Part shown: positions 1 to 44,889 of the stretch, piece by piece
How positions within the stretch are numbered: the first letter of the stretch is position 1
Layout of the letters: every line of letters begins with the position of its first letter
Origin: Escherichia phage RuthEpting_Bas85
DNA: 44,889 bases
Direction: 5' to 3' (one strand)
Sequence record: PQ850624.1
Position numbers and translations under genes: made by a program
Notes under the pieces: model-generated
Database searches by the model: none
What the model saw: the letters and a program-made list of their open reading frames with translations, nothing else
Told to the model about the DNA's origin: nothing

Positions 1-552
1 ATGGCAGAAATCAAAGTTAAAGGCCGTCGCGCTAAACTGGACGGACGAGTAGCAGTTACCCCGCGCCGTAAACCAGGCGAGCAAACAGAACACACCAATC
101 TTGGACCCGAGATCGAATACGGTAAGCGTCGTAAAGGCGGCAAATGCGGACGCCCGACCGACTACCGCACCGTGTATTGTGACCAGCTTCGTCGCTATTT
201 CGCCGATGCCGTAGCCTGGCAGATCAACTACTCCGACAAGGGCGCGGCGCAAGTCATCCCTCACAACAAGATGCCGACCCTCGGTCGCTTTGCTGCGGAT
301 ATTGGCGTTGGCATCGCTTGCCTGTACCGCTGGGCGCGTGCACATGAGGAGTTCGCCGAGGCGATGGCGGACGCTATGGAGTTGCAGAAAACTTTCCTGA
401 TGGAAGCTGGCGGCGTGACCATCGCGGCGGGCTTCGCTACGTTCCTGCTTAAAGCCAACCACGGCATCCGTGACGATGCGCCAGTGGATGACGAGGAAGA
501 TGATAACGGCGACGTCGTTGTGGAACCTACCGGCAAAGGCCAGGGTGAGTAA
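1..552 (+). CDS. terminase small subunit (putative)
   Basis: 183-aa ORF at window start; basic N-terminus, HTH-like stretch (TLGRFAADIGVGIACLYRWA), acidic C-tail; stop overlaps TerL start (TAATG). Confidence 0.65.
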   Translation: MAEIKVKGRRAKLDGRVAVTPRRKPGEQTEHTNLGPEIEYGKRRKGGKCGRPTDYRTVYCDQLRRYFADAVAWQINYSDKGAAQVIPHNKMPTLGRFAADIGVGIACLYRWARAHEEFAEAMADAMELQKTFLMEAGGVTIAAGFATFLLKANHGIRDDAPVDDEEDDNGDVVVEPTGKGQGE

Positions 553-1937
553 TGCGTAACTATGCGGCAGAACACCGCGCACTTGAACGCGCGATCGCAA
601 AGCGCAACCGACCGCCACGCCCAACGCGCGTTGCGCAGGCCGTCCGCCTGTATCAGCCTGATTGCCTACCGCACCAGGTGGAACTGCTGCGCGACACGAA
701 GACCAAAATCCTCGGCCTTTGCTCCGGCTTCGGTGGCGGAAAGTCGTGGGTCGCAGCGCGTAAGGTCATCCAGCTTCTCACACTTAACCCTGGTCATGAT
801 GGCATCGTTACAGAACCGACTATTCCACTCCTGGTTAAAATCATGTACCCGGAGCTTGAGAAGGCTTTCGACGAGGCTGGATTCCGGTGGAAGTTCAACA
901 AGCAAGATAAAATCTATAGCGTGCTGGTGAAAGGCAAATGGACCCGCGTTATTTGTGAGTCAATGGAGAACTACACCCGCCTGATCGGGGTTAACGCCGC
1001 GTGGATTGTTGCCGATGAGTTCGACACCACGAAGCAGGACGTCGCGATGGCGGCGTATCACAAATTGCTCGGTCGTCTGCGTGCGGGCCTGGTGCGCCAG
1101 TTCGTCATCGTGTCCACGCCTGAAGGCTTCCGGGCGATGTATCAGATTTTCGAAGTGGAGAAGGATAGCCAGAAGCGTTTAATCAGGGCGAAGACCACCG
1201 ATAACCACCACTTACCGGCGGACTTTATCGACACACTGCGAAGCCAGTACCCAGCAAACCTGATTGACGCGTACCTTAACGGCCTGTTTGTCAACCTCAC
1301 CTCGGGCGCTGTATACAAGATGTTTAACCGCGAAGAGAACGCCAGCACCGAGGAAGTGCAACCGGATGATACGCTGATTATCGGTATGGACTTTAACGTC
1401 ACGAAAATGGCGGCGGTTGTGTACGTCAGACGGCAGCGCACTACCGAGAACAAGGATTTCCGCGACGAGATTCACGCAGTGGATGAATTTGTGGACCTGT
1501 TTGATACCCCGGCTATGGTTGAGGCGATCGTGGAGCGCTACCCCGATCATTGTGCTGCCGGTCGGGTCGTCGTTTACCCGGATAGCAGTGGCAAGTCTCG
1601 TAAGACTGTTAACGCATCGTCATCCGATATCGCGCAACTGGAAGACGCTGGCTTCGAGGTGGAATATGACAGCGTTAACCCGCCGGTGAAAGACCGACTG
1701 ATCGCGATGAATACGATGATGTGCAACTCGAAGGGCGTGCGCCAGTATTTTGTCAACCTGGATAAATGCCCTACACTAGCGAAATGTCTGGAACAGCAGG
1801 TTTATGACCTGAAGAAAGGCGAGCCGGATAAAACCGCCGGTGTGGACCACATGAACGATGCCGCGGGCTATCCTGTTGCGCACCTGTTCCCAGTGATTCG
1901 TCCAATCGCCGTTGTTCCAACTGTAGACTTCTACTAA
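552..1937 (+). CDS. terminase large subunit
   Basis: 461 aa; Walker A-like CSGFGGGKS, Walker B WIVADEFD, C-terminal nuclease-type acidic motifs (GMDFNV, VDHMNDAAGY). Confidence 0.9.
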   Translation: MRNYAAEHRALERAIAKRNRPPRPTRVAQAVRLYQPDCLPHQVELLRDTKTKILGLCSGFGGGKSWVAARKVIQLLTLNPGHDGIVTEPTIPLLVKIMYPELEKAFDEAGFRWKFNKQDKIYSVLVKGKWTRVICESMENYTRLIGVNAAWIVADEFDTTKQDVAMAAYHKLLGRLRAGLVRQFVIVSTPEGFRAMYQIFEVEKDSQKRLIRAKTTDNHHLPADFIDTLRSQYPANLIDAYLNGLFVNLTSGAVYKMFNREENASTEEVQPDDTLIIGMDFNVTKMAAVVYVRRQRTTENKDFRDEIHAVDEFVDLFDTPAMVEAIVERYPDHCAAGRVVVYPDSSGKSRKTVNASSSDIAQLEDAGFEVEYDSVNPPVKDRLIAMNTMMCNSKGVRQYFVNLDKCPTLAKCLEQQVYDLKKGEPDKTAGVDHMNDAAGYPVAHLFPVIRPIAVVPTVDFY

Positions 1938-1947
1938 GGAAACGACC

Positions 1948-3468
1948 ATGACCGTTAACGTTGACAACCAGCACCCACTCTATGCGCGCATCGCGCAGGA
2001 GTGGAAAATGATCCGGGATTGTGTAGCAGGGGAGCGCGCCGTGAAGGCGTGCGGCCCTTTGTACCTCCCTCACCCCGCCAGCGGCGACAATACCGACCCG
2101 AAAGCACGGGCGCGATATAAGGCATATAAACAACGTGCTGTATTCCTGAACGCCACCGCGCGCACGCTTAACGCGCTGTTAGGCGTTGCCTTCGCTAAGC
2201 CGGTTAGCGTGGACCTTACCGGGGCGATGGCTGACCTGATTGATGACGTAGACGGCAGCGGGATGCCACTGGCGCAACTCCTGCGCGGTGCTATGTCTGA
2301 AGTGCTGCAATCGGGCCGCGCGGGCTTTATGGTGGACTACGACCGCCAGGCTAACTTTGATGAACTGGGTAACGTAGTGCCGCAGACCGCCGCCGAGATG
2401 GCGACGCATCGCCCGCTTATCCGCCTGTATACGGCAGAACAGATCATCAACTGGCGGCAGACCCACGGCGTTGATACGCTAATCGTGCTGAAGGAGACGG
2501 ACGAAATCAGCACTGAAGACCCGGACGACTTCGCAAACCACGAAGTAACGATCTGGACCGAGCTTCGCATGGTTGACGGCAAGGCGCACGCCCGCCGCTG
2601 GTTTTACAACGCGGACACGTCCGAGGTGCAAATGGACTTGCCGCGCGGATTCACCCGCACCGACCTTGTGCCGCTAGTGGATGCTGCCGGTCGTGCGCTT
2701 ACTCAACTGCCATTTTGCTGGTGCGGTGCGGTGGACAACAACGCCACGCCGGACGCCGCGCCGCTGGCGGATATTGCATCCATCAACATTAAGCACTACA
2801 ACGCTGAGGCGGACGTCGCCGAGATTGCGCACATCGTGGGCCAGCCTACCCTTGTTGCCACGGGACTGACGCAATCATGGGCGGACAAAAACCTGAAGGG
2901 CGGGATTGCTCTCGGCGCGACTAAGGGCGTTATCCTGGGCCAGAACATGGACGCTAAACTGATTCAGGCCGAGGAGCGCAACTTGTCTGTTGCACTTTGT
3001 GAGCGCCGCGAATTGCAAATGGCTAAACTGGGCGCGGCCCTGGTTGAGAAGGGGACCGCACCGAAGACGGCAACTGAAGCGGCCTACGATGCGCAGACTG
3101 ATAACAGTATCCTGTCACTTATTGCCGGTAACGTTGAGAAGGCTTTCAACCGTGCGCTGCAAATCGTCCAGCTATTCACGGGTGATACCGCGGACCAGCG
3201 CGTAACGTTGAACAAGTTCTACACCGAAATCACGGTTGATGCGCAGCTTATGACCGCAATGATGGCGGGTGTGCAGACCGGTACGGTCCGACTGGCTGAC
3301 TTTATCAAGTGGATGATGGCGCAGGGCGTTATCGACGACTCGCAAACCGTCGAGCAGGTGGAAGACGAATTGCGAAATCAGAATCCATTGCCTCAAATGT
3401 CCCCCGATGCGGTAGAATCTACCGAAGAAGACCCGGACAAGGTAACGGACAATGGCGAGAACAATTAA
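1948..3468 (+). CDS. portal protein
   Basis: 506 aa directly after TerL, RBS AAGGA; size, position and acidic C-terminus typical of portal proteins. Confidence 0.8.
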   Translation: MTVNVDNQHPLYARIAQEWKMIRDCVAGERAVKACGPLYLPHPASGDNTDPKARARYKAYKQRAVFLNATARTLNALLGVAFAKPVSVDLTGAMADLIDDVDGSGMPLAQLLRGAMSEVLQSGRAGFMVDYDRQANFDELGNVVPQTAAEMATHRPLIRLYTAEQIINWRQTHGVDTLIVLKETDEISTEDPDDFANHEVTIWTELRMVDGKAHARRWFYNADTSEVQMDLPRGFTRTDLVPLVDAAGRALTQLPFCWCGAVDNNATPDAAPLADIASINIKHYNAEADVAEIAHIVGQPTLVATGLTQSWADKNLKGGIALGATKGVILGQNMDAKLIQAEERNLSVALCERRELQMAKLGAALVEKGTAPKTATEAAYDAQTDNSILSLIAGNVEKAFNRALQIVQLFTGDTADQRVTLNKFYTEITVDAQLMTAMMAGVQTGTVRLADFIKWMMAQGVIDDSQTVEQVEDELRNQNPLPQMSPDAVESTEEDPDKVTDNGENN

Positions 3469-4555
3469 TCAACATATGGCGGATCGCATGATTCGCCGTC
3501 ACATCTTCACCCAGCGCCTGAGCAATGACCAGGCGCGGCGGGTGTTGGCTATGTGGGAGAAGTTCCGGCCCACGTTACTTGGTAAGCTGACCGAGTTACT
3601 TGATGGCAAAAAGTCCATGAATAACAAGGCACTGACCACTCTGTTAACGCAAATCGACAAGACCGTCAAAACGGAACTGCGCACCGAGTTTAAAGCGCTG
3701 GCTGAAAGCCTTCAGGAGTTCGCCGACACCGAGGCTGATTATCTTGCCGATACATTAACGGCAGCGATCCAGCCAGCGGTCGCCGTACCTGCGGTTGAGG
3801 TAGTTGGCGTTGTGACCGGCGCGCAGATCGCAGCGACGGCTATGAAAAACCCATTCCAGGGAAACACCATGATGCAATGGCCTGATTCACTTTCTGAGTG
3901 GACCAGGACGCAGATCGGTAATCAGGTGCGCGCTGGATTCATCCAGGGAAAGCCGACTATGGAAATTATCGCGGACGTAAGGCGCGCGCTCGGCGGTCGT
4001 AGTGCGCAGGCAATCTCAAGCGTTGTTAAGTCCGCAGTAAACCACTATGCGGCGACCGCCCGCGAATTAATGGTAAAAGCTAATGACGATATTCTCGAAG
4101 GTCGCCAATGGTTGGCTACATTGGATACACACACATCACCTATGTGCCAGCTACGCGATCGCCTGTTTTATCCAGTTGATGTTACTCCCGACACCAAAGG
4201 AAAGCGCGGCGGGAAAGTGGTGGCTGGGACACAATATGGCGCTGGTCCGGGCAAGCTGCATTATTGCTGCCGGTCTACGGAGACGTGGAAAGTCAAAGGC
4301 ATGGAAGATTGGCCCAGTGGTAAGCGTCCGGCACTGAAGGCTGACGCGGGTCGATTGCTGAGTGAGCAGGTCGACGCGCAGACTGATTTCTTCTCATGGG
4401 TACAGCGCCAGCCGCGCCATATTCTGGAGGAATTATATGGGGTGCAGCGCGCAGACCAGATTATGCGCGGCGTGAAAGTGCCGAAGATGTTCACCGATAC
4501 TGGCGAACTAATGACTATCGCACAGATTAAAAACCGGGGGTTATGGCGTGATTAA
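3452..4555 (+). CDS. head morphogenesis protein (Mu F / SPP1 gp7-like)
   Basis: 367 aa overlapping portal end; minor-head-protein-like motifs (WLATLDTHTSPMCQ, Cys-rich C-terminal half). Confidence 0.7.
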   Translation: MARTINQHMADRMIRRHIFTQRLSNDQARRVLAMWEKFRPTLLGKLTELLDGKKSMNNKALTTLLTQIDKTVKTELRTEFKALAESLQEFADTEADYLADTLTAAIQPAVAVPAVEVVGVVTGAQIAATAMKNPFQGNTMMQWPDSLSEWTRTQIGNQVRAGFIQGKPTMEIIADVRRALGGRSAQAISSVVKSAVNHYAATARELMVKANDDILEGRQWLATLDTHTSPMCQLRDRLFYPVDVTPDTKGKRGGKVVAGTQYGAGPGKLHYCCRSTETWKVKGMEDWPSGKRPALKADAGRLLSEQVDAQTDFFSWVQRQPRHILEELYGVQRADQIMRGVKVPKMFTDTGELMTIAQIKNRGLWRD

Positions 4556-4856
4556 ATATGCAGCGATTGGACTGGTTATCGGTCTGGCGGTTGGATTCTG
4601 GCAGGGTGATTCCTACCGCACTGGCGTTGTGGCGAAAGCGGCGCAAGAAGCGCAAGCCGAAGCCCAACGGCAGCAAACTAAGGTTGTAGAGGGGTCGGTG
4701 AAGGCTGAGCAAGCCCGCGACGTGGAATACCGGACTATCACGAAAGAGGTTGTAAAATATGTTACGCGTCCTAACCGTCCTGATTGTAGTTTTGATGCTG
4801 AGCGCGTGCGGATCAAGCAAAGCGCCATCGACGCCGCTAACCGAGTCGGTCTATAG
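4548..4856 (+). CDS. Rz-like inner-membrane spanin (putative)
   Basis: GTG start; N-terminal TM segment (IKYAAIGLVIGLAVGFW) followed by Ala/Gln/Glu-rich coiled-coil region; contains an embedded +1-frame lipoprotein ORF. Confidence 0.5.
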   Translation: MIKYAAIGLVIGLAVGFWQGDSYRTGVVAKAAQEAQAEAQRQQTKVVEGSVKAEQARDVEYRTITKEVVKYVTRPNRPDCSFDAERVRIKQSAIDAANRVGL

Positions 4857-4989
4857 ACCGCCTTGCACCTTTGAGAATGCCTCGGCAGATCCAGACGAGG
4901 ACTTGCTTGTTGATGTTAAAAATATGGAATGCGGGGCTAAGCTGAGGGCGCAAGTGCTGGAGTTGCAGAAAATAATTCGGGGGCCGTAA
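4759..4989 (+). CDS. Rz1-like outer-membrane lipoprotein spanin (putative)
   Basis: 76 aa, RBS AGAGG; signal peptide with lipobox LSAC; Pro-containing mature part; starts inside and extends past the preceding ORF (overlapped Rz/Rz1 architecture). Confidence 0.5.
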   Translation: MLRVLTVLIVVLMLSACGSSKAPSTPLTESVYRPPCTFENASADPDEDLLVDVKNMECGAKLRAQVLELQKIIRGP

Positions 4990-5002
4990 TGGCCCCCTTT
5001 TT
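4979..5002. terminator. bidirectional rho-independent terminator
   Basis: GGGGGCC-gtaat-GGCCCCC followed by TTTTT; sits between convergent genes (Rz1 stop 4989, minus gene stop 5004). Confidence 0.7.
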
Positions 5003-5003
5003 G

Positions 5004-5768
5004 TTAGCGCGGAATACCGCAAATCTCGTTTAACGTCTTCACGTCCAGCGCTACTGCCGTTGACTTCGGCTTGTCCGGGTATGGAATGAACTGTTCAACT
5101 TCAGGCCACGCCGCGATCAGCTTCTTGTCAGTATTGTGCATATCCAGCACGCCGGTAACAGTTAGTTTGAACGCGTCATACTTCGCACGCAATTCACGGC
5201 GGGCCTTGTCGTTGCGGTCCAGTCGCTTGCAGAAATCATGATCTGCCGGGTAGTCTGCGCGACCGCGCGGGAGATATATCGGCAGCGCTTTTCCATCTTC
5301 GTCCACTTCGCACACTGACGCGAGCATAATTTCCTCGTACCCCGGTACAATATCGCTGAGGTCCGGCGCGAGCTTATTCGTATATTTATCTTCCCAGTAT
5401 CCGCGATGAACGCGGTATTTACGACCGTCGCCGCTCAATGACAAGGTGCGAACGTTACCGCCTGCGTTGATTTCGAAAGTGGCGTCATAAACGCTGCCGA
5501 TACCTTTCGGGCGGTCGGTGTTATAGCTATATGTCGCCTTGTTGGTATATACGCTGACGCCGTACATCTGCGACTGGTCATCGCGGATTGATACAATATA
5601 TGCGCGTAGCTCGGCGAACGTGTGAATGCCTTTTGGCATACAGTGCAACGTGATGTCGTACGCCAGGTCGCGAGAGTCCATCATGATTTTTTTGGCTTCA
5701 GTCGCGATTTCGTGGTCGCGCAGGATGTTAGCCAGAATCTGGTTTTTAATGTCTTTTGTCAGTCTCAT
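5004..5768 (-). CDS. hypothetical protein (opposite-strand moron in head region)
   Basis: 254-aa ORF, ATG start with RBS GAGGA; no motif recognised; opposite orientation to the flanking structural genes. Confidence 0.5.
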   Translation of the reverse strand: MRLTKDIKNQILANILRDHEIATEAKKIMMDSRDLAYDITLHCMPKGIHTFAELRAYIVSIRDDQSQMYGVSVYTNKATYSYNTDRPKGIGSVYDATFEINAGGNVRTLSLSGDGRKYRVHRGYWEDKYTNKLAPDLSDIVPGYEEIMLASVCEVDEDGKALPIYLPRGRADYPADHDFCKRLDRNDKARRELRAKYDAFKLTVTGVLDMHNTDKKLIAAWPEVEQFIPYPDKPKSTAVALDVKTLNEICGIPR

Positions 5769-5807
5769 TTTTGTGTCCTCAAGGTTGGGGCTTCCGCCCC
5801 ATTTGGT

Positions 5808-6122
5808 TTAGTTAAACTTGATGTTTCCACCGGTGGAAGTTAAGCGAGCGCATACAGCTTCAACGGCATCGACGCACATGAAATCGTTAAAGGCTTCTAC
5901 CAGGGCGTTGATGAAAGATGCCGGAACCAGGCCACAAGCCGGATTTTCGAAGGTTGCGGAATTGATTGCAGCCTTTGCGGCTTCAGTAGCGTTCATGCTC
6001 TGGCACAGATTCAGCGCTTCCGCGTTACGCATTGCGTGAAAGGTAAAAGTATTGGCTACGGCAGCTTTATTGAAACGGGTCATTGCTGCGTCTACTGGAG
6101 TTGCTACGGTCATGTTATTCAT
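5808..6122 (-). CDS. hypothetical Ala-rich protein (moron)
   Basis: Start chosen at ATG 6122 (MNNMTV...) because of RBS AAGGA 8 nt upstream; ORF track extends to 6173 via TTG; no motif recognised. Confidence 0.4.
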   Translation of the reverse strand: MNNMTVATPVDAAMTRFNKAAVANTFTFHAMRNAEALNLCQSMNATEAAKAAINSATFENPACGLVPASFINALVEAFNDFMCVDAVEAVCARLTSTGGNIKFN

Positions 6123-6158
6123 TTTGTTTTCCTTCATATCTCTGTTGGTGTGCAACCA

Positions 6159-6187
6159 ATATAATGCAACCAATACCCGGATTGCAA
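6159..6187 (-). promoter_or_regulatory. sigma70-like promoter for minus-strand island, overlapped by two TGCAACCAAT motifs
   Basis: Minus-strand reading TTGCAA(6187-6182)-N17-TTATAT(6164-6159); plus strand carries TGCAACCAAT at 6151-6160 and 6165-6174 with a perfect TATAAT at 6160-6165. Confidence 0.4.
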
Positions 6188-6277
6188 GCGAATTTTGCGA
6201 TTATTTTTATCGCTGATAATATTAGAAGCGTGAAGTCGAGCGGGTGGCCCGCTCTGCCACAATCCCAGGGGGATAGC

Positions 6278-6982
6278 ATGAAACTTACTAAAGCAGAATA
6301 TGACGCGTTGCCGGAAAGCATGAAGGCGCTTTTTGTTGCCGACGGCGATGGGTATAAGTCAACATTTATGTCCGCTGACGAAGTACAGGCGGAAATCAAG
6401 GGTCTGAAAGACAACAACGCAAAGCTGGTGAGCGAGAAGAAAGCAGAAGCTGAACGCCGCGCCGAAGCCGAGCGCCTTGCGAAAGAGAAAGAGGACGCCG
6501 CCGCGCGCAAAAATGGCGACCTCGAAGCGATTGATAAGTCCTGGAAGGATAAGTTTGCAAAACACGAAGCAGACACATCGGGGAAAATCGAATCCTATCG
6601 CAAGCAGATCCACGACCTTACTATCGGCAGCGCTGCCAAAGACCTGGCCTCGAAGCTGTTCGGTAAGAATGCTGGCATCATGCAACGCCACGTAATGGAA
6701 CGCCTCGCGCTGGAAGACGGCGAAGACGGCAGCTTGAAAGTGCGCGTCTTGCAGGATGGCAAACCGTCCGCTCTGACTATGGACGAGCTTGAAAAAGAGT
6801 TCCGTAATAACGCCGATTTTGCATCCGTCCTAGCTGGCACGCCAGCCGGTGGCGCTCCGAGCAAACCGACACAGGTTATCGAAGATGCGAAGTCTAAAAT
6901 CACGATGGGCCATAGCTTCGGTATCACCGACCTGACGAAACAGGCAGGGGATATCATCGCTAAGATGGGCGACGACGAGTAA
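6278..6982 (+). CDS. head scaffolding protein (putative)
   Basis: Start at ATG 6278 (RBS AGGGGGA); 234 aa, charged, coiled-coil-like (AEAERRAEAERLAKEKEDAAARK); immediately upstream of major capsid gene. Confidence 0.6.
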   Translation: MKLTKAEYDALPESMKALFVADGDGYKSTFMSADEVQAEIKGLKDNNAKLVSEKKAEAERRAEAERLAKEKEDAAARKNGDLEAIDKSWKDKFAKHEADTSGKIESYRKQIHDLTIGSAAKDLASKLFGKNAGIMQRHVMERLALEDGEDGSLKVRVLQDGKPSALTMDELEKEFRNNADFASVLAGTPAGGAPSKPTQVIEDAKSKITMGHSFGITDLTKQAGDIIAKMGDDE

Positions 6983-7079
6983 GCAGATCGCCCGCGAAAG
7001 CGGGCGATTTTGCTAGCGCGTAAATCTAAGGTAACATTAACGTCACTGGGCGAATGCTCACAACTCAAAGGATTTCGAT

Positions 7080-8180
7080 ATGTCTTTAACAGTGTTCCAG
7101 CGTAAACTCGTTACCGCGGTTACGCAAATGATCCCCGACAACCTGAACGTGTTCAACGCTGCCGCTAATGGCGCTGTTGTTCTCGGTACAGGTGAAGTGC
7201 TGAAGGACGTTGTAGAAAAAATGTCCGTCGGCTTGATCGCCAACCTCGTTACTGACCGTAACGCATATGCGCCTGTAGGCACACCGGCAACCGCTAAAGT
7301 GCTGGCGCGTATGCTGACCAACTCGGTTAACCTCTCCGCGAAAGTGGGTCCGGTAGCAATCACTAAGGCTATGATGGCTAAGATCGAAACCAACGTTAAC
7401 AGCGTTGCGGCTGAGATTGCGGCACAGGCTACTCAAGCGATTATGCTGCATTACCTGAAGGCAGGTATTGGCGCAAGTAAAGCGGCGATCGAGAGCAACG
7501 CAGCGGCAGCATACACCCAACCGGCGCGCGTTGATGGCGTTGGCGGTCGTACCTTCCCTACCCTGGCAGACTTCCCGCTGGCGGCTTCTAAGTTCGGCGA
7601 TCAGGCGTCTTTGATTAAGTCCTGGTTTATGGACGGCGTTACCTGGGCTAACTTCATTGCGTACCAGGCGCTGCCTTCCGCTGAGCAGGTATTCGCGATC
7701 GGCGATCTGCAAGTAATGGGTGATGGCCTGGGCCGTCGTTTCATTATCTCCGATGCCGCTGCCGATGCTATGGGCGCGGGTAAGATGCTGGGTCTGGTCC
7801 CTGGCGCGGTTGCAGTTACCACTAACGGCCTCGATATGCTGGCGCAGGAAAAAGGCGGTAACGAGAACATCGAGCGCTGGTGGCAGGGTGAGTTCGACTT
7901 CAACGTGGCTGTTAAAGGCTACCGTCTGAAGGCGTCCGCTCGTACTCCGATCGAAGGCGTCCGCTCTTTTGCCCTGGGTGATATCACCACTAAGGACAAC
8001 TGGGAACTGGATCAGGGCCAAGTAGACAACGCTCCGGCAACCGTTCAGGATGTTGGCGCGGTGGGTGATGGCGATACTAAAGGCCGTCGCAAGACCCAAG
8101 CAGCACAGGCCGTGCCGACCCGTAACATCAAGGAAACGGCTGGCGTACTGGTTACGCTGACTGCTACCAGCGCGTCTTAA
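7080..8180 (+). CDS. major capsid protein
   Basis: 366 aa, RBS AAGGA, followed by strong terminator; position after scaffold; composition typical of capsid proteins. Antisense ORF 7086-8189 judged spurious. Confidence 0.8.
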   Translation: MSLTVFQRKLVTAVTQMIPDNLNVFNAAANGAVVLGTGEVLKDVVEKMSVGLIANLVTDRNAYAPVGTPATAKVLARMLTNSVNLSAKVGPVAITKAMMAKIETNVNSVAAEIAAQATQAIMLHYLKAGIGASKAAIESNAAAAYTQPARVDGVGGRTFPTLADFPLAASKFGDQASLIKSWFMDGVTWANFIAYQALPSAEQVFAIGDLQVMGDGLGRRFIISDAAADAMGAGKMLGLVPGAVAVTTNGLDMLAQEKGGNENIERWWQGEFDFNVAVKGYRLKASARTPIEGVRSFALGDITTKDNWELDQGQVDNAPATVQDVGAVGDGDTKGRRKTQAAQAVPTRNIKETAGVLVTLTATSAS

Positions 8181-8197
8181 TCGGCGCACATCCCAAA

Positions 8198-8223
8198 GGG
8201 GCGGGCTTATGCCCGCCTTTTTT
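8198..8223 (+). terminator. rho-independent terminator after capsid gene
   Basis: GGGGCGGGC-ttat-GCCCGCC followed by TTTTTT. Confidence 0.75.
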
Positions 8224-8238
8224 ATAGGAGCGAATAAA

Positions 8239-8739
8239 ATGTATGGCGACCCGCAAACCTTTACTGATTATGCCGCTGCGCGAGGCGTTGAAATTACGCT
8301 GGGCGATGCAACGCGACACCTTACCATCGTTAATGACTTCCTCAACGGCCTCAACTGGATCGGCGAACAAGCAGACCAGACCGGAATCGACGCATGGCCC
8401 CGCATTAATTACCCGTCAGACGGTAAGCCGGTGCGAGACACGCTCACTGAAGTTGTGGCGGTAGTGCCTGCCGGGCAAATCGTAGACTTCGCATCAATCC
8501 CCGTTGCCGTTGAGCAAGCCGTTTACCGGCTGGCGATGCTGGTGGCGGACGATATTGATATTTCGCCGATCGGCGGTGGCAAGGAGACTATCCGCGAAAC
8601 GGTTGGCCCGATTACGATGGAATATGACCCCGCTACAATTGGCGGATACGTGGCGTTCCCGTGGTGGGATGGCTTGCTGGGCTACTGGGTGAACGTAGAC
8701 GGCAACGCTTCAGGTAACTTTGACGTATACAGGGGCTAA
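8239..8739 (+). CDS. head-tail connector / adaptor-like protein (putative)
   Basis: Start at ATG 8239 (RBS AGGAG); 166 aa; placement between capsid and tail genes; function by position only. Confidence 0.45.
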   Translation: MYGDPQTFTDYAAARGVEITLGDATRHLTIVNDFLNGLNWIGEQADQTGIDAWPRINYPSDGKPVRDTLTEVVAVVPAGQIVDFASIPVAVEQAVYRLAMLVADDIDISPIGGGKETIRETVGPITMEYDPATIGGYVAFPWWDGLLGYWVNVDGNASGNFDVYRG

Positions 8740-8740
8740 T

Positions 8741-8854
8741 ATGAATCCGGCTGTTATTGCAGCGTTGCTGGCAGCGCTGGCGACGAAAGAGAAAGAGGAA
8801 GAACCAGTACCGCCGGAAGCACCGGCGCAGGAGGAAGACGATGGCGGGCTTTGA
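8741..8854 (+). CDS. small acidic ORF (37 aa), uncertain
   Basis: ATG with G-rich RBS; MNPAVIAALLAALATKEKEEEPVPPEAPAQEEDDGGL; overlaps the start of the next gene; may not be expressed. Confidence 0.25.
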   Translation: MNPAVIAALLAALATKEKEEEPVPPEAPAQEEDDGGL

Positions 8855-9194
8855 CTACGCGGGCTTAAAGCGGAAAGTAAATCCGCTGATTAAAAAATTC
8901 GGCATGACAGTTACCGTGACGCGTCCTGGATCTGTTGACCGCGTTAACGGCGACGAAGTGGTAATCCCGCCGACCTCGTTTGATATCATCGGACTGCGTG
9001 AGGAGTACAAGCCACGCGAGATCGACGGGACTCGGGTAATTGCCGGTGATGTTAAATTCTTATGCCGGGCGGTGGAGCAATTGCAGGTAGGCGATCTGGT
9101 TAACCTGAATAACACAGACTACCGGGTCGTTAATACTAACCCCCTGCAACCGGCGGGCACGACCATGCTGTTTCAATTACAGCTAAGGGGGTAA
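8841..9194 (+). CDS. head-tail joining / head closure protein (putative)
   Basis: Start at ATG 8841 (RBS AGGAGG 6 nt upstream); the ORF-track extension from 8757 gives an implausible poly-basic N-terminus. Confidence 0.45.
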   Translation: MAGFDYAGLKRKVNPLIKKFGMTVTVTRPGSVDRVNGDEVVIPPTSFDIIGLREEYKPREIDGTRVIAGDVKFLCRAVEQLQVGDLVNLNNTDYRVVNTNPLQPAGTTMLFQLQLRG

Positions 9195-9195
9195 C

Positions 9196-9789
9196 GTGGC
9201 TGAGGTCTACTCGTTCGCCGCTACCATTGCAACATGGGTAGATAAGACGAAGGAGAACAACGACAAGGCGGTGCGGGCGACCGGTATGCAAATACTCGGA
9301 CGCCTGATTGAGATCTCCCCGGTGGGCGACCCCCGCCGGTGGAAGATTAACAAGGCTTATGCGATGGCCCGCCAGCACGCGAACAAGGTGAACGCCGCAC
9401 AGCGCCGCAAGAATGGCGGCAAACTGAAGCGCGGGCAGAAGAAGCACGCCAGTGTGCTAGTATCGTTCAAGACTAAAAACGGCAACGTCACGTTCCGCCA
9501 GCGTGGCTGGGCCGCGAAGAATTACACCGGCGGGCGCTTCCGGGGAAACTGGCAGGTGTCTTTCGATCGTCCGGCTGTTGGCGCTGTTGACCGGGTGGAC
9601 AAGGCCGGAACGGCAACATTGGCGGCGGGGCGTGACGTGCTGGCGCATTACGATTCTGGCGAATACGGGTCGATCTGGTTTACTAACAATGTGCCATATG
9701 CGCAGCGGCTTGAGTATGGCTGGAGTAAACAAGCGCCCGCGGGGATTGTTCGCGTCGTAGCGGCAGAAATCAATTCGAAGGTGAAATAA
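9196..9789 (+). CDS. tail completion protein (HK97 gp10-like, putative)
   Basis: GTG start after RBS AGGGGG; 197 aa; C-terminal NNVPYAQRLEYG segment typical of gp10-family head-tail proteins. Confidence 0.55.
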   Translation: MAEVYSFAATIATWVDKTKENNDKAVRATGMQILGRLIEISPVGDPRRWKINKAYAMARQHANKVNAAQRRKNGGKLKRGQKKHASVLVSFKTKNGNVTFRQRGWAAKNYTGGRFRGNWQVSFDRPAVGAVDRVDKAGTATLAAGRDVLAHYDSGEYGSIWFTNNVPYAQRLEYGWSKQAPAGIVRVVAAEINSKVK

Positions 9790-10211
9790 TGAGCAATACT
9801 CTAATCCGCAAGGCGCTTAACAGCGTAGTTGAAGAATTATCGGTAAGCCTGAGCACTAACCAGCGCCCGATCAAGGTTAACTGGGAGAACGTGAAGGGCG
9901 ACCACGCTATCGGCAATGGCGTGTACCTGGAGCCGTACTTGCTTCCGGCACCGACCCAGTTTGTTGGCATTCAGCAGAAGGGCCGGATCTACGCAGGCGT
10001 GTATCAGGTTGCCGTAGTGTTCCCCGCGGGCACTGGCACACAGTATGCGAGCGAACTGGCGGACGCCATCGCGACGTCAGACAAATGGCAGGGCGTAAAG
10101 ATTACCGGCGCTACCTTCCAGCTTCAGGACGCGCCCTACACCAGTTCGGTGATTGAAGATATCGACCGCGCCCGCATCGTGGTATCGGTCCTGTATAACT
10201 GTTGCGCCTGA
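9789..10211 (+). CDS. tail terminator / tail completion protein (putative)
   Basis: 140 aa immediately upstream of major tail gene; assignment by position. Confidence 0.45.
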   Translation: MSNTLIRKALNSVVEELSVSLSTNQRPIKVNWENVKGDHAIGNGVYLEPYLLPAPTQFVGIQQKGRIYAGVYQVAVVFPAGTGTQYASELADAIATSDKWQGVKITGATFQLQDAPYTSSVIEDIDRARIVVSVLYNCCA

Positions 10212-10272
10212 TTTGGCGCAATTCTGCGCGTGCTGTATCATTAATCCGTATATCTAAACAGGAGCTTTCATT

Positions 10273-10998
10273 ATGGGTTATCAACTTCCTAACGGGTCTA
10301 GCGTCCAGATTGGGTCCGTACTGGGCGACGGCATCGCTGTTACGGCAGCTACCAACGCCACCGCGTCGATCTCTGACCTCGCTACCGGTTGCGTTATTAC
10401 CTGCGCGGAATCTCATGGTCTGGTTGTTGGTGATGTGGTTATGTTCACTAAAACCCCGTGGGTCCGTGCGCTAAACCGCGCGTTTATCGTTGGCGCAGTG
10501 TCTACCAACGATGTGACGCTGGCGCGCTTCGACTCCTCGGACGTCACCAAATATCCTACCGGTGCTTTTGCAGTAGGCACTCCGGGTGAAGTGGTGAAGG
10601 TGTCGAGCTTTATCGACTTCCCGTTTATCACCAACGTTGCCGTGTCGGGTGGCGACCAGCAGACGACTACCTTCCAGCCGTTGCAGGTTAACACCGCGAT
10701 CAGCCTGAACACCACGAAAAACCCGTTGGTCCAGACTTACACCTTCACCCACGACGAAGAAGACCCGATCCGCCCAATCCTGGAAGACCTGGACGACACG
10801 CAGAAGACCACCGTGATCAAGTTCACTAACCCAGCGGCAGCAAGCGGCAAAGGTGAAATTCGTATTTACCCGGCTAAGGTATCTTTCCAGAAGATTCCGT
10901 CCGCTGAAGTAAACAACGTTGAAACGGTACAATCCACTCTGACCATGCAGTCTGATATGGTTATCTACCGTAAGGATCTGGTCGAGGCATTGTCTTGA
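10273..10998 (+). CDS. major tail protein
   Basis: 241 aa, Thr/Val/Gly-rich beta-type composition, followed by terminator and G/GT chaperone genes (lambda V-G-T-H order). Confidence 0.7.
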   Translation: MGYQLPNGSSVQIGSVLGDGIAVTAATNATASISDLATGCVITCAESHGLVVGDVVMFTKTPWVRALNRAFIVGAVSTNDVTLARFDSSDVTKYPTGAFAVGTPGEVVKVSSFIDFPFITNVAVSGGDQQTTTFQPLQVNTAISLNTTKNPLVQTYTFTHDEEDPIRPILEDLDDTQKTTVIKFTNPAAASGKGEIRIYPAKVSFQKIPSAEVNNVETVQSTLTMQSDMVIYRKDLVEALS

Positions 10999-11028
10999 TT
11001 TGGTCGCTTAAATAGCGAGTGTTAATAT

Positions 11029-11051
11029 GGGGCCAGCACGGCCCCTTTTTT
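11029..11051 (+). terminator. rho-independent terminator after major tail gene
   Basis: GGGGCC-agcac-GGCCCC followed by TTTTTT. Confidence 0.75.
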
Positions 11052-11067
11052 ATTGGAGAATATTACA

Positions 11068-11430
11068 ATGGCTAAAGCACCACTCTTCACACTTGACCCT
11101 AAGCCGACCTTTAAGCTGCCGATTGAGATCCCGCGCCCTGGTGAGAACGAGCCGGGCAAGATGACCTTTACCGTCCGCCACCGCCCGATCGACGAGTTTT
11201 CGCAGACCATGCAGGACACCGAGCGCAAGCTGTCGGAATATGACGACAATGACCCGGACGGCTTTAACGTTATGGTTGAGGCCATCATGCACGTCGCTGA
11301 AGGCTGGAATCTGCCAGACCAATTTAACGCTGAGAACGTCCGCCGCCTGGTAGTCAACTACCCGCGCGCGTTCGGCGTGTTCCACACCTCGTACTATCTC
11401 GAATTGATGGGATTGCGTGAAAAAAACTAA
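11068..11430 (+). CDS. tail assembly chaperone (gpG-like)
   Basis: Start at ATG 11068 (RBS GGAGAA); 120 aa; ends in slippery run GAA-AAA-AAC-TAA. Confidence 0.8.
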   Translation: MAKAPLFTLDPKPTFKLPIEIPRPGENEPGKMTFTVRHRPIDEFSQTMQDTERKLSEYDDNDPDGFNVMVEAIMHVAEGWNLPDQFNAENVRRLVVNYPRAFGVFHTSYYLELMGLREKN

Positions 11431-11744
11431 TTGAGGCGGCGCGACGCTTTTATGGCCCGCCGCCACCCTCCGAAGATGTAGCCGCAAGTTTATGGGGCGC
11501 GGCCCCCGAAGATGTTTGTCCGTCTGTTGCGCTATGGCCCGACAACGCGAAGATAGTCGCAGTCTTCACAGATTGCTCTACGCAATGGCGCACCGGATTC
11601 GGTGGGGCATACGGCATCGACTACGGCGTGCTGGAATGGCTATTTAAGATGCACGGCATCGAAAACGAGCAACGTGCATTTAAAGATATCAAGCTAATGG
11701 AGCGAATCGCGCTTGATGAAATGGCGCAACAAAACCCCGCATAA
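11068..11744 (+). CDS. tail assembly chaperone GT fusion via programmed -1 frameshift
   Basis: The -1 frame is open from the slippery heptamer A-AAA-AAC (11421-11427) to TAA at 11742-11744 and encodes a gpT-like tail (GGAYGIDYGVLEWLFKMHGIENEQRAF). Confidence 0.6.
11421..11427 (+). other. -1 ribosomal frameshift slippery site (A AAA AAC)
   Basis: Heptamer of form X-XXY-YYZ at the end of the G-like ORF; downstream -1 frame open for ~105 codons. Confidence 0.55.
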
Positions 11745-11748
11745 TGAA

Positions 11749-12018
11749 GCGGGACGGATCGGGACGTCCCGCTTTGTCCCGTTTTGTCCCGCCACCTGCA
11801 AAACTGCATACCTACTCACTTTCATTGCATAAACTAAAAGCGGGACGAGCGGGACGTCCCGATCCGTCCCGCCCCCTAAATGTGCATACCTATTCAGATT
11901 TCGTGCATAAAATAAGCGGGACAGAAAGCGGGACAAACATGGGGCGGGACAAAGCGGGACAGCACCCCGTCCCCGTCAGTGCTGCCGCGGGTTTTAGCCG
12001 ATCGGGACAAGCGGGACA
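11749..12018. repeat. iteron array A (GCGGGACA / TGTCCCGC, both orientations)
   Basis: At least 5 exact GCGGGACA copies (11916, 11928, 11944, 11954, 12011) plus GGGAC-core variants; two identical 12-bp palindromes CGGGACGTCCCG (11760-11771, 11850-11861); two tandem ~80-bp units carrying TGCATA...GCATAAA. Confidence 0.8.
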
Positions 12019-12023
12019 AACCC

Positions 12024-12072
12024 CAGTCTTTCAGACTAGACGGGGGTCAATGGCCCCCCTCGTCTGAGACTG
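12024..12072 (+). other. long imperfect hairpin A (conserved copy at 39750-39799)
   Basis: CAGTCTTTCAGACTAGACGGGGG-tcaatg-GCCCCCCTCGTCTGAGACTG; arms identical in the second copy, loop differs. Confidence 0.6.
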
Positions 12073-12140
12073 AATAAGGTTTGTTTGAAATTCGCTGATA
12101 CAATGTCAATCGGCAACTGCATAAAAAAGGGGACTGCATA

Positions 12141-14786
12141 ATGGCAGATCAAGCAGCAGGCATCACGCTAAAGGCGGATGTTGCACAAATCAGAACGGCG
12201 AATACGGTGCTGGACTCATTCGCGCAGAAGTCCGAGAACACCGAAAACAAGGTTAAGAAATTAAACGACACACTCGGCAACACGAAAAAGGTGACGGGTG
12301 ACGCCGCGGGCGGAATGGGGAAGCTGGCAACTGAATCGCAGCGCGCCGCAGATGGCATGACGAAGCAGGAGCGACTTGCCAACCGCTTAGGCATGTCGAC
12401 TAAAAACCTGGGCTTTGCCTCACGTAACGCCGCATTTCAGTTACAGGATATTGCGGTCACGCTAGAGATGGGTATGCCGGTGCACCGCGTCATGATTCAG
12501 CAGTTACCGCAGTTAACCGGGGCATTCGGTGGGCTGGGTAATACGCTGCGTTATGTTGCTGGCTTTCTCGGTCCGGTAGGGATCGGCCTTGCTGCGGTAA
12601 CGGCGACGTTAGGCGTAGGCGTGGCGATTACGTCCCGTGCCGAAAACCAGGTAGCGGCGCTGAATAAGACGCTGGCGCTATCAGGTAATATCTCTGGCCT
12701 CACCGCTAACCAGATCCTGGTGCTGTCGGAGAACGCCGAACGCATGGGCGGGTCATTCAGCAAGACGCGTGACACAATTCAGGCACTGGCGGCAGCAGGT
12801 GTGAAAGCGGGTGCTGACTTCGGCGCACTGGCGAAAGTGGTGAACGACTTCGCGAAGGTGTCTAATCAGCCGATCGCTGACGTGGTGGAGTCCATCTCCA
12901 AATTGTCCAACGACCCGGTGGGCGGATTGCGCGCACTGGCGGACAAGTATCACGTCGTTACCGAGGCGCAGATCCAGCAGGTGCAGTCACTGGTTACGAC
13001 GGGTCGCGAAACTGAAGCGGTGGCGTTGGCTAACAAAACAGCCGCGGCGTCGTTCACCAGCATGACCAACGAGATCAAGTCCAACATGGGTACGCTTGAG
13101 CGATCGATGAACGTCGTCACATCGGCAGCTAAATCTATGTGGGATGCCATCCTGGATGTGGGCCGCGCGCAGTCCTCGAATGAGTCCGAGATGAAAGCGC
13201 GTGAGTCCTTGCAGCGCATGACAACGGCTTACTATGCCGAGATGAAAGCGGTAAACGCTGCCGGTGGGGTAATGACCGAGGCGCAGAAAGCACGAATTAA
13301 CATGCTTTATAGCGAACTGGTCGCCCAGGAGAAGGTCGTAGCGTCACTCACCCTGCGCAACCGTGCTGAGCGCGACAACGCCAGCGCCGCGGACAAATCA
13401 GCGAAGGCGAACGAGGAGGCCAACCGCACCGCCCGCGACCGCGCCGCGTTCGAGAAGGAATTTGCCACCAACGCGCAGAAGCGCGCCGACGAGATCGCCC
13501 GCCTCAATTTGCTGAATAAGCGCGGTGTGATTAACGAGAAAGAACTAGCCGAGGCGGTGAAGCAGGTCAACGAGCGCTACAAAGACCCCGCACCGAAGAA
13601 GGCGGCGGCTATTCGCGTGGATGCCGGTGTCAAAATGCTGGAGGTCGCACGGAGCGAACTGGCACAGCTTAAGGAGTCCGGCAAGCAGATCGAGGCCAAT
13701 GCAACAACGCAGACCCGCACGCAGCGCGCACAGGCCGCGTTGAATAAGCTGGTGGCGGATAATGAGCAGATGGTCGCCGCAAGCATGGAGCGCACTCTAA
13801 CGGCAGCAGAAAAGCAGCAAATGGCGGAGTTCGAGGCGGTTAAAGCGGTACGCGAGCAGATCGTCGAAGAAGCCAAATTGCTGGACGCGAAAGAGAAGCA
13901 GATCAAGGCACACGCCCAGGTCGAGGCATTCATCAAGAACCAGAACGCTGAGCTAAGGGCCACCGCTGCGGGCTATGCGCTTTCCACTCGCGAAGCGGCT
14001 AACCTGCGCGAAGAATTACAGCTAATTGACCGCCTTCAGCGTGTCGGCGCTAACGATACTGATATTGACAACGCGGTGTCTAAGCTGCGCGAAGTGCAGG
14101 AAGCACAGACCGGTGCTAACGCCTCGTTGTGGGATGGCTTCAGCCGCGGGCTTAAGGATAGCGTGGATGAAATGGGTAACGGCTACACGCAGATGACGTC
14201 ACTCACAAAATTCACGTTCGGCGCTATGCAGGACACGATGAACAAGTTTTTCGAGACGGGCAAGCTGAGCGCGAAGGATATGGTTAAGTCCATCCTGAGC
14301 GAATTAATCAAGCTGGCTACCTCGCAGGCGTTCAAATCCATCGTTAGCGCTTTCGGCGGTGACGGCGGCAAAAACGGATTGTTCGGCGCTATCTTCTCGG
14401 GCCTCACTAAGAACGCAGACGGCGGAGCGTACGCAGGAGGCAATCTAGCGGCCTATTCCGGGCAAGTGGTAAGCCAGCCTACCTTTTTCAGCTATGGCGT
14501 CCAGGAGTTCGCGAAGGGCGCAGGATTGATGGGTGAGGCTGGACCCGAGGCAATCATGCCACTGAAGCGCGGGCCGGATGGGAAACTGGGCGTTGCCGCT
14601 GCCGGTGTTGGTGGGGGTGGGATGATTGTAACGACCAACGTGAACATGGGGACCGGTAAAACGGACACCAGTGTGAGCGGACCGGACCCACGCACCGCGC
14701 AGGCGTTCGGCAAGCAAATCACCGAGTCGGTCAAGGCTGAGATCGTGAAAGCGACGAAACCGGGTGGAGTACTTTACAAACGATGA
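12141..14786 (+). CDS. tail tape measure protein
   Basis: 881 aa, long alpha-helical Ala/Gln/Glu-rich protein with hydrophobic segments and Gly-rich C-terminus; follows the G/GT chaperone. Confidence 0.9.
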   Translation: MADQAAGITLKADVAQIRTANTVLDSFAQKSENTENKVKKLNDTLGNTKKVTGDAAGGMGKLATESQRAADGMTKQERLANRLGMSTKNLGFASRNAAFQLQDIAVTLEMGMPVHRVMIQQLPQLTGAFGGLGNTLRYVAGFLGPVGIGLAAVTATLGVGVAITSRAENQVAALNKTLALSGNISGLTANQILVLSENAERMGGSFSKTRDTIQALAAAGVKAGADFGALAKVVNDFAKVSNQPIADVVESISKLSNDPVGGLRALADKYHVVTEAQIQQVQSLVTTGRETEAVALANKTAAASFTSMTNEIKSNMGTLERSMNVVTSAAKSMWDAILDVGRAQSSNESEMKARESLQRMTTAYYAEMKAVNAAGGVMTEAQKARINMLYSELVAQEKVVASLTLRNRAERDNASAADKSAKANEEANRTARDRAAFEKEFATNAQKRADEIARLNLLNKRGVINEKELAEAVKQVNERYKDPAPKKAAAIRVDAGVKMLEVARSELAQLKESGKQIEANATTQTRTQRAQAALNKLVADNEQMVAASMERTLTAAEKQQMAEFEAVKAVREQIVEEAKLLDAKEKQIKAHAQVEAFIKNQNAELRATAAGYALSTREAANLREELQLIDRLQRVGANDTDIDNAVSKLREVQEAQTGANASLWDGFSRGLKDSVDEMGNGYTQMTSLTKFTFGAMQDTMNKFFETGKLSAKDMVKSILSELIKLATSQAFKSIVSAFGGDGGKNGLFGAIFSGLTKNADGGAYAGGNLAAYSGQVVSQPTFFSYGVQEFAKGAGLMGEAGPEAIMPLKRGPDGKLGVAAAGVGGGGMIVTTNVNMGTGKTDTSVSGPDPRTAQAFGKQITESVKAEIVKATKPGGVLYKR

Positions 14787-14792
14787 TAAAAT

Positions 14793-14822
14793 GGCCCTCA
14801 CATACAACGTGGGGGCTTTTTT
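14793..14822 (+). terminator. rho-independent terminator after tape measure gene
   Basis: GGCCCTCAC-atacaac-GTGGGGGC followed by TTTTTT, directly before ATG 14823. Confidence 0.6.
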
Positions 14823-15422
14823 ATGGCGCAAGGTACAATCACACTAACGAACGGAAGTAAGACCGTCACGGGCGCGGGGACGGCGTTCCTGAGCGAGATC
14901 GGGAAGGTCCGCGTATTTGCCCGCATCGACGGCAACGACTACACCGGTAAAATCGCTGCATTCAACTCTGACACCGTCATCACCCTGGTGGATAACTGGG
15001 CCGGTCCGACAAAAGCCGGTGCAGCCTACGAGCTAATCGAAGCGCACGACCCGCGATCAAACGAATGGCCCTATTACTGGCACATGCAATTGCAGGGCGG
15101 CGGCGACGTGCAATTGGCTTTCCGGTCGGAGGAATTGCAATTCGGTAACGGCTATGGTCAGAACATCGCAGACGGCCCGAACGCCGAGACGAAACAGTTC
15201 CCCGTGCAATTCATCGGACTGACTACGGACAAGTGGTGTGACCCTAAACTGGTGTACAACTTCCTTCGCGGGCACTTCGTCAAGCCGTTTGTCGTCACCG
15301 CGCCGGATGGCGAAACAGGTTTATTCGTGGTCGAGCGTTCGAGCTTGTCGTACACTGACAACGGACACTACACGGCAACTGTATCAGCCACCCTTAAGAC
15401 TGCTATTGGATTCGTAAGATGA
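14823..15422 (+). CDS. minor tail protein (gpM-like) with fibre-type N-terminal domain
   Basis: C-terminal half resembles lambda gpM (LQFGNGYGQ..., YNFLRGHFVKPF). N-terminal ~80 aa (MAQGTITLTNGSKTVTGAGT...SDTVITLV...GPT) parallels the N-terminus of the side fibre at 22299. Confidence 0.7.
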   Translation: MAQGTITLTNGSKTVTGAGTAFLSEIGKVRVFARIDGNDYTGKIAAFNSDTVITLVDNWAGPTKAGAAYELIEAHDPRSNEWPYYWHMQLQGGGDVQLAFRSEELQFGNGYGQNIADGPNAETKQFPVQFIGLTTDKWCDPKLVYNFLRGHFVKPFVVTAPDGETGLFVVERSSLSYTDNGHYTATVSATLKTAIGFVR

Positions 15423-16207
15423 ATAAACTATATCGCGAGGCGACGCGCTTTGACCCATCGGGCCGCGTTCGCCTGATTCACATTGACGCGCAGGACGTGG
15501 AGCCGGGCGACGGCGCGATCGGCGCGGGCCACCACTATTTTCATTACTGCTTTATTCCGCATACTGCCGAAGATATTGCTGCCGCTGGTGGAGACGAGGA
15601 CAAGCTGAAGCCAAAATCTATCTTCTTTGGCGGGCAGGAGTTCGAATTTTGGCCCTTCGATTTGTCCGGCCTCAACTTCTCCACATCAACGGCAGCAGAA
15701 CCGCAGCTAACTATCGTCGATATTGGCGGGATTATTACCCGGCTATCGCTGAATCACGACCAGCTACTTGGCGCGAAGGTTGAAATCATAGACACGTTTG
15801 CTAAGTTCCTGGACAACGGGCCAGATCCAGACCCAACGCAAAAACGTGTACAGGAGTTTTACATCGACTCCCAGGTGGGCCGAAATCCGGGCAAACAAAT
15901 CACCTTCGCATTATCCTCGCCCGCGGATATGGAGGGGCAAGTAGTCCCGCGCCGCCAAATCATGAACATGTGCGAATGGGCGCTCAATGGGAAGTACGCC
16001 AGCGGGGACGGGTGCACGTGGAACCTTGCACAGCCAGGCATCAAGTATTATGACGAGCGCGGTAATGAAGTCATCGCGATGGATATGGACCGGTGCGGCG
16101 GCTGTTTGTCCGACTGTTATCTTCGATTTGGACAAGGGCTTGCAGATCCGAAAGCGGCGGTACTGGACTACGGCGGCTTTCCGGGGTCCAGATTAATTAA
16201 GGGGTAG
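15419..16207 (+). CDS. minor tail protein (gpL-like)
   Basis: 262 aa; C-terminal Cys cluster (CEW...CTW...CGGC...CYL) consistent with the Fe-S motif of lambda gpL; position M-L-K-I-J. Confidence 0.85.
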   Translation: MNKLYREATRFDPSGRVRLIHIDAQDVEPGDGAIGAGHHYFHYCFIPHTAEDIAAAGGDEDKLKPKSIFFGGQEFEFWPFDLSGLNFSTSTAAEPQLTIVDIGGIITRLSLNHDQLLGAKVEIIDTFAKFLDNGPDPDPTQKRVQEFYIDSQVGRNPGKQITFALSSPADMEGQVVPRRQIMNMCEWALNGKYASGDGCTWNLAQPGIKYYDERGNEVIAMDMDRCGGCLSDCYLRFGQGLADPKAAVLDYGGFPGSRLIKG

Positions 16208-16209
16208 TC

Positions 16210-16950
16210 ATGTTAACGAAAAAGGTTAAGAGCGATATCGCCGCACACGTTGCGGCATGTCTGCCTGAAGAAGCGTGCGGCCTGGTCGTCATGGTGGGCC
16301 GTAAGCAAGTATTTATCCCGTGCCTGAACGTGTTCGAAGACCCGACCGGCGCGCGATCGCGTAAGGACGCGTTTACAATTAGTGATATGGCATGGATGGG
16401 CGCCGAGGATATTGGCGACGTCGTGCGCGTAGTCCACTCACATCCAGGTCAGCGGGAGTTAACCCCATCATTGGGCGACGTTAACGGATGCAACGGCAGC
16501 GGCATAGTGTGGACCATTACTAACGAGTACGGCGACTTTATCGAGATCGACCCTGAAGACCCACCACTGGTAGGTCGCCGATTTGTTCTCGGAATTACGG
16601 ATTGCTATGGCCTCGTCATGGACTGGCACAAAAAGCAGGGCGTGAATCTGCCTGACTTCCGCGTGCCGTACAACTGGTGGGAGATGGGCGAAAGCCTGTA
16701 CATGGATAACTGGTATGATGCGGGATTCAGGGAGTGCGCGGAGAATACGCCGGGGGCAATGGTCATCATGCAGATTAGCGCACCAGTGCCAAACCATGCT
16801 GGGATCTTCCTTCCGGGCAACCAACTACTACACCATATCTACGGCAGCCTGTCGAGCGTGGTCCCCTTCCGGGCAGGATTTTTCCGCGACAATGTGGTTA
16901 AATGGGTACGTCATAAAGACTTACCTGGGGAAATCACAGAATGGCAATGA
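16210..16950 (+). CDS. tail assembly protein (gpK-like; MPN/JAMM + NlpC/P60 domains)
   Basis: JAMM-type motif VVHSHPGQ...SLGDV and a C-terminal Cys/His hydrolase-like region (ITDCYGLVMDWH). Confidence 0.85.
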   Translation: MLTKKVKSDIAAHVAACLPEEACGLVVMVGRKQVFIPCLNVFEDPTGARSRKDAFTISDMAWMGAEDIGDVVRVVHSHPGQRELTPSLGDVNGCNGSGIVWTITNEYGDFIEIDPEDPPLVGRRFVLGITDCYGLVMDWHKKQGVNLPDFRVPYNWWEMGESLYMDNWYDAGFRECAENTPGAMVIMQISAPVPNHAGIFLPGNQLLHHIYGSLSSVVPFRAGFFRDNVVKWVRHKDLPGEITEWQ

Positions 16951-17558
16951 CCACATTTAAATTGTACGGCGTCTTAGGACGTCGTTTTGGTAAAGTGCAT
17001 AAGCTGGACTGCTTCACACCTGGCGAGGGTATCACCGGCCTATGCGTGAAGTTGCCAGGCTTACAGGACTTTCTAATGTCGGCCCACCTGGAAAACATGA
17101 TGTTCAAGGTGCGCAAGGGTAATCACACAATGACCGGCTACGACGAGTTGGGTGAGTTCCACGGCGACCGCGTAGTTACCATCGCGCCGGTTATGACTGG
17201 TGCTAAAAGCGGACTTGGACAATTGCTGGCTGGCGTAGCTATCGTGGTGGCGTCGTTCTACACTGGCGGGCTTGCCGCTGCCGCTTTCGGGGCTTCCGCT
17301 GCGACCGCCGCCGCTATCGGAACGGCGACGTTTTCGTTCGGTATGTCGCTTGCGCTGGGCGGCGCTATGCAATTGCTGTCACCGCAACCGAAAGGATTGC
17401 AGACACGGCAGGACGTGGATAACAAGGCGTCGTATGCGTTCGGCGGGCCGGTAAACACGACCGCGCAAGGCACAGCACTTGGTGTATTATGGGGAGAGCG
17501 TGAGATCGGCGGCGCTATTATTTCAGCCGGAATTGTAACCGAGGATTTGAACGAATGA
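16941..17558 (+). CDS. tail assembly protein (gpI-like)
   Basis: 205 aa with Gly/Ala-rich hydrophobic C-terminal half; position between K-like and J-like genes. Confidence 0.7.
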   Translation: MAMTTFKLYGVLGRRFGKVHKLDCFTPGEGITGLCVKLPGLQDFLMSAHLENMMFKVRKGNHTMTGYDELGEFHGDRVVTIAPVMTGAKSGLGQLLAGVAIVVASFYTGGLAAAAFGASAATAAAIGTATFSFGMSLALGGAMQLLSPQPKGLQTRQDVDNKASYAFGGPVNTTAQGTALGVLWGEREIGGAIISAGIVTEDLNE

Positions 17559-20500
17559 CGATTATCTACGACGTCACGGGCCATAAAGGCGGCGGTGGCA
17601 AACAGCACACCCCACAGGAGACGCCTGATAGCCTGCATTCGCTGGCTAAAATCCGCATCTTGCTCGCACTGGGCGAGGGCGAATTTGAAGGCATTCCCGA
17701 CCCTAACGAATTACGGCAGCGTGTATACCTGGACGGCACACCGATCCAGAACGCCGACCTGTCGGATAACTTCCCCGGCGCGCGCGTGGAGTTCCGCCCC
17801 GGCACGCAGCACCAGGATGTGATTCACGGTTTTTCAGCGGTGGAAAGCGAGCAAACAGTAGGCGTAAAACTGGAACAGGGACAGCCGTGGGTCCGCCAGA
17901 TTTCGGACACCAGTCTGGACGCGGTGCGTATTCGAATCGGTATTCCGGCCCTGTACACTAACGAAGATAATGGCGACCTGGTGGGCGGGCGCATCGACTA
18001 TAAAATCGTTGTGTATACCGATAACGCCGATCCGCGCGAGTTTACATTCGCTGCCGTTGGTAAAACAATGTCGCTGTACGAGCGGGACCACCGCATCGAA
18101 TTACCGCCGAACGTTAACACCGGCTGGCGCGTGGAGGTGCACCGCACAACGACAGACTCCACATCGGCGAAAGTGGTCAACGATATCCAGGTACAATCCA
18201 TTACTGAGATTATCGACGCCCGCCTGCGTTACCCGCTAACCGCGCTGTTGTTCGTGGAGTTCGATGCTAAGGCGTTCCAGAACATCCCGCGTGTGTCCAT
18301 CAAGTGCAAAGGCCGCAAAGTGCTGATCCCGAACAACTACGACCCCGTGAACCATACCTATTCGGGCGATTGGGATGGCACATTTAAACGCGCCTGGACG
18401 GATAACCCGGCATGGCACTGGTACGATATTTGTATTACTGAGCGCTTCGGCCTCGGTCGTCGTGTCAAGCCACAAATGCTAAACCGTTACGCGCTCTACC
18501 AGATTGCGCAGCGCTGCGATCAGATGGTCAGTGACGGCAACGGCGGACAGGAAATCCGATTTAAGAATGATATGTACATTCAGTCGCAGACAGACGCCTG
18601 GACCGTGCTGAAGGATTTAGCGGCAATCTTTGCCGGTATGACTTGGTGGGGCAACCAGATGTTGAATATCGTCAGCGACCAGCCGGTCGCAGCGGTGTCG
18701 CACACTATCACCAACGCCTCGGTTATTGATGGTAGATTCGACTACGCATCAGGAAGCCAGAAAACTCGGTATTCCACGTTCTCGGTAGCCTACGGCAACC
18801 CGAAAAACCATTACGAGGACGCCATCGCAACGGGCCAGCGTGTCGAACTGGTGCGCCGCCATAAGATTAACCGCCTTGATATCACGGCGATCGGCTGTAC
18901 GCGAGAATCTGAAGCGCAACGCCGCGGGCACTGGGCGCTAATCTCCAACCAGCTTGACCAGCAAGTTAGCTTTAAGGTTGGCATGGAGGGGCTATTCTTT
19001 ATTCCGGGGAGCGTAGTTGCGATCGCGGATACTAACATTTCTGGCGGCTTCGAGACACGCGGCGGTCGCCTGTTGTCTGACCCCGGCACGCGCACCGTGC
19101 TGAACACAGACAGCGAAATCACGTTCCGCCCTGGTGATAAATTCCTGGTGCGCACCGATAGCGGTAATGTGGAGACTCGCGAGATTGCCAGCGTCAACGG
19201 CAACCAGGTCACGCTAAAAACCGCACTGGACGCCGACCCGATTCCTGATCAGCCGTTTTGCGTTGATGGCGATGATATCCAGTTGCAGAAGTTCCGCATC
19301 ACCGACCTGGAATATGACGACGCTACCAGCACTTTTTCGGTGCGCGGGATTGAGTACAACGATAGCAAATATGATGCCGTTGATAATGGCGCGCGTCTTG
19401 ATCCGGGTATATTCACGCAAGTGCCAGACGGCGTAATGAAGGGACCGGAATCCGTGACCATCACCACGTCGCAGATTTCATCACAAGGCCAGCTAATCAC
19501 TAACGTGGATATTGTATTCCCGCCGGTGAAGGATGCCGTTGTGTACGAAATCCAGTGGCGACGTACCAGCTTGCAGAATCTGGAAGTACAGTGGGGCAAC
19601 GACTGGGTGAACATCCCACGCACGGCATCGAACGGGGCGCACATCCCGAACGTGTTTTCTGGTAACTACCAGGCACGCGTCCGCGCGATCGGTATGGGCG
19701 AGATTTCATCCCCGTGGGTGTCATCCGCCATCACGCCGGTGGAGGGTCGTCTTGGTGGGCTTAACGCGCCTATCATCACCAACGCGATTTCGGGCCTTCA
19801 CCAAATTTTGTGGAAGTGGAACCACAACAACGCCGCGACGGATATTTCGTATACCGAGCTTGAAGTGCGCAAGCTGGGAGAAACGGAATGGAAATTCCTA
19901 ACCAACGTCCCATATCCGGGGTCGGACTATGCACAAACGTCGCTGGAGTTCGGGATCTATCAGCAGTTGCGCGCACGCGTAGCGGATAAAATCGGCAACC
20001 TGTCAGACTGGTCAGATCCGTTCGACGGGCAGGTGAGTGACAAAGTTGACGAGTACATGCAGGGGCTTGATGACGAGTTCTTGACTTCCGAGGACGGTAA
20101 ACACTTCCAGGAAGCAATCGACACCATTCCGCAAGGCATCTATGAGTCAATGCTTACGGACGCCCAGCAGTTATTCAACGCCCGCGCCGAGTATAAAGGG
20201 ATTTATGCGGAAATTACGGTGGCGTATAACGTGGCGGCGGATGCTCACGAAGCTGTAGCGCAACTGGAGACGTTGATCGGCACGCGCCTTGACGATGCGG
20301 AAGCGTCAATCCACACGTTGCAGACCGCGCAAAGCACGCATGAGCAAGCATTCGCCCAGTACCAACAAACTGTTGCCGCTAAGTTCGGGGAGCAGGAAGC
20401 TGCCATCCAGCAGGTACAAACGGCAACGGCAGACGTAGCTGGCGCGCTGGCGGAGTATAAGACCCAGGTCGCGGCACAGTTCGGACAGCAGTCCGCAGCT

Positions 20501-21001
20501 ATCGAGCAGAAGATGACGTCTTCGTTTAACCATGCTGGCGGTAGCGCCACCTACAGCCTAAAAGCTGGCGTGACGTATAACGGGACTTACTATGATGCCG
20601 GTATGCAGCTTTCAGTTGTGGCGGAAGGTGGCGCGGTTAAATCCCGCATCGCGTTCAAGGCGGACCAGTTCTACATCATGCACCCGTCAAATGGGTCGCT
20701 TTCGTCCGCGTTCATCGTTGACGGCGGGCAGGTGTATATCGACACGGCACGCATCAAGAACGCGTCCATTAACTTCGCGCAGATCACGGACACGCTGCAA
20801 TCCAATAACTGGAATCCGGGTAACAGCGGCTGGCGTATCGCGAAGGATGGCGGGGCAGAGTTCAACAACGTTACGGTACGCGGCAACCTGTACGCAAATA
20901 CGGGTAACTTCGGATTCTCCGGCGGGTCAGTGACTATTGACGCAACGGGCGTCAACGTGCCATTACCTGGAGGGGGCAGGGTGAAAGTCGGAACGTGGTA
21001 A
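17555..21001 (+). CDS. central tail fibre / host specificity protein (gpJ-like)
   Basis: 1148 aa; largest tail gene, follows I-like gene; ends at a strong terminator. Confidence 0.9.
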   Translation: MTIIYDVTGHKGGGGKQHTPQETPDSLHSLAKIRILLALGEGEFEGIPDPNELRQRVYLDGTPIQNADLSDNFPGARVEFRPGTQHQDVIHGFSAVESEQTVGVKLEQGQPWVRQISDTSLDAVRIRIGIPALYTNEDNGDLVGGRIDYKIVVYTDNADPREFTFAAVGKTMSLYERDHRIELPPNVNTGWRVEVHRTTTDSTSAKVVNDIQVQSITEIIDARLRYPLTALLFVEFDAKAFQNIPRVSIKCKGRKVLIPNNYDPVNHTYSGDWDGTFKRAWTDNPAWHWYDICITERFGLGRRVKPQMLNRYALYQIAQRCDQMVSDGNGGQEIRFKNDMYIQSQTDAWTVLKDLAAIFAGMTWWGNQMLNIVSDQPVAAVSHTITNASVIDGRFDYASGSQKTRYSTFSVAYGNPKNHYEDAIATGQRVELVRRHKINRLDITAIGCTRESEAQRRGHWALISNQLDQQVSFKVGMEGLFFIPGSVVAIADTNISGGFETRGGRLLSDPGTRTVLNTDSEITFRPGDKFLVRTDSGNVETREIASVNGNQVTLKTALDADPIPDQPFCVDGDDIQLQKFRITDLEYDDATSTFSVRGIEYNDSKYDAVDNGARLDPGIFTQVPDGVMKGPESVTITTSQISSQGQLITNVDIVFPPVKDAVVYEIQWRRTSLQNLEVQWGNDWVNIPRTASNGAHIPNVFSGNYQARVRAIGMGEISSPWVSSAITPVEGRLGGLNAPIITNAISGLHQILWKWNHNNAATDISYTELEVRKLGETEWKFLTNVPYPGSDYAQTSLEFGIYQQLRARVADKIGNLSDWSDPFDGQVSDKVDEYMQGLDDEFLTSEDGKHFQEAIDTIPQGIYESMLTDAQQLFNARAEYKGIYAEITVAYNVAADAHEAVAQLETLIGTRLDDAEASIHTLQTAQSTHEQAFAQYQQTVAAKFGEQEAAIQQVQTATADVAGALAEYKTQVAAQFGQQSAAIEQKMTSSFNHAGGSATYSLKAGVTYNGTYYDAGMQLSVVAEGGAVKSRIAFKADQFYIMHPSNGSLSSAFIVDGGQVYIDTARIKNASINFAQITDTLQSNNWNPGNSGWRIAKDGGAEFNNVTVRGNLYANTGNFGFSGGSVTIDATGVNVPLPGGGRVKVGTW

Positions 21002-21008
21002 ATGCGAA

Positions 21009-21030
21009 GGGGCCATCTGGCCCCTTTTTT
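21009..21030. terminator. bidirectional rho-independent terminator
   Basis: GGGGCC-atct-GGCCCC followed by TTTTTT; between convergent J-like gene and minus-strand gene. Confidence 0.75.
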
Positions 21031-21994
21031 AATAGATGTTAGGGATGACTAATAGCGGGGTGGGTACGGCAATATTTTTGCCCGGCATTTGGAATTGCTG
21101 CCGTGAGTAGTTGCCAATAACGCGGTTTTTAGCGATGCGCACATTATTACCCGCCATTCGTATCCCGTTCATGCGCACATGGTTATAGCCTCCGTTGTTC
21201 TCAATGAGCGCACCGGTATATGAAAGCTGGATCAGACTATTACCGATGTGCTGGTCGCCGCCACCGATATTAATCGTTCGGTCGTAGACAAACGGCTTGT
21301 TTACCGTCGAGAACGTGACCTGCCCCTGGTTGTTAGTCATGGTGATACCGGTCCCCGGTGAGGGCGGCGTATTGTTGAATATGACCAGGTCCATATCAAC
21401 GGCAGCGCCTACGTCGTCAATCCCGCCATAGGACGCATTACGGACAATGATACTTCCGCCATCGAAGCCAACCGATACGTTGCCGTCGTCCCAGCGCGCG
21501 AACGGGACACCGCCGACTGGTAGCGGCATACTTCCGTTTACATGCACGCGCTGCGCATATCGGCACGTCATTAGCCGTGATACGTTGGATATGGCGGTGA
21601 AGTCCGTTGAGTTAGCCACCAGTAAGCCCGCATTGCGTGACCCCACCGGCAGCACTTCCATAATCACCCCGCCCCATGTTGGAAGCCCGCTGTATGCGTT
21701 ATAGGCGTCCTCACCGCGCAAGGTGATTCCGCCATCCCCGTTACGTTGTATCGACGTCACATAAAACGGGTCTGGCAAGACCAGGGTCTGGTCGAATACC
21801 TCAATCACTTCAACCGGATTAGTTAGGGCAACGACCAGTTCGGACCCTGGTGTCAGCGGTGTGTTAATGGACAGCGTCTTGTCAGACTGACAGCGCTGAT
21901 TAAAGGTAGTGCAAAACGACGGAGCGCGAAGGCCCGCGGTTATCTCCATGACAGGTCTACCGTCGTTGTAGTCGATTAATATTCCGGCACCCAT
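21029..21994 (-). CDS. receptor-binding / tail tip protein (putative)
   Basis: ATG at 21994 with RBS GGGAG (ORF track extends to GTG 22003); ~321 aa, Gly/Asn/Val/Ile-rich beta-type composition, no signal peptide; co-oriented with the lipoprotein gene upstream. Function by context only. Confidence 0.4.
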   Translation of the reverse strand: MGAGILIDYNDGRPVMEITAGLRAPSFCTTFNQRCQSDKTLSINTPLTPGSELVVALTNPVEVIEVFDQTLVLPDPFYVTSIQRNGDGGITLRGEDAYNAYSGLPTWGGVIMEVLPVGSRNAGLLVANSTDFTAISNVSRLMTCRYAQRVHVNGSMPLPVGGVPFARWDDGNVSVGFDGGSIIVRNASYGGIDDVGAAVDMDLVIFNNTPPSPGTGITMTNNQGQVTFSTVNKPFVYDRTINIGGGDQHIGNSLIQLSYTGALIENNGGYNHVRMNGIRMAGNNVRIAKNRVIGNYSRQQFQMPGKNIAVPTPLLVIPNIY

Positions 21995-21996
21995 TA

Positions 21997-22218
21997 TTAC
22001 CACTCCCGTGATTTAACTGATACAGTACCGGAAAAATTGCCGTCGCTATCGGCAGACAGGCCAGTGAAGCGCATGTCAACATCTCCGGCAGGGACTTTTT
22101 GCCCGTCAACGTAACGCAACATGCAGCTTCCGTAAGCCACCGTAATGCAATCACCGTTGTTGCGTTCTACAGCACAACCGGACAAAAGGACCGCACAAAT
22201 CATAATTAAAGTTTTCAT
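21997..22218 (-). CDS. Cor/Llp-like superinfection-exclusion lipoprotein (putative)
   Basis: Start at ATG 22218 (RBS GGAGA); 73 aa; signal peptide MKTLIMICAVLLSGC with lipobox LSGC; small Cys-containing mature part; adjacent to tail fibre genes. Confidence 0.55.
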   Translation of the reverse strand: MKTLIMICAVLLSGCAVERNNGDCITVAYGSCMLRYVDGQKVPAGDVDMRFTGLSADSDGNFSGTVSVKSREW

Positions 22219-22235
22219 GTTATCATCTCCTATAT

Positions 22236-22269
22236 TTGGTTGAGTTTTAGTATTACACCGCTCAACCAA
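22236..22269. promoter_or_regulatory. operator-like inverted repeat upstream of the lipoprotein operon
   Basis: TTGGTTGAG-N16-CTCAACCAA (9-bp arms) enclosing TAGTATTAC; lies within the 5' extension of the minus-strand ORF track (ORF 21997-22281), upstream of the preferred ATG 22218. Confidence 0.4.
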
Positions 22270-22298
22270 GAATGCAACCAATTTATGAGGATTCAGCT

Positions 22299-24077
22299 AT
22301 GGCAGCGGGTACACTATCCGTAACGAATAACAGCAAGGCGGTTGTGGGCGTCGGCACAACGCTTACCGCGCTGAAGGCTGGCGACTTCCTGTCGCTGGTA
22401 GTGGGGCAAGTACCTTACACTGTCGCTATTGCATCCGTAGAAAGCGACACCGCGCTTACGCTGGTGCTGCCGTTCGATGGCCCAACGGCAACCGGCCTCG
22501 CATGGGATAGCGTGGCGCGCGATACCATGTCCCTTGCAACGATGGGTGTAACCGTCCAGGCGCAGAAAGCGCTCCGTATGCTTATCGCGGACGAAAACAA
22601 CTGGCGTGCAATCTTCGGCGACGCTGAGGAGATCACTGTCACGCTCCCGAACGGGCAAGTAATGCAGGGTATGTCATGGGGCTATCTGTCGCAATTGCTC
22701 AAGCAAGTTGACCCCGTAGAGATGCGCAACCTGCAACAACAAGCCGCCGCATCGGAAGCCGCCGCGCAGGGATACCGGAACGAGGCAGAAGGCTTCAAGA
22801 CTGATACGCAGGCGATCCACGACGCCACCGATCAGATTAAGACTGATACGCAGGCGATCCACGACGCCACCAACACCATCAAGACGCAGACCAACCAGAT
22901 TAAGACTGATACGCAGGCCATCAAGGACGAGACTGACCAGATTAAGACGGATACTGGCGCTATTCGCGATCAGGCCAATACAGCGAAGACGGACGCGCAA
23001 GCCGCCCGTGATGCCGCGCGGGGATACCGGAACGAGGCCGAACAATTCAAGAATGAGATCGACCCGTCGAAATTGCTGGCAAAGGCCAGCAACCTTAGCG
23101 ACGTTGCAGACGTTGCAGAAGCGCGCGACAACTTAGGTATCGGGCCGACGGATACACTTAATCTTGGTGGCCTGGTAACGTCCGGCGGTATCTCCGCGGG
23201 TCGAAACACGTGGGACGGGTCAAACTGGGGGAGCCAAGGGGTTATTGCATCATTAGCTATCCTAGCACCAGACGGAAACTCAACCCCCGGCTTATATGTG
23301 CGTAACAGCAACGGCAGCGGCGGATATGCGTCTGAATGGCTGTATTATGAGAACACGAACGCCTGGGCGACGAACGCGCGAGTTGTCGGCTATCAATTCC
23401 GTTCCCCGAAGGGGACTATGGGATATCATCAGTTGTGGTCTGAAGCTGCGGTACGAGTGGACCCGTACATCGGGCAGCTTAACGCGGAAAACTATCAGTC
23501 GTTAATCGCGGGGGCTGCTATGACGCAAGGCCACGGATTTGCGGGCGGTGTTTCGTTCGGGATTATGACAACCGGCAGTAACAACTGGCCTCGGGCGCAG
23601 ATCTCGATCGGCACACAGGACCGTGACGCCGCGGGGGATATGGGGCTTCAGATGCATTTCCGCTTCGATGATCAGGGGCGGATCTCTTACAGCGGACCAC
23701 AAGGCACGGGGTCATTCCAGCAAGTGCCCGCATCTGACCGCAACCTGAAGCATGATATTGCCGATGATGCCAGCAGCACCGCCTACGACAATATCAAGGC
23801 TATGCGATTCCGTACGTTCGTATTCAACAACGACGAGCAAGAACGGCAGCGCCGCGGTGTTATCGCGCAAGAACTGGAAGAAATCGACCCGCTGTATGTG
23901 AAACACCGAGAGTATAACAACCATGAGTTAAACGGGCCATTGATGCACCAGCTTGAACTGGACACAACGCCGCTGTTACTCGACACTATGCGGGCGTTGC
24001 AGGATACGATTAAGCAGGTGGAGGAGTTGAAGGCCGAGATCGCAGCTATGAAACAAGTGGAGGAGTTGAAGAAATAA
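22299..24077 (+). CDS. side tail fibre with C-terminal intramolecular chaperone domain
   Basis: Start at ATG 22299 (RBS GAGGA); N-terminal fibre domain, heptad-repeat array, C-terminal region (SDRNLKHDIADD...RFRTFVFNNDEQERQRRGVIAQELEEIDPLYV) typical of self-cleaving chaperone domains of T5 pb1/K1F-type fibres. Confidence 0.8.
   Translation: MAAGTLSVTNNSKAVVGVGTTLTALKAGDFLSLVVGQVPYTVAIASVESDTALTLVLPFDGPTATGLAWDSVARDTMSLATMGVTVQAQKALRMLIADENNWRAIFGDAEEITVTLPNGQVMQGMSWGYLSQLLKQVDPVEMRNLQQQAAASEAAAQGYRNEAEGFKTDTQAIHDATDQIKTDTQAIHDATNTIKTQTNQIKTDTQAIKDETDQIKTDTGAIRDQANTAKTDAQAARDAARGYRNEAEQFKNEIDPSKLLAKASNLSDVADVAEARDNLGIGPTDTLNLGGLVTSGGISAGRNTWDGSNWGSQGVIASLAILAPDGNSTPGLYVRNSNGSGGYASEWLYYENTNAWATNARVVGYQFRSPKGTMGYHQLWSEAAVRVDPYIGQLNAENYQSLIAGAAMTQGHGFAGGVSFGIMTTGSNNWPRAQISIGTQDRDAAGDMGLQMHFRFDDQGRISYSGPQGTGSFQQVPASDRNLKHDIADDASSTAYDNIKAMRFRTFVFNNDEQERQRRGVIAQELEEIDPLYVKHREYNNHELNGPLMHQLELDTTPLLLDTMRALQDTIKQVEELKAEIAAMKQVEELKK
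22794..23021 (+). repeat. in-frame heptad/42-bp tandem repeat array in fibre gene
   Basis: Protein repeats KTDTQAI-HDATDQI with Ile every 7th residue over ~75 aa; nucleotide unit AAGACTGATACGCAGGCGATCCACGACGCCACC repeated; flanked by 19-bp direct repeats GGGATACCGGAACGAGGC at 22769 and 23021. Confidence 0.7.
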
Positions 24078-24081
24078 GAGA

Positions 24082-24102
24082 GGGGCCATACGGCCCCTTT
24101 TT
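24082..24102. terminator. bidirectional rho-independent terminator
   Basis: GGGGCC-atac-GGCCCC followed by TTTTT; between fibre stop (24077) and convergent minus-strand gene (stop 24101). Confidence 0.75.
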
Positions 24103-24676
24103 AGTTTGAGTTTTCCCAGTCCATTTTTCGCCGCACCAGCGGACTCTCGTAATATTCCTTGCCTTCTACTGCCACCAACGGCCAATCGTTCACAATCACG
24201 TATGGCTCCGCAATATCCTCAATTACACCGTGCGCGCTATGTTGCCCGAACGATACGCCCACCAGGATAACACCGGCAACTCGACGGGTTAGATATTCGC
24301 GAGCGCAACGGGCTTCTACCAGTCCGCGACGGATGCCGCTGGTGGCTTTGACCTCGTAGGTCCAGACGGCATCAATCATGTGCTCACGGAAGTCGGGGCC
24401 AGACTTAACCTTGCGTTTGCCGACCATGATAATATCGCCGCGGTCGATAGTATTGGCGCTAAACAGGCCGGTACGCATAAGTAAGCCTTGCGGGATACAA
24501 CTACGCCCGCCTGCCTGCCCTTCAAGGTACATGCCTGCAAACATCTCGCCCAGCACACCGACAAGTCGGCTTTGCTTGCACGCGTCAGACTTTAAGCGCC
24601 ACTGGTCAAACTCGACGCTTGCTAACATTGCCGCGATGTGGAATTGTTTACCGGTTATTTCATATTCGCCATACAT
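24101..24676 (-). CDS. hypothetical protein (possible PD-(D/E)xK-like motif)
   Basis: 191 aa, ATG with RBS GAGGA; weak D...EVK pattern (GDIIMV...TYEVKA); no firm assignment. Confidence 0.5.
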   Translation of the reverse strand: MYGEYEITGKQFHIAAMLASVEFDQWRLKSDACKQSRLVGVLGEMFAGMYLEGQAGGRSCIPQGLLMRTGLFSANTIDRGDIIMVGKRKVKSGPDFREHMIDAVWTYEVKATSGIRRGLVEARCAREYLTRRVAGVILVGVSFGQHSAHGVIEDIAEPYVIVNDWPLVAVEGKEYYESPLVRRKMDWENSN

Positions 24677-24718
24677 TGTGAAGTCCTCATTGCTGCGGGC
24701 CGAAGCCCGCTATTAGAA

Positions 24719-25240
24719 TTATTTAAGTGCGCTAGTCACCAGTGTTTTTTCCATGTTGCGGAAGTCTTCCGGCGTCATGAGAATTTTGGACCCATCCTCG
24801 CCAGTGAGCACGACCATAGGCTGGACTTCTTGATCTACCACACCGAAATTGGCGGCGTTAACCATCTTGCCAGCAGATGACGAAGGATGCCACGCACCGG
24901 CAATGTCAAGGGGCCAACCCTTGAGGCTGTCGAATTGCGCTGCCGTTGTATCGATCTGAATCTCATCATGCACGGTCATGTGCGACTCACCCAGTAGTGC
25001 GGCATACGCAACCAGGTCAACAATATTGTCTTCCTGGTGCTTACGGTGCTGGCGCACCAGCTTCAGGCAGATCAGGAAGGTCCAGGCTTCTTGCTCTGTA
25101 AGGTCGCGACCGGTAAGCGCGTTAAACACGGCAGCGATTTGCTTCGCGCTGCGTTCTTCTTTCGCGTTATCATAGCCGTTCTCTTTCCCGCGCTGTTCCA
25201 TAGTGGTGGCGGCGTTCTTGCAGTATTCAAATGCTTTCAT
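24719..25240 (-). CDS. hypothetical protein
   Basis: Start at ATG 25240 (MKAFEY..., RBS AAGGA); ~173 aa; helical N-terminal region with acidic motifs; no firm assignment. Confidence 0.5.
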   Translation of the reverse strand: MKAFEYCKNAATTMEQRGKENGYDNAKEERSAKQIAAVFNALTGRDLTEQEAWTFLICLKLVRQHRKHQEDNIVDLVAYAALLGESHMTVHDEIQIDTTAAQFDSLKGWPLDIAGAWHPSSSAGKMVNAANFGVVDQEVQPMVVLTGEDGSKILMTPEDFRNMEKTLVTSALK

Positions 25241-25292
25241 GATGTTTTCCTTTTTAGTGGGGGCCGGATTGCCCCCGACGAGATAACTATAG

Positions 25293-25314
25293 TGCAACCA
25301 ACCTATTGGTTGCA
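25293..25314. promoter_or_regulatory. palindromic TGCAACCAA-N4-TTGGTTGCA site
   Basis: Perfect 9-bp inverted arms; overlaps the stop of the HAD gene and precedes the 24719-25240 gene. Confidence 0.45.
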
Positions 25315-25773
25315 AGTAAATTTTGCTACGTTTATAGAATAAATTTTAGGGACCAGATCGCTGCACGCCCGACGGATGGCGTCAATATTCTTAGCGCAGT
25401 CTTCAATGATGACCAGTTCGGACACGTTCGCATAGCATACAAGGTTGAATACGGCGCTCGCCTTAAACACCGGCGGCGGGGTGTCGTCCAACATTTCGCG
25501 CAAGAACAGCCGACCAGACGGGAATATTTTCAACTGTTCGGCGGTAGTCTCCCAGCACGCATAATGCCGGTTAGACAGATACGCGATCTCGAAGCCTTGC
25601 TCTTTGTACATGCGCAGCAACGGCAGCATGTCCATGTTAAGGTCTTCGCGTACGTGTGCTTTGTGCCACTTCGCCCAAAAGGTTGATTTGGTTTTTATGC
25701 CAGGCACCAGGTCAGCACGCGCATCACTTGAACCATTAATAACGCCATCCAGATCACAAATCAGTAGTTTCAT
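25303..25773 (-). CDS. HAD-family phosphatase-like protein
   Basis: N-terminal DLDGV (DxDx[TV]) motif, later LSNR and IIED motifs consistent with HAD hydrolase motifs I-IV. Confidence 0.55.
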   Translation of the reverse strand: MKLLICDLDGVINGSSDARADLVPGIKTKSTFWAKWHKAHVREDLNMDMLPLLRMYKEQGFEIAYLSNRHYACWETTAEQLKIFPSGRLFLREMLDDTPPPVFKASAVFNLVCYANVSELVIIEDCAKNIDAIRRACSDLVPKIYSINVAKFTCNQ

Positions 25774-25994
25774 TTTAAGCTCTCAATAAGGGTGTAACGG
25801 GCGCTTCGCGCAGTAAAGGAGTTGCACACGAAATGGCAACGCTGAGTCATGACAAGCCAACCGGTGAGGTCAAGGCCCAGGATGTATTCGGGGCGAGACG
25901 CGCGCACCACACGATTGCGTCGCGGATCAATACCGTAGTCTTTTTGCATTTGGTCTACTACCGCGGGGTCGCGGTCAACGATTAAGATATTCAA
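25770..25994 (-). CDS. hypothetical protein
   Basis: 74-aa ORF in operon context (overlapping stops/starts); no motif recognised. Confidence 0.35.
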   Translation of the reverse strand: MNILIVDRDPAVVDQMQKDYGIDPRRNRVVRASRPEYILGLDLTGWLVMTQRCHFVCNSFTARSARYTLIESLK

Positions 25995-26460
25995 GGAGTT
26001 CTCCTTCGCTCATTATTTCAATTTGTGCGCTGCCGATGGGTGGCGCTTCGTCAAATATTATCAATTGCTGGCACTTGTTATTGCTCGGCCCAACTTCGCC
26101 GGTCACAGCATGGATGAATCGCACACGCCAGTCCAGAAGAATTATCATGTTGGCAGTCTTCCGGGCCAGCCTCGCCCACTTCGTCGACGTGTCCTGATTC
26201 AGTAGCATGACCGTATGGCGACCGTGCGCAGCGCACTCGACCCACGGCAGCGGATCGGAATACGGCGGATTGCACCACTTCCACCCTTTCAACTCTGACC
26301 AGTCCGCCTCAAGCGCGCTATGCTCTGCCGTGAAGTAGCGCGGTAACAGGTGATTGGTGTCGCTTGCCGCCATATCGTAACGAAATCGGTACTTACGGCG
26401 CAGCGGTTTAAATAATGCTGGCGGCGTGCGCCAGCTATCCTTTTGCTCACTCTTCTGCAT
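25975..26460 (-). CDS. DNA N6-adenine methyltransferase (phage Dam-like)
   Basis: 161 aa with catalytic NPPY motif (WCNPPYSD) and a phage Dam-like N-terminus (SWRTPP). Confidence 0.8.
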   Translation of the reverse strand: MQKSEQKDSWRTPPALFKPLRRKYRFRYDMAASDTNHLLPRYFTAEHSALEADWSELKGWKWCNPPYSDPLPWVECAAHGRHTVMLLNQDTSTKWARLARKTANMIILLDWRVRFIHAVTGEVGPSNNKCQQLIIFDEAPPIGSAQIEIMSEGELLEYLNR

Positions 26461-26911
26461 GGTCGGTGTCTATCGCGTAAAGGGCAATCTTGTCCCCTTT
26501 CTTTAGGATTCGCTGCAATCGCTGCGTCTCCGACACCCCCAAAGGGCGCGCGTCCGGGTAGAAGTTGCCGTTTGTTGGGTGTCTCCACGCGACCAGCACC
26601 AGGTCTTTACGGGCGACCGCAGACTGGCGGCCCTTCGGACGCACGTACGCCTCGGCACGTTTGCAATGCTCACGCAGACCTTCAGCCGTCATGCGATTAA
26701 GCACCGCGGTGGTTTTGTATCCGGTGCGCTGCATAATCCCCATCAGTTCGAACAGCAGTTCGAAGCGCTCCTCTAACTCCTTGCGCACCTTCTCCTCACC
26801 TTCATAGCTCGCAAGGTAGGTGTCTGCCAGCGCGTTCGCGCGTTCGGCCTGTTCGCGGGCTTCGAGGCACTGCGCGGCCCAGTAATTTTTCTCTTCTTGT
26901 AAAATTTTCAT
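26447..26911 (-). CDS. hypothetical protein
   Basis: 154 aa; coiled-coil-like N-terminus; no motif recognised. Confidence 0.45.
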   Translation of the reverse strand: MKILQEEKNYWAAQCLEAREQAERANALADTYLASYEGEEKVRKELEERFELLFELMGIMQRTGYKTTAVLNRMTAEGLREHCKRAEAYVRPKGRQSAVARKDLVLVAWRHPTNGNFYPDARPLGVSETQRLQRILKKGDKIALYAIDTDHAEE

Positions 26912-27154
26912 TTATTTAAGCTCCGTAGTGCGGATTTCATCGCGTGGGATAAATTTGCCGTCCATCTCTACCCAGCAAACACCGTAGCGCCATTGGGTAT
27001 TACGGCCTGTTTGCTCGGCGTACACGGTCTGGCATTCGTAGCGGTCGACGTAGTAAATAGCCGTAGAAGGGATACCAATACAACCGGCAAACATGAGGGT
27101 TAGTATTACCCAAAATCGAAGGTCGCCATCGTAGTCGAAAAACAATGATTTCAT
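26912..27154 (-). CDS. small membrane protein (putative)
   Basis: Start at ATG 27154 (RBS GGAGA); 80 aa with one strong TM segment (FWVILTLMFAGCIGIPSTAIYYV). Confidence 0.4.
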   Translation of the reverse strand: MKSLFFDYDGDLRFWVILTLMFAGCIGIPSTAIYYVDRYECQTVYAEQTGRNTQWRYGVCWVEMDGKFIPRDEIRTTELK

Positions 27155-27234
27155 CGTAATGTCTCCAGGTATTAAAAAGGGCGTCCAACCGGACACCCTT
27201 AAGATAATGCAACCAATCTAATTACGCAACCAAT

Positions 27235-27558
27235 TTATTCATAAAAATTTGGGTCGCGCGCTACGTCTACCAGATACAAGTTGCTCATGCGGTTGCCGTA
27301 GTGCCCTGGCGTGCGCTGGCGGCACACAACGGCGAAGCCTGGAGGGATTGTATTGCCAGTCTCGATAATCCACGCCACGCGCGCGCCAGACAGCGTCTTG
27401 CCGTTGCATTCGATACGAGTACCGCCATCAGCGGTGTTAAGGTTGCCAATCTTGCAGCCGGTGGACTTCAGACGGATGACGCCGGTTTTGCTGTCGTAGG
27501 TGAATAACTGGTTAGTCATTGCAACCGAGAAGTCGATGGCTTCGAATGTAGTATTCAT
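27235..27558 (-). CDS. HNH_3/AP2-like domain protein with non-canonical catalytic positions
   Basis: 107 aa; pattern ARVAWIIETGNTIPPGFAVVCRQ...GNRMSNLYL parallels the HRLVW...G.IP.G..VDHID.N..NL scaffold of phage HNH_3 endonucleases, but the two His positions are Ala and Cys/Arg. Confidence 0.4.
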   Translation of the reverse strand: MNTTFEAIDFSVAMTNQLFTYDSKTGVIRLKSTGCKIGNLNTADGGTRIECNGKTLSGARVAWIIETGNTIPPGFAVVCRQRTPGHYGNRMSNLYLVDVARDPNFYE

Positions 27559-28250
27559 TTTAAATTTTCCTCATTGACTGCTATTGCGAAGCCGCGCGGA
27601 GTGAGCGACCGGATTAATTTGGTGCGGGCAGATTTGCCACCGAGGCGACTATACTGCTTCGAGTACCCTTTTTCAACGAATACCGGCTTTTTCTCCGGCA
27701 TACGAAAGCCATTGCCGGTCCATAAACAGGTCAGCTTTGGATATGAATCGCGGTCGTTGATGTATTCCGGGAACAACGGATGTACGTCATCCTCCGGCAG
27801 ATAGCCGCCATACTCCCACGGATCAAACGAGTGGTCTGGCTTGCGCCACTGGGTGGATAGCACACTGCGCGGATTCTCAATCATATATGGCACTTCAAAG
27901 AAGTCACCCAGGTAAGCGGCAATCTTCGCGGTGCGCACTGCCTTAAGCTGAAAGGCGGGGTCTTTCGCACGCTTGCACGGGAAAGCTGTCGCACCGCTCA
28001 CCGCCAGATCCGTACACGGCGGAAACGCGTAGATAATATCCGGCGTGCCGAAATCGCCATTCATCGCGCGGTCCACGAAGTCCAGATCGATAAACTCGTT
28101 ACGATAGCGGATACCGCGACCATAAATACGGTAGTCAAGGTAAGACCCGTGATCGGCTTCCGAGTAGTTGAAACAGTAGCATTTATGCCCCATCTCGGCA
28201 GCGCGCTCTATCATCAAGCCGCTGCCGTCAAATAATGACCAGATAATCAC
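27555..28250 (-). CDS. C5-cytosine DNA methyltransferase-like protein (short form)
   Basis: GTG start; 231 aa; motif I LFDGSG, motif IV FPPC...SGA, motif VI-like IENP; too short for a standard target-recognition domain. Confidence 0.55.
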   Translation of the reverse strand: MIIWSLFDGSGLMIERAAEMGHKCYCFNYSEADHGSYLDYRIYGRGIRYRNEFIDLDFVDRAMNGDFGTPDIIYAFPPCTDLAVSGATAFPCKRAKDPAFQLKAVRTAKIAAYLGDFFEVPYMIENPRSVLSTQWRKPDHSFDPWEYGGYLPEDDVHPLFPEYINDRDSYPKLTCLWTGNGFRMPEKKPVFVEKGYSKQYSRLGGKSARTKLIRSLTPRGFAIAVNEENLK

Positions 28251-29671
28251 TTGCGCACCTTCTTAGCTTTCATGTATTCCATCAAGTCGTCCTGGATGTC
28301 GCGCTTACCATCGCGGCGGTCCGCCACCAGTTCGTCCAGTGTCCCGCGTGCCTGGATAATATAGACGAATACCGGTCGAGGGTGCCCGGCTTGCATCTGG
28401 CGAACTGGCCCGATACGCTCCACGATCTGCGCAAAGTGCTCATAGTTCCACGTATCCGAGAAGATAGCCAGGTGATGACCGCCGTCCTGCAAGTTGAGGC
28501 CATGACCAGCCGATGCCGGGTGTGCGAACATGATGGGAATCTCGCCCCTGTTCCACGCTTCCATATCCTTATTGCCCTGCTTACCCTTACCCATCGCAAC
28601 GCCGTGGGGAAACTTCTTCTTCAGACGTGCCAGGTCGTGCTTATACTGGTACGCAACGAGCAACGGCGCACCGTTCAACTCCTCTACGATACTTTCCAGC
28701 GCGTCCAGCTTGGCGTCGTGAATCTTCTCCCACTCGTCGGTCCGTTCGCCATCCTCGTCCACCTTATACACGGCCCCTGAAGCAAGCTGGAGGCACTTGA
28801 TGGTCTTCGCCGCAGCGTTCGCCGCCTCAACTGTTCCGCTTTCCAGTTCGGCAAATAGCTCGCTTTCAAACTGGTCGTAAATCTTGCGGGCTTTCTTCGG
28901 CAGGTCCACAACAACCGGCGTATAGATTGGCTTGTCACATCCGAAGTATTCAGCCGCATCAACGGTAAGGGATACGTCGGACAGGCGTTGTTGGATCTCT
29001 TTCTCGGAGTTCTTAAGCGGGGCGTGCTGCATAGTGAAGCTGCCAGGCTTAACAGGCTTGCTAATAAACCAGCGATCGGTGAATGCCTTATAGCTACTGC
29101 CGAGCCGTTCGCCACCGTCGACAAACCACGTCTGACCCCATAGGTCTTTCAGCCCGTTTGGTGCTGGTGTGCCGGTCAGGTTAATCCAGCGCTTGACGTG
29201 CTTATGTGCGATCGCCGCCAGTGCGCGTGCGCGCTTACTGCCCTGCTTACTGCGGTAGCCTTTCAGCTTAGTGGATTCATCGGCAACAACGACCGTAAAA
29301 GGCCACTCGTCGCCGCAATACTCGACAAGCCACTCAACCACATCGTAGTTGACGCACACAACGTTAGCGTTGCTTTCAAGCGCCGCAATGCGGTCCTTCT
29401 CCGGCCCGGTGCCGTCTACTACCAGCAGGGCGGGGAATCTCCATTTTTCTTGTTCCGGGGGCCATGTGCCGGAGGCAACGCGTAGCGGGGCCAGCACCAG
29501 TACGCGGTCCTCCTGGTTGGACAGGATGCCAGTCTGGAACATTTTGTTTAGCGCCCACATAGTCGCGCCGGTTTTACCGGACCCCATTGTCGCCCAAATA
29601 TTGCAGCGCTCATGCTTGAGAATAAACGCGGTTATCAATTTCTGATATTCGCGACGTCGGAATCGTGCCAT
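28247..29671 (-). CDS. SNF2-family helicase
   Basis: Start at ATG 29671 (MARFRRREYQ); motifs GSGKTG, DESTKL, LTGTPAPN, AGHGLNLQ. Confidence 0.8.
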   Translation of the reverse strand: MARFRRREYQKLITAFILKHERCNIWATMGSGKTGATMWALNKMFQTGILSNQEDRVLVLAPLRVASGTWPPEQEKWRFPALLVVDGTGPEKDRIAALESNANVVCVNYDVVEWLVEYCGDEWPFTVVVADESTKLKGYRSKQGSKRARALAAIAHKHVKRWINLTGTPAPNGLKDLWGQTWFVDGGERLGSSYKAFTDRWFISKPVKPGSFTMQHAPLKNSEKEIQQRLSDVSLTVDAAEYFGCDKPIYTPVVVDLPKKARKIYDQFESELFAELESGTVEAANAAAKTIKCLQLASGAVYKVDEDGERTDEWEKIHDAKLDALESIVEELNGAPLLVAYQYKHDLARLKKKFPHGVAMGKGKQGNKDMEAWNRGEIPIMFAHPASAGHGLNLQDGGHHLAIFSDTWNYEHFAQIVERIGPVRQMQAGHPRPVFVYIIQARGTLDELVADRRDGKRDIQDDLMEYMKAKKVRK

Positions 29672-29675
29672 ATCT

Positions 29676-29894
29676 TTATTCCGCCTTTTTCCAGACTTCG
29701 GTTTCACTGTTCCAATTCCTCTTTGTGGCGTCGTAGTTGGTGGCGTGTCCAATGTGCACACCGGTCGCGCGGAAGCTCTTAAACTTCTGCCAGCACACTG
29801 TCAACGGCAGCGGGTAATTCATGCCTGCGATAAACCATACGCGATCGCCAGGTTTGCACTCGCCCAGCTTGGTGAGTCGGTAATGTTCTTTCAT
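29676..29894 (-). CDS. hypothetical protein
   Basis: Start at ATG 29894 (MKEHY..., RBS GGAGG); 72 aa; preceded on the transcript by a GC hairpin (29913-29929). Confidence 0.4.
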   Translation of the reverse strand: MKEHYRLTKLGECKPGDRVWFIAGMNYPLPLTVCWQKFKSFRATGVHIGHATNYDATKRNWNSETEVWKKAE

Positions 29895-29936
29895 CGTCAT
29901 GCCTCCAAAAATGGCGGGACAAGCCCGCCGTATTGA

Positions 29937-30110
29937 TTATTCTTGTTCTGCGCGATAGCGGCGCTGCCGTTCACGTTCTTTCTTATTGCGGCACGATTTG
30001 CACTCGGCCCGATGCCCGTCTGGACTGCGCGCAGTCTTTCCGGTGTATTTGTGGAACTGGGATAGCGGCTTGATGCATCCACAATTACTACAACGTTTTT
30101 CTTCAATCAT
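29937..30110 (-). CDS. small zinc-ribbon protein (putative)
   Basis: Start at ATG 30110 (MIEEKRCSNCGC..., RBS GAGGA); 57 aa with CxxCxC...CxxC pattern and basic C-tail. Confidence 0.4.
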   Translation of the reverse strand: MIEEKRCSNCGCIKPLSQFHKYTGKTARSPDGHRAECKSCRNKKERERQRRYRAEQE

Positions 30111-30150
30111 TTCTAAAATCCTCGATAGGGCTAACCGGCACACTATACCG

Positions 30151-30429
30151 CTACGCGACCAATTCAGCAACCAATAAATCGCAGTCGGCTATGTTGTCAA
30201 TAACGCGAACGTCAGCACCGCGGCGGGCCATTCGCTCATGTTCTCGCACCTGGTGCGGCTTCGGTTTTCCTCCGGGGCGCTTCACTTCGACGAATACTAT
30301 GATGCCGTTGATGATAATAATCAGGTCGGGCGCACCTGCGCGCCCCTCCCATGCCAGCTTGCGGCAGAATCCGCCAACCTCTTTCACCCGTCGCATCAGG
30401 TGACTTTGAATCTTGCCTTCTGGTGTCAT
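30151..30429 (-). CDS. VRR-NUC domain nuclease
   Basis: 92 aa; PD-(D/E)xK signature GAPDLIII...VFVEVKRPGGKP...Q typical of VRR-NUC domains. Confidence 0.8.
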   Translation of the reverse strand: MTPEGKIQSHLMRRVKEVGGFCRKLAWEGRAGAPDLIIIINGIIVFVEVKRPGGKPKPHQVREHERMARRGADVRVIDNIADCDLLVAELVA

Positions 30430-30617
30430 TTGGTTTGCAACTCCACGTTACGCAGGCGTAGATCTACCGGTATGTCAGATCTACCGGTTAGCGCCAGCGC
30501 CAGGTTTTCAGGCGTGACAAGTGCCGTGATGGTCTTGCCACGTTCCAGTCTAAGGACGATGCGAATCTCGTCATCGTCCGTCGCGCCAGCGCGCATTATG
30601 CTTAATTCTGCTTTCAT
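30426..30617 (-). CDS. hypothetical small protein
   Basis: Start at ATG 30617 (MKAELSIM..., RBS AGGA); 63 aa; operon context. Confidence 0.35.
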   Translation of the reverse strand: MKAELSIMRAGATDDDEIRIVLRLERGKTITALVTPENLALALTGRSDIPVDLRLRNVELQTK

Positions 30618-30621
30618 AATC

Positions 30622-32913
30622 TTACTTCCTATACCGATACATGATGTCGCCTTCGGCGGCAAGTGGGAAACCTTTCGCCCATATAGGCAGGTCACACATC
30701 AGCGCGCAAAGCTCCTCGGTCGTGTAATCGTCGGTGTCTGGCACTTCCGTGATCAATTCATCGTGCACTGACAGGACGATTTCATATCCCGCAGCTTCAA
30801 CACCAGGCATGGACCATGCGAGAATATCGCGACACAACGCCTGCACGATGTTCTCCGTCAGTTTGCCGCCGTAGGTATACTGGAATCCCCACTGGCGCGT
30901 CGTCTGATTCTCGCCCTGGTATTTGATGCGGGTGCTGGTGCGCTTCTTGCCGGTGTCTTCGTCAATCTCGGTCGTGACAGACAGCGCGATTCCCGGATAG
31001 CTCATGATACGACCCGATGGCAACTCCACCTTCAGCCACCACCCCGCCGCGTTCGGGTCGTCGCGCTCCTCGTCGAAGGTCGGGTCATGCTTCGCCTTCG
31101 TGCGCACAATCTTGAGCGCTTTCTTGCCATCCGGGCGAACGTTCGCGCCAGCCCAGTATGCCTTACCCGGATTGCGTATTGCACATAACACCGCTTCCTC
31201 AAGCTCGGCCCAAAAGGCTACGGTCTTCGGGTGAGACTCGCGCCACATCCTTTTGATCGCGTCGCAGGTCAACCACACGTTTTTAGGCAGTATGTAAGTC
31301 GGGCGCTCGTCTTTCTTGCCAGGCTTCGGCGGGCGCTTCGCTTCGTTGATGCGGGCAAACTCATAACCGCGTTTAGCCGCCGCCCAAATGTGATCGGGGA
31401 ATGTTCCCTTCATGACGTCAGCCATCGCGTACAGGTCGAGGCCCAGGTTTTTAGCGAACTGCAAGAACGCCGCGACGCCGCCACCATAGCCCAGTCCCAA
31501 TTCACACGCCTTACCAATCTGGCGTAGGTCTTTGCGGTTGGCTTTGATATAGTCCGGGTCGAGGCCGAACATCTTACCGGCAGTTTCACAATAAATATCG
31601 CGTCCGGCCTTAAACACCATTAGCGCTGTTTTCTCGCCAGCGATCCAGGCAAGTCCACGCCCTTCCACGTTGGAGTAGTCCGCTACGACAAACTTCTTGC
31701 CCTTAGCCGGGATAATGCACCCGCGAACGGTCGAGGCGGTTAGCTTCGATATGTCATACGCCCAGTGCGCGGTCCCGCGTAGCAGGGAGTTGATGCCGTT
31801 GGTGAGCATGTGCGACCGGACCCAAAACGAGACGTCGCTCTCGCCTTCGCGGCGCTTAATCTTCCCTTCGTGGTCATCACTGTACTCGCCACGTGCCAGG
31901 TTTTGAGGCTGAAAGCTTTTACCGGCCCAGCGTAGTGTACGCTTTGCCCCACCATACTGAAGACAACCACGGCGGCGACCATCGGCAGAAAGGCCGTTGA
32001 CGAGCGGATTGTATTTAGTCGATGCCGTTGATGACGCACCGAGGCGCATCTCAATAAGCACTTTGCCCTCGTCGGGGAAGTCTGGATCTTCCAGCAAGTC
32101 ATTCAGTGTGGATTTCTGCGCGTTGTGAATGGTGAACGCCGGGGCGATATCGCGCAGGATTGGCAGGAAGTCATTGCCGGTCAGCTTACCGCCGAACAGT
32201 TCCCAGGCTTCTTCCTTCAATTCTTCCTTATGCACCTGCACCGCCTTGATCGCGGCGTTCGCCAGGTCAACATCCACATAGAAACCGCGGTCGTTAATCA
32301 ACTGGTCGATAAGCAGGATTTCGTCTTCCTTCGGGGAGTTGCCCCAGTCCGGTATGCGACAGTAGACTTCACGCATTGCGATAATATCCAGCGCGGCATA
32401 GCGCAGGAATTTAGCCCATTCTTCCGGGTGAGTCTCGCGAGTGTAGCGGCGGATTTTGTATGTCTTAGGGGTAGGCTTACAGAATCGCTTAATCAGCGCC
32501 TTGCCCGCCTTATCCTTCGCGTGCTCGGCGTCAACGCCGAGCACCTGGCATTGCATATCAAGACTACCAGGCAGCGCATGTCTGAAGGCCATAATCATCG
32601 TATCTTCGATCTGGCTTACCGGCAGGTCGATACCCCACTTTTCACGGATAACCAGGCGGTCAAACAGGAGGCCGTTAGCCATCACTATTTTTGCTTTCTT
32701 GCGGGTTACCTGGCGTAGCGCCTTGCGCAGTTCACGCGGCATCGTGGGGGATTCAGTGGCGTCCCATGTCTGCACGCGGCCCTCGTCGATGGCGTAGGTG
32801 CAAATCATAATCTCGGTGGATGGGTGTTCTGCATAGGCATACGCACCTGCTTTCTTCAGGTCCACCCCGCTATATGTCTCGGTGTCAAGAAACAGGCGTT
32901 CGAAGTCTTTCAT
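30622..32913 (-). CDS. DNA polymerase, family A (Pol I-like) with 3'-5' exonuclease domain
   Basis: 763 aa; exo motif LDTETYSG; Pol A motif A DYSNVEGRGLA, motif B RQIGKACELGLGYGGG, motif C LSVHDELI. Confidence 0.9.
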   Translation of the reverse strand: MKDFERLFLDTETYSGVDLKKAGAYAYAEHPSTEIMICTYAIDEGRVQTWDATESPTMPRELRKALRQVTRKKAKIVMANGLLFDRLVIREKWGIDLPVSQIEDTMIMAFRHALPGSLDMQCQVLGVDAEHAKDKAGKALIKRFCKPTPKTYKIRRYTRETHPEEWAKFLRYAALDIIAMREVYCRIPDWGNSPKEDEILLIDQLINDRGFYVDVDLANAAIKAVQVHKEELKEEAWELFGGKLTGNDFLPILRDIAPAFTIHNAQKSTLNDLLEDPDFPDEGKVLIEMRLGASSTASTKYNPLVNGLSADGRRRGCLQYGGAKRTLRWAGKSFQPQNLARGEYSDDHEGKIKRREGESDVSFWVRSHMLTNGINSLLRGTAHWAYDISKLTASTVRGCIIPAKGKKFVVADYSNVEGRGLAWIAGEKTALMVFKAGRDIYCETAGKMFGLDPDYIKANRKDLRQIGKACELGLGYGGGVAAFLQFAKNLGLDLYAMADVMKGTFPDHIWAAAKRGYEFARINEAKRPPKPGKKDERPTYILPKNVWLTCDAIKRMWRESHPKTVAFWAELEEAVLCAIRNPGKAYWAGANVRPDGKKALKIVRTKAKHDPTFDEERDDPNAAGWWLKVELPSGRIMSYPGIALSVTTEIDEDTGKKRTSTRIKYQGENQTTRQWGFQYTYGGKLTENIVQALCRDILAWSMPGVEAAGYEIVLSVHDELITEVPDTDDYTTEELCALMCDLPIWAKGFPLAAEGDIMYRYRK

Positions 32914-33080
32914 TGCTTTATCCTCACTACTGCGTCAGCGCTGCCGATCATGGAGAAGATACCATCCGACAAGGCAATCTCTTCGCCGTTGTTGCGAATC
33001 TCGGCAACGGTAAAATACTCGCCCAGCAATTTGGACCATACACGCATTCCGACTTTTACTTCACTGGCTTTAATACGCAT
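32910..33080 (-). CDS. small hypothetical ORF (56 aa), uncertain
   Basis: ATG 33080 with AGGA; stop overlaps polymerase start (ATGA); below ORF-track size cut-off. Confidence 0.3.
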   Translation of the reverse strand: MRIKASEVKVGMRVWSKLLGEYFTVAEIRNNGEEIALSDGIFSMIGSADAVVRIKQ

Positions 33081-33096
33081 TTTTCATTGTCCTAAT

Positions 33097-33120
33097 AAAA
33101 AGCCCGCAATAAGCGGGCTT
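33097..33120 (-). terminator. rho-independent terminator (minus strand) after SSB gene
   Basis: Minus-strand reading AAGCCCGC-ttat-TGCGGGCT followed by TTTT. Confidence 0.6.
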
Positions 33121-33138
33121 GAATAGTGGGCTTTGCCC

Positions 33139-33930
33139 TTAACGGCGGCGACGTTTACGTGGTGCTTCGTCTTCGTCGTCGTCGTCGTCCTCATCTTCGT
33201 CATCGCGGGACTTGCGACGCTTGCGAGGTTTTTCGTCTTCCTCGTCTTCGTCATCGTCATCACGACGCTTGGATTTCTTGGACTTGCGCGGCTTATCATC
33301 TTCGTCATCGTCATCACGACGTTTGGACTTCTTAGCCTTGCGCGGTGCTTCATCTTCGTCATCGTCGCCCAGGTCGTCATCGGAACAAGAAGACCCGCCG
33401 CCACCGAAGGAATCACCATCACCACGGAATCGAAGACCCATCAAACCCGCACCTAGACCTTTGCCGTTGGTGTTGTTCCACGCCCAAATATCCAGGGACA
33501 CGTTGCAATAACAACCGGAATAGATTTCCTGGCCTTCGATCTCGTCGCCGTCGATAGTCAGACCCTGTTCGGTCTGCTTCTCGCCCAGTGACGTTTGGAT
33601 GTTAGGCTGTTTGAACGATTTGGCGTTGATGTACAGCATGCCTTCAAACTCTTCGGTTACTTCGTCGCGCTCATCACCGTCGCGAACTGCGCATTCCTTA
33701 GAATCCTGGGCGTAGTGGCGGTCCATCCACTTATCGGCGTTCTTCTCGGATTTCAGCTTGTCGGTGAGCACTGCGCGCGCTGCCGCTTCCACTTTGTCCA
33801 CCTGCGGATCTTCTTTATCAAGAAGAATCACGGCACGGTATGCCGGTTTTTGTCCATCCTGTTTAGGGGTATCACGTTCCCAAATTTTCAGGAAGCATAC
33901 GCGCACGTTTTTCAGGTTGACTTTAGCCAT
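33139..33930 (-). CDS. ssDNA-binding protein, DUF2815-like, with alternating acidic/basic repeat tail
   Basis: N-terminus MAKVNLKNVRVCFLKIWE...KPAYRAVILL resembles DUF2815 phage SSBs; C-terminal ~85 aa are repeats of DDDEDE-APRK-KKSKRR blocks. Confidence 0.6.
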   Translation of the reverse strand: MAKVNLKNVRVCFLKIWERDTPKQDGQKPAYRAVILLDKEDPQVDKVEAAARAVLTDKLKSEKNADKWMDRHYAQDSKECAVRDGDERDEVTEEFEGMLYINAKSFKQPNIQTSLGEKQTEQGLTIDGDEIEGQEIYSGCYCNVSLDIWAWNNTNGKGLGAGLMGLRFRGDGDSFGGGGSSCSDDDLGDDDEDEAPRKAKKSKRRDDDDEDDKPRKSKKSKRRDDDDEDEEDEKPRKRRKSRDDEDEDDDDDEDEAPRKRRRR

Positions 33931-34019
33931 TTTTCATTTCCTCATTTCGCATGTATCGGGGTTATTGTGAGCCACCCCGTTCGGCTTGGTTGCTAATTTA
34001 CTTGGTTGCGCCTAAGCGG

Positions 34020-34262
34020 TCAAGCACTTTTATTAAAAAGATTTCGGGTCACGTAGTCGGAGGCGTTCTCGATCCAGCTTAACGGCGGGCGGTCTTTATG
34101 CTTTAACACCCAGCCTACGGCAACGTCACTGTAGCCATCGTCCAGCCAGCGGGATGGATGGCGAATCATCCAGGCCACCATTAACACGCCCTGCACGCAA
34201 TGCAGGATAAAGCCCAGCGCACCGAGCATAATCATCAATACGAATGCAAACACCTTATTCAT
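34020..34262 (-). CDS. small membrane protein (putative)
   Basis: 80 aa; two hydrophobic segments (VFAFVLMIMLGALGFIL, GVLMVAWMI). Confidence 0.35.
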   Translation of the reverse strand: MNKVFAFVLMIMLGALGFILHCVQGVLMVAWMIRHPSRWLDDGYSDVAVGWVLKHKDRPPLSWIENASDYVTRNLFNKSA

Positions 34263-35664
34263 TACTTAAGTCCTCATCAGTAGCTTCAGACCACGCGGGG
34301 CGCGGGTCGTCGATTGGTGCCAATACCGGTTTAGCTGGGGCGCGCGTGATTTTATCACACAACTTCGCCCACACTTTCGGTTTCTCGTCCTTCAATACCT
34401 TCTCGGCATCGGTAGGACTGAGCAATGTTTCTTTGTACATCACATCGCGCTTGATCCGGGCCTTCGTGAAGACTTCAATCACTTCGCTTTCGTCCGCCCA
34501 CTTGCGATTACCTTCCTTACCGGCAACCATCTTGAGGCCCAGCGATTCGCCATCGCCCGCCATTACGGCCTTGAATACCGCGGACTCGATAGCCTTGATG
34601 TGCTGGCGCATTGCGTCAAGACCTTCATATGCCTTGCGCAGTTCCGCCGCGCTCATAGCGCCTGGTGCTTCTTCTTCTTCTTCTTCTTTCTTGCCACGCT
34701 TCGCACGTCGTGCCGCTTTCCGGGCTTCGCGATCGGTAGCCTTCGGTGCTTCGTCCGCCAGGTCGTCGTCTGTTGCCGTTGGTGGGGTCATCGTGTCGAT
34801 GGCGGCCTTAGCGCGGGCACTACACTGATCCGCAAATCTACACCACTGACAGGCATCAACGCTCGGTCGGAAGTCGGCACGGGTAAGTCCCTTCTTGCCG
34901 CGGGAATACGCGTCCAGTGCGTCAATAGCACGCTTGGATGCAAACTTCGCGAATATCTCCAGCGCTTCCACGGTAATATCCCACTCCGACGCCCCGCCGC
35001 AATAAGGCTGGAAGATTACCAGGCGAACGGTTGTAATGTCGTACATGGTTTGCAGCTTGCGCAGCAGGCCCAGCGCGTACAACATAAGCTGTTTGTTTTC
35101 TTTCGCCTCGACCTTATGTCGCCCGGTCTTCAGGTCGCCAACAATCAGCATGTACGTGCCGTCGGTCTTCTTCATGACCATTACCATATCGGCAGTTCCG
35201 AACGTCTTCACCTTGTTGCCGTCTATCTCGAAGCCAGGGTGCAAGATGCGGGTGAGATCGGCGCGCATTTCAAGCTGAACAAACTCCGCCACTTCAAGGA
35301 GTGGTCGCCAGTGGTCGATGTACGCGTCGCACTGTTTCACCATGTCGTCGTTAACCAGCACGCCGCCTTTCGGTGCTTTCGGGTGGGCCTTTACCGGTCC
35401 CTTACCTTCGTTCTCGACGTAACACCCTTTGTACGTCTTCGCGGATAGCTTCTTCTCACCGGCAATAATACGGTTTAGCACGACCTCTGATACAGTGTGC
35501 ATACTCGTACCGTTAATCGCAGCTTGCCCGGATTCGTTCGGGATACCTTTTTCGACTACCAGGGCGGCGGGACACCCCATCCATTTTTTAGATCCTGATG
35601 GTCCGAGTAATGAGTGTTCCGTATTACTACCGGATTGCGTTTTGCGCTTTGGTTTAATAGCCAT
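34255..35664 (-). CDS. PD-(D/E)XK nuclease, DUF2800/Cas4-like, with C-terminal Cys cluster
   Basis: 469 aa; N-terminal LGPSGSKKWMGCPA; internal GDLKTG and DxK-type motifs; CQWCRFADQC cluster; Lys/Glu-rich tail; sits beside the DUF2815 and Pol A genes. Confidence 0.7.
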   Translation of the reverse strand: MAIKPKRKTQSGSNTEHSLLGPSGSKKWMGCPAALVVEKGIPNESGQAAINGTSMHTVSEVVLNRIIAGEKKLSAKTYKGCYVENEGKGPVKAHPKAPKGGVLVNDDMVKQCDAYIDHWRPLLEVAEFVQLEMRADLTRILHPGFEIDGNKVKTFGTADMVMVMKKTDGTYMLIVGDLKTGRHKVEAKENKQLMLYALGLLRKLQTMYDITTVRLVIFQPYCGGASEWDITVEALEIFAKFASKRAIDALDAYSRGKKGLTRADFRPSVDACQWCRFADQCSARAKAAIDTMTPPTATDDDLADEAPKATDREARKAARRAKRGKKEEEEEEAPGAMSAAELRKAYEGLDAMRQHIKAIESAVFKAVMAGDGESLGLKMVAGKEGNRKWADESEVIEVFTKARIKRDVMYKETLLSPTDAEKVLKDEKPKVWAKLCDKITRAPAKPVLAPIDDPRPAWSEATDEDLSNE

Positions 35665-35843
35665 TATTCAACCCTTGTAAACTGGACAATTACATATTTC
35701 ACATTAGCCAGACCTGCTTTTTCTACGCGGCGTTTAACTTCATTTTGTGCGTCCACGAAGCAATTGCTCGCGTTAGTGTTTTCCACAATAAAAGAAGTGT
35801 GGTCGTCTAAGTCGTGGCATGTTGCCAGCACGAAGAATTTCAT
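35664..35843 (-). CDS. hypothetical small protein
   Basis: Start at ATG 35843 (MKFFVLATC..., RBS GGGAGA); 59 aa. Confidence 0.3.
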   Translation of the reverse strand: MKFFVLATCHDLDDHTSFIVENTNASNCFVDAQNEVKRRVEKAGLANVKYVIVQFTRVE

Positions 35844-36094
35844 TATTTCGTCTCCCAACGGTCAATTACTTTTTCCTCCGACGATACTGCAAAGCGAACA
35901 TATTCTAGATTGGAGTCCGCCCAAATATAAAAGTCGGGATTAGTAAAGGTGGTGCGCTTAATTTGCGCGGGGTTATCGCGGCGTTTATCTATCACGGCAA
36001 CGCGTGATTTAAAGTTGCCGATACGTTCGAATAGCCAATAATAAGGGCGCTGGTCGCGTGAATCCACCGCCTCGATTAGCGTGAAACGTGCCAT
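35843..36094 (-). CDS. hypothetical protein
   Basis: 83-aa ORF with ATG start, second gene of the leftward early operon. Confidence 0.4.
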   Translation of the reverse strand: MARFTLIEAVDSRDQRPYYWLFERIGNFKSRVAVIDKRRDNPAQIKRTTFTNPDFYIWADSNLEYVRFAVSSEEKVIDRWETK

Positions 36095-36142
36095 TGTCTC
36101 GTCCTCTAAAAATAGGCCCGCAGATTAGCGGGCCGGATAATA

Positions 36143-36661
36143 TTAATCTTCTAATTCGAAATACGTTTCTACTATTTCTTTTAAATCTTTATGGAAGTCT
36201 TCGACGTCGTCATCTTCCAGCTTGGCGACGGATTTAATTTCGAACGCTTCCAGCAGATCATCAAATTCGTCGTTTGCGTCGTCGTCATCGCCGCCTGCGA
36301 TAATCGCGGCATACTGCTTGATTTCGTCGCGCATCTCTTTCAGAGGATCGGCTTCTTTCTTGCCTTTACCTTTCGCCGGTGCTTTTTTAGACTTCGCAGG
36401 TGCTTCTTCCTCGTCCGCGTCGTCGTCATCTTCTACGGCTTCTTTCTTAGCCTTGCCCTTTGCAGGCGCTTTTTTGGACTTCGCCGGTGCTTCATCTTCA
36501 GCGTCGTCATCTTCGACTACTTCTTCTTTTGCCTTGCTCTTAGCCGGGGCTTTCTTCGCTTCCTGTTTACCAACGGCAGCGCCAGCAGTTTCGTAATGCT
36601 TAGCGATGGTTTCCAGTGCTACTACGCCGCGAGTGATCAGGTTTACGATTTGCTCAAACAT
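36143..36661 (-). CDS. highly charged repeat protein (first gene of leftward early operon)
   Basis: 172 aa; ATG 36661 with RBS GGAGA; two ~29-aa tandem repeats (EDDDAEDEAPAKSKKAPAKGKAKKEAV) and an acidic C-terminal half. Confidence 0.5.
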   Translation of the reverse strand: MFEQIVNLITRGVVALETIAKHYETAGAAVGKQEAKKAPAKSKAKEEVVEDDDAEDEAPAKSKKAPAKGKAKKEAVEDDDDADEEEAPAKSKKAPAKGKGKKEADPLKEMRDEIKQYAAIIAGGDDDDANDEFDDLLEAFEIKSVAKLEDDDVEDFHKDLKEIVETYFELED

Positions 36662-36721
36662 GGTATATCTCCGATTGGTTAATTTAAGTATTCGGTGCGG
36701 TATGCCCCGTCAACGAGGTGG

Positions 36722-36751
36722 ATAATAGATTGGTTGCAGGCGGGGTGTCAA
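36722..36751 (-). promoter_or_regulatory. leftward early promoter (sigma70-like) with embedded ATTGGTTGCA motif
   Basis: Minus-strand reading TTGACA(36751-36746)-N18-TATTAT(36727-36722); motif at 36729-36738 lies in the spacer; -35 is part of a 13-bp inverted repeat shared with the rightward promoter. Confidence 0.5.
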
Positions 36752-36870
36752 CAACTAATTTCAAAAAAAAAGCGCCGAGGCAAAATGCGACGGCGCTAAC
36801 CAATAAGAGACAATGAGACGTGATTATTATTATTACACGCGTGCGCGCCCGTTTCAATATACAAAAGGAG

Positions 36871-36899
36871 TTGACACCCCGCATTTTTAGGTGTAGTTT
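36871..36899 (+). promoter_or_regulatory. rightward promoter (sigma70-like)
   Basis: TTGACA(36871-36876)-N17-TAGTTT(36894-36899); followed by palindromic TTGGTCATTAACCAAT (36902-36917) and RBS AGGAGA before ATG 36931. Confidence 0.45.
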
Positions 36900-36930
36900 C
36901 GTTGGTCATTAACCAATAGGAGACAGAACA

Positions 36931-37260
36931 ATGCATATCCACGACGCTATCGAAATGTTAACTACGGCTGTTAGTGGCGAGACAAGCCGGTCCTGGGCTT
37001 ATACCGATGCCGTTGGCGCGGCGTTATTTGAGATCGAACGCCTGCGCAGTGCCGAAAAAGAATTGCGCGCCAAGCTGGAATTACTCAACGGTACGGCAGC
37101 AAGCAAGTTGCAAAAGCACAATGAAGAAATGGAAGAATACAAAAAGCAGGTTATCCGTTTGCGCGACGAGGGCAAGTCCTGGGCGATGATTGCCGAGTTG
37201 ACCGGAATTAATCAAAGCACCGTGCGCTCCTGGGTACGCAATAATAAAACTTCTAAGTAA
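36931..37260 (+). CDS. HTH-containing regulatory protein (putative)
   Basis: 109 aa; C-terminal HTH-like segment KSWAMIAELTGINQSTVRSWVRN; first gene of the rightward operon. Confidence 0.55.
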   Translation: MHIHDAIEMLTTAVSGETSRSWAYTDAVGAALFEIERLRSAEKELRAKLELLNGTAASKLQKHNEEMEEYKKQVIRLRDEGKSWAMIAELTGINQSTVRSWVRNNKTSK

Positions 37261-37270
37261 GGCATCGGCA

Positions 37271-39535
37271 ATGAGCTTAATTAAATTCGCAGTAACAAGA
37301 CCCGCTAAAAAAGGCGAAAAAGCCAGGGCGGAAAACTTCGAGATGACCACTGATGAATTTTTCGAATTTATCAATGATGCAAAAGAAATCTCCTCGGTGC
37401 ACATCAACAAGACTGAAGATAAAGCCGAGTATGCGCGCCGCAAGCGTAAGGCCGATGGCATCGTGGCCTATACCAATGATGGGTTACGCCGCAAGACCAG
37501 TGCGGTCGACCGCTCGATCCTGTTCTTCGATATTGACCGCACCGACACCCGCACATTACGCCGCTGCCGTAAAGCGTTCACCGACGCTGGTCTGGAGCAT
37601 GTATTCCACACCACGACCGGCGACCGTCACCCACTGAAAGGCGGCACACGTTGTGCCCGTTTCCTGGTGCTCACTGACAAGCCTGTACCGGCTGAAGACC
37701 TGGGCCGCGTCCAGTATGCGCTATTAGACCAACTGGGCCTGTCAGATGTGGACTTCGACGACTGCACGAAAGACACCAACCGCCTTATGTACCTGCCTCA
37801 CCAGCAGTCAGTCATTAAGTGCCACTACGGCAAGCGCGCCCGTGTCCGTCGTCTGCTTCGCCTGGCTGACAAGCTGGGAGTTGAGAAAGAGGAAGTGCGC
37901 CGCGAACTGACCCAGGGCGACGATGGCGTGGCGGACGGGATTCTGGATTGGTGCTTCCAGGCTGGCTTTGAGCCGCTGTCATCCGGTCGCGGTTATGAAG
38001 TGCCGTGCCCGAACGAGCACCTACACAGTGGTGAAGGGTCGACGGCTATCATGGTTAAGGATGGAGAGATCCGTTTCAAGTGTATGCACACCGGTAACGA
38101 GTGCTGTTCCGAACTGAACAAACACCAGCACCTGGCGCTGCGTCTGATCGGCATTCCGGACCACCTGAACGTCGAACCACACAATATGTCACGCAAGCAA
38201 ATCGCCGCCATCCTTCCGGGACTGGACGACGAGGAAGTGGAATCGTGCTATGAGCATATTGTTGATGCGGTCGGAGACGGCGACGAGTACGGCGAATGCA
38301 CCGACGCTGACCTGGACAACGAGCCGGTCGCACTATTCAGTAAGCACGACCCGATCATCGAAGGCCTGGTCAACTTCAAATCGACCTGGTATATGGCTGG
38401 TGAGTCGAACATTGGTAAGTCGTTCTACGTGCTGGGCCAGATGGGTGCTGTTGCCGCAGGTATTCCGTTCGGCGGTGCGAAGGTTGTCCAGTCGCATTGC
38501 TTCTATTTCGATGCGGAAGGCGGCGAAGCCTCAAACCAGCGTAAGGAAGCATTGCAGATTAAATATGAGCACGACCTCGACAAGCTGCACATTATCGATC
38601 TGCAATCACGCGGCTGGGATATCACCAGCAAGTCCGGCTTGCGCGAAGTTATCAGCTTTATCAACCGCACCGCTAACGGGGAGCCGGTTGGCCTGGTGGC
38701 CTTCGACTCACTAAACCAGACTGTAGCGCTGCGGTCCGCTGATGCCAAACCGTTCGACGAGAACAACGCAAGCGATATGGGTGAAGTGGTCAAAGCGCTG
38801 AAGTCCATTGCGGAAAATACAGGCGGCAGTGCGGGCGTCATCCATCACCCGGCTAAGGGCGCAAACGGCAGCAGATCGCCACGCGGGTCCGGCGCGCTTC
38901 ATGGTGCTGTTGATTCTGCGTTCTTCCTGGAACAGCCGGACGATAATCAGCCAGGCCAACTCAACCTGTATCACGAAAAATCCCGTAACGGCATCAAGCA
39001 AGCGCCGCGTGGCTTCGTCCTGCTCAAGTGCAAAGTTAAGGTGGATCTCCGTAAGTCTGATGCGTTCGAAGCCCACCAGTCCACCAGCACCGGGCCAGAC
39101 TTTGGTGATGTTGTTGCCGGTTGGGACGTCAAGCCGATCGCATCCACGCCGCGCGACGAGACTCTCTACCTCGTACCGGTCGCCCTGGCACCGTTCGCTA
39201 TAGAACAGGCGAAGGCAGCAGGCAAGGCAGCAGTTAAGGAAGAGAACACCGCCGGACCGCGCAACGAAAAAGAGAAGGTGCTTTATGCGGCACTGGAAAA
39301 ACTGATGGAAGATAACCCGGACCATACTGGATTCAGTAAATCGGCAATCGTCCGCCAGGCTGGACTTGCGAAAGGTGGCACATCGACGAAGGCAATCGAC
39401 GATATGGTGGAGCGCGGCGTGCTCGGATTTTATACAGATCCACACACCGGGGCCATCTATGGGTCGTCGAATCTGGTCATAAAATCGGATATACCCATCA
39501 CGCTTTCAGCGACCGATGATGACCTGAAAGATTAA
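37271..39535 (+). CDS. bifunctional primase-polymerase / helicase
   Basis: 754 aa; N-terminal AEP-primase-like motifs (ILFFDIDRTD, TTGDRHPLKGG), Cys/His zinc-binding segment, C-terminal RecA/DnaB-like ATPase (MAGESNIGKSF Walker A, LVAFDSLNQ Walker B). Confidence 0.8.
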   Translation: MSLIKFAVTRPAKKGEKARAENFEMTTDEFFEFINDAKEISSVHINKTEDKAEYARRKRKADGIVAYTNDGLRRKTSAVDRSILFFDIDRTDTRTLRRCRKAFTDAGLEHVFHTTTGDRHPLKGGTRCARFLVLTDKPVPAEDLGRVQYALLDQLGLSDVDFDDCTKDTNRLMYLPHQQSVIKCHYGKRARVRRLLRLADKLGVEKEEVRRELTQGDDGVADGILDWCFQAGFEPLSSGRGYEVPCPNEHLHSGEGSTAIMVKDGEIRFKCMHTGNECCSELNKHQHLALRLIGIPDHLNVEPHNMSRKQIAAILPGLDDEEVESCYEHIVDAVGDGDEYGECTDADLDNEPVALFSKHDPIIEGLVNFKSTWYMAGESNIGKSFYVLGQMGAVAAGIPFGGAKVVQSHCFYFDAEGGEASNQRKEALQIKYEHDLDKLHIIDLQSRGWDITSKSGLREVISFINRTANGEPVGLVAFDSLNQTVALRSADAKPFDENNASDMGEVVKALKSIAENTGGSAGVIHHPAKGANGSRSPRGSGALHGAVDSAFFLEQPDDNQPGQLNLYHEKSRNGIKQAPRGFVLLKCKVKVDLRKSDAFEAHQSTSTGPDFGDVVAGWDVKPIASTPRDETLYLVPVALAPFAIEQAKAAGKAAVKEENTAGPRNEKEKVLYAALEKLMEDNPDHTGFSKSAIVRQAGLAKGGTSTKAIDDMVERGVLGFYTDPHTGAIYGSSNLVIKSDIPITLSATDDDLKD

Positions 39536-39626
39536 ATTTTGCGCGCATTGGTTGCCAAATTGAGTGTTTTTAGCTGGTCGCATTGGTTGCCGTGTAGTGT
39601 AAATATAGTGAATAGTTATGCAGTTT

Positions 39627-39745
39627 TATTGCATAAAATAAGCGGGACAAAAAGCGGGACAGACAGGGGGCGGGACAAAGCGGGACAGCACCCCTTGTCC
39701 CGCCCGGATGGCGCGGCTTTCAGAGGAGCGGGACAGGCGGGACAA
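39627..39745. repeat. iteron array B (second copy)
   Basis: TTGCATAAAAT followed by six exact GCGGGACA copies (39642, 39654, 39670, 39680, 39728, 39737) and one inverted TGTCCCGC; ~85% identical to 11895-12018. Confidence 0.8.
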
Positions 39746-39749
39746 ACCC

Positions 39750-39799
39750 CAGTCTTTCAGACTAGACGGGGGTCAGTCGGCCCCCCTCGTCTGAGACTG
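39750..39799 (+). other. long imperfect hairpin B
   Basis: CAGTCTTTCAGACTAGACGGGGG-tcagtcg-GCCCCCCTCGTCTGAGACTG; arms identical to hairpin A, loop one nt longer. Confidence 0.6.
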
Positions 39800-40017
39800 C
39801 ATAAAATCCGGGATTGCATAATGTACGGCAGCATGACGTGAATTGCGGTCGTCGACGAACTAGGCAACCAATGCGAGTTGTATTATGGGTGGTGAAAAAT
39901 GCAGTTTGCAGTTACAGCAGATAGCGATCAACTTTTTCATACGCATGATTAATATTGGTTGCATTCAGCCTGGCACCCTGCTAGATTGGTTGCACCCCAA
40001 CGAGAGGACCAAACAAA

Positions 40018-40188
40018 ATGAAATTTCCAGTAACCATCAAAGACGGTAAATCAACTATCACCTTCACAAGCAACGACCAGGGCACCTATGAAAGCGGGGC
40101 GACTTGCATGTCTACCCTGGACGATGTGATGATTCGTGTTAATTCCGGTAAAGCCTCGATTGTTGACGACAACACTAAGAAGGACTGA
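40018..40188 (+). CDS. small hypothetical protein (56 aa)
   Basis: ATG with RBS AGAGG; MKFPVTIKDGKSTITFTSNDQ...; below ORF-track size cut-off; first ORF after element B. Confidence 0.4.
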   Translation: MKFPVTIKDGKSTITFTSNDQGTYESGATCMSTLDDVMIRVNSGKASIVDDNTKKD

Positions 40189-40191
40189 ACA

Positions 40192-40497
40192 ATGAGAGCA
40201 TTAATCTGGAAATACTCACGGGCCATAGCGAAGCTGGACGAAGCGAAAAACACAAACGGCAACGTAGACTATGCGCGCCAGTTTGCGGCACGGGCACACC
40301 AACACATCATGAGTGCGCTCGACGATATGGACGCCAGCATGGATGACCTGGGTCCGCTGCGTAAGGCTATCCATGAATACGCGCTGGCATTCTCCCGTGA
40401 GCGCCTGGCCTATCGCTTCGGTATCGGGGATAAGGCAGTGTCAAACGTCGCCCGGATTAAAGCACAGCGCGAACTATTCGCCCAGCTTGCGAAATAA
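40192..40497 (+). CDS. hypothetical protein
   Basis: 101-aa ORF, helical, ATG 3 nt after preceding stop. Confidence 0.45.
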   Translation: MRALIWKYSRAIAKLDEAKNTNGNVDYARQFAARAHQHIMSALDDMDASMDDLGPLRKAIHEYALAFSRERLAYRFGIGDKAVSNVARIKAQRELFAQLAK

Positions 40498-40506
40498 GGG
40501 GCCAAA

Positions 40507-40776
40507 ATGGGCCGTAGCCGAGCTAAACAGCTTTCTTGGCATATTCCCCTGCATTGCATACGAATATGGGCTAAGAACGCGATTGAGGGCGATTACGTGT
40601 ACTGGTGCTATCGCGATGACGTGAAGCCACTTACGCAGACCCGCTACTTGCACCAGTTCGCAGCACAACACGATTTCAGGGTGCGGACTTCCTTGCAACC
40701 AATGGGGATACGTATTACATTACGCCGGAAGCCCGCCGTTGAGCGGGTAGGCAAACACTGGAGACTGAGCAAATGA
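40507..40776 (+). CDS. hypothetical protein
   Basis: 89-aa ORF; contains one in-coding TGCAACCAAT copy (40694-40703). Confidence 0.4.
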   Translation: MGRSRAKQLSWHIPLHCIRIWAKNAIEGDYVYWCYRDDVKPLTQTRYLHQFAAQHDFRVRTSLQPMGIRITLRRKPAVERVGKHWRLSK

Positions 40777-40907
40777 TGATAGGCGGATTCTCGCAGGAGT
40801 TTATCTACCTGCATATGTGCGTACTTGACTACGAACAACACGGCATCGCTACGGTATGCGATGGCGACTATAAGACTGTTGACGAGATTGAGGAGACTGA
40901 GCAATGA
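40773..40907 (+). CDS. small hypothetical ORF (44 aa), uncertain
   Basis: ATGA overlaps at both ends (translational coupling pattern). Confidence 0.25.
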   Translation: MMIGGFSQEFIYLHMCVLDYEQHGIATVCDGDYKTVDEIEETEQ

Positions 40908-41431
40908 AATTACTATTCCGCCGTAAGCGCGATGGATACATCATGAAGCCGATCCAGACCATGGCTAAATACGTGCGATTGCGCCACGTTCACAGCGGCA
41001 TTGAGTGTATGACGACTAAGGCAAATCTGCCGGAGGGGTACGACGTACTCACACATGATATTGAGCGCGGCGATGTGCTGCGTGATATTCGCCACGGCAC
41101 TTGCTGGGTCGTCGAGTATGTCGGTCGGCACGGCTTGCGTATGCAATCCCGCGCGGATGGCGTAGTCGGGATGACTTACTTCGGGCTAATCCACTATGAG
41201 CGCGTGGGGCGCAAGTACAGCCTCCTCAAGTCGCAGCCGCATGAGCGCGCTACTTACGACGCGACCCAGGTGCAATCTAAAATACGCCGTGCTGCGCACG
41301 AAATCGTCAATCGCTTCGATGCCGTGGCGAATGCACAGCGCCATGCGCAGGAATTCGGTGTGGGATTTATCCGTGTCGAACCAGACGGCAGCATGAAGGC
41401 CATCGACCCGCGCTCGGTGATTCTGAAATGA
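40904..41431 (+). CDS. hypothetical protein
   Basis: 175 aa, RBS GAGGAG; no motif recognised. Confidence 0.45.
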   Translation: MKLLFRRKRDGYIMKPIQTMAKYVRLRHVHSGIECMTTKANLPEGYDVLTHDIERGDVLRDIRHGTCWVVEYVGRHGLRMQSRADGVVGMTYFGLIHYERVGRKYSLLKSQPHERATYDATQVQSKIRRAAHEIVNRFDAVANAQRHAQEFGVGFIRVEPDGSMKAIDPRSVILK

Positions 41432-41552
41432 GCGCGACTATCCGTGATATGCTCATGCATAACCGCTTTGAGATAGGCGGGCGAGTGTTCTGCAATTACT
41501 TCGTGGCGCGTGCTTGGGCGCGCCATATTGGACAACCAGAGGGGGCAATACA

Positions 41553-41654
41553 ATGCTATACATCCTCGCGATAATGTGCGGCGGCAGTCTTGCGGCCCTG
41601 GTCTTGTTGGCTGGGATTATCGGCCTGATTAAATACTTATGGTGCAAATTATGA
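41553..41654 (+). CDS. hydrophobic micro-protein (33 aa), uncertain
   Basis: RBS GAGGGGG; MLYILAIMCGGSLAALVLLAGIIGLIKYLWCKL is a single predicted TM helix; stop overlaps next start (ATGA). Confidence 0.3.
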   Translation: MLYILAIMCGGSLAALVLLAGIIGLIKYLWCKL

Positions 41655-41938
41655 TACACGATCTGATATTTTGGTTTGGTTTGGGGTGTGCGTCGCTCTT
41701 TGCTATGGTGCTGGCGCTGCTGATTTGGATATTCCTGGTATGGCCCGCGGTGGAAGCAGCCAGCATTACCCGCATGACGTTCAAGATATACAAGCGCCGC
41801 GGCATATCTGAACACCCGACCAGGTTGCGCATGTGGTGGCTTTGGTATCTGGATATGATTGGCGGTCGAAGGTTTGAGGCCATCCGGTCATCCGGGTGGG
41901 AATGGAAAGGCGTCGGCAAGTGGTCCATTTTCGATTAA
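41651..41938 (+). CDS. membrane protein (putative lysis-associated)
   Basis: Start at ATG 41651; ~95 aa with one TM segment and a Trp/Arg-rich C-terminus; followed by terminator, then holin genes. Confidence 0.4.
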   Translation: MIHDLIFWFGLGCASLFAMVLALLIWIFLVWPAVEAASITRMTFKIYKRRGISEHPTRLRMWWLWYLDMIGGRRFEAIRSSGWEWKGVGKWSIFD

Positions 41939-41955
41939 ATATGCAGTCGTGATAT

Positions 41956-41990
41956 AGTCCCAGTGAGCTAAAACTTACTGGGACTTTTTT
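41956..41990 (+). terminator. rho-independent terminator
   Basis: AGTCCCAGT-gagctaaaactt-ACTGGGACT (perfect 9-bp stem) followed by TTTTTT; ends 1 nt before ATG 41991. Confidence 0.7.
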
Positions 41991-42281
41991 ATGGATAAGC
42001 TAAACGAGTGGTTATTCGCCCTCGCGTGTCTTGCAGGTGGCTTCGTTGGCGCTCGCATTCACGGTGAGGCAACGAAAGGGCCGCTAAATTTTGTATTGTT
42101 TATCGTGGTCGGCTTCTTGTGCGCCGTGTTTGGGGCACCAGCTATTGCCGAGTGGTTTAATCTAACCGGACCGAGAACTGTCGCCGGTCTTGGCTTCGTA
42201 ACGGCAATCTTCTGGATGCCGGTCGCCGCCAGAATCCGTGAAGCAATCTCCTCGTTCCGTCTGCCGGGGAATGCAAAATGA
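41991..42281 (+). CDS. holin (putative, three hydrophobic segments)
   Basis: 96 aa; hydrophobic stretches (WLFALACLAGGFVGA, NFVLFIVVGFLCAVFGAPAI, VAGLGFVTAIFWMPVAA), charged C-terminus; upstream of endolysin. Confidence 0.55.
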   Translation: MDKLNEWLFALACLAGGFVGARIHGEATKGPLNFVLFIVVGFLCAVFGAPAIAEWFNLTGPRTVAGLGFVTAIFWMPVAARIREAISSFRLPGNAK

Positions 42282-42517
42282 TTATCGCCATCCTGTTATT
42301 AGTGATCGGGGCTTCGTCGCTGTATAACGTATACGCGCCATCCGTCCAGGATGGCATTTGCGGACGGGTGCTCTACCTGCTTACAGCAATGACCTGTATT
42401 ATTGGCCTGATGCAAACGGGGAACGTATCGAATACAGTCTGGTCCGTGCTAATCTGGCTATTCGCATTACGCACACTGCGTAATGCTGTTTTAAATGGGG
42501 TAAAACATGCGATTTAG
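42278..42517 (+). CDS. second holin-like membrane protein
   Basis: 79 aa, two or three hydrophobic segments; overlaps holin stop and endolysin start. Confidence 0.45.
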   Translation: MIIAILLLVIGASSLYNVYAPSVQDGICGRVLYLLTAMTCIIGLMQTGNVSNTVWSVLIWLFALRTLRNAVLNGVKHAI

Positions 42518-42998
42518 TGACAACGGTCTAAGATTTACGGCAGCGTGGGAGTCGTTCAGCCCAGTGCCGTATTTCGCGACTAAGAAGGAGCAGGCCCGCG
42601 GCTTGTACACCTGGGGCTACGGTCATACTGGCACTAATCCGCCACAGAGCATTACCCGCGCGGAAGCGCTGGAGCTACTCAAGCGTGATGTGGCGTATGC
42701 CGAGAACTGGGTGAACAAGTACGCACACCCGAGCATCAATCAGGCGCAATTCGACGCGCTGGTGGATCTGGTAATCAATGCCGGTCAAGGTCCGATCGTA
42801 CCGGATAACATTGCCAATGACTTCGATGACGCGGTGCGCCTGGGTGATTGGGCCAAAGTCCGTGCTACGCTGCCGCAGTTCCGCAAGCAAGGCGGTGAAG
42901 TGCTCAAGGGCCTGGTACGTCGTGCAATCGGCAGACAGGCGCTATTCGATGGTAAGCAGTGGGACGTTGCCGAGAAAATCGGTCGTAACGCGGCATAA
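42507..42998 (+). CDS. endolysin (lysozyme-type, putative)
   Basis: 163 aa; N-terminal GLRFTAAWESFSPVPY...GLYTWGYGHTG resembles catalytic Glu-containing region of phage lysozymes; downstream of holins. Confidence 0.8.
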   Translation: MRFSDNGLRFTAAWESFSPVPYFATKKEQARGLYTWGYGHTGTNPPQSITRAEALELLKRDVAYAENWVNKYAHPSINQAQFDALVDLVINAGQGPIVPDNIANDFDDAVRLGDWAKVRATLPQFRKQGGEVLKGLVRRAIGRQALFDGKQWDVAEKIGRNAA

Positions 42999-43014
42999 TA
43001 AGAGGAAACACAGT

Positions 43015-43182
43015 ATGTTAAAAAGTATTCTTGATCATAACGCGGACGCGCTTGCCGCACTGGCTAAAACGGAAGACCCAGGCGCGCGCGCCATTATCGC
43101 GGACACTATCAGTCATGCGGGTGTCTTTGACGCGAAGCTGCCAAGCCCGCCACCGCCGGAAGAACCAGGCCCAGCGGCATAA
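43015..43182 (+). CDS. small hypothetical protein (55 aa)
   Basis: RBS AAGAGGA; Pro-rich C-terminus (PSPPPPEEPGPAA); followed by terminator. Confidence 0.35.
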   Translation: MLKSILDHNADALAALAKTEDPGARAIIADTISHAGVFDAKLPSPPPPEEPGPAA

Positions 43183-43187
43183 ACACG

Positions 43188-43212
43188 AAGCCCGGTTAAT
43201 TCCGGGCTTTTT
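43188..43212 (+). terminator. rho-independent terminator
   Basis: GCCCGG-ttaatt-CCGGGC followed by TTTTT. Confidence 0.7.
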
Positions 43213-43217
43213 ATTGC

Positions 43218-43256
43218 TTGACTTGCAACCAACATAGGGGCCATACTGCAACCAAT
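43218..43256 (+). promoter_or_regulatory. sigma70-like promoter overlapped by two TGCAACCAA(C/T) motifs
   Basis: TTGACT(43218-43223)-N18-CATACT(43242-43247); motifs at 43224-43233 and 43247-43256. Confidence 0.45.
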
Positions 43257-43278
43257 CAACGAGAAGGAGTAAAACACT

Positions 43279-43359
43279 ATGACACGTAATGATATTTATG
43301 TACTGGCGATCTGGTCCGCCGCCGCATTCATCGGTATGGTTATTTGCGAATTGCTATAG
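43279..43359 (+). CDS. hydrophobic micro-protein (26 aa), uncertain
   Basis: Strong RBS AAGGAG 9 nt upstream of ATG; MTRNDIYVLAIWSAAAFIGMVICELL is a single TM helix. Confidence 0.3.
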   Translation: MTRNDIYVLAIWSAAAFIGMVICELL

Positions 43360-43420
43360 CCCGCCGCCATAGGGACCGTGGTATATTGTCCACGGACCCA
43401 TAATCAGGAAGTAAATTAAT

Positions 43421-44563
43421 ATGCACCCTCAAACTAAAATTACCGACGAGCAATTGATCGCTGAATTGCAATCTGGCACTACCTCGAAAGATATTGCGAA
43501 GAAATACGGCATTGCCCTACGCAATGTCTATATGCGCAAAGCCCGCCTGTCGAAGAAAGGCATTGGTCACGGTAACGATGCCGTAATCCGTAAGCGCGTT
43601 GCCGATGGCTTCGGCGTTAAGCGCGTATCCGCCCTGGTGCGTGGCAATGGCGAAGAGGTCATGTCCTGGGTCATCACCGAGCAAGACAAGGAGCGCCAGC
43701 TTGAAGCAATGCGCGCCGTTGTCGAGGGCATGAATAGCGAAATCACACCGGCAGCACCAGTGAGCGCTCCGCCAGTCCCGATCCAGGCGCTTGACCTGCT
43801 TAACCTGTATACCGTGTCGGACTTCCACCTGGGAATGTTGGCGTGGGGCGAGGAGACTGGCGAGGACTGGGATATGGCAATCGCTGAAGACCTGTTCTAC
43901 CGCTGGTTTGTCGAAGCCTTCGCCCGCGCACCGGACGCTGGCACTGCCGTAATCAATATTCTCGGTGATATGGCGCATTTTGACAGCCTCGACGCCGTCA
44001 CGCCAGCCAGTGGTCACGTACTGGACGCAGATACCCGCTACCAGAAACTGGTCCGCTACATGATTCGCATGGTGCGCAACGTGGTTGAACTGGCGCTGCA
44101 AAAACACCATAAGGTCAAACTGTTAATCGTCCAGGGTAATCATGATGAGTCCGGTATGATTTGGCTGGCTGAGATGTTCAATACCCTGTACGAGAACGAG
44201 CCGCGCGTTGATGTGGACACGTCCCCGGACGTTTACAAAATGGTGCAGCACGGTAAAACAACGCTGTTCTTCCACCACGGACACAAAGCACGCTTTGACG
44301 CCATCGAACCGGTCATGATTTCTAAATTCAGACAGGCTTTCGGGTCCAGTGAGTACAGCTACGCGCACGTGGGCCACTTGCACCACCAGAAGATTGTTGA
44401 ATCCCGCAACATGATTGTTGAACAGCACCGGACCCTTGCCGCGAAAGACGCATACGCAAGCCGCGGCGGTTGGATGTCTGGTCGCAGTGCTAACGTCATC
44501 ACCTATAGCGCCAACTACGGCGAAGTAGCGCGCTTAACCATTAGCCCGGAAATGTTGAAATGA
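43421..44563 (+). CDS. metallophosphoesterase (calcineurin-like) with N-terminal HTH-like domain
   Basis: 380 aa; phosphoesterase motifs VSDFHLG, GDMAHFD, GNHDE, HHGH, GHLHH; N-terminal TSKDIAKKYGIALRNVY resembles an HTH. Confidence 0.7.
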   Translation: MHPQTKITDEQLIAELQSGTTSKDIAKKYGIALRNVYMRKARLSKKGIGHGNDAVIRKRVADGFGVKRVSALVRGNGEEVMSWVITEQDKERQLEAMRAVVEGMNSEITPAAPVSAPPVPIQALDLLNLYTVSDFHLGMLAWGEETGEDWDMAIAEDLFYRWFVEAFARAPDAGTAVINILGDMAHFDSLDAVTPASGHVLDADTRYQKLVRYMIRMVRNVVELALQKHHKVKLLIVQGNHDESGMIWLAEMFNTLYENEPRVDVDTSPDVYKMVQHGKTTLFFHHGHKARFDAIEPVMISKFRQAFGSSEYSYAHVGHLHHQKIVESRNMIVEQHRTLAAKDAYASRGGWMSGRSANVITYSANYGEVARLTISPEMLK

Positions 44564-44772
44564 TTAGACAAGTATTCATGAGCACGCAGGCCACCCGCCT
44601 GAAAGAGCTACGCAAGCAACTCGAAGGATTGCGCCGATTCGAACGAACGGCAGCGGCAATAGGCATGTCTATCAGTGAGCGGATCGAGATACTATCGCAA
44701 ATACGCTACACAGAAGGCGCTATAAGCGAAGTAGAAAGCATGTTGACCAGATACTACGGTCGCGCCGTTTAA
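44560..44772 (+). CDS. hypothetical protein
   Basis: 70-aa ORF overlapping the phosphoesterase stop; helical, basic. Confidence 0.4.
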   Translation: MIRQVFMSTQATRLKELRKQLEGLRRFERTAAAIGMSISERIEILSQIRYTEGAISEVESMLTRYYGRAV

Positions 44773-44889
44773 CCCTCCCAGCCCGCCGATTTGGTGGGCT
44801 TTTTTGTGCCTGTTATAATCCCCCTTAGATGGCTGGGCCGTCTCCTATGTTGCCGATGGTCGGCGCATATGCATAAAAGGGCTTATATC

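Follow-up and report, generated by a model that had tools for sequence, protein, structure and literature searches.

The window analysed here, that is, the whole 44,889-nt stretch of Escherichia phage RuthEpting_Bas85 (PQ850624.1), corresponds to one complete Dhillonvirus genome unit, circular or permuted, and is 98.5% identical to phage Haito_Bas83. Between the head-morphogenesis gene (3452-4555) and the scaffold gene lies a pair of small overlapping genes, named here after the inner-membrane (i-) and outer-membrane (o-) spanins that they very probably encode. The pair, the holin and endolysin genes and the associated hairpins are as follows:

4548..4856, + strand: i-spanin gene (102 aa), GTG start; the product begins MIKYAAIGLVIGLAVGFWQG, with a hydrophobic N-terminal segment
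4548..4555, + strand: 8-nt overlap between the end of the head-morphogenesis gene and the i-spanin GTG start (junction ...ggggttatggcGTGattaa)
4759..4989, + strand: o-spanin gene (76 aa), ATG start; the product begins MLRVLTVLIVVLMLSAC followed by GSS, with lipobox L-S-A-C and Cys17
4759..4856, + strand: 98-nt dual-coding overlap (i-spanin residues 71-102, o-spanin residues 1-33), with the o-spanin in the +1 frame
4979..4997, both strands: G+C-rich hairpin with T-run resembling a bidirectional intrinsic terminator, with the o-spanin stop codon in its loop; a terminator is annotated in MK373791
41956-41985: terminator-like hairpin before the first holin gene
41991..42281, + strand: holin 1 (96 aa), with hydrophobic segments, matching phrog_2359 holin (1.5e-32) and annotated as holin
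42278..42517, + strand: holin 2 (79 aa), matching phrog_2508 holin (2.5e-24) and annotated as holin
42507..42998, + strand: endolysin (163 aa) of the soluble lysozyme type, matching Pfam PF00959 (Phage_lysozyme; 1.5e-21) and phrog_7 endolysin (8.1e-36)
43187..43210, + strand: terminator-like hairpin that follows the lysis cassette, with equivalents annotated as terminators in MK373791
44780-44800: terminator-like hairpin before the terminase gene

The first product of the pair has the predicted topology of an i-spanin, with a single N-terminal transmembrane domain followed by a largely helical periplasmic C-terminal domain. From the N-terminus it consists of a hydrophobic membrane anchor at about residues 2-18 (IKYAAIGLVIGLAVGFW), a long stretch predicted as helix, a loop rich in Pro that holds the only cysteine (Cys80), and a final helix at the C-terminus. 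The anchor is kept in all homologues; it is short (~17 residues), and its best 19-residue Kyte-Doolittle window reaches 1.52, a borderline value under the usual cut-off of 1.6. The residues invariant across three genera are Y23, R24, Q40-R41-Q42-Q43, V68, K70, Y71, C80 and A97-N98. The i-spanin of the window is a 102-aa variant ending in ...RVGL, while most Dhillonvirus relatives carry a 109-aa variant ending in ...GVGTATAVQVR. The GTG start was found at the equivalent position in 16/16 IMG/VR loci, and the ggggttatggcGTGattaa junction was kept in all Dhillonvirus loci examined, an arrangement from which translational coupling of the i-spanin to the head-morphogenesis gene appears likely.

The second product is a small predicted lipoprotein made up of an SPII signal peptide, a lipobox, a Pro-rich linker, two periplasmic cysteines (C36 and C58), an acidic motif (DPDEDL) and a C-terminal helix. 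Its signal reads MLRVLTVLIVVLM-LSAC-GSS. The residue at position +2 is Gly here and G, Q, S or N among all homologues, never the Asp whose absence predicts sorting to the outer membrane. Invariant residues include C17, C36, C58, D44, D46, D48 and L49, among others. Single-sequence AlphaFold2 models of both proteins had a mean pLDDT of ~57 and served for rough secondary structure only; at this low confidence they placed helices at residues 5-72 and 84-99 of the i-spanin and at residues 2-16 and 50-73 of the o-spanin.

Cysteine positions are shared by Dhillonvirus, Jerseyvirus, Kagunavirus and a divergent relative: in the o-spanin that of the lipobox and two in the periplasmic part, and in the i-spanin its only one. 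In the 10-sequence alignments C80, C36 and C58 are invariant. The i-spanin Cys is not universal in the family, because it is absent in Klebsiella phage 37P2, where the o-spanin Cys are retained. Periplasmic cysteines that would permit homotypic disulfides are thus present in both proteins (C80 in one; C36 and C58 in the other), and their conservation in the alignments agrees with the need for disulfides that has been described in two-component spanins.

The lipoprotein gene extends 133 nt beyond the stop of the i-spanin gene, and therefore the architecture is overlapped, by 98 nt in the +1 frame, and not embedded. The initial annotation of this DNA had described an overlapped pair composed of a membrane-anchored protein and an embedded lipoprotein with lipobox LSAC; the anchor, the overlap and the LSAC motif were all recovered, but the term embedded does not apply. 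It had also placed the end of the pair at a terminator, and the o-spanin stop does lie inside the hairpin at 4979-4997, which has a folding energy of -19.1 kcal/mol (z = -2.6 vs shuffles). This hairpin and its T-run are kept in 16/16 Dhillonvirus-type loci, the divergent L019 using a different stem sequence; it is absent from the Jerseyvirus and Kagunavirus loci. Judging from scans for consensus terminators, it would close a packaging, head and spanin transcription unit in which the pair is co-transcribed with the head genes. A sigma-70 promoter scan returned fewer sites than in shuffled sequence and is thus uninformative on transcription units.

The i-spanin matches phrog_2536 'Rz-like spanin' at 5.7e-34, and the o-spanin matches two PHROGs of the same name, phrog_5672 (1.2e-25) and phrog_1267 (2.5e-12). 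The spanins of Jerseyvirus SeF1 were assigned to PHROGs 2536 and 5672, together with holin PHROGs 2359 and 2508 (PMC9409062), and the sharing of 2536 and 5672 with the pair of the window supports its spanin family identity. Kongari et al. (2018; PMC6139136) assigned HK578, JL1, EP23, EK99P-1, SSL-2009a and SO-1 to the Jersey families of i- and o-spanins, and described a shorter 'EP23 to SO-1' Jersey subfamily and its conserved Cys (SpaninDB). HK578, one of these listed members, is 89% identical to the i-spanin of the window, and similarity over the periplasmic domains places both proteins of the window in the Jersey i- and o-spanin sequence families. The Jerseyvirus Shelanagig is more distant (35% identity over 110 aa for the i-spanin and 45% over 78 aa for the o-spanin), and tblastn searches of phage genomes recovered 610 (i-spanin) and 642 (o-spanin) phage records, mostly from Salmonella and Escherichia siphophages.

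Several database records already carry these assignments. Identical coordinates are annotated as i-spanin and o-spanin in MZ501095 (Oekolampad/Bas18), so are the Shelanagig homologues (locus tags CPT_Shelanagig), and PQ850604 labels the o-spanin as 'Rz-like spanin'. In our reading, the pair is very probably the two-component spanin of a Dhillonvirus (HK578-like) coliphage, belonging to the 'Jersey' overlapped spanin family. The anchor, the lipobox, the overlap and the PHROG matches together make the two-component spanin identity proposed earlier a well supported one. The pair was already known and catalogued, and by analogy its products are most likely lysis proteins that disrupt the outer membrane. 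We found no functional test of any Jersey-family spanin in the literature.

The holins and the endolysin were located where the initial annotation had put them, at 41.99-43.0 kb, and the endolysin is without an N-terminal hydrophobic or SAR segment, a Kyte-Doolittle value of 1.6 being reached by none of its 19-residue windows. From these genes the same annotation had derived a displacement of the spanins by ~37 kb. Such a figure holds in the linear coordinates of the window, but it results from the circular map having been opened at the start codon of the terminase small subunit; on the circular map the shorter path, from the endolysin stop (42998) across the junction to the i-spanin start (4548), measures ~6.4 kb and contains seven genes, all on the same strand. 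In vB_EcoS_WFI, a 99.5%-identical relative with another origin, holins and lysozyme occupy 2294-3301 and the i-spanin starts at 9987, on the same strand and 6.7 kb downstream. The genes lying between lysozyme and i-spanin in that genome are a hypothetical ORF with a Big_2 domain, an exonuclease, a small ORF, terminase, portal and head morphogenesis.

Even over this shorter distance the spanins do not form a contiguous holin-endolysin-spanin cassette within one transcription unit, for seven genes, 6.4 kb and hairpins intervene; in the terminator scan, the hairpins at 41956-41985, 43187-43210 and 44780-44800 together set the cassette apart from the spanin-containing unit. Of the two alternatives raised at the outset, a split of the lysis functions across the genome is well supported, with the spanins outside the holin-endolysin cassette. 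A genome-wide search, including the vicinity of the endolysin, found no rival spanin. The 40-aa ORF past the endolysin (43115-43237) is free of hydrophobic segments and matched no PHROG. When the 2094 candidate ORFs of both strands (minimum length 30 aa, each possible start codon counted separately) were screened for a strict lipobox, only two were retained, the o-spanin and a Cor-like ORF at 21997-22218 on the reverse strand. The latter, which lies next to the tail-tip gene, was rejected as a spanin, being without an overlapping anchored partner.

In Dhillonvirus, Jerseyvirus and Kagunavirus alike the pair follows the head-morphogenesis gene, and representatives of all three genera show the placement between head-morphogenesis and scaffold genes that was first noticed here. 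K1G repeats the synteny of head morphogenesis, spanins and scaffold, with holin, holin and endolysin a few kb upstream of terminase, and Shelanagig keeps the same order from head morphogenesis to scaffold. Hence the layout is not a peculiarity of this genome and was already present in GenBank and in the spanin database paper. With the pair already catalogued and the gap only ~6.4 kb on the circular map, we regard the finding as an ordinary one. On the placement of spanins among the head genes of Jersey and Dhillon phages, the literature searched provided gene lists only (P78_0040, SeF1 Gp_009/010 and Golestan ORF7/8), without comment or experiment. The placement at the end of the terminase-portal-head unit might be functional and not historical: coupling could link the amount and timing of spanin to the making of capsids, apart from the holin clock, or the pair could have a second role in the envelope. 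We give this reading little probability.

The other alternative raised in the initial annotation, a different role for the pair, found no support. The best placed version of it, albeit an improbable one, is an envelope-modifying or superinfection-exclusion module that, in the manner of Cor, Llp or Imm, would block DNA entry or a receptor and have no part in lysis. Such a module would be in keeping with the distance from the holin and endolysin genes, with the frequent action of small phage lipoproteins in exclusion, with the lack of homology to experimentally verified spanins and with a weak match of the o-spanin to phrog_6561, of the PHROG 'moron' category (E = 0.0026). However, full-length homologues occur in canonical lysis cassettes, namely those of the lambdoid Klebsiella phage 2 LV-2017 (Q antiterminator, lysozyme, spanin) and of Vibrio phage pYD38-A (endolysin, holin, spanin), each with an overlapping +1-frame lipoprotein gene encoding two periplasmic Cys. 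Moreover, an obligate overlapped combination of anchored protein and lipoprotein with conserved periplasmic Cys is the signature of spanins, the locus beside the tail-tip gene, where exclusion functions usually lie, already encodes a Cor-like lipoprotein together with a membrane protein, and the phage would be left without any spanin if the pair were not one.

A service in head assembly, for instance as a membrane-tethered assembly factor, would account for the conserved site between head-morphogenesis and scaffold genes in three genera and for the 8 nt by which the i-spanin start overlaps the preceding head gene. We consider it very improbable, since the lipobox and the N-terminal anchor direct the bulk of each protein to the periplasm, whereas capsids assemble in the cytoplasm. 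In addition, homologues in other phages have no head genes beside them and are found within lysis cassettes, and in Dhillonvirus a terminator and an island of reverse-strand genes separate the pair from the scaffold gene.

That one or both ORFs are chance reading frames, as the 'hypothetical protein' label of the i-spanin in the closest GenBank record, the absence of the o-spanin ORF from the annotation of several relatives (e.g., WFI and rolling) and the GTG start might suggest, is refuted by the selection analysis and deserves almost no credence, the missing o-spanin calls being a known gene-calling artefact (196 unannotated o-spanins were counted by Kongari et al., PMC6139136). Purifying selection acts in both reading frames among 16 related genomes: dN/dS in the unique parts is 0.13 for the i-spanin, against 1.25 and 2.33 in control frames, and 0.11 for the o-spanin, against 4.7 and 5.3. 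Starts, stops and motifs are kept in every locus examined, down to 33-45% identity. Both ORFs are real genes. Within the overlap, dN/dS rises from 0.29 (i frame) through 0.87 (o frame) to 3.5 (third frame), and therefore the C-terminus of the i-spanin dominates the constraint and the signal peptide and linker of the o-spanin tolerate change.

For a spanin pair of this kind, we infer a mechanism by analogy with lambda Rz/Rz1, including topology, complex formation, membrane fusion and co-transcription. The 102-aa product would be held in the inner membrane by its N-terminal anchor, exposing a mostly helical domain of ~80 residues to the periplasm. The 76-aa product would be lipidated at Cys17 and, given that position +2 is Gly and not Asp, delivered by the Lol pathway to the inner leaflet of the outer membrane. 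Homotypic disulfides may form via C80 of the i-spanin and C36/C58 of the o-spanin, and the C-terminal domains of the two proteins would bind each other in a complex that crosses the periplasm by threading the peptidoglycan mesh. Release of the soluble endolysin by the two holins would be followed by degradation of the murein; no longer confined, the complexes would then move freely and fuse the inner membrane with the outer, which would remove the final barrier to virion release. The two spanin genes come at the end of the terminase-portal-head-morphogenesis unit, where the terminator would close it, and their translation is probably coupled to that of the head-morphogenesis gene. In this reading, placement outside the cassette is tolerable because intact peptidoglycan keeps spanins inactive, so that their late accumulation suffices.

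The import of these results beyond annotation hygiene is small. Correct i- and o-spanin calls could be propagated to the records that have a 'hypothetical protein' or omit the o-spanin. For the engineering of Dhillonvirus and Jersey-type phages and for lysis-gene mining, it may be useful to consider that the outer-membrane step is encoded ~6-7 kb from the holin-endolysin cassette, in the head gene block. As the Jersey family extends to more than 600 phage genomes, a complementation test of one pair would bear out many annotations at once.

The experimentally tested two-component spanins with embedded or overlapped genes named by Kongari et al. (2018; PMC6139136) are those of lambda, T7 and P2. 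No sequence homology to tested spanins was detectable with Pfam, NCBIfam or, for lambda Rz/Rz1, hhalign. Pfam PF03245 (Phage_lysis) and PF06085 (Rz1) gave no match at E <= 0.1, which leaves the pair outside the lambda sequence family, and hhalign comparisons of the 10-sequence alignments with lambda Rz and Rz1 returned probabilities of 0.6% and 5.3%. In the Pfam and NCBIfam scans of both proteins nothing was significant, the best matches being DUF6919 (E = 0.015) and P2_Rz1 (E = 0.032), both below cut-offs. Membership in P2_Rz1 is unsupported because the match reached 14.4 bits for a cut-off of 27.

The description of the pair as Rz/Rz1-like is therefore true of architecture only. With lambda it shares a type II inner-membrane protein with a helical periplasmic domain, a +1-frame outer-membrane lipoprotein, periplasmic Cys and a presumed fusion mechanism. 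It differs in being overlapped where the lambda genes are embedded, in not being contiguous with the holin and endolysin genes, and in having a shorter i-spanin (102 vs 153 aa) and a longer o-spanin (76 vs 60 aa). The LysB/LysC pair of P2, experimentally tested (Kongari et al. 2018; PMC6139136), is likewise overlapped with the o-spanin in the +1 frame, but its genes are within the lysis cassette. PseT.3/PseT.2 of T4 offer a parallel in genes unlinked from holin and endolysin (PMC6139136, Fig. 8 legend), in similar protein sizes (117 and 83 aa in T4) and in an o-spanin with a predicted C-terminal helix. The T4 genes, however, have a 'separated' architecture and belong to a different sequence family, and all lysis genes of T4 are dispersed, whereas here holin, holin and endolysin form one cassette and only the spanins stand apart. 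With the 'EP23 to SO-1' subfamily of Jersey spanins, finally, the pair shares overlapped genes, an o-spanin that is read in the +1 frame and has two constant periplasmic Cys, a short i-spanin consisting of a linker and two predicted helices, and sequence homology to the Jerseyvirus and Kagunavirus members, and nothing material differs.

The ORF pair at 4548-4989 is very probably a two-component spanin, and it is already known, having been catalogued and annotated before. The overlap between an anchored protein and a lipobox-bearing lipoprotein, as well as the terminator at which the pair was said to end, were both confirmed by reading the sequence:

4548-4856, + strand: i-spanin ORF (candidate inner-membrane subunit), GTG start, 102 aa, with the N-terminal hydrophobic segment MIKYAAIGLVIGLAVGFW
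4759-4989, + strand: o-spanin ORF (candidate lipoprotein subunit), ATG start, 76 aa, N-terminus MLRVLTVLIVVLMLSAC followed by GSS: lipobox-bearing signal peptide, Gly at +2
4979-4997, folding on both strands: hairpin followed by TTTTT, with the o-spanin stop codon inside the loop

The two ORFs share 98 nt, the o-spanin being read in the +1 frame and extending 133 nt beyond the i-spanin end, so that spanin terminology calls the lipoprotein gene "overlapped" and not "embedded", as the initial annotation had it. The hairpin has a folding energy of -19.1 kcal/mol (z = -2.6 relative to shuffled sequence). A terminator directly 3' of the o-spanin was kept in all 16 related IMG/VR loci, retrieved with the head-morphogenesis protein as query, but is absent from Jersey and Kaguna phages, and is thus Dhillonvirus-specific.

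In PHROG searches, the i-spanin matched phrog_2536 (5.7e-34) and the o-spanin phrog_5672 (1.2e-25) and phrog_1267 (2.5e-12), all three labelled "Rz-like spanin". Neither protein was detectably homologous to lambda Rz/Rz1 or any Pfam/NCBIfam spanin model. The tblastn hits covered 610 phage records for the i-type protein and 642 for the o-type, mostly from Salmonella and Escherichia siphophages. The "Jersey" overlapped i-/o-spanin families include HK578, JL1, EP23, EK99P-1, SSL-2009a and SO-1, and the shorter "EP23 to SO-1" subfamily has two helices and two constant o-spanin Cys (Kongari et al. 2018, PMC6139136). Single-sequence AlphaFold2 models, of low confidence (pLDDT ~57), placed helices at 5-72 and 84-99 of the i-spanin and at 2-16 (signal) and 50-73 of the o-spanin, in agreement with the published secondary structure. 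Our literature searches found no functional test of a "Jersey"-type spanin.

The GenBank annotation of Oekolampad/Bas18 (MZ501095) gives the i-spanin at 4548..4856 and the o-spanin at 4759..4989, exactly the same coordinates. Labels differ between near-identical genomes: BASEL Bas18 names both genes correctly, Haito_Bas83 (PQ850604) has a "hypothetical protein" for the i-spanin and "Rz-like spanin" for the o-spanin alone, and the o-spanin gene is uncalled in vB_EcoS_WFI (MK373791) and "rolling" (MN850575).

Both ORFs occupied the equivalent position in 16/16 IMG/VR loci, and in each the i-spanin GTG overlapped the end of the head-morphogenesis gene. The substitution pattern establishes both as genes under purifying selection, with the i-spanin C-terminus as the more constrained partner in the shared DNA.

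Pooled Nei-Gojobori dN/dS for 15 ungapped Dhillonvirus loci and the window, leaving out a divergent relative (L019)
i-spanin unique part: coding frame 0.13; control frames 1.25 and 2.33
o-spanin unique part: coding frame 0.11; control frames 4.7 and 5.3
Overlap: i-spanin frame 0.29; o-spanin frame 0.87

Aligning the pair with its homologues from Shelanagig (Jerseyvirus), K1G (Kagunavirus) and a divergent IMG/VR relative (33-46% identity) left as invariants the anchor, the QRQQ motif, V-K-Y, a single Cys (C80) and A..AN within the i-spanin, together with the lipobox Cys17, P-C36, D-x-D-x-D-L, N..C58 and L-R..V..L-Q in the o-spanin. A homologue in Klebsiella phage 37P2 (Guernseyvirinae; 2757-3143) lacks the otherwise invariant periplasmic i-spanin Cys, RVHLVFDAERV replacing ..C.F...RV, while its o-spanin retains both Cys, which suggests that the o-subunit alone may satisfy any disulfide requirement. 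Within Dhillonvirus, the i-spanin C-terminus has two length variants (4840-4856 and homologous sites), one of 102 aa with the end ...RVGL and one of 109 aa with the end ...GVGTATAVQVR. These co-occur with two forms of the o-spanin linker, KAPSTP...VYRPPCTFENA and NVPLMP...ALRPPCKFDNP, whose coding DNA is the same or lies just downstream.

Contextual support for a lysis role comes independently from homologues inside canonical lysis cassettes. The lambdoid Klebsiella phage 2 LV-2017 has a full-length homologue of the i-spanin (37% identity over 108 aa) directly after the lysozyme gene and downstream of the Q antiterminator; it is overlapped in the +1 frame by a lipoprotein gene with lipobox LCSC and APC...DSDEDL...C. 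Vibrio phage pYD38-A has the order endolysin, holin, spanin, the last a full-length homologue with an overlapping lipoprotein ORF carrying two periplasmic Cys.

When all candidate ORFs of 30 aa or more in the window were scanned under strict lipobox criteria, a single lipoprotein came up besides the o-spanin, at 21997-22218 (- strand; 73 aa, MKTLIMICAVLLSGC...). Its matches are to phrog_4281 and, weakly, to a Cor superinfection-exclusion family, so that the scan leaves the phage with no alternative spanin. This ORF adjoins the tail-tip gene on its downstream side, beside a 321-aa "moron" membrane protein (21029-21994, - strand; phrog_1265); given the Cor-like match and this neighbourhood, the two probably form a receptor-blocking exclusion module.

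The holin, holin and endolysin genes were found at 41991-42998, as initially placed. The endolysin has no hydrophobic N-terminus and is accordingly a soluble, holin-dependent enzyme. The spanin pair is indeed outside any contiguous lysis cassette, but the reported displacement of 37 kb, true in window coordinates, is an artefact of linearisation. Megablast with 4300-5100 gave 156 matches, nearly all to Dhillonvirus (HK578-like) coliphages, with 100% identity to Haito_Bas83, whose circular record (44,876 bp) aligns with the window end to end (98.5% identity); the latter is therefore a single whole genome unit, its map having been opened at the small terminase gene's start codon. On the circular map, only 6.4 kb separate the endolysin stop (42998) from 4548, with seven + strand genes (a 40-aa ORF, exonuclease, a small ORF, terS, terL, portal and head morphogenesis). 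The segment is continuous in vB_EcoS_WFI (99.5% identical in the region; different origin), with holins and lysozyme at 2294-3301, terS at 5440 and the i-spanin at 9987, and its terS is preceded by a spacer of 117 nt, as long as the stretch remaining at the window end. In WFI the endolysin is followed directly by an ORF of 137 aa that carries a Big_2 (bacterial Ig-like) domain (MK373791 3318-3731), whereas in the window (43000-43240) all that lies between the endolysin and the terminator is an ORF of 40 aa; by this comparison, the 3' end of the cassette is a variable slot.

The unlinked position recurs in related phages. Kagunavirus K1G has holin-holin-endolysin at 39.6-40.6 kb, the terminase spanning the origin and the spanins (4663-5158) immediately ahead of the scaffold gene, which they also precede in Jerseyvirus Shelanagig (6023-6518). 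Published gene lists separate spanins from lysis genes in SeF1 (Gp_009/010 versus Gp_063-065), Golestan (ORF7/8 versus ORF66-68) and P78 (0040 versus 0031-0033). Judged from these layouts, the arrangement is conserved in the whole phage group and probably ancestral.

The spanin terminator and the scaffold gene are separated by a variable, Dhillonvirus-specific reverse-strand island (5004-6137), absent from Jerseyvirus and Kagunavirus, with an Nmad5 (nucleotide-modification-associated domain 5) gene (Pfam 7e-56) and a 109-aa ORF; in some relatives (phage rolling) the terminator is immediately followed by an inserted gene of 513 nt, labelled "DNA polymerase III beta subunit". Self-comparison also revealed a ~200-bp internal repeat (86% identity) between 11882-12077 and ~39608-39804 (39595-39791 in the comparison genome L001), joining a small tail-module ORF just before the tape-measure gene with an early-region hypothetical gene; it may reflect duplication of a small gene.

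The spanins probably belong to the packaging/head transcript, bounded by the hairpins 44780-44800 and 4979-4997. By analogy with lambda, both subunits would accumulate during late expression and connect inner and outer membrane across the murein mesh, acting only once the holins free the endolysin. As peptidoglycan itself would restrain them, co-regulation with the holin would be unnecessary and an unlinked position tolerated. The spanins PseT.3/PseT.2 of T4 are likewise unlinked and offer a textbook precedent (Kongari et al. 2018, PMC6139136).

Follow-up and report, generated by a model that had tools for sequence, protein, structure and literature searches.

What are two genes that run against the head genes doing inside the head module of Escherichia phage RuthEpting_Bas85? 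We analysed the sequence of this phage (PQ850624.1; the whole stretch of 44,889 nucleotides is called the window below) with respect to positions 5004-6187, which a preliminary description had presented as a separately transcribed insert of two genes of unknown function, of a kind often concerned with host interaction, superinfection exclusion or anti-defence. Our verdict is that the locus is an accessory, host-interaction and non-structural one. We also consider it fairly probable that the interval represents a leftward-transcribed accessory operon of a Dhillonvirus, made up of a promoter, a cargo slot and an Nmad5 effector with a link to the defence NTPase Tmn. The nmad5 locus is already described in the literature, and its accessory classification is unchanged by the present analysis.

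Gene organization and conservation of the locus

The window belongs to a Dhillonvirus: over positions 4500-6500 it is 99.8% identical to Escherichia phage Haito_Bas83, and the locus shares synteny and 84-88% nucleotide identity with those of SM_S22, SM_A8 and KarlBarth. Both minus-strand ORFs were found where they had been placed originally. The first, of 254 aa (5004-5768), is nmad5, as indicated by matches to Pfam PF18757 and phrog_1965. The second lies within an open frame at 5808-6173; its best start is the ATG at 6122, which has AAGGAA 7 nt upstream and yields a protein of 104 aa (ORF104, 5808..6122), while the Bas83 record places the start at 6137. The two genes have, as had been proposed, the spanin pair on one side (Rz-like PHROG matches at 4548-4856 and at 4759-4989) and the scaffold gene on the other (6278-6982, matched as a head scaffolding protein). 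The dN/dS values, calculated pairwise between Dhillonvirus orthologs, were 0.13 for nmad5 and 0.08 for ORF104, which indicates that purifying selection acts on both genes in their minus-strand frame and that they are functional; their dispensability follows from the natural deletions and fusions, and from a published viable deletion, that are described below.

Orthologs of nmad5, 85-92% identical, were found in about 147 phage records, and both the gene and its promoter are near-universal in the genus and not peculiar to RuthEpting_Bas85; ORF104 is the only variable part. The idea of inserts in a structural module therefore applies to ORF104, which behaves as inserted cargo, but not to nmad5, which is a conserved genus-level gene.

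Promoter, repeated motif and terminator

The view that the island is a leftward transcription unit of its own within the head module is borne out by a predicted promoter and by a terminator shared with the spanin genes. The promoter is a sigma-70-like sequence on the minus strand (TTGCAA-18-TATATT, 6187..6158), the single match in 4400-7200, and the alignment showed that it is kept in every Dhillonvirus compared, the spacer being 17 in phages whose slot is empty. It is part of a divergent control region of 135 bp (6143..6277) that separates the nmad5 operon from the scaffold/capsid operon, and this region is 90-99% identical across 18 Dhillonvirus loci. In all six loci for which the flanks were measured, it was better conserved than the coding flanks of nmad5 and the scaffold gene.

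Two TGCAACCAAT motifs had been noted in the promoter-like region, and we found exact copies at 6151-6160 and 6165-6174. On the minus strand they read as two direct copies of ATTGGTTGCA (6151..6174), one of them in the promoter spacer and the other over the -10 hexamer and start-site region. When up to one mismatch was allowed, the whole window contained 18 TGCAACCAAT sites, compared to 3.5 expected, and none of 100 shuffles reached this number. Eight of the 18 are in non-coding DNA, which makes up 4.4% of the genome, and nine lie at most 75 nt upstream of a gene on the same strand. The motif stands upstream of ORF104/nmad5 and of Bas83 genes 0029-0028, 0032, 0037, the Lar-like 0042 and 0058, gene 0037 being followed by a homolog of a published anti-Tmn gene, and the same promoter architecture is present at 25315..25286 and around 27234..27195. 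The recurrence of the ATTGGTTGCA element suggests that these promoter-like sites form one family or are bound by the same factor, although the element may also be a plain duplication of promoter sequence to which no dedicated factor binds. On inspection, we rejected the reading of TTGCA as a sigma-54 motif, since the GG-to-GC spacing is 4 or 18 and not 12.

It is predicted that host RNA polymerase would start at the 6187..6158 promoter and run against the head genes, and that the leftward transcript would end at a hairpin common to the spanin operon. This hairpin is the bidirectional intrinsic terminator reported earlier (4979..5002), which we found to be called on both strands and to be common to the spanin (plus-strand) and nmad5 (minus-strand) operons. 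It has a GC stem of 7-8 bp at 4979-4997, followed on the plus strand by T5 at 4998-5002, and on either strand it folds at -17.1 kcal/mol (z about -3.3), with none of 200 shuffles as stable. The minus-strand tail GAAUUAUUUU (tract GAATTATTTT) is weaker than the plus-strand T5, and the stop codon of the o-spanin gene lies inside the terminator loop. The GGAA-tetraloop hairpin between the two ORFs was also found (5786..5801, minus strand; GGGGC-GGAA-GCCCC on the sense strand; -12.9 kcal/mol, z -2.0), positioned between the ORF104 stop codon and the ribosome-binding site of nmad5 (GAGGA). As it has no U-tract on the sense strand, it is not a classical terminator for the nmad5 operon. Known RNA families gave no hit in 4800-6400, where the best E value was 0.47, far under the gathering score, and the inverted repeat at 6247-6263 upstream of the scaffold gene was not supported as a stable RNA structure (z +0.8).

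A variable slot between the promoter and nmad5

ORF104 occurs in about 60 of about 150 Dhillonvirus records (~40%) and is missing from about 60%. The indel that separates these two groups has an exact junction, between ...CACCAACA and the ribosome-binding site of nmad5. The cassette comprises a ribosome-binding site, the ORF and the GNRA hairpin and sits exactly between the conserved promoter and nmad5; ORF104 carries no promoter and uses that of nmad5. The 5' boundary of the cassette is a leader with the ribosome-binding site (GAGATATGAAGGAAAACAAA, 6123..6142, minus strand), which is missing in phages with an empty slot, and its 3' boundary is the hairpin. Across Dhillonviruses the slot is empty or contains ORF104 or an ORF of 135 aa, of 172 aa (clamp-like) or of 53 aa. 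Both ORF104 and ORF135 are preceded by the same leader and followed by the GNRA hairpin, which argues for recombinational swapping of cassettes, and the hairpin, with a GGAA or GAAA loop, is kept behind three different cargo genes. ORF172 matches phrog_3007, is weakly similar to the beta-clamp central domain and resembles a DNA-metabolism protein; in CHD5UKE2 its cassette lies downstream of nmad5, together with a duplicated terminator.

The ORF104 protein is small, acidic (pI 5.1) and helical. The description of unknown function still holds for it, since we found no family or fold match in Pfam, PHROGs, NCBIfam or BFVD, and a profile search of PDB sequences gave no matches. Homologs of ORF104 are present in two unrelated phages, the Dibbivirus AAM37 (a Pantoea phage) and the Ackermannviridae phage ZQ1, and similar GC tetraloop hairpins follow the gene there; judging from these sequences, ORF104 has moved horizontally into AAM37 and ZQ1. 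When these homologs are included, the only invariant residues are H29, C63 and C91. A four-ligand Cys/His metal site in ORF104 was considered and dropped, as C83 is a valine in both homologs. ORF104 is unrelated to the anti-Tmn protein, whose gene sits elsewhere in the window.

The Nmad5 protein family

The 254-aa protein does belong to a known family, and its gene has already been studied in this genus. It matches the Nmad5 profile PF18757 with 190 bits against a gathering cut-off of 27, its residues 1-253 covering positions 1-206 of the 206 in the profile, and it matches phrog_1965 with an E value of 6e-60. The Nmad5 family is large, with about 3,000 clusters at 50% identity, and has only 3 invariant and 8 near-invariant residues, chiefly Gly, Pro, Leu and Trp. 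The window protein has all of the positions that are conserved family-wide in sets of 34 and 85 diverse members (R2, G104, G113, T213-x3-L217-x3-W221-P222, P229, L246-N247 and P253), the best conserved motif being T213-x-x-K216-L217-x-x-x-W221-P222. In the secondary-structure string of the predicted model, residue 213 and the N-terminal residue 2 are both assigned as one-residue bridges or strands, which suggests that the K216 motif may contact the conserved N-terminus. Dhillonvirus Nmad5 proteins also have an extra segment of ~30 aa (residues 115-145), which was modelled with low confidence.

The profile search of Nmad5 against PDB sequences gave nothing better than E >= 1, its predicted structure matched no solved fold, and Foldseek against BFVD returned other Nmad5 proteins only. 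The NCBIfam search found nothing, a weak sigma-factor match (E 0.12) being disregarded, and the PADLOC defence-system profiles matched neither Nmad5 nor ORF104. In other phages, Nmad5 genes are mostly found in replication, recombination or early regions. We looked for a universal gene partner among the clustered neighbours of 23 loci and rejected the idea, as the neighbours were lineage-specific only.

Possible functions of the locus

Could the two proteins simply belong to the virion or its assembly, for example as a decoration protein or chaperone whose gene happens to be on the opposite strand? A place flanked by the head-morphogenesis gene and by the genes for scaffold and capsid would be in accord with this, but we regard it as extremely improbable. 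Homology searches gave no structural family or fold match for either protein in Pfam, PHROGs, PDB or BFVD, in line with the non-structural nature proposed previously. Phage Teewinot lacks most of nmad5, metagenomic variants have truncated or fused versions of it, ORF104 is missing from more than half of the genus, and the homologs of Nmad5 reside in early and replication regions elsewhere. Moreover, Dhillonvirus nmad5 was found to be non-essential, its deletion mutants being viable (Yamashita et al. 2025, Commun Biol 8:290, PMC11846954). The same study put forward a DNA-modification reading of nmad5 (PMC11846954). According to such a model, Nmad5 is either the enzyme that modifies the DNA or a cofactor without which that enzyme cannot work, Tmn senses the Nmad5-dependent modification, and the escape substitution K216E alters that modification. 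The name of the family, the fact that M6-like phages have Nmad5 genes within their thymidine-hypermodification clusters and the position of the escape mutation within the most conserved family motif all speak for this model, but we still find it quite improbable. Homologs of the pathway partners were not detected in the window, as judged by tblastn with few queries and by record annotation: no 5-hmdU DNA kinase was found with two kinases (HMUDK_hel, L033 and L040) as queries (best E 0.83), none is annotated in the near-identical Bas83 record, and searches with LKO4/L040 queries for the thymidylate-synthase-like hydroxymethylase and for LKO4 gp12, gp13, gp15 and gp17 gave a best E of 0.2. Most Nmad5 genes elsewhere also sit in their replication, recombination or early regions without such genes, deletion of nmad5 does not relieve Tmn, the Nmad5 structure fits no known enzyme fold, the few invariant residues are mostly Gly, Pro, Leu and Trp, and restriction systems are comparatively effective against Dhillonviruses (PMC8594841). 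Most likely, therefore, Nmad5 in this genome is not a DNA-hypermodification enzyme. We hypothesize that it acts as a single-domain protein-binding effector, probably early, which would be tied to replication or recombination and to host physiology. The protein-binding role is proposed on negative evidence, namely that there is neither an enzyme fold nor a set of pathway partners, and Nmad5 may also represent a new enzyme fold.

More questions arise from the link to Tmn. The K216E substitution in nmad5 leads to escape from Tmn, substitution of K216 was selected independently in two phages, and reversion brings sensitivity back; however, Tmn sensitivity persists after deletion of nmad5 (PMC11846954). 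Since deletion gives no escape, K216E would be a gain-of-function or dominant-negative change and not the loss of a trigger. This substitution, which lies in the conserved motif, changes the outcome of the encounter with the Tmn membrane NTPase, and we propose that the mutant protein may, for example, bind Tmn, or whatever really triggers it, in an unproductive way. Is it possible that wild-type Nmad5 is itself the direct trigger and that K216E abolishes its recognition? In phage T2, RIIB is a direct activator of Tmn, and its binding is separable from activation (bioRxiv 2026, PMC13001434). That the T2 trigger is an early, replication-associated protein in which one residue is decisive, that Nmad5 is associated with replication modules, and that the same residue was selected twice with a reversion restoring sensitivity, would all accord with such a role. 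We nevertheless consider a trigger role quite unlikely: the deletion mutant remains sensitive, so Nmad5 is not the sole trigger, the escapers are all missense although the gene is dispensable, and homology of Nmad5 to RIIB was rejected, as the Nmad5 profile matched T4 RIIB with an hhalign probability of 0.5%. The published K216E escape links the locus to a host defence, but for wild-type nmad5 the suggested anti-defence or exclusion function would be putative at most, its deletion being neither lethal nor Tmn-relieving. For the slot, it is conceivable, if somewhat doubtful, that the cargo genes, ORF104 among them, serve anti-defence or host takeover and that the slot is a hot spot dedicated to counter-defence. 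It has one exact variable junction with at least four alternative genes, ORF104 is a small, acidic protein under purifying selection that was carried into the unrelated AAM37 and ZQ1, a similar promoter lies upstream of the operon with the anti-Tmn homolog, and another motif site is 56 nt upstream of the Lar-like gene. On the other hand, ORF104 matches no characterised protein by homology or fold, and one of the cargo genes, ORF172, resembles a DNA-metabolism protein. A joint reading, which we think unlikely, would be that Nmad5 proteins are a general effector class of phages that engages membrane NTPase defences of the KAP/YobI type, such as Tmn, via its conserved TxxKLxxxWP surface, and that the Dhillonvirus locus is a counter-defence island. 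A single substitution would then turn Nmad5 from a neutral or sensed protein into an inhibitor, and the island would consist of a promoter with an operator-like motif, nmad5 and a cargo slot open to recombinational swapping; one and the same factor, binding ATTGGTTGCA, would regulate both this island and the anti-Tmn operon.

The preferred reading, that of an accessory operon with a protein-binding Nmad5, is of interest for several reasons. So far, nmad5 is the only phage gene genetically linked to Tmn escape in small phage-therapy coliphages, and the missing partner genes, together with the replication and recombination context, shift the label of DNA modification enzyme towards a protein-interaction hypothesis. 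The slot supplies four candidate host-interaction genes. Slot and shared promoter motif could both be useful in phage engineering, the slot being a site at which different genes are naturally inserted and tolerated.

Comparison with known systems

The closest known counterparts are SM_A8 CDS7 and SM_S22 CDS6, of which the window nmad5, with the wild-type K216, is an ortholog. They too lie between the o-spanin and scaffold genes in the same orientation, encode 254 aa with K216 and share 84-85% nucleotide identity with the window gene, and SM_A8, like the window, carries ORF104. The published account treated SM_S22 Nmad5 as 80 aa longer (PMC11846954). This extension is most likely an annotation artefact, because it would cross the conserved promoter region and enter the scaffold gene in antisense, and because the MRLT N-terminus is found family-wide in the sequences. 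The promoter, the motif family, the cargo slot and ORF104 are described here and are absent from the account of SM_A8 and SM_S22 (PMC11846954).

The Nmad5 proteins of LKO4 and SN1 (both Yuavirus) and of MW2 (Vojvodinavirus) belong to the same family, PF18757, as the window protein (LKO4 gp18 scores 116 bits), and the M6-like phage proteins share with it the C-terminal TxxKLxxxWP...LNxxxGLP motifs. Their surroundings are different. In LKO4, MW2, L033 and L040, nmad5 adjoins a 5-hmdU DNA kinase gene and a thymidylate-synthase-like gene, which the window gene does not, and the SN1 cluster is listed with aGPT-Pplase, radical-SAM and PLP enzymes, whereas the window has no detectable cluster partners. 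Unlike its M6-like relatives, Dhillonvirus nmad5 is placed in the head module, on the opposite strand.

T2 RIIB resembles Nmad5 in being a non-structural protein to which Tmn escape mutations map, and in that a single residue, D219 in RIIB and K216 in Nmad5, decides the outcome. However, the T2 escapers include rIIB nonsense mutations, so that loss leads to escape, whereas deletion of nmad5 does not. RIIB alone is also not toxic, in contrast to nmad5, which was toxic to the host on cloning and could not be cloned (PMC11846954).

As for the slot, it differs from morons and from promoter-early stem-loop (PeSL) cassettes in that ORF104 lacks its own promoter and its hairpin lacks a U-tract. The morons of lambdoid phages, which Juhala et al. 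are said to have described in 2000, are reportedly accessory ORFs that are present or absent between close relatives, and the PeSL cassettes are those that Arbiol et al. reportedly described in T4-type phages in 2010. What the slot has in common with both is that a repeated promoter or leader marks one boundary and a stem-loop the other, with different ORFs being exchanged between them, and we infer that recombination may take place at the repeated promoter motif.

Results

The larger of the two minus-strand genes between the spanin pair and the scaffold gene, thought to be of unknown function in the preliminary description, encodes a member of a known family. Its 254-aa product (5004-5768, minus strand) scores 190 bits against Pfam PF18757 (Nucleotide modification associated domain 5), the match spanning the entire protein, and we call the gene nmad5. 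The second gene, ORF104 (5808-6122, minus strand, 104 aa), has AAGGAA 7 nt 5' of its ATG; the record of the near-identical phage Haito_Bas83 (Bas83) has the start at 6137. Both ORFs and all the control elements were found where they had been placed. Terminator prediction flagged the hairpin at 4979-4997 and its T5 tail on both strands, and shuffled sequences never fold equally well. The hairpin between the two ORFs (GGGGC-GGAA-GCCCC, 5786-5801, sense on the minus strand) is also real and has no U-tract behind it. The only sigma-70-like site found within 4400-7200 is the promoter predicted at 6187..6158 on the minus strand (TTGCAA-18-TATATT), and the promoter-like region holds two copies of the motif TGCAACCAAT (6151-6160 and 6165-6174). 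Median pairwise dN/dS in the minus-strand frame is 0.13 for nmad5 and 0.08 for ORF104, so both genes are under purifying selection.

The 2-kb stretch around the locus is 99.8% identical to Bas83 (PQ850604.1), against 84-98% for about 150 other Dhillonvirus genomes. Since the window aligns end to end with the Bas83 record at 98.5% identity, it represents approximately the whole genome. Its genes run from the terminase small and large subunits through portal, head morphogenesis protein, an embedded i-spanin/o-spanin pair, the two minus-strand ORFs, scaffold and major capsid protein to the tail genes. The terminator and the antisense operon seem to divide the structural genes between two transcription units; scaffold and capsid would then have a predicted rightward promoter within 6143-6277. 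Some 37 kb separate the spanin pair (4548-4989), which lies in the head module before the bidirectional terminator, from holin and endolysin (~41990-43000). Elsewhere, a direct repeat of about 200 bp (11882-12077 and 39608-39804, ~85-86% identity) links Bas83_0021, a small tail-module ORF, with the early-region ORF Bas83_0056, a small-gene duplication inside the genome.

Nmad5 is a conserved gene product of the genus, and the view of the larger gene as an insert was not upheld. It is found at full length in about 147 phage records; natural loss is seen in phage Teewinot, by near-complete deletion, and metagenomic variants carry C-terminal truncations or an in-frame deletion fusing ORF104 to nmad5. 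ORF104 is far more restricted, with 71 records only, about 60 of them Dhillonviruses, the others including Pantoea phage AAM37 and large phages such as Ackermannviridae phage ZQ1; no nmad5 was found near ORF104 in the two non-Dhillonvirus loci sampled (AAM37 and ZQ1). When the region from the scaffold ATG to the nmad5 ATG was aligned in seven phages, ORF104 proved to be an exact indel, comprising an RBS leader (GAGATATGAAGGAAAACAAA), the ORF and the GNRA hairpin, between the control-region end ...CACCAACA and the nmad5 RBS GAGGA. The contents of this position vary over the 18 loci surveyed (empty in 8, ORF104 in 6, a 135-aa ORF in 2, and a 172-aa and a 53-aa ORF in one each), and we therefore regard it as a cargo slot. 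The 135-aa ORF is unrelated to ORF104, yet has the same leader and the same hairpin on either side, while the locus with the 172-aa ORF retains the final ~25 nt of ORF104 and the hairpin. The 171-172-aa gene (CHD5UKE2, 3323-3838; comparison locus L015, 3401-3916) matches phrog_3007 and, weakly and below threshold, resembles the central domain of the DNA polymerase III beta clamp; the CHD5UKE2 copy lies downstream of nmad5, between the two copies of a duplicated terminator hairpin. A GC-rich tetraloop hairpin of different sequence also follows the AAM37 and ZQ1 homologs, ~10 nt or less past the stop, so ORF104 and its hairpin appear to travel as a unit.

The control region from the cargo slot to the scaffold gene (6143-6277, 135 bp) is 90-99% identical in all 18 loci, and more conserved than the nmad5 and scaffold coding flanks in each of the six loci where flanks were measured. 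Both promoter hexamers are kept, with a 17-nt spacer where the slot is empty. The motif, as ATTGGTTGCA, occurs 18 times in the genome with at most one mismatch (3.5 expected; none of 100 shuffles reached 18). Eight of these copies lie in non-coding DNA, which makes up 4.4% of the genome, and nine stand no more than 75 nt upstream of a same-strand gene. The genes behind them are ORF104/nmad5 and Bas83 0029-0028, 0032, 0037 (followed by 0036 and a methyltransferase gene), the Lar-like 0042 and 0058. Three sites, the nmad5 promoter, 25315..25286 and ~27234..27195, have a common layout of TTGC(A/G)N, 6-7 nt, (A/G)TTGGTTGCA, 1 nt and TAT(A/C)(T/G)T, and a fourth at 39985 has ~35 nt of promoter and leader in common with the empty-slot nmad5 promoter. 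We read the recurring motif as a promoter family or a common operator for a putative factor. Further copies (22273-22282, 25293-25314, 27208-27234, 30166-30175, 36729-36738, 39547-39591, 39863-39872, 39954-39994, 40694-40703 and 43224-43256), often paired at 14-35 bp spacing and mostly directly upstream of genes, suggest that such a family, or a putative regulator's operator, is phage-wide.

Some of these sites have features of their own. The two copies at 25293-25314 are arranged as an inverted repeat. On the minus strand at 43180-43256, two copies are followed ~20 nt on by a GC hairpin and T-rich tail (aaaaagcccggaattaaccgggcttcgtgttt), with no gene on that strand in the vicinity; the arrangement may represent a small RNA or a short antisense unit facing Bas83 gene 0069. 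In the tail module, Bas83_0029 and 0028 (~21030-22220, minus strand) make up a second pair of antisense genes, 0028 being annotated 'membrane protein'. They lie just past the large tail protein gene 0027 and before the tail fibre gene, with a motif copy 55 nt upstream of 0029. Their position agrees with that of the receptor-binding-protein locus given for such phages in the BASEL paper.

The Nmad5 family forms 2,973 clusters at 50% identity, with lengths of 92-253 aa throughout the 150 best hits. Structure prediction, proposed earlier for both proteins, gave confident models for each, and searches of solved folds returned no significant neighbour. The AlphaFold2 model of Nmad5 (mean pLDDT 81.6, pTM 0.77) combines a helical bundle at the N-terminus with a small beta-sheet and a long helix, and carries the conserved motifs in its C-terminal segment; in a viral structure library it matches Nmad5 proteins only. 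Among 85 diverse members, invariance is limited to P222, L246 and N247, with conservation of 90% or more at R2, G104, G113, T213, L217, W221, P229 and P253; a catalytic constellation is not obvious among them. ORF104 matched no characterised family in domain and family profile searches; its model is helical with a terminal beta-hairpin, and its best-conserved motif is FDNPACGLVPxxF.

Discussion

Could Nmad5 be a DNA base modifier, as its family name implies? In M6-like phages it is flanked by a 5-hmdU DNA kinase and a thymidylate-synthase-like gene, and there the link to nucleotide modification is valid. Elsewhere its neighbours are helicases, PD-(D/E)XK, RecT and YqaJ recombination genes, an Enc34-type single-stranded-DNA-binding protein, family A DNA polymerase, primase and replication protein O, runs of small early genes, or the lambdoid pL operon directly past gene N. 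In mEp235 a 207-aa homolog (4695-5318, 243 bits) lies in this operon two genes past N, with kil, erf, ssb and exo downstream, and tblastn gave C-terminal matches in 59 records of Stx1a- and Stx2a-converting phages. Hypermodified DNA is not known from mEp235 or the Stx-converting phages, which are temperate coliphages. Because tblastn with a few queries, together with the record's annotation, showed no detectable homolog of the hypermodification partner genes in the window, and Dhillonviruses are comparatively restriction-sensitive (PMC8594841), a base-modifying role in RuthEpting_Bas85 is unlikely; gene context and these negative results make a protein-level function linked to replication, recombination or host takeover more likely.

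The nmad5 locus itself is previously described. The Dhillonviruses SM_A8 and SM_S22 escape the bacterial membrane NTPase defence Tmn through one common nmad5 substitution, K216E and K296E, respectively; its reversion restores sensitivity, its engineering into the phage confers resistance, and cloning of nmad5 failed, apparently through toxicity (PMC11846954, Yamashita et al. 2025). SM_A8 nmad5 is CDS7, two genes ahead of the scaffold gene, and aligns in full with the ORF studied here, which carries the wild-type K216 within a TxxKLxxxWP motif. The extra 80-aa N-terminus of SM_S22 Nmad5 is most likely an annotation artefact, since the ORF (5005-6009) reads across the conserved promoter region into the scaffold gene, which it overlaps on the opposite strand, and since an MRLT start at the position of M1 is nearly invariant family-wide. 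The nmad5 deletion phage is viable and keeps its Tmn sensitivity (PMC11846954). That Nmad5 is simply the trigger of Tmn seems improbable, and so, to the same degree, does the modification model, in which Tmn would sense an Nmad5-dependent DNA modification. Since the missense change alone gives escape and deletion does not, K216E fits best as a gain-of-function or dominant-negative change, and the altered protein might have Tmn, or the true trigger of Tmn, as its target.

A homolog of an anti-Tmn gene is also present (26450-26911, minus strand, 154 aa), being 79% identical to SM_S22 CDS0035, which we equated with the published 'ORF35' by distribution: SM_A8 lacks it, SM_A2 and SM_W22 have it, and otherwise it is almost confined to Dhillonvirus-like genomes. 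It lies in an operon downstream of the motif-bearing site at ~27234-27195. Its label in the Bas83 record, 'DNA ligase', looks like a misannotation.

The suggestion that the locus serves host interaction or anti-defence was right in spirit: it is a non-structural accessory locus, predicted to be transcribed independently and linked to a defence system in published work; any anti-defence activity of the wild-type genes is putative. ORF104, small, acidic, mobile and under purifying selection, would fit a host-interaction or anti-defence gene. Three results appear to be new, all of them modest additions: polymorphism at the cargo slot, a family of promoter motifs, and the case for setting Nmad5 in this genome apart from any hypermodification pathway. 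In T2 the activator of Tmn is the phage protein RIIB, which the defence recognises directly, and RIIB-D219S keeps Tmn binding and loses activation (2026 preprint, PMC13001434). Nmad5 is unrelated to RIIB by sequence comparison.

Follow-up and report, generated by a model that had tools for sequence, protein, structure and literature searches.

A short asymmetric DNA word, hereafter called the box, recurs in the genome of Escherichia phage RuthEpting_Bas85. Its occurrences are genuine and not random: they keep to control regions, stand out as conserved footprints and overlap promoter-like hexamers in several independent genomes. We consider, with moderate confidence and on computational grounds, that the boxes are operators, i.e., asymmetric sites bound by a DNA-binding protein that the phage itself encodes, the helix-turn-helix (HTH) protein g54 being the most likely one.

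Sequence, number and conservation of the boxes

The stretch analyzed (the window; 44,889 nucleotides, PQ850624.1) is a complete Dhillonvirus genome with 98.8% identity to phage Haito_Bas83. In a PWM built from 20 sites, information was confined to (T)GCAACCAA(T) and was absent from the flanks, with an asymmetric core of 9-10 bp. The 9-mer GCAACCAAT was found in 15 exact copies, compared with about 0.5 expected, at all of the positions and on the strands listed in an earlier note on this DNA; the close variants at 25293, 33985, 34001 and 43224 were likewise present, and the direct pairs described there are real. The enrichment that the note had claimed was upheld by 100 dinucleotide shuffles, which gave a mean of 0.49 copies and a maximum of 3, and by expectations of 0.40 under a Markov-3 model and 0.86 under an order-4 model, the latter partly absorbing the motif itself. 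The 8-bp core is present in 20 copies, with approximately 1.7 expected by chance.

On a curated map, 18 of these 20 core copies, as counted after removal of ORFs judged spurious, are intergenic or lie at most 25 nt from a gene end (binomial P 1.6e-14). The two exceptions are at 40695 (in g60) and 16817 (in g25), the latter likely being a chance copy. Several copies fall inside the small ORFs g53, g56, g57 and g69 of the Bas83 annotation, but we do not regard these as genes because frameshifts or stops interrupt them in most relatives and two of them have no PHROG family. The description of the motif as "genome-wide" was too broad: the 7-21 kb structural block and the terS-upstream promoter both lack it, save for a single copy in the block that probably arose by chance. 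Spacings within box pairs range from 9 to 35 bp, orientation is mixed, and the register relative to the -35 and -10 hexamers is variable. The "perfect palindrome" reported at 25293-25314 does have two perfect 9-nt inverted arms, but the arms are separated by 4 nt. This is the only inverted pair among about ten clusters, the remainder being direct pairs or single boxes, and palindromic operators of the Cro/CI type, which are two-fold symmetric and of fixed length, do not fit such a set.

Box cores are 97.7% identical among dhillonviruses, vs 85.8% for their flanks (at most 19 distinct sequences per site); the boxes thus qualify as phylogenetic footprints, and they are limited to control regions. 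No other 9-mer is as strongly enriched as this word in phage HK578 or in the distant syntenic metagenomic phages L035, L037 and L039, and phages reported from Escherichia, Shigella, Sodalis and Salmonella all have it unchanged. All three synonymous positions of the intragenic g60 box are invariant among 18 distinct sequences. The dispersed network and the g54 protein family were found in this lineage only, and a search of the literature returned no prior description of the network.

Promoters and the origin-like region

Within sigma70-like promoters, boxes occupy the spacer, the -35, the -10 or the start region, in either orientation (Table 1). In the window, 9 of 13 intergenic promoter candidates of at least 9 bits carry boxes, and in distant phages 4 of 5, 5 of 8 and 5 of 8 candidates of at least 10 bits do so, vs about 2.5% by chance, although the overlap is partly circular at several sites because the box itself supplies a weak -35 (TTGCNN). 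Overlap with promoter candidates was seen in five genomes, and the three overlaps pointed out previously (6158-6187, 36722-36751 and 43218-43247) were all recovered, the first of them as a minus-strand match. The pairs at 27.2, 30.15 and 22.27 kb are best read on the opposite strand, serving leftward genes, and the same probably applies to the pair at 6.15 kb. In the leftward operon, the boxes at 36.7 and 34.0 kb point in the direction of transcription and those at 30.15 and 27.2 kb against it; box orientation in the rightward operon is likewise mixed. In L035, L037 and L039, the spacer of the main leftward promoter is taken up by two boxes in tandem (TTGAC-GCAACCAAC-GCAACCAAT-c-TAATAT), and a further box separates the rightward -10 from the start of the g54 homologue; where the window has the variant that precedes the g54 RBS, the distant relatives show an exact GCAACCAAT. 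These data support a network that covers nearly all early and middle promoters as well as the origin-like region, and not every promoter of the genome: the one upstream of terS is conserved in HK578, L035, L037 and L039 and has no box in any of them.

The gene-free, AT-rich region that directly follows the helicase-primase gene is bracketed by five boxes, in agreement with the earlier statement that five copies flank the GCGGGACA repeat (iteron) region; g56, an ORF annotated within it, is spurious. The origin-proximal boxes have G at position 1 in their extended form, which is GGCAACCAATGCG in the window, and the arrangement of boxes around the region is retained in distant relatives. This region is a likely replication origin. 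A second cluster of GCGGGACA iterons (11785-12018) has no boxes.

Table 1. Box sites, promoter candidates and associated features of the window
Feature	Position	Strand	Details
Direct pair of exact boxes	6151-6174	+	6151-6160 and 6165-6174; 14-bp spacing; divergent g08/scaffold-gene control region; overlaps minus-strand candidate TTGCAA-N18-TATATT (6158-6187) and plus-strand TATAAT (6160-6165)
Box cluster	22235-22282	both	Divergent g29/tail-fibre control region; exact box 22273-22282 (+); 7/10 variants CTCAACCAAG 22261-22270 (+) and TTTGGTTGAG 22235-22244 (-); minus strand, by eye, ATTGG-TTGCAT-N17-AATACT towards g29-g28
Inverted pair TGCAACCAA-cCTa-TTGGTTGCA	25293-25314		9-nt perfect arms; in minus-strand candidate TTGCAA-N18-TATAGT (25286-25315), upstream of g32
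Direct pair	27208-27234	+	27208-27217 exact, 27225-27234 CGCAACCAAT; 17-bp spacing; minus strand ATTGG-TTGCGT-N17-TATCTT (27201-27229), then conserved hairpin, RBS, g37
Direct pair CGCGACCAAT and AGCAACCAAT	30154-30175	+	3' edge of g43; within minus-strand candidate TTGCTG-N17-TATAGT (30142-30170), upstream of Lar-like gene
Direct pair CGCAACCAAG and AGCAACCAAG	33985-34010	-	Upstream of SSB/annealing-protein gene; flanks -10 of TTGACC-N17-TAAATT (33995-34023, minus strand)
Main leftward promoter TTGACA-N18-TATTAT	36722-36751	-	Best sigma70 match of the genome; exact box 36729-36738 in spacer, adjoining -10; predicted to drive 36143-36661 (-) and the replication/recombination operon
Rightward promoter TTGACA-N17-TAGTTT	36871-36899	+	g54 promoter candidate
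Invariant TTGGT-N5-ACCAAT/ATTAACCAAT box variant	36902-36917	+	Directly before g54 RBS
g54, candidate box-binding protein	36931-37260	+	109 aa; coiled-coil and helix-turn-helix
Gene-free origin-like region	39536-39884		AT-rich tract, 7 GCGGGACA repeats, long inverted repeat; boxes 39547-39556 (-), 39582-39591 (-) and 39863-39872 (+) in inverted orientation, all of extended form GGCAACCAATGCG
Direct pair of exact boxes	39954-39994	-	31-bp spacing; on plus strand boxes supply -35 TTGCAT (39959-39964) and overlap -10 TAGATT (39982-39987); candidate serves g58 and downstream genes; read directly from sequence
Sole clearly intragenic box (g60)	40694-40703	+	Overlaps -35 of candidate TTGCAA-N17-TACATT (40693-40721)
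Promoter TTGACT-N18-CATACT	43218-43256	+	Box 43224-43233 adjoins -35; second box 43247-43256 starts at last base of -10
Strong box-free promoter candidate TTGGTG-N17-TATAAT	44791-44819	+	Upstream of terS

The candidate binder g54

The N-terminal 45 residues of the g54 protein are hypervariable; a long helix spans 21-79, and the C-terminal HTH (helices 84-91 and 95-108) is invariant, the C-terminal 60 residues as a whole being almost so. It matches HTH_23 and Sigma70_r4_2 above the Pfam cut-offs, and HTH_28 also scores, whereas its similarity to ECF sigma region 4.2 is below the NCBIfam cut-offs; searches of Pfam, NCBIfam and PHROGs returned HTH matches only and no AAA+ or Rep domain. In the AF2 model (pLDDT 86), the long helix is followed by a tri-helical HTH that superimposes on the DNA-binding domains of resolvase, IstA, LuxR and sigma region 4. 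Whole-protein Foldseek matches were not significant (E > 0.7), and with no catalytic domain present, the database labels "transposase", "resolvase" and "nuclease inhibitor gamma" are unsupported.

Among the early proteins common to distant box-bearing phages, g54 is the sole non-enzyme, the shared part being its HTH half; the other small proteins were screened for DNA-binding ability by profile searches. The box strictly co-occurs with the invariant g54 HTH, which is itself invariant wherever the box is, and in every genome the g54 gene directly precedes that for helicase-primase. HK578 gp45 is only 48% identical to g54, yet SW..IAE.TGIN.ST.R.W is kept and the HK578 box is the same. Co-occurrence, HTH conservation and gene position together suggest g54 as the best candidate for the box-binding protein. 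No relatives of g54, including any prophage homologue, were found in 185,579 bacterial species genomes, and the Bas83 and HK578 annotations contain no integrase, the "transposase" label there sitting on g54 itself.

Proposed operator function and alternative explanations

On computational evidence we infer that a protein binds the boxes, that g54 is this protein and that its effect is mainly repressive. As the first gene of the rightward early operon, g54 would be transcribed from a near-consensus sigma70 promoter, and the accumulating protein would bind single boxes via its C-terminal HTH. Pairing or oligomerization by the long helix is predicted to permit joint binding of box pairs with flexible spacing and orientation. 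Because the boxes cover the spacer, -35 or -10/start site of early and middle promoters, their occupancy should exclude or trap host RNA polymerase, and may thereby shut down or throttle the early and middle operons. The protein would also autoregulate through the box-like site downstream of its own promoter, and the box-free promoter upstream of terS would stay unaffected. At the five origin-region boxes, the same protein may also mark or organize the origin beside the helicase-primase gene. Equal repression everywhere sits poorly with continued expression of the middle and lysis genes downstream of the 39.96 and 43.2 kb promoters, and some box sites may activate rather than repress.

The earlier note had offered two readings. 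An operator network for a phage-encoded regulator fits the conserved control-region footprints, both orientations, the variable register and the frequent pairing, as well as the retention of the word in distant relatives that share, as their only non-enzyme early protein, the HTH half of g54, a protein already singled out in that note. A phage-specific promoter element is less well supported, in that the box has no set position and near-consensus -35 and -10 hexamers are already present in many box promoters. As a positive specificity element, the box would let a phage factor recruit or re-target host RNA polymerase and activate phage promoters, especially those with a poor TTGCNN -35, and the factor could be g54 as a free-standing sigma region 4-like domain (cf. 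sigma appropriation by T4 MotA/AsiA, and Mu Mor/C). Five candidates (27.2, 30.15, 39.96 and 22.27 kb, and 12.94 kb in L035) do obtain their -35-like hexamer from a reversed box, and the Sigma70_r4_2 match mentioned above, with ECF sigma region 4.2 below its cut-offs, is compatible with such a role. Regulators of dual action are also common, lambda CI and phi29 p4 repressing some promoters and activating others. General activation nevertheless seems fairly unlikely to us, given that the box may adjoin either hexamer, lie beyond the -10 or occupy the whole spacer, that it occurs in both orientations and that a spacer-bound protein normally blocks polymerase; the strongest box promoters, moreover, need no activator because they have TTGACA or TTGACG and a good -10.

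The bracketing of the origin-like region, its retention in distant relatives, the common extended form and the position of g54 upstream of helicase-primase could also mean that the boxes are primarily replication elements, at which an initiator (g54) assembles and loads the adjacent helicase-primase, the promoter copies being an autoregulatory by-product of the DnaA-box or Rep/iteron type. We hold this to be unlikely: about 15 of the 20 boxes are distant from the origin-like region and overlap promoters, the iteron cluster at 11785-12018 is without boxes, and the origin call in this genus is itself a prediction. Sites for a conserved host nucleoid protein or transcription factor, coupling phage promoters to host physiology, would explain the invariance of the box in phages of four host genera, particularly as g54 is a candidate binder only, and the ACCAAT part seems to resemble GntR/PdhR-type half-sites. 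No E. coli regulator is known to us to have this asymmetric consensus, however, the polarity of the inverted pair is opposite to that of the PdhR box, and the strict co-occurrence with the g54 HTH argues for a phage protein, so that a host factor appears improbable. Many copies lie near transcript starts and are followed by conserved leader hairpins, as might be expected of an RNA-level signal in mRNA leaders (processing, stability or translation). Yet with orientation to the flanking genes mixed within each operon, many would appear in transcripts as their complement or be absent from them, and Rfam 15 gave 0 matches at the gathering threshold in the whole window; with 0 of 100 shuffles exceeding 3 copies, this explanation and a compositional or chance origin are together most improbable.

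A bolder form of the preferred operator reading, which we put forward as speculation, is that g54 might be a minimal free-standing sigma region 4-like/resolvase-type HTH on a coiled-coil stalk, serving a virulent phage as its one master switch. From within their spacers it would turn off every early and middle promoter used by the host polymerase, and it would organize the origin for the neighbouring helicase-primase; its N-terminal 45 residues would evolve fast because host defence or a co-evolving partner targets them or is decoyed by them. If true, g54 would be a phage analogue of the dual role of DnaA.

The box network is a new case of an already known type, to be compared with P1 C1 operators, L5 stoperators and DnaA boxes. 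It has both the above-chance copy number and the conserved intergenic or promoter placement of dispersed asymmetric operators (L5 gp71/P1 C1 type). Mycobacteriophage L5 gp71 reportedly binds operators or "stoperators", a 13-bp asymmetric site with 20-30 genome copies. The two systems share a short asymmetric site in many copies, short intergenic regions or promoters and one small HTH protein (a candidate here), but the boxes are 9-10 bp and of mixed orientation, whereas L5 sites have a single orientation relative to transcription. The L5 binder is, in addition, the immunity repressor of a temperate phage, whereas this lineage is virulent, with no prophage g54 homologue among the 185,579 bacterial species genomes searched and no integrase annotated in Bas83 or HK578; the boxes are thus not stoperators of the L5 type specifically. 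P1 C1, the large monomeric repressor of a temperate phage, has operators with a 17-bp consensus; these are likewise dispersed and asymmetric, overlap the promoters of several operons and include some pairs or inverted pairs, but their sequence is unrelated, as is C1 to g54 in sequence and fold. DnaA boxes and plasmid Rep/iteron systems resemble the network in having an asymmetric 9-mer in both orientations beside an AT-rich region at the origin (a putative one here) and also in promoters, a (candidate) binder gene adjoining the replication machinery, and one protein that also regulates transcription, as g54 would. The box is unrelated to TTATNCACA, however, most copies are at promoters rather than the origin, and g54, as helix and HTH only, lacks the AAA+ or Rep domain of such initiators. 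T4 MotA also acts through a 9-bp phage-specific word on a whole temporal class of sigma70-dependent promoters, but MotA boxes are fixed at about -30 and replace the -35, whereas the boxes here range from abutting the -35 to downstream of the -10 and accompany TTGACA, TTGACG and TTGACT, so that they are not of the MotA type. The g54 HTH, to which no catalytic domain is attached, superimposes on the C-terminal HTH of serine recombinases and IS transposases and on sigma-70 region 4 with 0.4-1.5 Å rmsd over 33-46 residues; one such domain by itself recognizes an asymmetric site of about 9-12 bp.

The box and its place on a corrected gene map

All 15 exact copies of the 9-mer GCAACCAAT listed in the earlier note were recovered when both strands of the window were counted, and a shuffle control bore out their excess: in 100 dinucleotide-preserving shuffles the word occurred 0.49 times on average and never more than three times. 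Its expectation was 0.40 copies under a Markov-3 model and 0.86 under one of order 4, into which the motif itself is partly absorbed. Among the strongly over-represented 9-mers of the window, GCAACCAAT is the most abundant, and the sole word family comparable in enrichment is the GCGGGACA repeat. The 8-bp core GCAACCAA occurs 20 times, against a chance expectation of about 1.7 copies. In a weight matrix built from 20 sites, the positions of (T)GCAACCAA(T) are informative and the flanks are not; the element, called the box here, is therefore short and asymmetric. The window's most frequent 8-mers are ACGGCAGC and its kin (33 copies), spread over every frame and both strands of coding DNA; these words were rejected as a motif, being compositional and not ranking by observed/expected under the order-4 model.

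For the placement analysis, the gene map of Escherichia phage Haito_Bas83 (PQ850604.1; gene names gNN) was carried over to window coordinates (see the table). The window covers essentially the whole genome of a virulent siphophage in the genus Dhillonvirus. Its identity is 98.8% with Bas83 (over 36-44 kb) and 80-90% with about 140 further E. coli, Shigella and Sodalis phages. The deposited Bas83 annotation puts several boxes within small hypothetical ORFs. We found that g53, g56, g57, g69 and the plus-strand g52 are interrupted by stops or frameshifting indels in the majority of relatives (g56, in the origin-like region, is intact in 0 of 24), with no internal stops in the controls g54 and g60 or in the minus-strand ORF competing with g52. 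Since g53, g56, g57 and g69 are disrupted in most relatives and overlie promoters, boxes or origin-like repeats, these four are probably artefacts of annotation. A phrog_3127 match (E 8e-50) supports the minus-strand ORF, which has the strongest promoter upstream of it and is stop-free in 22 relatives; g52, intact in only one of the 22, gave no match in the PHROG screen. The annotation of HK578, the type dhillonvirus, also chooses the minus strand here and leaves the region after the helicase-primase gene empty. Judged by this comparison, the minus-strand ORF is taken as the true gene. The box map in this way corrects the annotation at five spurious ORFs and one wrong-strand gene. On the curated map, where intergenic DNA makes up 5.9% of the genome, 18 of the 20 core copies are intergenic or no more than 25 nt from a gene end (binomial P 1.6e-14); the two exceptions lie within g60 and g25.

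Coordinates of the box-related features in the window
Feature	Coordinates	Strand	Remark
Intragenic cores	40695; 16817		in g60; in g25
Bas83_0053 (g53)	36688-36816
Bas83_0056 (g56)	39539-39841
Bas83_0057 (g57)	39885-40049
Bas83_0069 (g69)	43115-43237
Minus-strand ORF	36143-36661	-	competes with g52
Bas83_0052 (g52)	36191-36682	+	annotated in GenBank
Top-ranked promoter candidate	36722-36751	-	TTGACA-N18-TATTAT
Sigma70-like promoter	36829-36857	-	TTGAAA-N17-AATAAT with TG
GC hairpin and T9 run	36797 down to 36763	-
AACCAAT box variant	36796-36804
Reversed-box class (predicted)	27.2, 30.15, 39.96, 25.3, 22.27 kb		6.15 kb probably
Box-free promoter candidate	44791-44819	+	upstream of terS
Box-free promoter candidate	10213-10241	+	upstream of major tail gene
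Leader hairpins	25245-25285; 27160-27195; 6235-6260		g32; g37; scaffold gene
g54 promoter	36871-36899
Invariant box-like site	36902-36917		TTGGT-N5-ACCAAT, just downstream of g54 promoter
g54	36931-37260		109 aa; residues 1-45 at 36931-37065
Origin-like region	39536-39884
Origin-proximal box subclass	39544-39591; 39863-39876		L035: 12522-12590
Two further boxes	39954-39994
Second GCGGGACA cluster	11785-12018		region 11744-12077

Each box was compared at single-base resolution with its counterparts in dhillonvirus sequences from IMG/VR, metagenomes and GenBank, as many as 19 distinct ones per site. Mean identity was 97.7% in the box cores as against 85.8% in the surrounding 20+20 nt; most boxes are exact in every sequence, and substitutions and indels fall in the flanks. 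At the intragenic copy in g60, all three synonymous positions (a small number) are invariant in 18 distinct sequences, compared with only 31% of the other third positions of that gene. HK578 has 13 exact copies, in the same places as in the window. Three distant metagenomic phages with the same gene order (L035, L037 and L039), whose replication proteins share only 66-85% identity with those of the window and which do not have most of its small genes, again show GCAACCAAT as the 9-mer of highest enrichment, at 8-12 copies in 20 kb.

A reverse co-occurrence scan searched IMG/VR for paired boxes. The matches listed were mostly tandem arrays (periods 9, 27 or 54) in unrelated viruses, probably coding repeats, and no second lineage with a dispersed network was among them. 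One contig, L070 (IMGVR_UViG_3300038463_000167), has 12 GCAACCAA cores on both strands of one 450-bp region (2750-3180), set in longer, partly common repeat units such as GGATGCAACCAATTAGGCGGGG; this region holds no convincing gene, and no L070 protein resembles any window protein. L070 was rejected as a second network, since the phage is unrelated and its copies form a local iteron array; the common core word is apparently a coincidence.

Boxes, promoters and rival readings

Both strands of the window were scanned with a sigma70 -35/-10 weight matrix, and the genome's top-ranked candidate holds a box inside its spacer. Boxes occur in 9 of the 13 intergenic candidates scoring at least 9 bits and, among candidates of at least 10 bits in the distant phages, in 4/5 (L035), 5/8 (L037) and 5/8 (L039), the chance overlap being about 2.5%. 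Co-directional boxes follow a consensus-like -35 (TTGACN), or abut or follow the -10, for example at 36.7, 34.0 and 43.2 kb. In reversed boxes (ATTGGTTGCN), TTGCNN provides a -35-like hexamer, and the spacer contains a second box; promoters of this class are predicted by an argument that is partly circular. The main leftward promoter of the distant phages reads TTGAC-GCAACCAAC-GCAACCAAT-c-TAATAT, with two tandem boxes occupying the spacer, and further promoters read TTGACA-N8-GCAACCAAT-TATCTT and TTGACG-TGCAACCAAy-N7-AATACT.

The strong promoter just upstream of terS (TTGGyG-N17-TATAmT) is box-free in all five genomes compared (the window, HK578, L035, L037 and L039); this promoter and the box-free candidate before the major tail gene are likely late-operon promoters outside the network. 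The presence or absence of boxes at promoters thus indicates that the network spans early/middle genes and not the packaging/structural operon promoter. Its genes would include those for replication, recombination, host takeover and lysis-proximal functions, as well as leftward 'moron' genes embedded in the structural block.

Boxes at promoters may be read as operators for a protein or as a phage-specific promoter element, the two alternatives left by the earlier note. Box pairs are spaced 9-35 bp apart, and box orientation relative to the flanking genes is mixed inside each operon; such variability is unlike a fixed core promoter element, which is the less well supported reading, and like protein sites overlapping the polymerase footprint. 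The boxes are very probably protein-binding operators. An RNA motif was rejected by the same mixed orientation and by the lack of an Rfam match, a Chi-like or packaging signal by the confinement of copies to promoters rather than their scattering over coding DNA, and a methyltransferase or restriction site by the word being asymmetric and intergenic only.

In behaviour the network most resembles two phage systems, the scattered asymmetric operators bound by P1 C1 and the operators and stoperators bound by gp71 of mycobacteriophage L5; the L5 sites differ in having a single orientation and belonging to temperate immunity, neither of which characterizes the box network. DnaA boxes and plasmid Rep iterons are the closest analogues for the origin-plus-promoter duality; however, the boxes lack the DnaA sequence and g54, the candidate reader, lacks an AAA+ domain. 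T4 MotA boxes differ in their fixed position and absent -35, and Cro/CI operators in their two-fold symmetry. As each of these systems departs from the network in at least one defining feature, the network is a member of none.

Searchable literature, including that under older phage names, contained no description of the box motif or of dhillonvirus transcription or start sites, and the genome papers examined say nothing of promoters, motifs or regulators. The network is real, conserved and previously undescribed; it is of a familiar kind, and there is a clear candidate for its regulator. Dhillonviruses rank among the most common virulent siphophages of E. coli, are included in the BASEL reference collection and serve phage-therapy and defence-system studies, and their gene regulation is undescribed. 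The box supplies an early/middle promoter map (about 20 sites in about ten control regions), points to a candidate master regulator and a candidate replication origin, and opens both regulation and origin in this widely used genus to direct tests by simple assays. Boxes also offer orthogonal promoter/operator parts for phage engineering.

Several structures accompany the promoters. Just upstream of the main leftward promoter lies another sigma70-like promoter, followed after about 60 nt by a GC hairpin and T9 run, which a box variant abuts; L035, L037 and L039 have a similar hairpin and T-run at the equivalent place. This unit (36763-36857) may produce a short leftward transcript or act as an insulator. 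Conserved GC-rich hairpins also lie between box promoters and ribosome-binding sites of three genes; that at 27.17 kb is followed by TTTTT and resembles an intrinsic terminator/attenuator directly downstream of the promoter.

The candidate reader g54

The rightward operon begins with the g54 gene, which immediately precedes the helicase-primase gene. Its product exceeds the Pfam cut-offs for HTH_23, HTH_28 and Sigma70_r4_2; its NCBIfam matches (sigma region 4.2, transposase HTHs) are all below cut-off. Boxes and the g54 HTH occur together: setting aside recognisable enzymes, the distant phages that carry boxes conserve just one early protein, g54, through its C-terminal half (83% identity), and they have kept no other small hypothetical protein. 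No further DNA-binding domain came up when 30 small proteins were screened against PHROG and Pfam. Elsewhere in IMG/VR and metagenomes, the family was found in dhillonvirus-like contigs only, a metagenome search with g54 returning just dhillonviruses and generic HTH noise, and no relatives were found across 185,579 bacterial species genomes.

The C-terminal 60 residues are almost invariant in the family (...GKSWAMIAELTGINxSTVRSWVRN), and residues 1-45 are hypervariable in length and sequence, which suggests diversifying selection or partner co-evolution at the N-terminus. HK578 gp45 is only 48% identical to g54 over the C-terminal 67 residues, with SW..IAE.TGIN.ST.R.W retained, yet the box is unchanged in that phage. 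A covariation search found no homologues with an altered recognition helix, IMG/VR giving only one new locus. A frozen HTH and box beside a hypervariable N-terminus would fit a regulator locked by the number of its own sites.

An AlphaFold2 model of g54 (pLDDT 86) comprises a short helix, a long helix (21-79) and a tri-helical HTH (84-91, 95-108). Foldseek returned no whole-protein match, and the HTH superimposes at 0.4-1.5 A on the DNA-binding domains of serine recombinases, IstA, LuxR/GerE and sigma region 4, domains that each recognize an asymmetric site of about 9-12 bp as a single unit. A match to PDB 8vd6 'CAP REPEAT' was set aside as uninformative, this entry being apparently designed, from its name and idealised five-fold repeat sequence. 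No curated family membership emerged; fold and sequence comparison gave only HTH-level matches, which leave the labels 'transposase', 'resolvase' and 'nuclease inhibitor gamma' unsupported.

The invariant box-like site 3' of the g54 promoter has the classic layout of negative autoregulation, and the distant phages carry an exact box at this place, between the rightward-promoter -10 and the g54-homologue start codon. We moderately favour g54 as the protein that reads the boxes. Its strong promoter would drive early synthesis, and its long helix would allow oligomers to bind single and paired boxes; g54 positioned on the spacer, -35 or -10/start would then throttle or shut off early/middle promoters and its own promoter, leaving the box-free terS promoter unaffected. 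The chances that repression is the main effect of the boxes appear about even.

The origin-like region and the GCGGGACA repeats

The gene-free origin-like region contains an AT-rich tract, seven GCGGGACA repeats and a long inverted repeat. The five copies noted earlier as flanking this iteron element comprise three extended boxes bracketing the region, namely two CGCATTGGTTGCC on the left and an inverted GGCAACCAATGCG on the right, and two further boxes nearby. In the distant phages, five boxes likewise bracket a 450-500 bp gene-free gap after the helicase-primase gene. This arrangement suggests that g54 may have a second role, architectural or initiator-like, beside the helicase-primase at a putative origin. 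In the origin-proximal subclass of boxes, G replaces T as the first base and the 3' side is extended by conserved sequence, giving GGCAACCAATGCG in dhillonviruses and GGCAACCAATTGCA in L035; these boxes may be composite or differential-affinity sites.

A second cluster of six GCGGGACA repeats lies between the tail chaperone and tape-measure genes. It contains no GCAACCAAT box, and the box and GCGGGACA repeat systems are therefore separate. The surrounding region may be a second iteron array or origin. The small ORFs annotated there, g20 and g21, have no clean translation in window coordinates, and HK578 has no annotation in its corresponding gap (about 11141-11504).

Follow-up and report, generated by a model that had tools for sequence, protein, structure and literature searches.

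The primase-helicase of phage P4 (alpha), which has a winged helix at the C-terminus, reportedly binds octamer iterons at two sites, ori and crr, located several kb apart. The latter is said to consist of tandem direct repeats containing the iterons, and its requirement in cis has reportedly been demonstrated by experiment. In the Bacillus phage SPP1, G38P binds with similar affinity to oriL, which is located inside its own gene (gene 38), and to the distant oriR (PMC5737612). Rep proteins of the pRN1 type, with a primase-helicase-winged-helix organization, are associated with a stem-loop origin directly 3' of the gene, the structure of which is conserved, while the sequence is not (PMC4234260). 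The oriV of RSF1010 consists of iterons, an AT-rich segment, and hairpins of ~40 nt (ssiA/ssiB), at which the primase starts (PMC8567376).

The sequence analyzed here (44,889 nt; PQ850624.1; referred to as the window) is the complete genome of Escherichia phage RuthEpting_Bas85, a Dhillonvirus (HK578-like coliphage) with 99% identity to Haito_Bas83. It contains two distant clusters of the same repeat, each beside an AT-rich element: region A (11745-12140), which corresponds to the entire non-coding gap between the GT and tape measure genes, and region B (39536-40019), a non-coding stretch after the gene for a helicase-primase, the proposed iteron-binding initiator. This arrangement, with one of the clusters at the (putative) initiator gene, resembles that of SPP1. 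However, G38P is a small replisome organiser that has neither helicase nor primase, while the candidate binder in this phage is a primase-helicase-winged-helix fusion; oriL is located within gene 38, whereas region B follows the gene; and the AB boxes of SPP1 are unrelated in sequence to the phage iterons, the binding of which is a proposal.

Among the known systems, SPP1 oriL/oriR and P4 ori/crr are the closest analogues; region A resembles crr without being a member of that type. The recurrence of units of ~78 bp in region A is similar to that reported for crr, and the same iterons (CGGGACA) were found at two distant loci, A and B, as in a crr-type arrangement. On the other hand, the iteron itself differs: TGTTCACC in P4 and GCGGGACA in the phage. 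Furthermore, P4 alpha is said to possess a Toprim domain and superfamily 3 helicase; this combination with a winged helix was not found in the phage protein, which has a RepA-like AAA_25 helicase and a different primase region. In common with the pRN1 ORF904 type, the putative origin is located 3' of a primase-helicase-winged-helix gene, and a small HTH/repressor gene is present upstream in the same operon; unlike the phage, pRN1 is an archaeal plasmid with a superfamily 3 helicase and a single stem-loop of 100 nt, and has neither an iteron array nor a second copy. In its structure, the helicase core of this protein is that of RSF1010 RepA. In that plasmid, RepC (iteron binding), RepA (helicase), and RepB' (primase) are separate proteins acting at one origin, while these functions are apparently fused in the phage and the module is duplicated. 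The same two loci are marked in the congeneric SO-1 (Sodalis phage; GQ502199): its record gives repeat_region features, "region A" and "region B", and an annotation note, the only source for them, describes mutually similar repeats of the direct, inverted, and palindromic types. The distance between region A and the helicase-primase gene was 17-28 kb, while region B adjoins this gene; because it is far from the (putative) initiator gene, region A is the equivalent of a remote site of the oriR or crr kind. In the searchable literature on Dhillonvirus, HK578, SO-1, eiAU, and YD-2008.s, the arrays are not described, there is no analysis of the motif, its binder, or its distribution, and no Dhillonvirus replication origin is described; a text search for the motif retrieved primer sequences only.

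Architecture of region A

Coordinates are those of the window, and the features described below are on the plus strand, except for iteron blocks 1 and 2 and the iterons of region B, to which no single strand was assigned. Region A is bordered upstream by the gene for tail assembly chaperone G (11053-11430; Phage_TAC_4) and its T extension, which ends at 11744 (11053-11744 in total), and downstream by the gene for the tape measure protein (12141-14786; 881 aa; Pfam TMP_2 and Tape_meas_lam_C). The G and T genes correspond to gp15 and gp16 in SO-1, and the label DUF1799 is given here in JLBYU37. The gap between the stop codon of the GT frame (11742-11744) and the ATG of the tape measure gene (12141) was 396 bp, in agreement with the original prediction of a non-coding stretch of approximately this size, and within it were three blocks of iterons with AT-rich spacers, one hairpin, and an element resembling a promoter. 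The ORF at 11744-12067, which had already been regarded as a repeat-driven artefact, is not a gene because its ATG was replaced in 11 of the 14 other aligned Dhillonvirus genomes (TAACG, CAGTG, TAGTG, TAGCA, and TAATT were found in relatives) and the region contains indels of 1 and 11 nt. "Hypothetical protein" ORFs called over regions A and B are artefacts.

Fifteen CGGGAC cores were found within ~270 bp (11750-12017): ten on the plus strand and five on the minus strand. In the whole window, GCGGGACA was present 16 times against an expected number of 2.05, none of 100 shuffles reached 16, and six of these copies fall in 11785-12018. The previous claims of exact octamer copies, of GGGAC cores in both orientations, and of clustering beyond chance were therefore all correct, and region A possesses the repeat cluster, far above chance, of an iteron origin.

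Iteron block 1 (11747-11796; GC content of 0.65) carries CGGGAC at 11750(+), 11760(+), 11766(-), 11776(-), and 11786(-), and iteron block 2 (11838-11875) at 11841(+), 11850(+), 11856(-), and 11866(-). Each of these blocks is a palindrome of four iterons, and 25 nt of the first (11749-11773) recur, perfectly inverted, in the second (11848-11872). The 12-bp palindrome CGGGACGTCCCG was found twice, as originally noted: at 11760-11771 in block 1 and at 11850-11861 in block 2. Iteron block 3 (11914-12023) consists of direct copies of CGGGACA at 11917, 11929, 11945, 11955, 12003, and 12012, together with one degenerate inverted copy. AT-rich spacer 1 (11797-11837; GC content of 0.34), with TGCATAC and TGCATAA (11826-11832), is a candidate DNA-unwinding element; AT-rich spacer 2 (11876-11913; GC content of 0.32), with TGCATAC...TGCATAAAATAA, is homologous to 39606-39641, upstream of the iterons of region B. 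The AT-rich segments at 11800-11837 and 11878-11915 recurred with a period of ~78 bp and identity of 76%, and the spacing of the iteron blocks was 80-91 bp. The two tandem units of ~80 bp, as previously proposed, were recognizable in the AT-rich recurrence; the iteron blocks number three instead of two. The GC content alternated between the iteron blocks (0.65-0.76) and spacers (0.32-0.34 in region A and 0.19 in region B), compared with ~54% in the genome; therefore, in terms of composition only, the AT-rich element adjoining the repeats of iteron origins is present in both regions.

The compound hairpin CAGTCTTTCAGACTAGACGGGGG...CCCCCCTCGTCTGAGACTG (12024-12072; 49 nt) has ~20 bp and, when folded as single-stranded DNA, gave -12.7 kcal/mol and z = -4.3 relative to shuffles, confirming the long hairpin recognized at this position. 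An extended -10-like element, TGATACAAT (12096-12104), is located 37 nt 5' of the ATG of the tape measure gene and was invariant in 15 genomes. It is without a good -35, and a consensus promoter scan gave no call there; this element probably drives transcription of the tape measure gene and of the distal tail genes. The start codon of the tape measure gene is overlapped by TGCATAAAA-N8-TGCATAATG (12118-12143), and the same arrangement recurred 3' of the hairpin of region B (39798-39823). At the opposite end of the gap, the palindrome of block 1, as RNA, would form a terminator-like hairpin with a T-rich tail after GT (11744-11777 and 11760-11781).

Paralogous module in region B

A second cluster of GCGGGACA (seven copies; 39642-39744), absent from the original prediction, is the key to interpreting region A. 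Six of these copies are on the plus strand and one is inverted (39696-39703), and the iteron array (39642-39749) belongs to a module copy at 39606-39801. It is preceded by a 42-bp stretch with a GC content of 0.19 (39600-39641) and followed by a hairpin (39750-39799; z of -3.2), the paralogue of that at 12024-12072. This module copy is bordered by ATTGGTTGC motifs and by a promoter of the sigma-70-like type (39954-39993). A block of ~190 bp aligned between the two regions (11886-12080 with 39606-39800), with a mean column identity of 83% over the whole alignment. Iteron block 3 is the paralogue of 39642-39749, and the iterons, TGCATAAAATAA, and hairpin stems were identical between regions A and B.

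When 35 distinct module copies (17 A-type and 18 B-type) were compared, the spacers were variable, the iterons and hairpin stems were nearly invariant, and TGCATAAA was invariant. Variations in the hairpin were confined to the loop in both A and B copies. This pattern indicates purifying selection on both copies of the module. Diagnostic spacers distinguish the A-type copies from the B-type ones, and the duplication is therefore old; region B carries the ancestral copy of the module and region A the paralogous second copy.

Region A was found in all of the 15 aligned Dhillonvirus genomes, with a length of 404-427 bp and 11-15 CGGGAC sites in each, and 146 of 158 phage records covered at least 80% of a 2-kb query. 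The alignment with related phages, which had been recommended as a check of the element, therefore showed its presence throughout, and its description as "inserted" was misleading: the element is genus-wide in the Dhillonviruses examined, has a counterpart in Eiauvirus, and is not a recent insertion.

Helicase-primase and its putative iteron reader

The helicase-primase gene (37271-39535) encodes a protein of 754 aa (AlphaFold2 model with pLDDT of 78.6), in which a DxD motif and Cys/His cluster were found at the N-terminus, together with an AAA_25 helicase of the RepA type and, at the C-terminus, a predicted winged helix. AAA_25 was the sole match in a Pfam search, with no Toprim domain; the N-terminal region may be a primase, which is probably of the AEP type. 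No similarity was found between the protein sequence and PDB chains, while the helicase core matched RSF1010 RepA with a TM-score of 0.71 (normalised to the target). Since only the RecA/RepA core was retrieved when the full-length model was used in Foldseek, a separate model of the C-terminal part was needed. Its top PDB matches were mainly winged-helix proteins: MarR/PcaV, histone H1/H5, the ORC2 winged helix, and TubR. This domain (residues 663-740; 39257-39490; model pLDDT of 73) is the proposed iteron reader.

Between phages with different iterons, identity was 96-99% in residues 1-640, but just 43-52% in the winged helix; in phage pairs sharing one iteron, winged-helix identity was 60-100%. 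Winged-helix identity, in this correlative comparison, tracked iteron identity and not the rest of the protein. The predicted fold and this correlation together point to a DNA-binding domain with a specificity matching the iterons. On the other hand, because the winged helix and module are adjacent on the DNA, recombination would swap both together even without a functional link. The HTH protein (36931-37260), another potential binder, is not favoured: the HTH proteins of relatives, which are differently folded, did not co-vary with the iterons, and the small HTH protein encoded upstream of the helicase-primase in relatives was identical between phages with different iterons. The Dhillonvirus HTH protein was confined to CGGGACA lineages.

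Distribution of the module in other phages

Dense CGGGAC arrays were detected at 90 IMG/VR loci, and an AAA_25 helicase-primase homologue was found in 60 of them, including 45 from non-Dhillonvirus contigs. The arrays were always 3' of the AAA_25 gene, and abutted or overlapped the gene end in almost every case. The primase domain of these array-associated genes was either Prim-Pol or Toprim, suggesting that the link with the array follows the helicase and C-terminal part. In unrelated CGGGAC phages, a C-terminal "KRKxFxRA" helix was found, for which the hhalign probability against the Dhillonvirus-type domain was 12%; the two domains are not demonstrably homologous, which speaks against the proposed role of the winged helix.

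Most relatives of the helicase-primase (37-49% identity) kept the module after the stop codon, with iterons specific to the lineage: GGGGGAGA, CGGACAA, GGGATAA, CCGACAR, GGGGATRA, and TGCGAGT. A lineage with higher helicase-primase identity (68%) was represented by contig IMGVR_UViG_3300045988_050407. In spite of the different sequences, an equivalent hairpin was retained in the relatives (z of -2.0 to -4.4). Conservation of the hairpin was judged by per-sequence folding with shuffles, because the hairpins of 11 lineages were poorly aligned by MAFFT, and RNAalifold predicted only three pairs.

Second modules were also found in other lineages. In the Edwardsiella phage eiAU-183, the GT-to-tape-measure gap likewise contains a module of iterons and a hairpin, with an iteron of its own (TCGCCCCG), and this module shares a 52-nt block (88% identity) with the region 3' of its helicase-primase gene. 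The L146/L149 lineage carries two TGCGAGT modules, the downstream one of which is 9.4 kb from the first and is flanked by a head gene and the spanin gene. One Guernseyvirinae relative possesses a single module only, indicating that the second site is not generally required. A search with the tape measure protein retrieved close Dhillonviruses only, and a plasmid search for a minimal replicon with the gene and array yielded partial matches, all in large replicons. Inspection by eye of TTATGCA(N) as a DnaA box and of TGCATAAAAT as a sigma-70 -10 element gave no consistent support across lineages for either reading.

Potential physiological role of region A

As a conserved copy of the module adjacent to the helicase-primase gene, region A is most likely a second binding site, and not junk, a gene, or an RNA. 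The helicase-primase probably binds region A, which would then serve either as a second origin or as an auxiliary site for replication in cis, and may bridge it to region B. The paralogy, conservation, array-to-gene link, winged-helix prediction, and iteron co-variation described above argue for this role, in which physical binding, origin firing, and looping would be expected. Each module comprises four parts: an AT-rich segment in which TGCATAA is repeated, CGGGACA iterons in direct and inverted orientation, the conserved compound hairpin of ~50 nt, and a downstream promoter. In the putative mechanism, the CGGGACA iterons would be read by the C-terminal winged helix, and several helicase-primase monomers would gather on one array; the neighbouring AT-rich DNA would then melt, with extrusion of the hairpin region, and the RepA-like helicase ring would be loaded, allowing the primase domain to begin synthesis. 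GC skew tracked gene orientation and gave no independent origin signal. Among the roles listed in the original prediction, an origin or cis-replication region recognized by the primase-helicase gained support from the paralogy and winged-helix co-variation, while packaging and a structured (antitermination) RNA did not: the module adjoins the 3' end of the helicase-primase gene, not terS, there was no Rfam family match, and the iterons are on both strands.

Region A probably also marks a transcription boundary, with the terminator-like palindrome after GT and the invariant TGATACAAT before the tape measure gene. Since both modules are located at operon boundaries beside promoters, a transcriptional role may coexist with that in replication, and is compatible as a secondary function of the same DNA. 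As an explanation in its own right, it is unlikely that region A is a transcription-boundary cassette, with a terminator after G/GT, a promoter from which the tape measure gene and distal tail genes are transcribed, and iterons acting as operators, at which a regulator tunes read-through and lowers the expression of the tape measure relative to the tail tube. A GC-rich hairpin with a T-run is indeed present at 11744-11781, ARNOLD terminators are annotated at block 1 in the WFI record and in region B of CS16, the extended -10 element ahead of the tape measure gene is invariant, and every module, the second ones of eiAU and L146 included, separates transcription units and precedes a promoter. 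However, this leaves unexplained why the iterons match those adjacent to the helicase-primase gene and co-vary with its winged helix, and why arrays are 3' of helicase-primase genes in the 45 non-Dhillonvirus contigs; in addition, the main hairpin (12024-12072) is followed by AATAAGG instead of a T-run, and the small HTH regulators beside the helicase-primase gene in relatives do not track the iterons. A function at the RNA level, as a put/nut-type antiterminator, GGGA-repeat protein-sponge RNA, or two-copy small RNA gene, is very unlikely. All of the direct iterons, as well as both hairpins, are in the sense orientation of the neighbouring genes, the hairpin structure is conserved (the G-run arm is always 5' and the C-run arm 3'), and two copies per genome are reminiscent of putL/putR of HK022. 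In spite of these features, Rfam gave no match in the whole window at the gathering threshold, and at E<=1 gave sub-threshold miRNA-precursor hairpin noise in region A and nothing in region B. The iterons are present in both orientations, form palindromes in blocks 1 and 2, and have dense inverted copies in unrelated phages, which is typical of double-stranded DNA sites; their sequence tracks a (predicted) DNA-binding domain, and no sigma-70-type promoter was found directly upstream of them by a consensus scan.

We regard as highly improbable a packaging or genome-end element, in which the arrays would be recognized by terminase or serve as end sites of the cosB/cosQ/pac type. The two independent GenBank records of WFI and BMA1 both run from 39915 around to 39914, ~115 bp past the hairpin of region B, those of Pandora71 and Zar3M likewise end near 39914, and that of eiAU-183 was opened within its GT-to-tape-measure gap; such record ends may merely copy a reference. 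On the other hand, region A has tail operon genes on both sides, so that a cut by terminase would be harmful there, and is 11.7 kb from terS, with only region B near some record ends; moreover, the module is 3' of helicase-primase genes, not terS genes, in many phage types. Packaging calls in Dhillonviruses disagree: headful for BF9 (PMC10059673) and cos for EE09 (PMC10673088). That region A is a selfish or neutral repeat, namely, a non-functional duplicate of region B or a mobile miniature element derived from it, is scarcely plausible. The site of the second copy varies (in Dhillonvirus and eiAU it is the GT-to-tape-measure gap, and in L146/L149 the interval between a head gene and the spanin gene), and one relative is without a second copy, as would be expected for such a repeat. 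However, the iterons and stems are nearly invariant while the spacers drift, in 15 of 15 genomes and with A-specific diagnostic positions, and the iterons in the gap of eiAU follow that lineage's own iteron. Neither terminal repeats nor target-site duplications were seen in a non-exhaustive search.

A more far-reaching version of the second origin or auxiliary replication site is doubtful: that the winged helix and downstream iterons form a swappable cassette, and that Dhillonvirus and Eiauvirus have an obligatory two-site origin bridged by looping or handcuffing. If this is the case, the cassette would set replicon identity and be exchangeable among phages with 96-99% identity in the body of the helicase-primase, while two sites would allow replication to be coupled to, or timed with, late tail-gene transcription, and may lead to exclusion or incompatibility between co-infecting relatives.

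Dhillonviruses are common and easily grown coliphages, several of which (including Haito_Bas83, the closest relative of this phage) are in the BASEL collection, and the proposal for region A is testable in terms of an initiator (helicase-primase), reading head (residues 663-740), site (CGGGACA), and two target loci. A broader rule is also indicated: in many phages, genes for RepA-like helicase-primases precede related G-rich iterons, and the iterons and C-terminal domain change together. Such a rule would aid the annotation of origins, the engineering of phage replicons, and the understanding of incompatibility between related phages. Examples of a RepA-like helicase-primase with an array ranged from Rhizobium phage 16-3 to the Guernseyvirinae Salmonella phage sp9, and the closest cultured relatives of some of the array-bearing contigs were Roseobacter phages.

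Anatomy of region A

The 44,889-bp sequence is a complete, circularly permuted Dhillonvirus genome (HK578-like E. coli siphophage). The 2 kb surrounding region A, the gap between the GT chaperone and tape measure genes (11745-12140), was 99.3% identical to Escherichia phage Haito_Bas83 and, as a query, matched 158 phage records, nearly all from Escherichia/Shigella Dhillonviruses, together with Sodalis phage SO-1. In the gene map, taken from the Bas83 annotation, the late structural genes (terS to tail fibre) occupy the plus strand from position 1 to ~24 kb, and replication and nucleotide-metabolism genes the minus strand at 24-36 kb; these are followed on the plus strand by genes for an HTH protein and a 754-aa helicase-primase (37271-39535), small genes, lysis genes, and then terS again. 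A candidate promoter for the late operon, with an extended -10 consensus (TGTTATAAT; 44811-44819), precedes terS, which begins at position 1 of the circular map, by ~70 nt; the end of the tape measure gene (14784-14792) contains a comparable element (TGATAAAAT).

Between the stop codon of the T reading frame (G/GT tail chaperone; 11742-11744) and the start of the tape measure gene (12141) lies a non-coding gap of 396 bp. The ORF at 11744-12067, dismissed as an artefact in the original prediction, is indeed no gene, since its ATG was replaced in 11 of 14 other aligned Dhillonvirus genomes, and 1-nt and 11-nt indels were found in the region. 'Hypothetical protein' ORFs have been called automatically across this and the second repeat region (11744-12067 and 39539-39841; Bas83_0020, 0021, and 0056; PQ850604), and in PQ850604 the G chaperone was labelled 'tail length tape measure protein'; the PQ850604 calls are probably annotation artefacts.

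The claim that the repeats cluster beyond chance was confirmed: GCGGGACA occurs 16 times in the window (2.05 expected), a count reached in 0 of 100 shuffles. Fifteen CGGGAC cores (referred to as iterons; 10 on the plus and 5 on the minus strand) lie within 11750-12017. Both predicted CGGGACGTCCCG palindromes, the AT-rich units (period of ~78 bp), and the hairpin at 12024-12072 were all located, while the array was more regular than described: three iteron blocks (11747-11796, 11838-11875, and 11914-12023; GC of 0.65-0.76) are separated by AT-rich spacers (GC of 0.32-0.34), each ending in TGCATAA, and blocks 1 and 2, both four-iteron palindromes, together make a perfect inverted repeat of 25 nt. 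Region A probably also marks a transcription boundary: with the T-rich stretch that follows it, the palindrome of block 1 had a terminator-like score, and an invariant extended -10 element (TGATACAAT) is located at 12096-12104, 37 nt upstream of the tape measure ATG.

A paralogous copy downstream of the helicase-primase gene

A second GCGGGACA cluster (39642-39744), overlooked in the original prediction, is found directly after the helicase-primase stop codon, in region B (39536-40019). When 11880-12150 was aligned with 39600-39850, mean column identity was 83%; identical segments were TGCATAAAATAA, four direct iterons plus another two, and the stems of the ~50-nt hairpin, and the hairpin is followed in both regions by TGCATAAAA-N8-TGCATAATG. 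In the record of Sodalis phage SO-1 (GQ502199), both loci already carry the names 'region A' and 'region B' and are described as mutually similar repeat regions; no analysis of them was found in the searchable literature. Alignment with related phage genomes, the check proposed with the original prediction, placed region A in 15 of 15 Dhillonvirus genomes (404-427 bp; 11-15 CGGGAC sites). Among 35 distinct Dhillonvirus copies of the module (AT-rich segment, iterons, and compound hairpin; 17 A type and 18 B type), the iterons and hairpin stems were nearly invariant and the TGCATAAA element invariant, with variation in the spacers and the hairpin loop; diagnostic spacer sequences distinguish A from B copies. 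The duplication therefore predates the Dhillonvirus radiation, and both copies are under purifying selection. Just downstream of the module, ACGGCAGCA(A/T) at 39830-39845 was conserved in L144 and L155-L169, relatives of the phage, despite their different iterons.

Association of the array with helicase-primase

IMG/VR was scanned for GCGGGACANNGCGGGACA, giving at least 120 loci, and dense arrays (at least 6 CGGGAC per 400 bp) were found in at least 90, many on contigs unrelated to Dhillonvirus and with very different GC contents. Clustering of every ORF lying up to 3.5 kb from an array left the helicase-primase family as the only widely common neighbour: at least 60 loci, at least 45 of them non-Dhillonvirus, among the matches listed. 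At the loci listed, the array was always 3' of the helicase-primase gene, and almost every time abutted or overlapped its end. These proteins all contained an AAA_25 (RepA-like) helicase, combined with a primase of either Prim-Pol or Toprim plus zinc-ribbon type. In some high-GC phages (IMG/VR contigs L038, L046, and L086), CGGGAC arrays flank (GC/GT)n tracts, not an AT-rich segment; these alternating purine-pyrimidine tracts may be an alternative easily unwound or Z-DNA-forming element.

In the converse search, with loci retrieved via the helicase-primase protein, most relatives (37-49% protein identity) had the same architecture directly 3' of the stop codon, in which two AT-rich GAATAGTTATGCA repeats precede 3-4 direct iterons and then inverted ones; a short conserved linker joins these to two additional iterons, and a compound hairpin comes last. 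The iteron differed by lineage (GGGGGAGA, CGGACAA, GGGATAA, CCGACAR, GGGGATRA, and TGCGAGT), and the module was absent from four loci retrieved in this way (L151, L152, L154, and L159). The hairpin sequence was lineage-specific and its folding was kept (ssDNA z of -2.0 to -4.4 for ten sequences from six iteron lineages). In Rhizobium phage 16-3 (NC_011103 56250-56615; L196:3085-3450), a dense GCGTGACA array in both orientations, closed by a terminal hairpin, directly follows the p101 primase-helicase. A metagenomic relative of 16-3 (L009; 70% protein identity) has GCGGGACA in place of GCGTGACA.

A second array distant from the first was also found outside Dhillonvirus. The next-closest tape measure protein is that of Edwardsiella phage eiAU-183 (44% identity in its relative eiMSLS), whose GT-to-tape-measure gap of 1.1 kb (NC_023555; L195:2624-3518 and L194:1-221) contains a reverse-strand ORF (gp54) and a module in which three TCGCCCCG iterons are combined with a hairpin very similar to that of Dhillonvirus (GAGGAGACGGGGGTG...CACCCCTCGTCCTC); a 52-nt block of this module was 88% identical to sequence 3' of the eiAU helicase-primase gene. 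Several GCAACCAA motifs also occur in this gap, inside which the RefSeq record is linearised. The TGCGAGT lineage of ~40-kb phages also carries a further iteron-plus-hairpin module, flanked by a 349-aa ORF and a spanin-like gene, 9.4 kb downstream of the one at the helicase-primase gene (L146:21660-21930 and L149:21755-22020); no second cluster was seen in sister loci L144, L145, and L166 within the sequence covered. On the other hand, Guernseyvirinae phage sp9 has a module only beside its helicase-primase gene, and just 3 of 69 non-Dhillonvirus CGGGAC loci among the matches listed had multiple clusters, in each case within 3.3 kb. Thus, a distal second array is recurrent, not universal, and not peculiar to Dhillonvirus, and where present uses the phage's own iteron.

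A predicted C-terminal winged helix as the candidate iteron reader

The helicase core had an RSF1010 RepA-type fold (Foldseek, 1g8y; TM-score of 0.71 normalised to target) in an AlphaFold2 model of the full protein (pLDDT of 78.6). In a separate model (pLDDT of 73), residues 663-740 formed a helix-helix-helix-strand-strand unit matching mainly winged-helix proteins (MarR/PcaV, histone H1/H5, ORC2 winged helix, and TubR), with probabilities up to 0.98-1.0 and weak E-values of 0.02 or more. The C-terminal region is the most divergent part of the protein. Among phages with different iterons, the body (residues 1-640) can be 96-99% identical, whereas the winged helix was only 43-52% identical (body and winged helix: 99% and 52% for L162 and L164; 96% and 43% for L150 and L155). 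L157 and L168, with the same iterons, showed the reverse (78% and 84%), and winged-helix identity was 60-100% in all same-iteron pairs. Within each of the pairs L155/L167 and L164/L169, the Cro-like small HTH protein encoded upstream was identical, although the iterons differ. Because the winged helix tracks the iterons and neither the body nor the upstream HTH protein does, winged helix and downstream iterons behave as one putative specificity cassette, although their adjacency on DNA would lead to co-transfer anyway. The near-identical bodies of L162/L164 and L150/L155, with divergent winged helices and different iterons, imply recombinational swapping of this putative winged-helix and origin-module cassette. 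A further caveat is that in unrelated CGGGAC-using phages the C-terminal domain, which shares a conserved KRKxFxRA helix, looks different and is not demonstrably homologous to the Dhillonvirus domain (hhalign probability of 12%).

The gene directly upstream of helicase-primase (36931-37260) encodes a 109-aa protein whose C-terminal HTH scored above the thresholds of three Pfam families (HTH_23, Sigma70_r4_2, and HTH_28) and which is called 'transposase' in the closest record; homologues were found only in CGGGACA (Dhillonvirus) lineages, and relatives have a different Cro-like HTH at this position.

Potential role of regions A and B

Region B shows the hallmarks of an iteron origin adjoining its initiator gene, and region A is its distal paralogue. 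Among the roles originally listed, an origin or cis-replication region is the one supported by these comparisons, with primase-helicase as the likely binder. The winged helix would bind the CGGGACA arrays, and the protein would oligomerise along them and open the neighbouring AT-rich DNA; the hairpin may act as a loading or priming structure, and helicase and primase activity would begin there. Similar structures are the ssiA and ssiB hairpins, which serve loading/priming in RSF1010 oriV (PMC8567376), and the stem-loop origin 3' of the rep gene in pRN1 (PMC4234260). Region A could be a second origin that fires or an auxiliary cis site. The two regions resemble crr and ori of P4, both bound by the alpha protein in a comparable two-site arrangement. 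They also resemble oriR and oriL of SPP1, where G38P has similar affinity for oriL, which lies in the G38P gene itself, and for oriR, at a distance (PMC5737612). Iteron origins accompanied by a distal second site are a known kind of element; the form here is new: a RepA-like helicase-primase, a putative swappable winged-helix/iteron cassette, a compound hairpin, and a conserved GT-to-tape-measure copy.

A transcriptional function of region A may coexist with replication, but as the sole function would leave the helicase-primase link and iteron co-variation unexplained. An RNA element, also among the original suggestions, is disfavoured by the absence of an Rfam family match, by iterons in both orientations, and by their tracking of a DNA-binding domain. 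Position-specific conservation contradicts a neutral or selfish duplicate. The suggested packaging role does not suit region A, and published packaging assignments within the genus disagree (headful for BF9, cos for EE09); its sole hint is that some GenBank records open 115 bp after region B. The WFI and BMA1 records both start at 39915 (CAGCAGATAGCG...) and end at 39914, and those of Pandora71 and Zar3M likewise stop at most a few bases away from 39914/39915. This position, ~115 bp past the region B hairpin, could mark a physical terminus or a pac start, or may only reflect the records having been re-ordered to match a reference.

Another motif, ATTGGTTGC, is dispersed through the window, with 15 exact copies (6152, 6166, 22274, 25305, 27209, 27226, 30167, 36729, 39547, 39582, 39864, 39954, 39985, 40695, and 43248), and 22 matches with one mismatch allowed (12.8 expected). 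The copies are nearly all intergenic and often paired, 11-35 bp apart; the pair at 39954-39993 overlaps a sigma-70-like promoter (-35, TTGCAT; -10, TAGATT). The motif resembles an operator or promoter element used by a phage regulator, and relatives have their own versions: GCAACCAAC in eiAU and TGTTGGCTG in the FSL SP-031 type.

Follow-up and report, generated by a model that had tools for sequence, protein, structure and literature searches.

The dhillonviruses are among the most often isolated small siphoviruses of Escherichia coli, and they serve as models both in the BASEL collection and in work on the LptD receptor. Elsewhere among phages, distal tail proteins (Dits) that carry decorations are known in pb9 of T5, with its C-terminal OB domain, in the Dit of phage Chi and in the CBM-bearing Dits of phages of lactic acid bacteria. 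Such additions to the Dit are well established, and so are fibre anchors that are arranged in rings (lambda, T5 and the pyocins). A further decorated Dit is gp17 of Sf11, which has an adaptor helix and a large appendage (PMC12724387). As for the attachment of side fibres, in the pyocin PyoF13 an N-terminal domain (aa 2-76) anchors the side fibre, such that two of the three protomers in every side fibre use their N-domains and the following stem helices to grip the central fibre at its coiled-coil shaft, and the anchors make up a pseudo-sixfold ring (PMC13455828; bioRxiv 10.64898/2026.02.24.707460). One pyocin study describes this anchor as an OB domain and likens it to the domain that decorates pb9, the Dit of T5 (PMC13455828 / 10.64898/2026.02.24.707460). 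In Ur-lambda, residues K2 and W6 of gpM lie outside the ring, where they touch the 12-membered Stf collar at the junction of tube and Dit (PMC12617516).

The locus described here is the tail region of Escherichia phage RuthEpting_Bas85 (PQ850624.1), for which the whole stretch of 44,889 nucleotides was analysed and is referred to as the window. Judged from its sequence, its gpM-like gene encodes a decorated Dit, that is to say an ordinary subunit of the ring between tail tube and tip, with a 76-aa barrel of a fibre-anchor family at its N-terminus; this extra folded domain sits on the core and is absent from minimal Dits.

The tail locus and its gpM-like protein

The window is assigned to Dhillonvirus from its 98.7% identity to Escherichia phage Haito_Bas83 over the 12 kb of the tail region, which more than 150 other Dhillonvirus genomes also match. 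Pfam matches of the neighbouring ORFs, along with the annotation of Bas83, give the tail gene order TMP-M-L-K-I-J, with the gpM gene between the tape measure gene and gpL; gpJ is followed by two genes on the minus strand and then by the lateral fibre gene (22299-24077). The features are collected in Table 1. The gpJ-like protein matches the central fibre of an F2-pyocin (25vf_A) at E 6e-225, and the region of its coiled-coil shaft (~aa 860-990) aligns to pyocin residues 977-1184. By analogy with the F-pyocins, the anchor of the lateral fibre may dock on this shaft.

Table 1. Features of the tail locus, in window coordinates
Feature	Position	Strand	Evidence or remark
Tape measure gene	12141-14786		
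Terminator-like hairpin and T-run	14793-14817	+	Left edge of variable cassette, directly upstream of gpM start
gpM-like protein, predicted distal tail protein (Dit), 199 aa	14823-15422	+	
Predicted N-terminal fibre-anchor-family beta-barrel of Dit, aa 1-78	14823-15056	+	BLASTP, HMM, PHROG, AF2
Exchangeable cassette: all of gpM and first ~58 codons of gpL	14827-15592	+	blastn against L003/L004
Dit core, gpM-like tail-tube-fold domain, aa 79-199 and stop	15057-15422	+	
gpL-like hub protein, 262 aa	15419-16207	+	Pfam PF05100; 23gd_C 'Hub protein gp21'
gpK	16210-16950		
gpI	16941-17558		
gpJ-like central fibre/hub, 1148 aa	17555-21001	+	Pfam; 23gd_D
N-terminal anchor beta-barrel of lateral fibre, aa 1-75	22299-22523	+	BLASTP, PHROG, HMM
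Conserved fibre 'stem', aa 76-140 (...MSLATMGVTVQAQKALRMLIADENNWRAIFG...ITVTLPNGQ...)	22524-22718	+	
Variable shaft and receptor-binding part of lateral fibre	22719-24077	+	
Peptidase_S74 intramolecular chaperone, fibre C-terminus, aa 479-534	~23733-23900		Pfam PF13884, E 6e-12

The C-terminal part of the gpM-like protein has the properties of a Dit. Pfam PF05939 (Phage_min_tail) matches aa 86-187 with 44.1 bits against a cut-off of 39, and phmmer finds the T1 Dit (9l9p_H) at E 3.8e-12. The core is predicted to adopt a tail-tube-like fold, with moderate AF2 confidence (pLDDT ~60-70), and a fold search places this half of the protein near the Dits of T1 and lambda. The protein further matches a deposited structure, PDB 23gd, through the 199-aa chain 23gd_B, which is named 'Distal tail protein gp20' (phmmer, E 1e-130). 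Counterparts of gpL and gpJ of the window are present in this entry too, as 'Hub protein gp21' and 'J-like tail tip protein gp24', and tblastn identifies its sequence as that of phage Oekolampad (Bas18), itself a Dhillonvirus. It contains two gp20 chains for each gpL chain and J chain, a ratio which fits a 6:3:3 complex. Since the orthologue thus belongs to the tail tip deposited for Oekolampad, the gpM-like protein is, by sequence orthology, taken as a structural ring component of the virion. A sequence-only reading of this DNA had called it a tail-tip assembly protein with a gpM-like C-terminal half; the gpM-like half stands, and the assembly protein gives way to a ring protein of the particle.

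A sequence search of the PDB deposits found no lateral-fibre chain of a Dhillonvirus, 23gd being likewise without one, and no publication on the Oekolampad tail tip (23gd) or on the Dit of a Dhillonvirus was found in the literature. The Dit domain is absent from the text of the paper on LptDE-binding receptor-binding proteins (RBPs; PMC12685063) and from that of both BASEL papers, and gpM and Dit go unmentioned in the paper on modelling of Dhillonvirus RBPs (PMC12309495).

The two minus-strand genes downstream of gpJ are of separate interest. The first (21029-22003) encodes a 324-aa DUF6453 protein (Pfam E 4e-119), labelled 'membrane protein; moron' in Haito_Bas83, which by its size and its position directly after gpJ appears to be the counterpart of the Oekolampad-type LptDE-binding RBP (PMC12685063). 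The label looks wrong, because position and size fit an RBP and because BASEL predicts LptD specificity for Bas83-85. Immediately downstream of this putative RBP, a small protein (21997-22281, minus strand) matches Pfam PF24052 (Phage_lipoprotein) at E 6e-21; 'hypothetical' in Bas83 (21990-22211 in that phage's own coordinates), it is probably a superinfection-exclusion lipoprotein of the Rtp45/Cor type.

The module shared by Dit and lateral fibre

Residues 1-76 of the Dit and residues 1-75 of the lateral fibre are homologous. BLASTP aligns residues 1-72 of both proteins with 40% identity (E 2e-9), and the local alignment score of 114 lies far above that of 2000 shuffles (25.8 +/- 4.7, z ~19). 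The claim of the sequence-only reading that the two N-termini align is upheld by this control, and BLASTP, shuffles, HMM and AF2 together point to a single homologous, independently folding module. Indeed, an HMM built from 121 fibre N-termini of unrelated sources matches the gpM-like protein at positions 1-74 with E 2.2e-21, and when this fibre-only model is run on the six-frame translation of the window it yields exactly two matches, the fibre and gpM, with no third copy. Tail-fibre families of PHROG match aa 1-72 of the Dit at E 1e-14 to 2e-19; the N-termini of the fibres in phrog_1980, phrog_17834 and phrog_28473 belong to the same barrel family.

AF2 predicts that aa 1-72 of the Dit form a compact six-stranded beta-barrel (strands 5-8, 14-18, 30-35, 38-49, 52-55 and 64-72) with a pLDDT of 83-93 in a run with a 36-row alignment, as against 34 from the single sequence. 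The domain proper comprises ~aa 1-72 and is joined by a short linker, EAHDPRSN (~6 residues to the core). In fold searches the N-terminal half of the Dit resembles the N-terminal particle-binding domains of tailspikes, and also the ring-forming crown barrels of F1-ATPase and HerA; the match to T5 pb9 (5mf2_C) in Foldseek is weak (prob 0.25). Pfam gives no match for aa 1-80 of the Dit, and none to a carbohydrate-binding family either. That the module should be a known carbohydrate-binding or Ig family was considered and rejected, as there is no such Pfam match on the phage proteins; sub-threshold echoes of PF05354 and CBM_5_12 occur solely in the cellular tandem-array proteins described below.

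An exhaustive profile search brought together 3508 cluster representatives at 50% identity, in most of which the domain stands at residue 1 of a protein of 200-800 aa; it also occurs internally and as tandem arrays. The module thus belongs to a very large family (~3500 representatives) for which no Pfam model was found. The lateral fibre at 22299 has the arrangement typical of the family on fibres, with the domain at residue 1 and a helical stem after it; the Dit copy is followed by the Dit core. Since the domain stands at residue 1 throughout the family, the shorter starts at 14823 for gpM and 22299 for the fibre are favoured, which argues that these are the real ones. In some relatives the gpM ORF is called as 212 or 218 aa (P0001; JLBYU60 P0002), and the mechanical ORF of the fibre begins 27 nt upstream (22272-22298, plus strand), giving 601 aa. 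The tandem arrays, of 4-13 copies, are found in proteins of 1000-2900 aa (P0011-P0014, P0018, P0037, P0040) together with PKD, SdrD_B or Peptidase_C25, on contigs of up to 333 kb that are presumably cellular; one such protein is annotated as a 'putative baseplate assembly protein' in a cyanobacterial MAG. Because of these arrays, the domain is not confined to phage fibres.

A profile of the module matches residues 6-73 of the side fibre of an F2-pyocin (25ve; PyoF13) at E 4e-5, with aa 3-72 of the module covered, and the identity to pyocin side-fibre anchors is 31-34%. The module is thus a genuine anchor of fibres in at least one system of known structure, the pyocin, and by homology it would serve attachment of the Dhillonvirus fibre too. 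In their fibre, the anchor is conserved in all Dhillonvirus-like loci, those with a short gpM included. The stem is likewise kept across all loci, with a dN/dS of 0.055, while the remainder of the fibre varies, and the stem probably belongs to the attachment region. According to BASEL, the fibre gene is conserved at its far 5' end only (PMC8594841). Overall the lateral fibre is similar to the T5-like L-shaped fibre 8hqz_d, and its length among relatives ranges from 538 to 893 aa. Within the shaft, a 42-nt (14-aa) tandem repeat (…IKTDTQAIHDAT…) is present at 22795-22885 on the plus strand in 2.2 copies with 88% match (fibre aa ~166-196), as part of a longer run of similar 14-residue repeats that extends to ~aa 235. 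Such repeats could allow length variation through slippage or recombination.

Distribution, cassette variants and selection

The long form of the Dit is a property of a single genus. All 165 records with it are Dhillonvirus, and all 165 cultured Dhillonvirus records are long. The proteins closest to the Dit core (55-65% identity) have 122-125 aa and start with MA-(V)E(K)WPYYW right where the module ends; the W in the MA.EKW of these short forms would align by position with the N-terminal region of lambda gpM that contacts the collar. More than 900 other phage homologues of gpM, those of T1 and lambda included, align from aa 84 only. The module occupies the stretch from the start codon to the beginning of the Dit core. 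Of the 192 phage records that contain the domain, none but those of Dhillonvirus have two copies in one genome; in N15 (gp25), Salmonella phages SW-37/S107 and phiES15 the fibre alone bears it. As Dit homologues elsewhere are short and as two copies are confined to Dhillonvirus, the fusion is a gain in the Dhillonvirus lineage. Internal initiation as a source of a short Dit from the long gene was discarded, the sole internal Met (aa 88) lying within the conserved core motif WPYYWHMQ.

Short Dits do occur at Dhillonvirus-like loci, in metagenome assemblies only. Two of these loci, L003 and L004, are metagenomic contigs from two independent samples in which the fibre gene ends at the contig end after 181-193 aa. 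By blastn they share 88.7% identity with the window over 6143-14826 and 15593-22841; between these stretches identity falls to 67.8% over 15066-15576, and 14827-15065 has no match, the N-domain being absent. Their gpL is 415 aa long, with an insertion of 156 aa after ~codon 58 (window ~15593; L003 10526-10994), and the N-terminus of their fibre is near-identical to that of ordinary dhillonviruses although it stands beside a short Dit. The combination of short Dit and long gpL recurs in L005 and L006, and L002 and L022 have a short Dit with a short gpL; in all four, the anchor of the fibre and its conserved stem are retained. Because the short-Dit variants keep the same fibre N-terminus, this type of fibre does not need the Dit barrel. 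In the loci examined the gpL insertion never occurs together with the Dit N-domain. The insertion has no match among Pfam or PHROG families; in roseophage R4C it matches the 'Megatron' baseplate protein at residues 497-617 (8gtc_M, E 1.6e-4).

The hairpin at the left edge of the cassette has a 9-bp GC-rich stem and a T-run that ends 5 nt before the gpM ATG, and lies between TMP and gpM. Alignment finds the same hairpin and ATG in L002, L003 and L005, so that both are kept with or without the N-domain, distant relatives included. A terminator-like element within a late operon is odd, and may attenuate transcription or affect the initiation of translation.

In the 16 long-form genomes compared, dN/dS is 0.12 for the barrel, 0.04 for the Dit core and 0.02 for gpL. 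The Dit barrel is under purifying selection, ~3x less constrained than the Dit core and ~6x less than gpL. In Mantel tests the distances of the barrel track those of gpL (r 0.87) and of the Dit core (r 0.83); between the barrel and the fibre anchor there is no co-variation (r 0.00, p 0.44), in a comparison whose power is low given that the 16 genomes are mostly 95-97% identical.

Possible roles of the Dit barrel and comparison with known systems

On balance, we favour a reading in which the barrel is an accessory, peripheral module, which adds surface contacts or helps to organise the collar, and is not the obligatory socket of the fibre, the fibre docking instead on a common site. The six barrels would project as knobs from the outer face of the junction of tube and tip, because the linker is only ~6 residues long and the N-terminus of Ur-lambda gpM faces the collar. 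There they might make weak, multivalent contacts with the cell surface, by analogy with other decorations of Dits and tubes such as the OB domain of T5 pb9, or they might stabilise or organise the collar region. The fibre would attach by means of its own N-domain and conserved stem, at a site common to lambda-like tips. This could be either the coiled-coil shaft of J, which would correspond to the F-pyocins, or the junction of tube and Dit, which would correspond to Ur-lambda. That all cultured records keep the long Dit could mean that the barrel is of more importance than the word 'accessory' implies.

This bears on the suggestion, made from the sequence, of a common docking domain. The module does belong to a family that attaches fibres, as the match to PyoF13 (E 4e-5) attests, but the case for the gpM copy as the dock of the fibre is weakened on several counts: L003/L004 combine a short gpM with the same fibre; in N15, SW-37/S107 and phiES15 no protein but the fibre bears the domain; the homologue in the pyocin docks on the central-fibre shaft; and the two copies do not co-vary. 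A version in which the Dit copy does take part in docking would be a mixed collar, where six Dit barrels and the N-domains of the fibres stand side by side in one ring, for instance as 6+6 = 12. Each of three trimeric fibres would put in two of its anchors out of three, as PyoF13 does, the Dit would supply half of the ring and set the number of fibres, and in relatives with a short Dit the ring would consist of fibre domains alone. The presence of one domain family on both Dit and fibre is in keeping with such an arrangement, and so are the pseudo-sixfold ring of pyocin anchors from two of three protomers (PMC13455828; 10.64898/2026.02.24.707460) and the collars of lambda and T5, which consist of 12 small domains at this height of the tail and, in the former, are touched by the gpM N-terminus (PMC12617516). 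Moreover, six domains of ~2.5 nm cannot by geometry close such a ring alone, Dits often act as docking hubs, for example in Sf11 (PMC12724387), and even L003/L004 are compatible if homologous domains could substitute for one another. We nonetheless regard the mixed collar as doubtful. Besides the missing co-variation of Dit and fibre copies, the solved pyocin homologue sits on the central-fibre shaft, ~20 nm from the Dit; the Dit is without a barrel in the tips of N15 type and in those of pyocins; the alternative cassette swaps the barrel for an unrelated gpL insertion and not for nothing; and the Oekolampad deposit has no fibre chain. The stronger proposition, of a hetero-oligomeric collar to which the ring protein gives half of the socket, such that swaps of the Dit cassette reset the number and position of the fibres, we hold to be unlikely. 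If true, it would constitute a previously undescribed way to resolve the 6-to-3 mismatch and to tune fibre stoichiometry by recombination.

Two further explanations give the barrel no part in fibre docking. As a structural brace it would clamp the last tube ring, or the arm of gpL, to the Dit ring, with no role towards fibre or host, and would stabilise the junction or aid the assembly of tip to tube. Its tight co-variation with gpL and Dit core (r 0.87 and 0.83) is what a brace would lead one to expect, yet physical linkage explains this equally well; the exchange of the barrel with the N-terminal arm of gpL as one cassette, the purifying selection on it, and the use of similar beta-barrels as ring crowns in F1-ATPase and HerA fit as well. 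However, the barrel evolves 3x faster than the Dit core and 6x faster than gpL, which is unusual for a load-bearing interface, and T1, lambda, L002 and L022 build the same junction without it, such that a brace seems quite improbable. Finally, the domain could be the neutral remnant of a swap, left when the resident fibre gene was recently duplicated or took part in illegitimate recombination; two copies do lie in one genome, both at the extreme N-terminus and with near-identical first residues (M-A-x-G-T). But the gpM copy shares only 36-42% identity with Dhillonvirus fibre anchors and is nearer to those of N15-type fibres (43-48%), to which the resident fibre anchor is in turn 56% identical, and the best PHROG differs between the two (phrog_17834 for the gpM copy, phrog_1980 for the resident fibre). 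These identities and this ranking speak against a recent duplication within the genome, and with the domain in all 165 long-form records at a dN/dS of 0.12, a neutral remnant is hardly credible. Of the domain-swap event that the sequence-only reading had put forward, the acquisition of a domain thus survives, the module lying within a sharp-edged recombination cassette, and the exchange with the resident fibre does not.

Whichever role applies, a Dit copy of an anchor-family domain, together with a solved pyocin homologue, allows concrete models for the attachment of lateral fibres that bind O-antigen. The natural forms of the cassette (long Dit; short Dit with gpL insertion; neither decoration) offer themselves as controls for engineering, and the module, in that it marks the N-termini of fibres, could improve the annotation of those now labelled 'hypothetical' or 'minor tail protein'.

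In terms of known systems, no description was found of a Dit with an N-terminal extra domain homologous to the anchor of its own lateral fibre, nor of a three-state cassette polymorphism at the Dit/gpL junction. The nearest relative of all, gp20 of Oekolampad (Bas18; 23gd), is an orthologue of 199 aa and ~95% identity with the same two-part architecture, and there is no difference in kind. Lambda gpM and the T1 Dit (PF05939) are like the C-terminal 120 aa in Pfam family, gene position and fold, but at 109-117 aa they have no N-terminal module. In T5 pb9, Sf11 gp17 and the Dits of Chi and the lactic phages the addition stands at the C-terminus or within the protein and has no homology to the domain that anchors the fibre of the same phage, whereas in the Dhillonvirus Dit it is N-terminal and of the fibre-anchor family. 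The collars of Ur-lambda Stf, T5 p132 and DT57C LtfC are likewise made of small domains that surround the junction of tube and Dit and keep the side fibres in place. These domains have another fold, however (an Ig-like six-strand sheet with a helix), and it is the fibre or a dedicated protein, not the Dit, that supplies them; neither PDB sequence searches, which covered Ur-lambda entries, nor fold matches connected the module or the fibre with the collar chains of Ur-lambda or T5. A close parallel to the module itself is the 'OB' anchor of F-pyocin side fibres (PyoF13/PA0643/PA0646; 25ve, 25vj), a ~70-aa barrel of the same sequence family with a helical stem after it, in a lambda-like tip whose J is strongly homologous to J of the window. 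In the pyocin, the domain is present on the fibre only and docks on the central-fibre shaft, the Dit being without it, whereas here a second copy is carried by the Dit.
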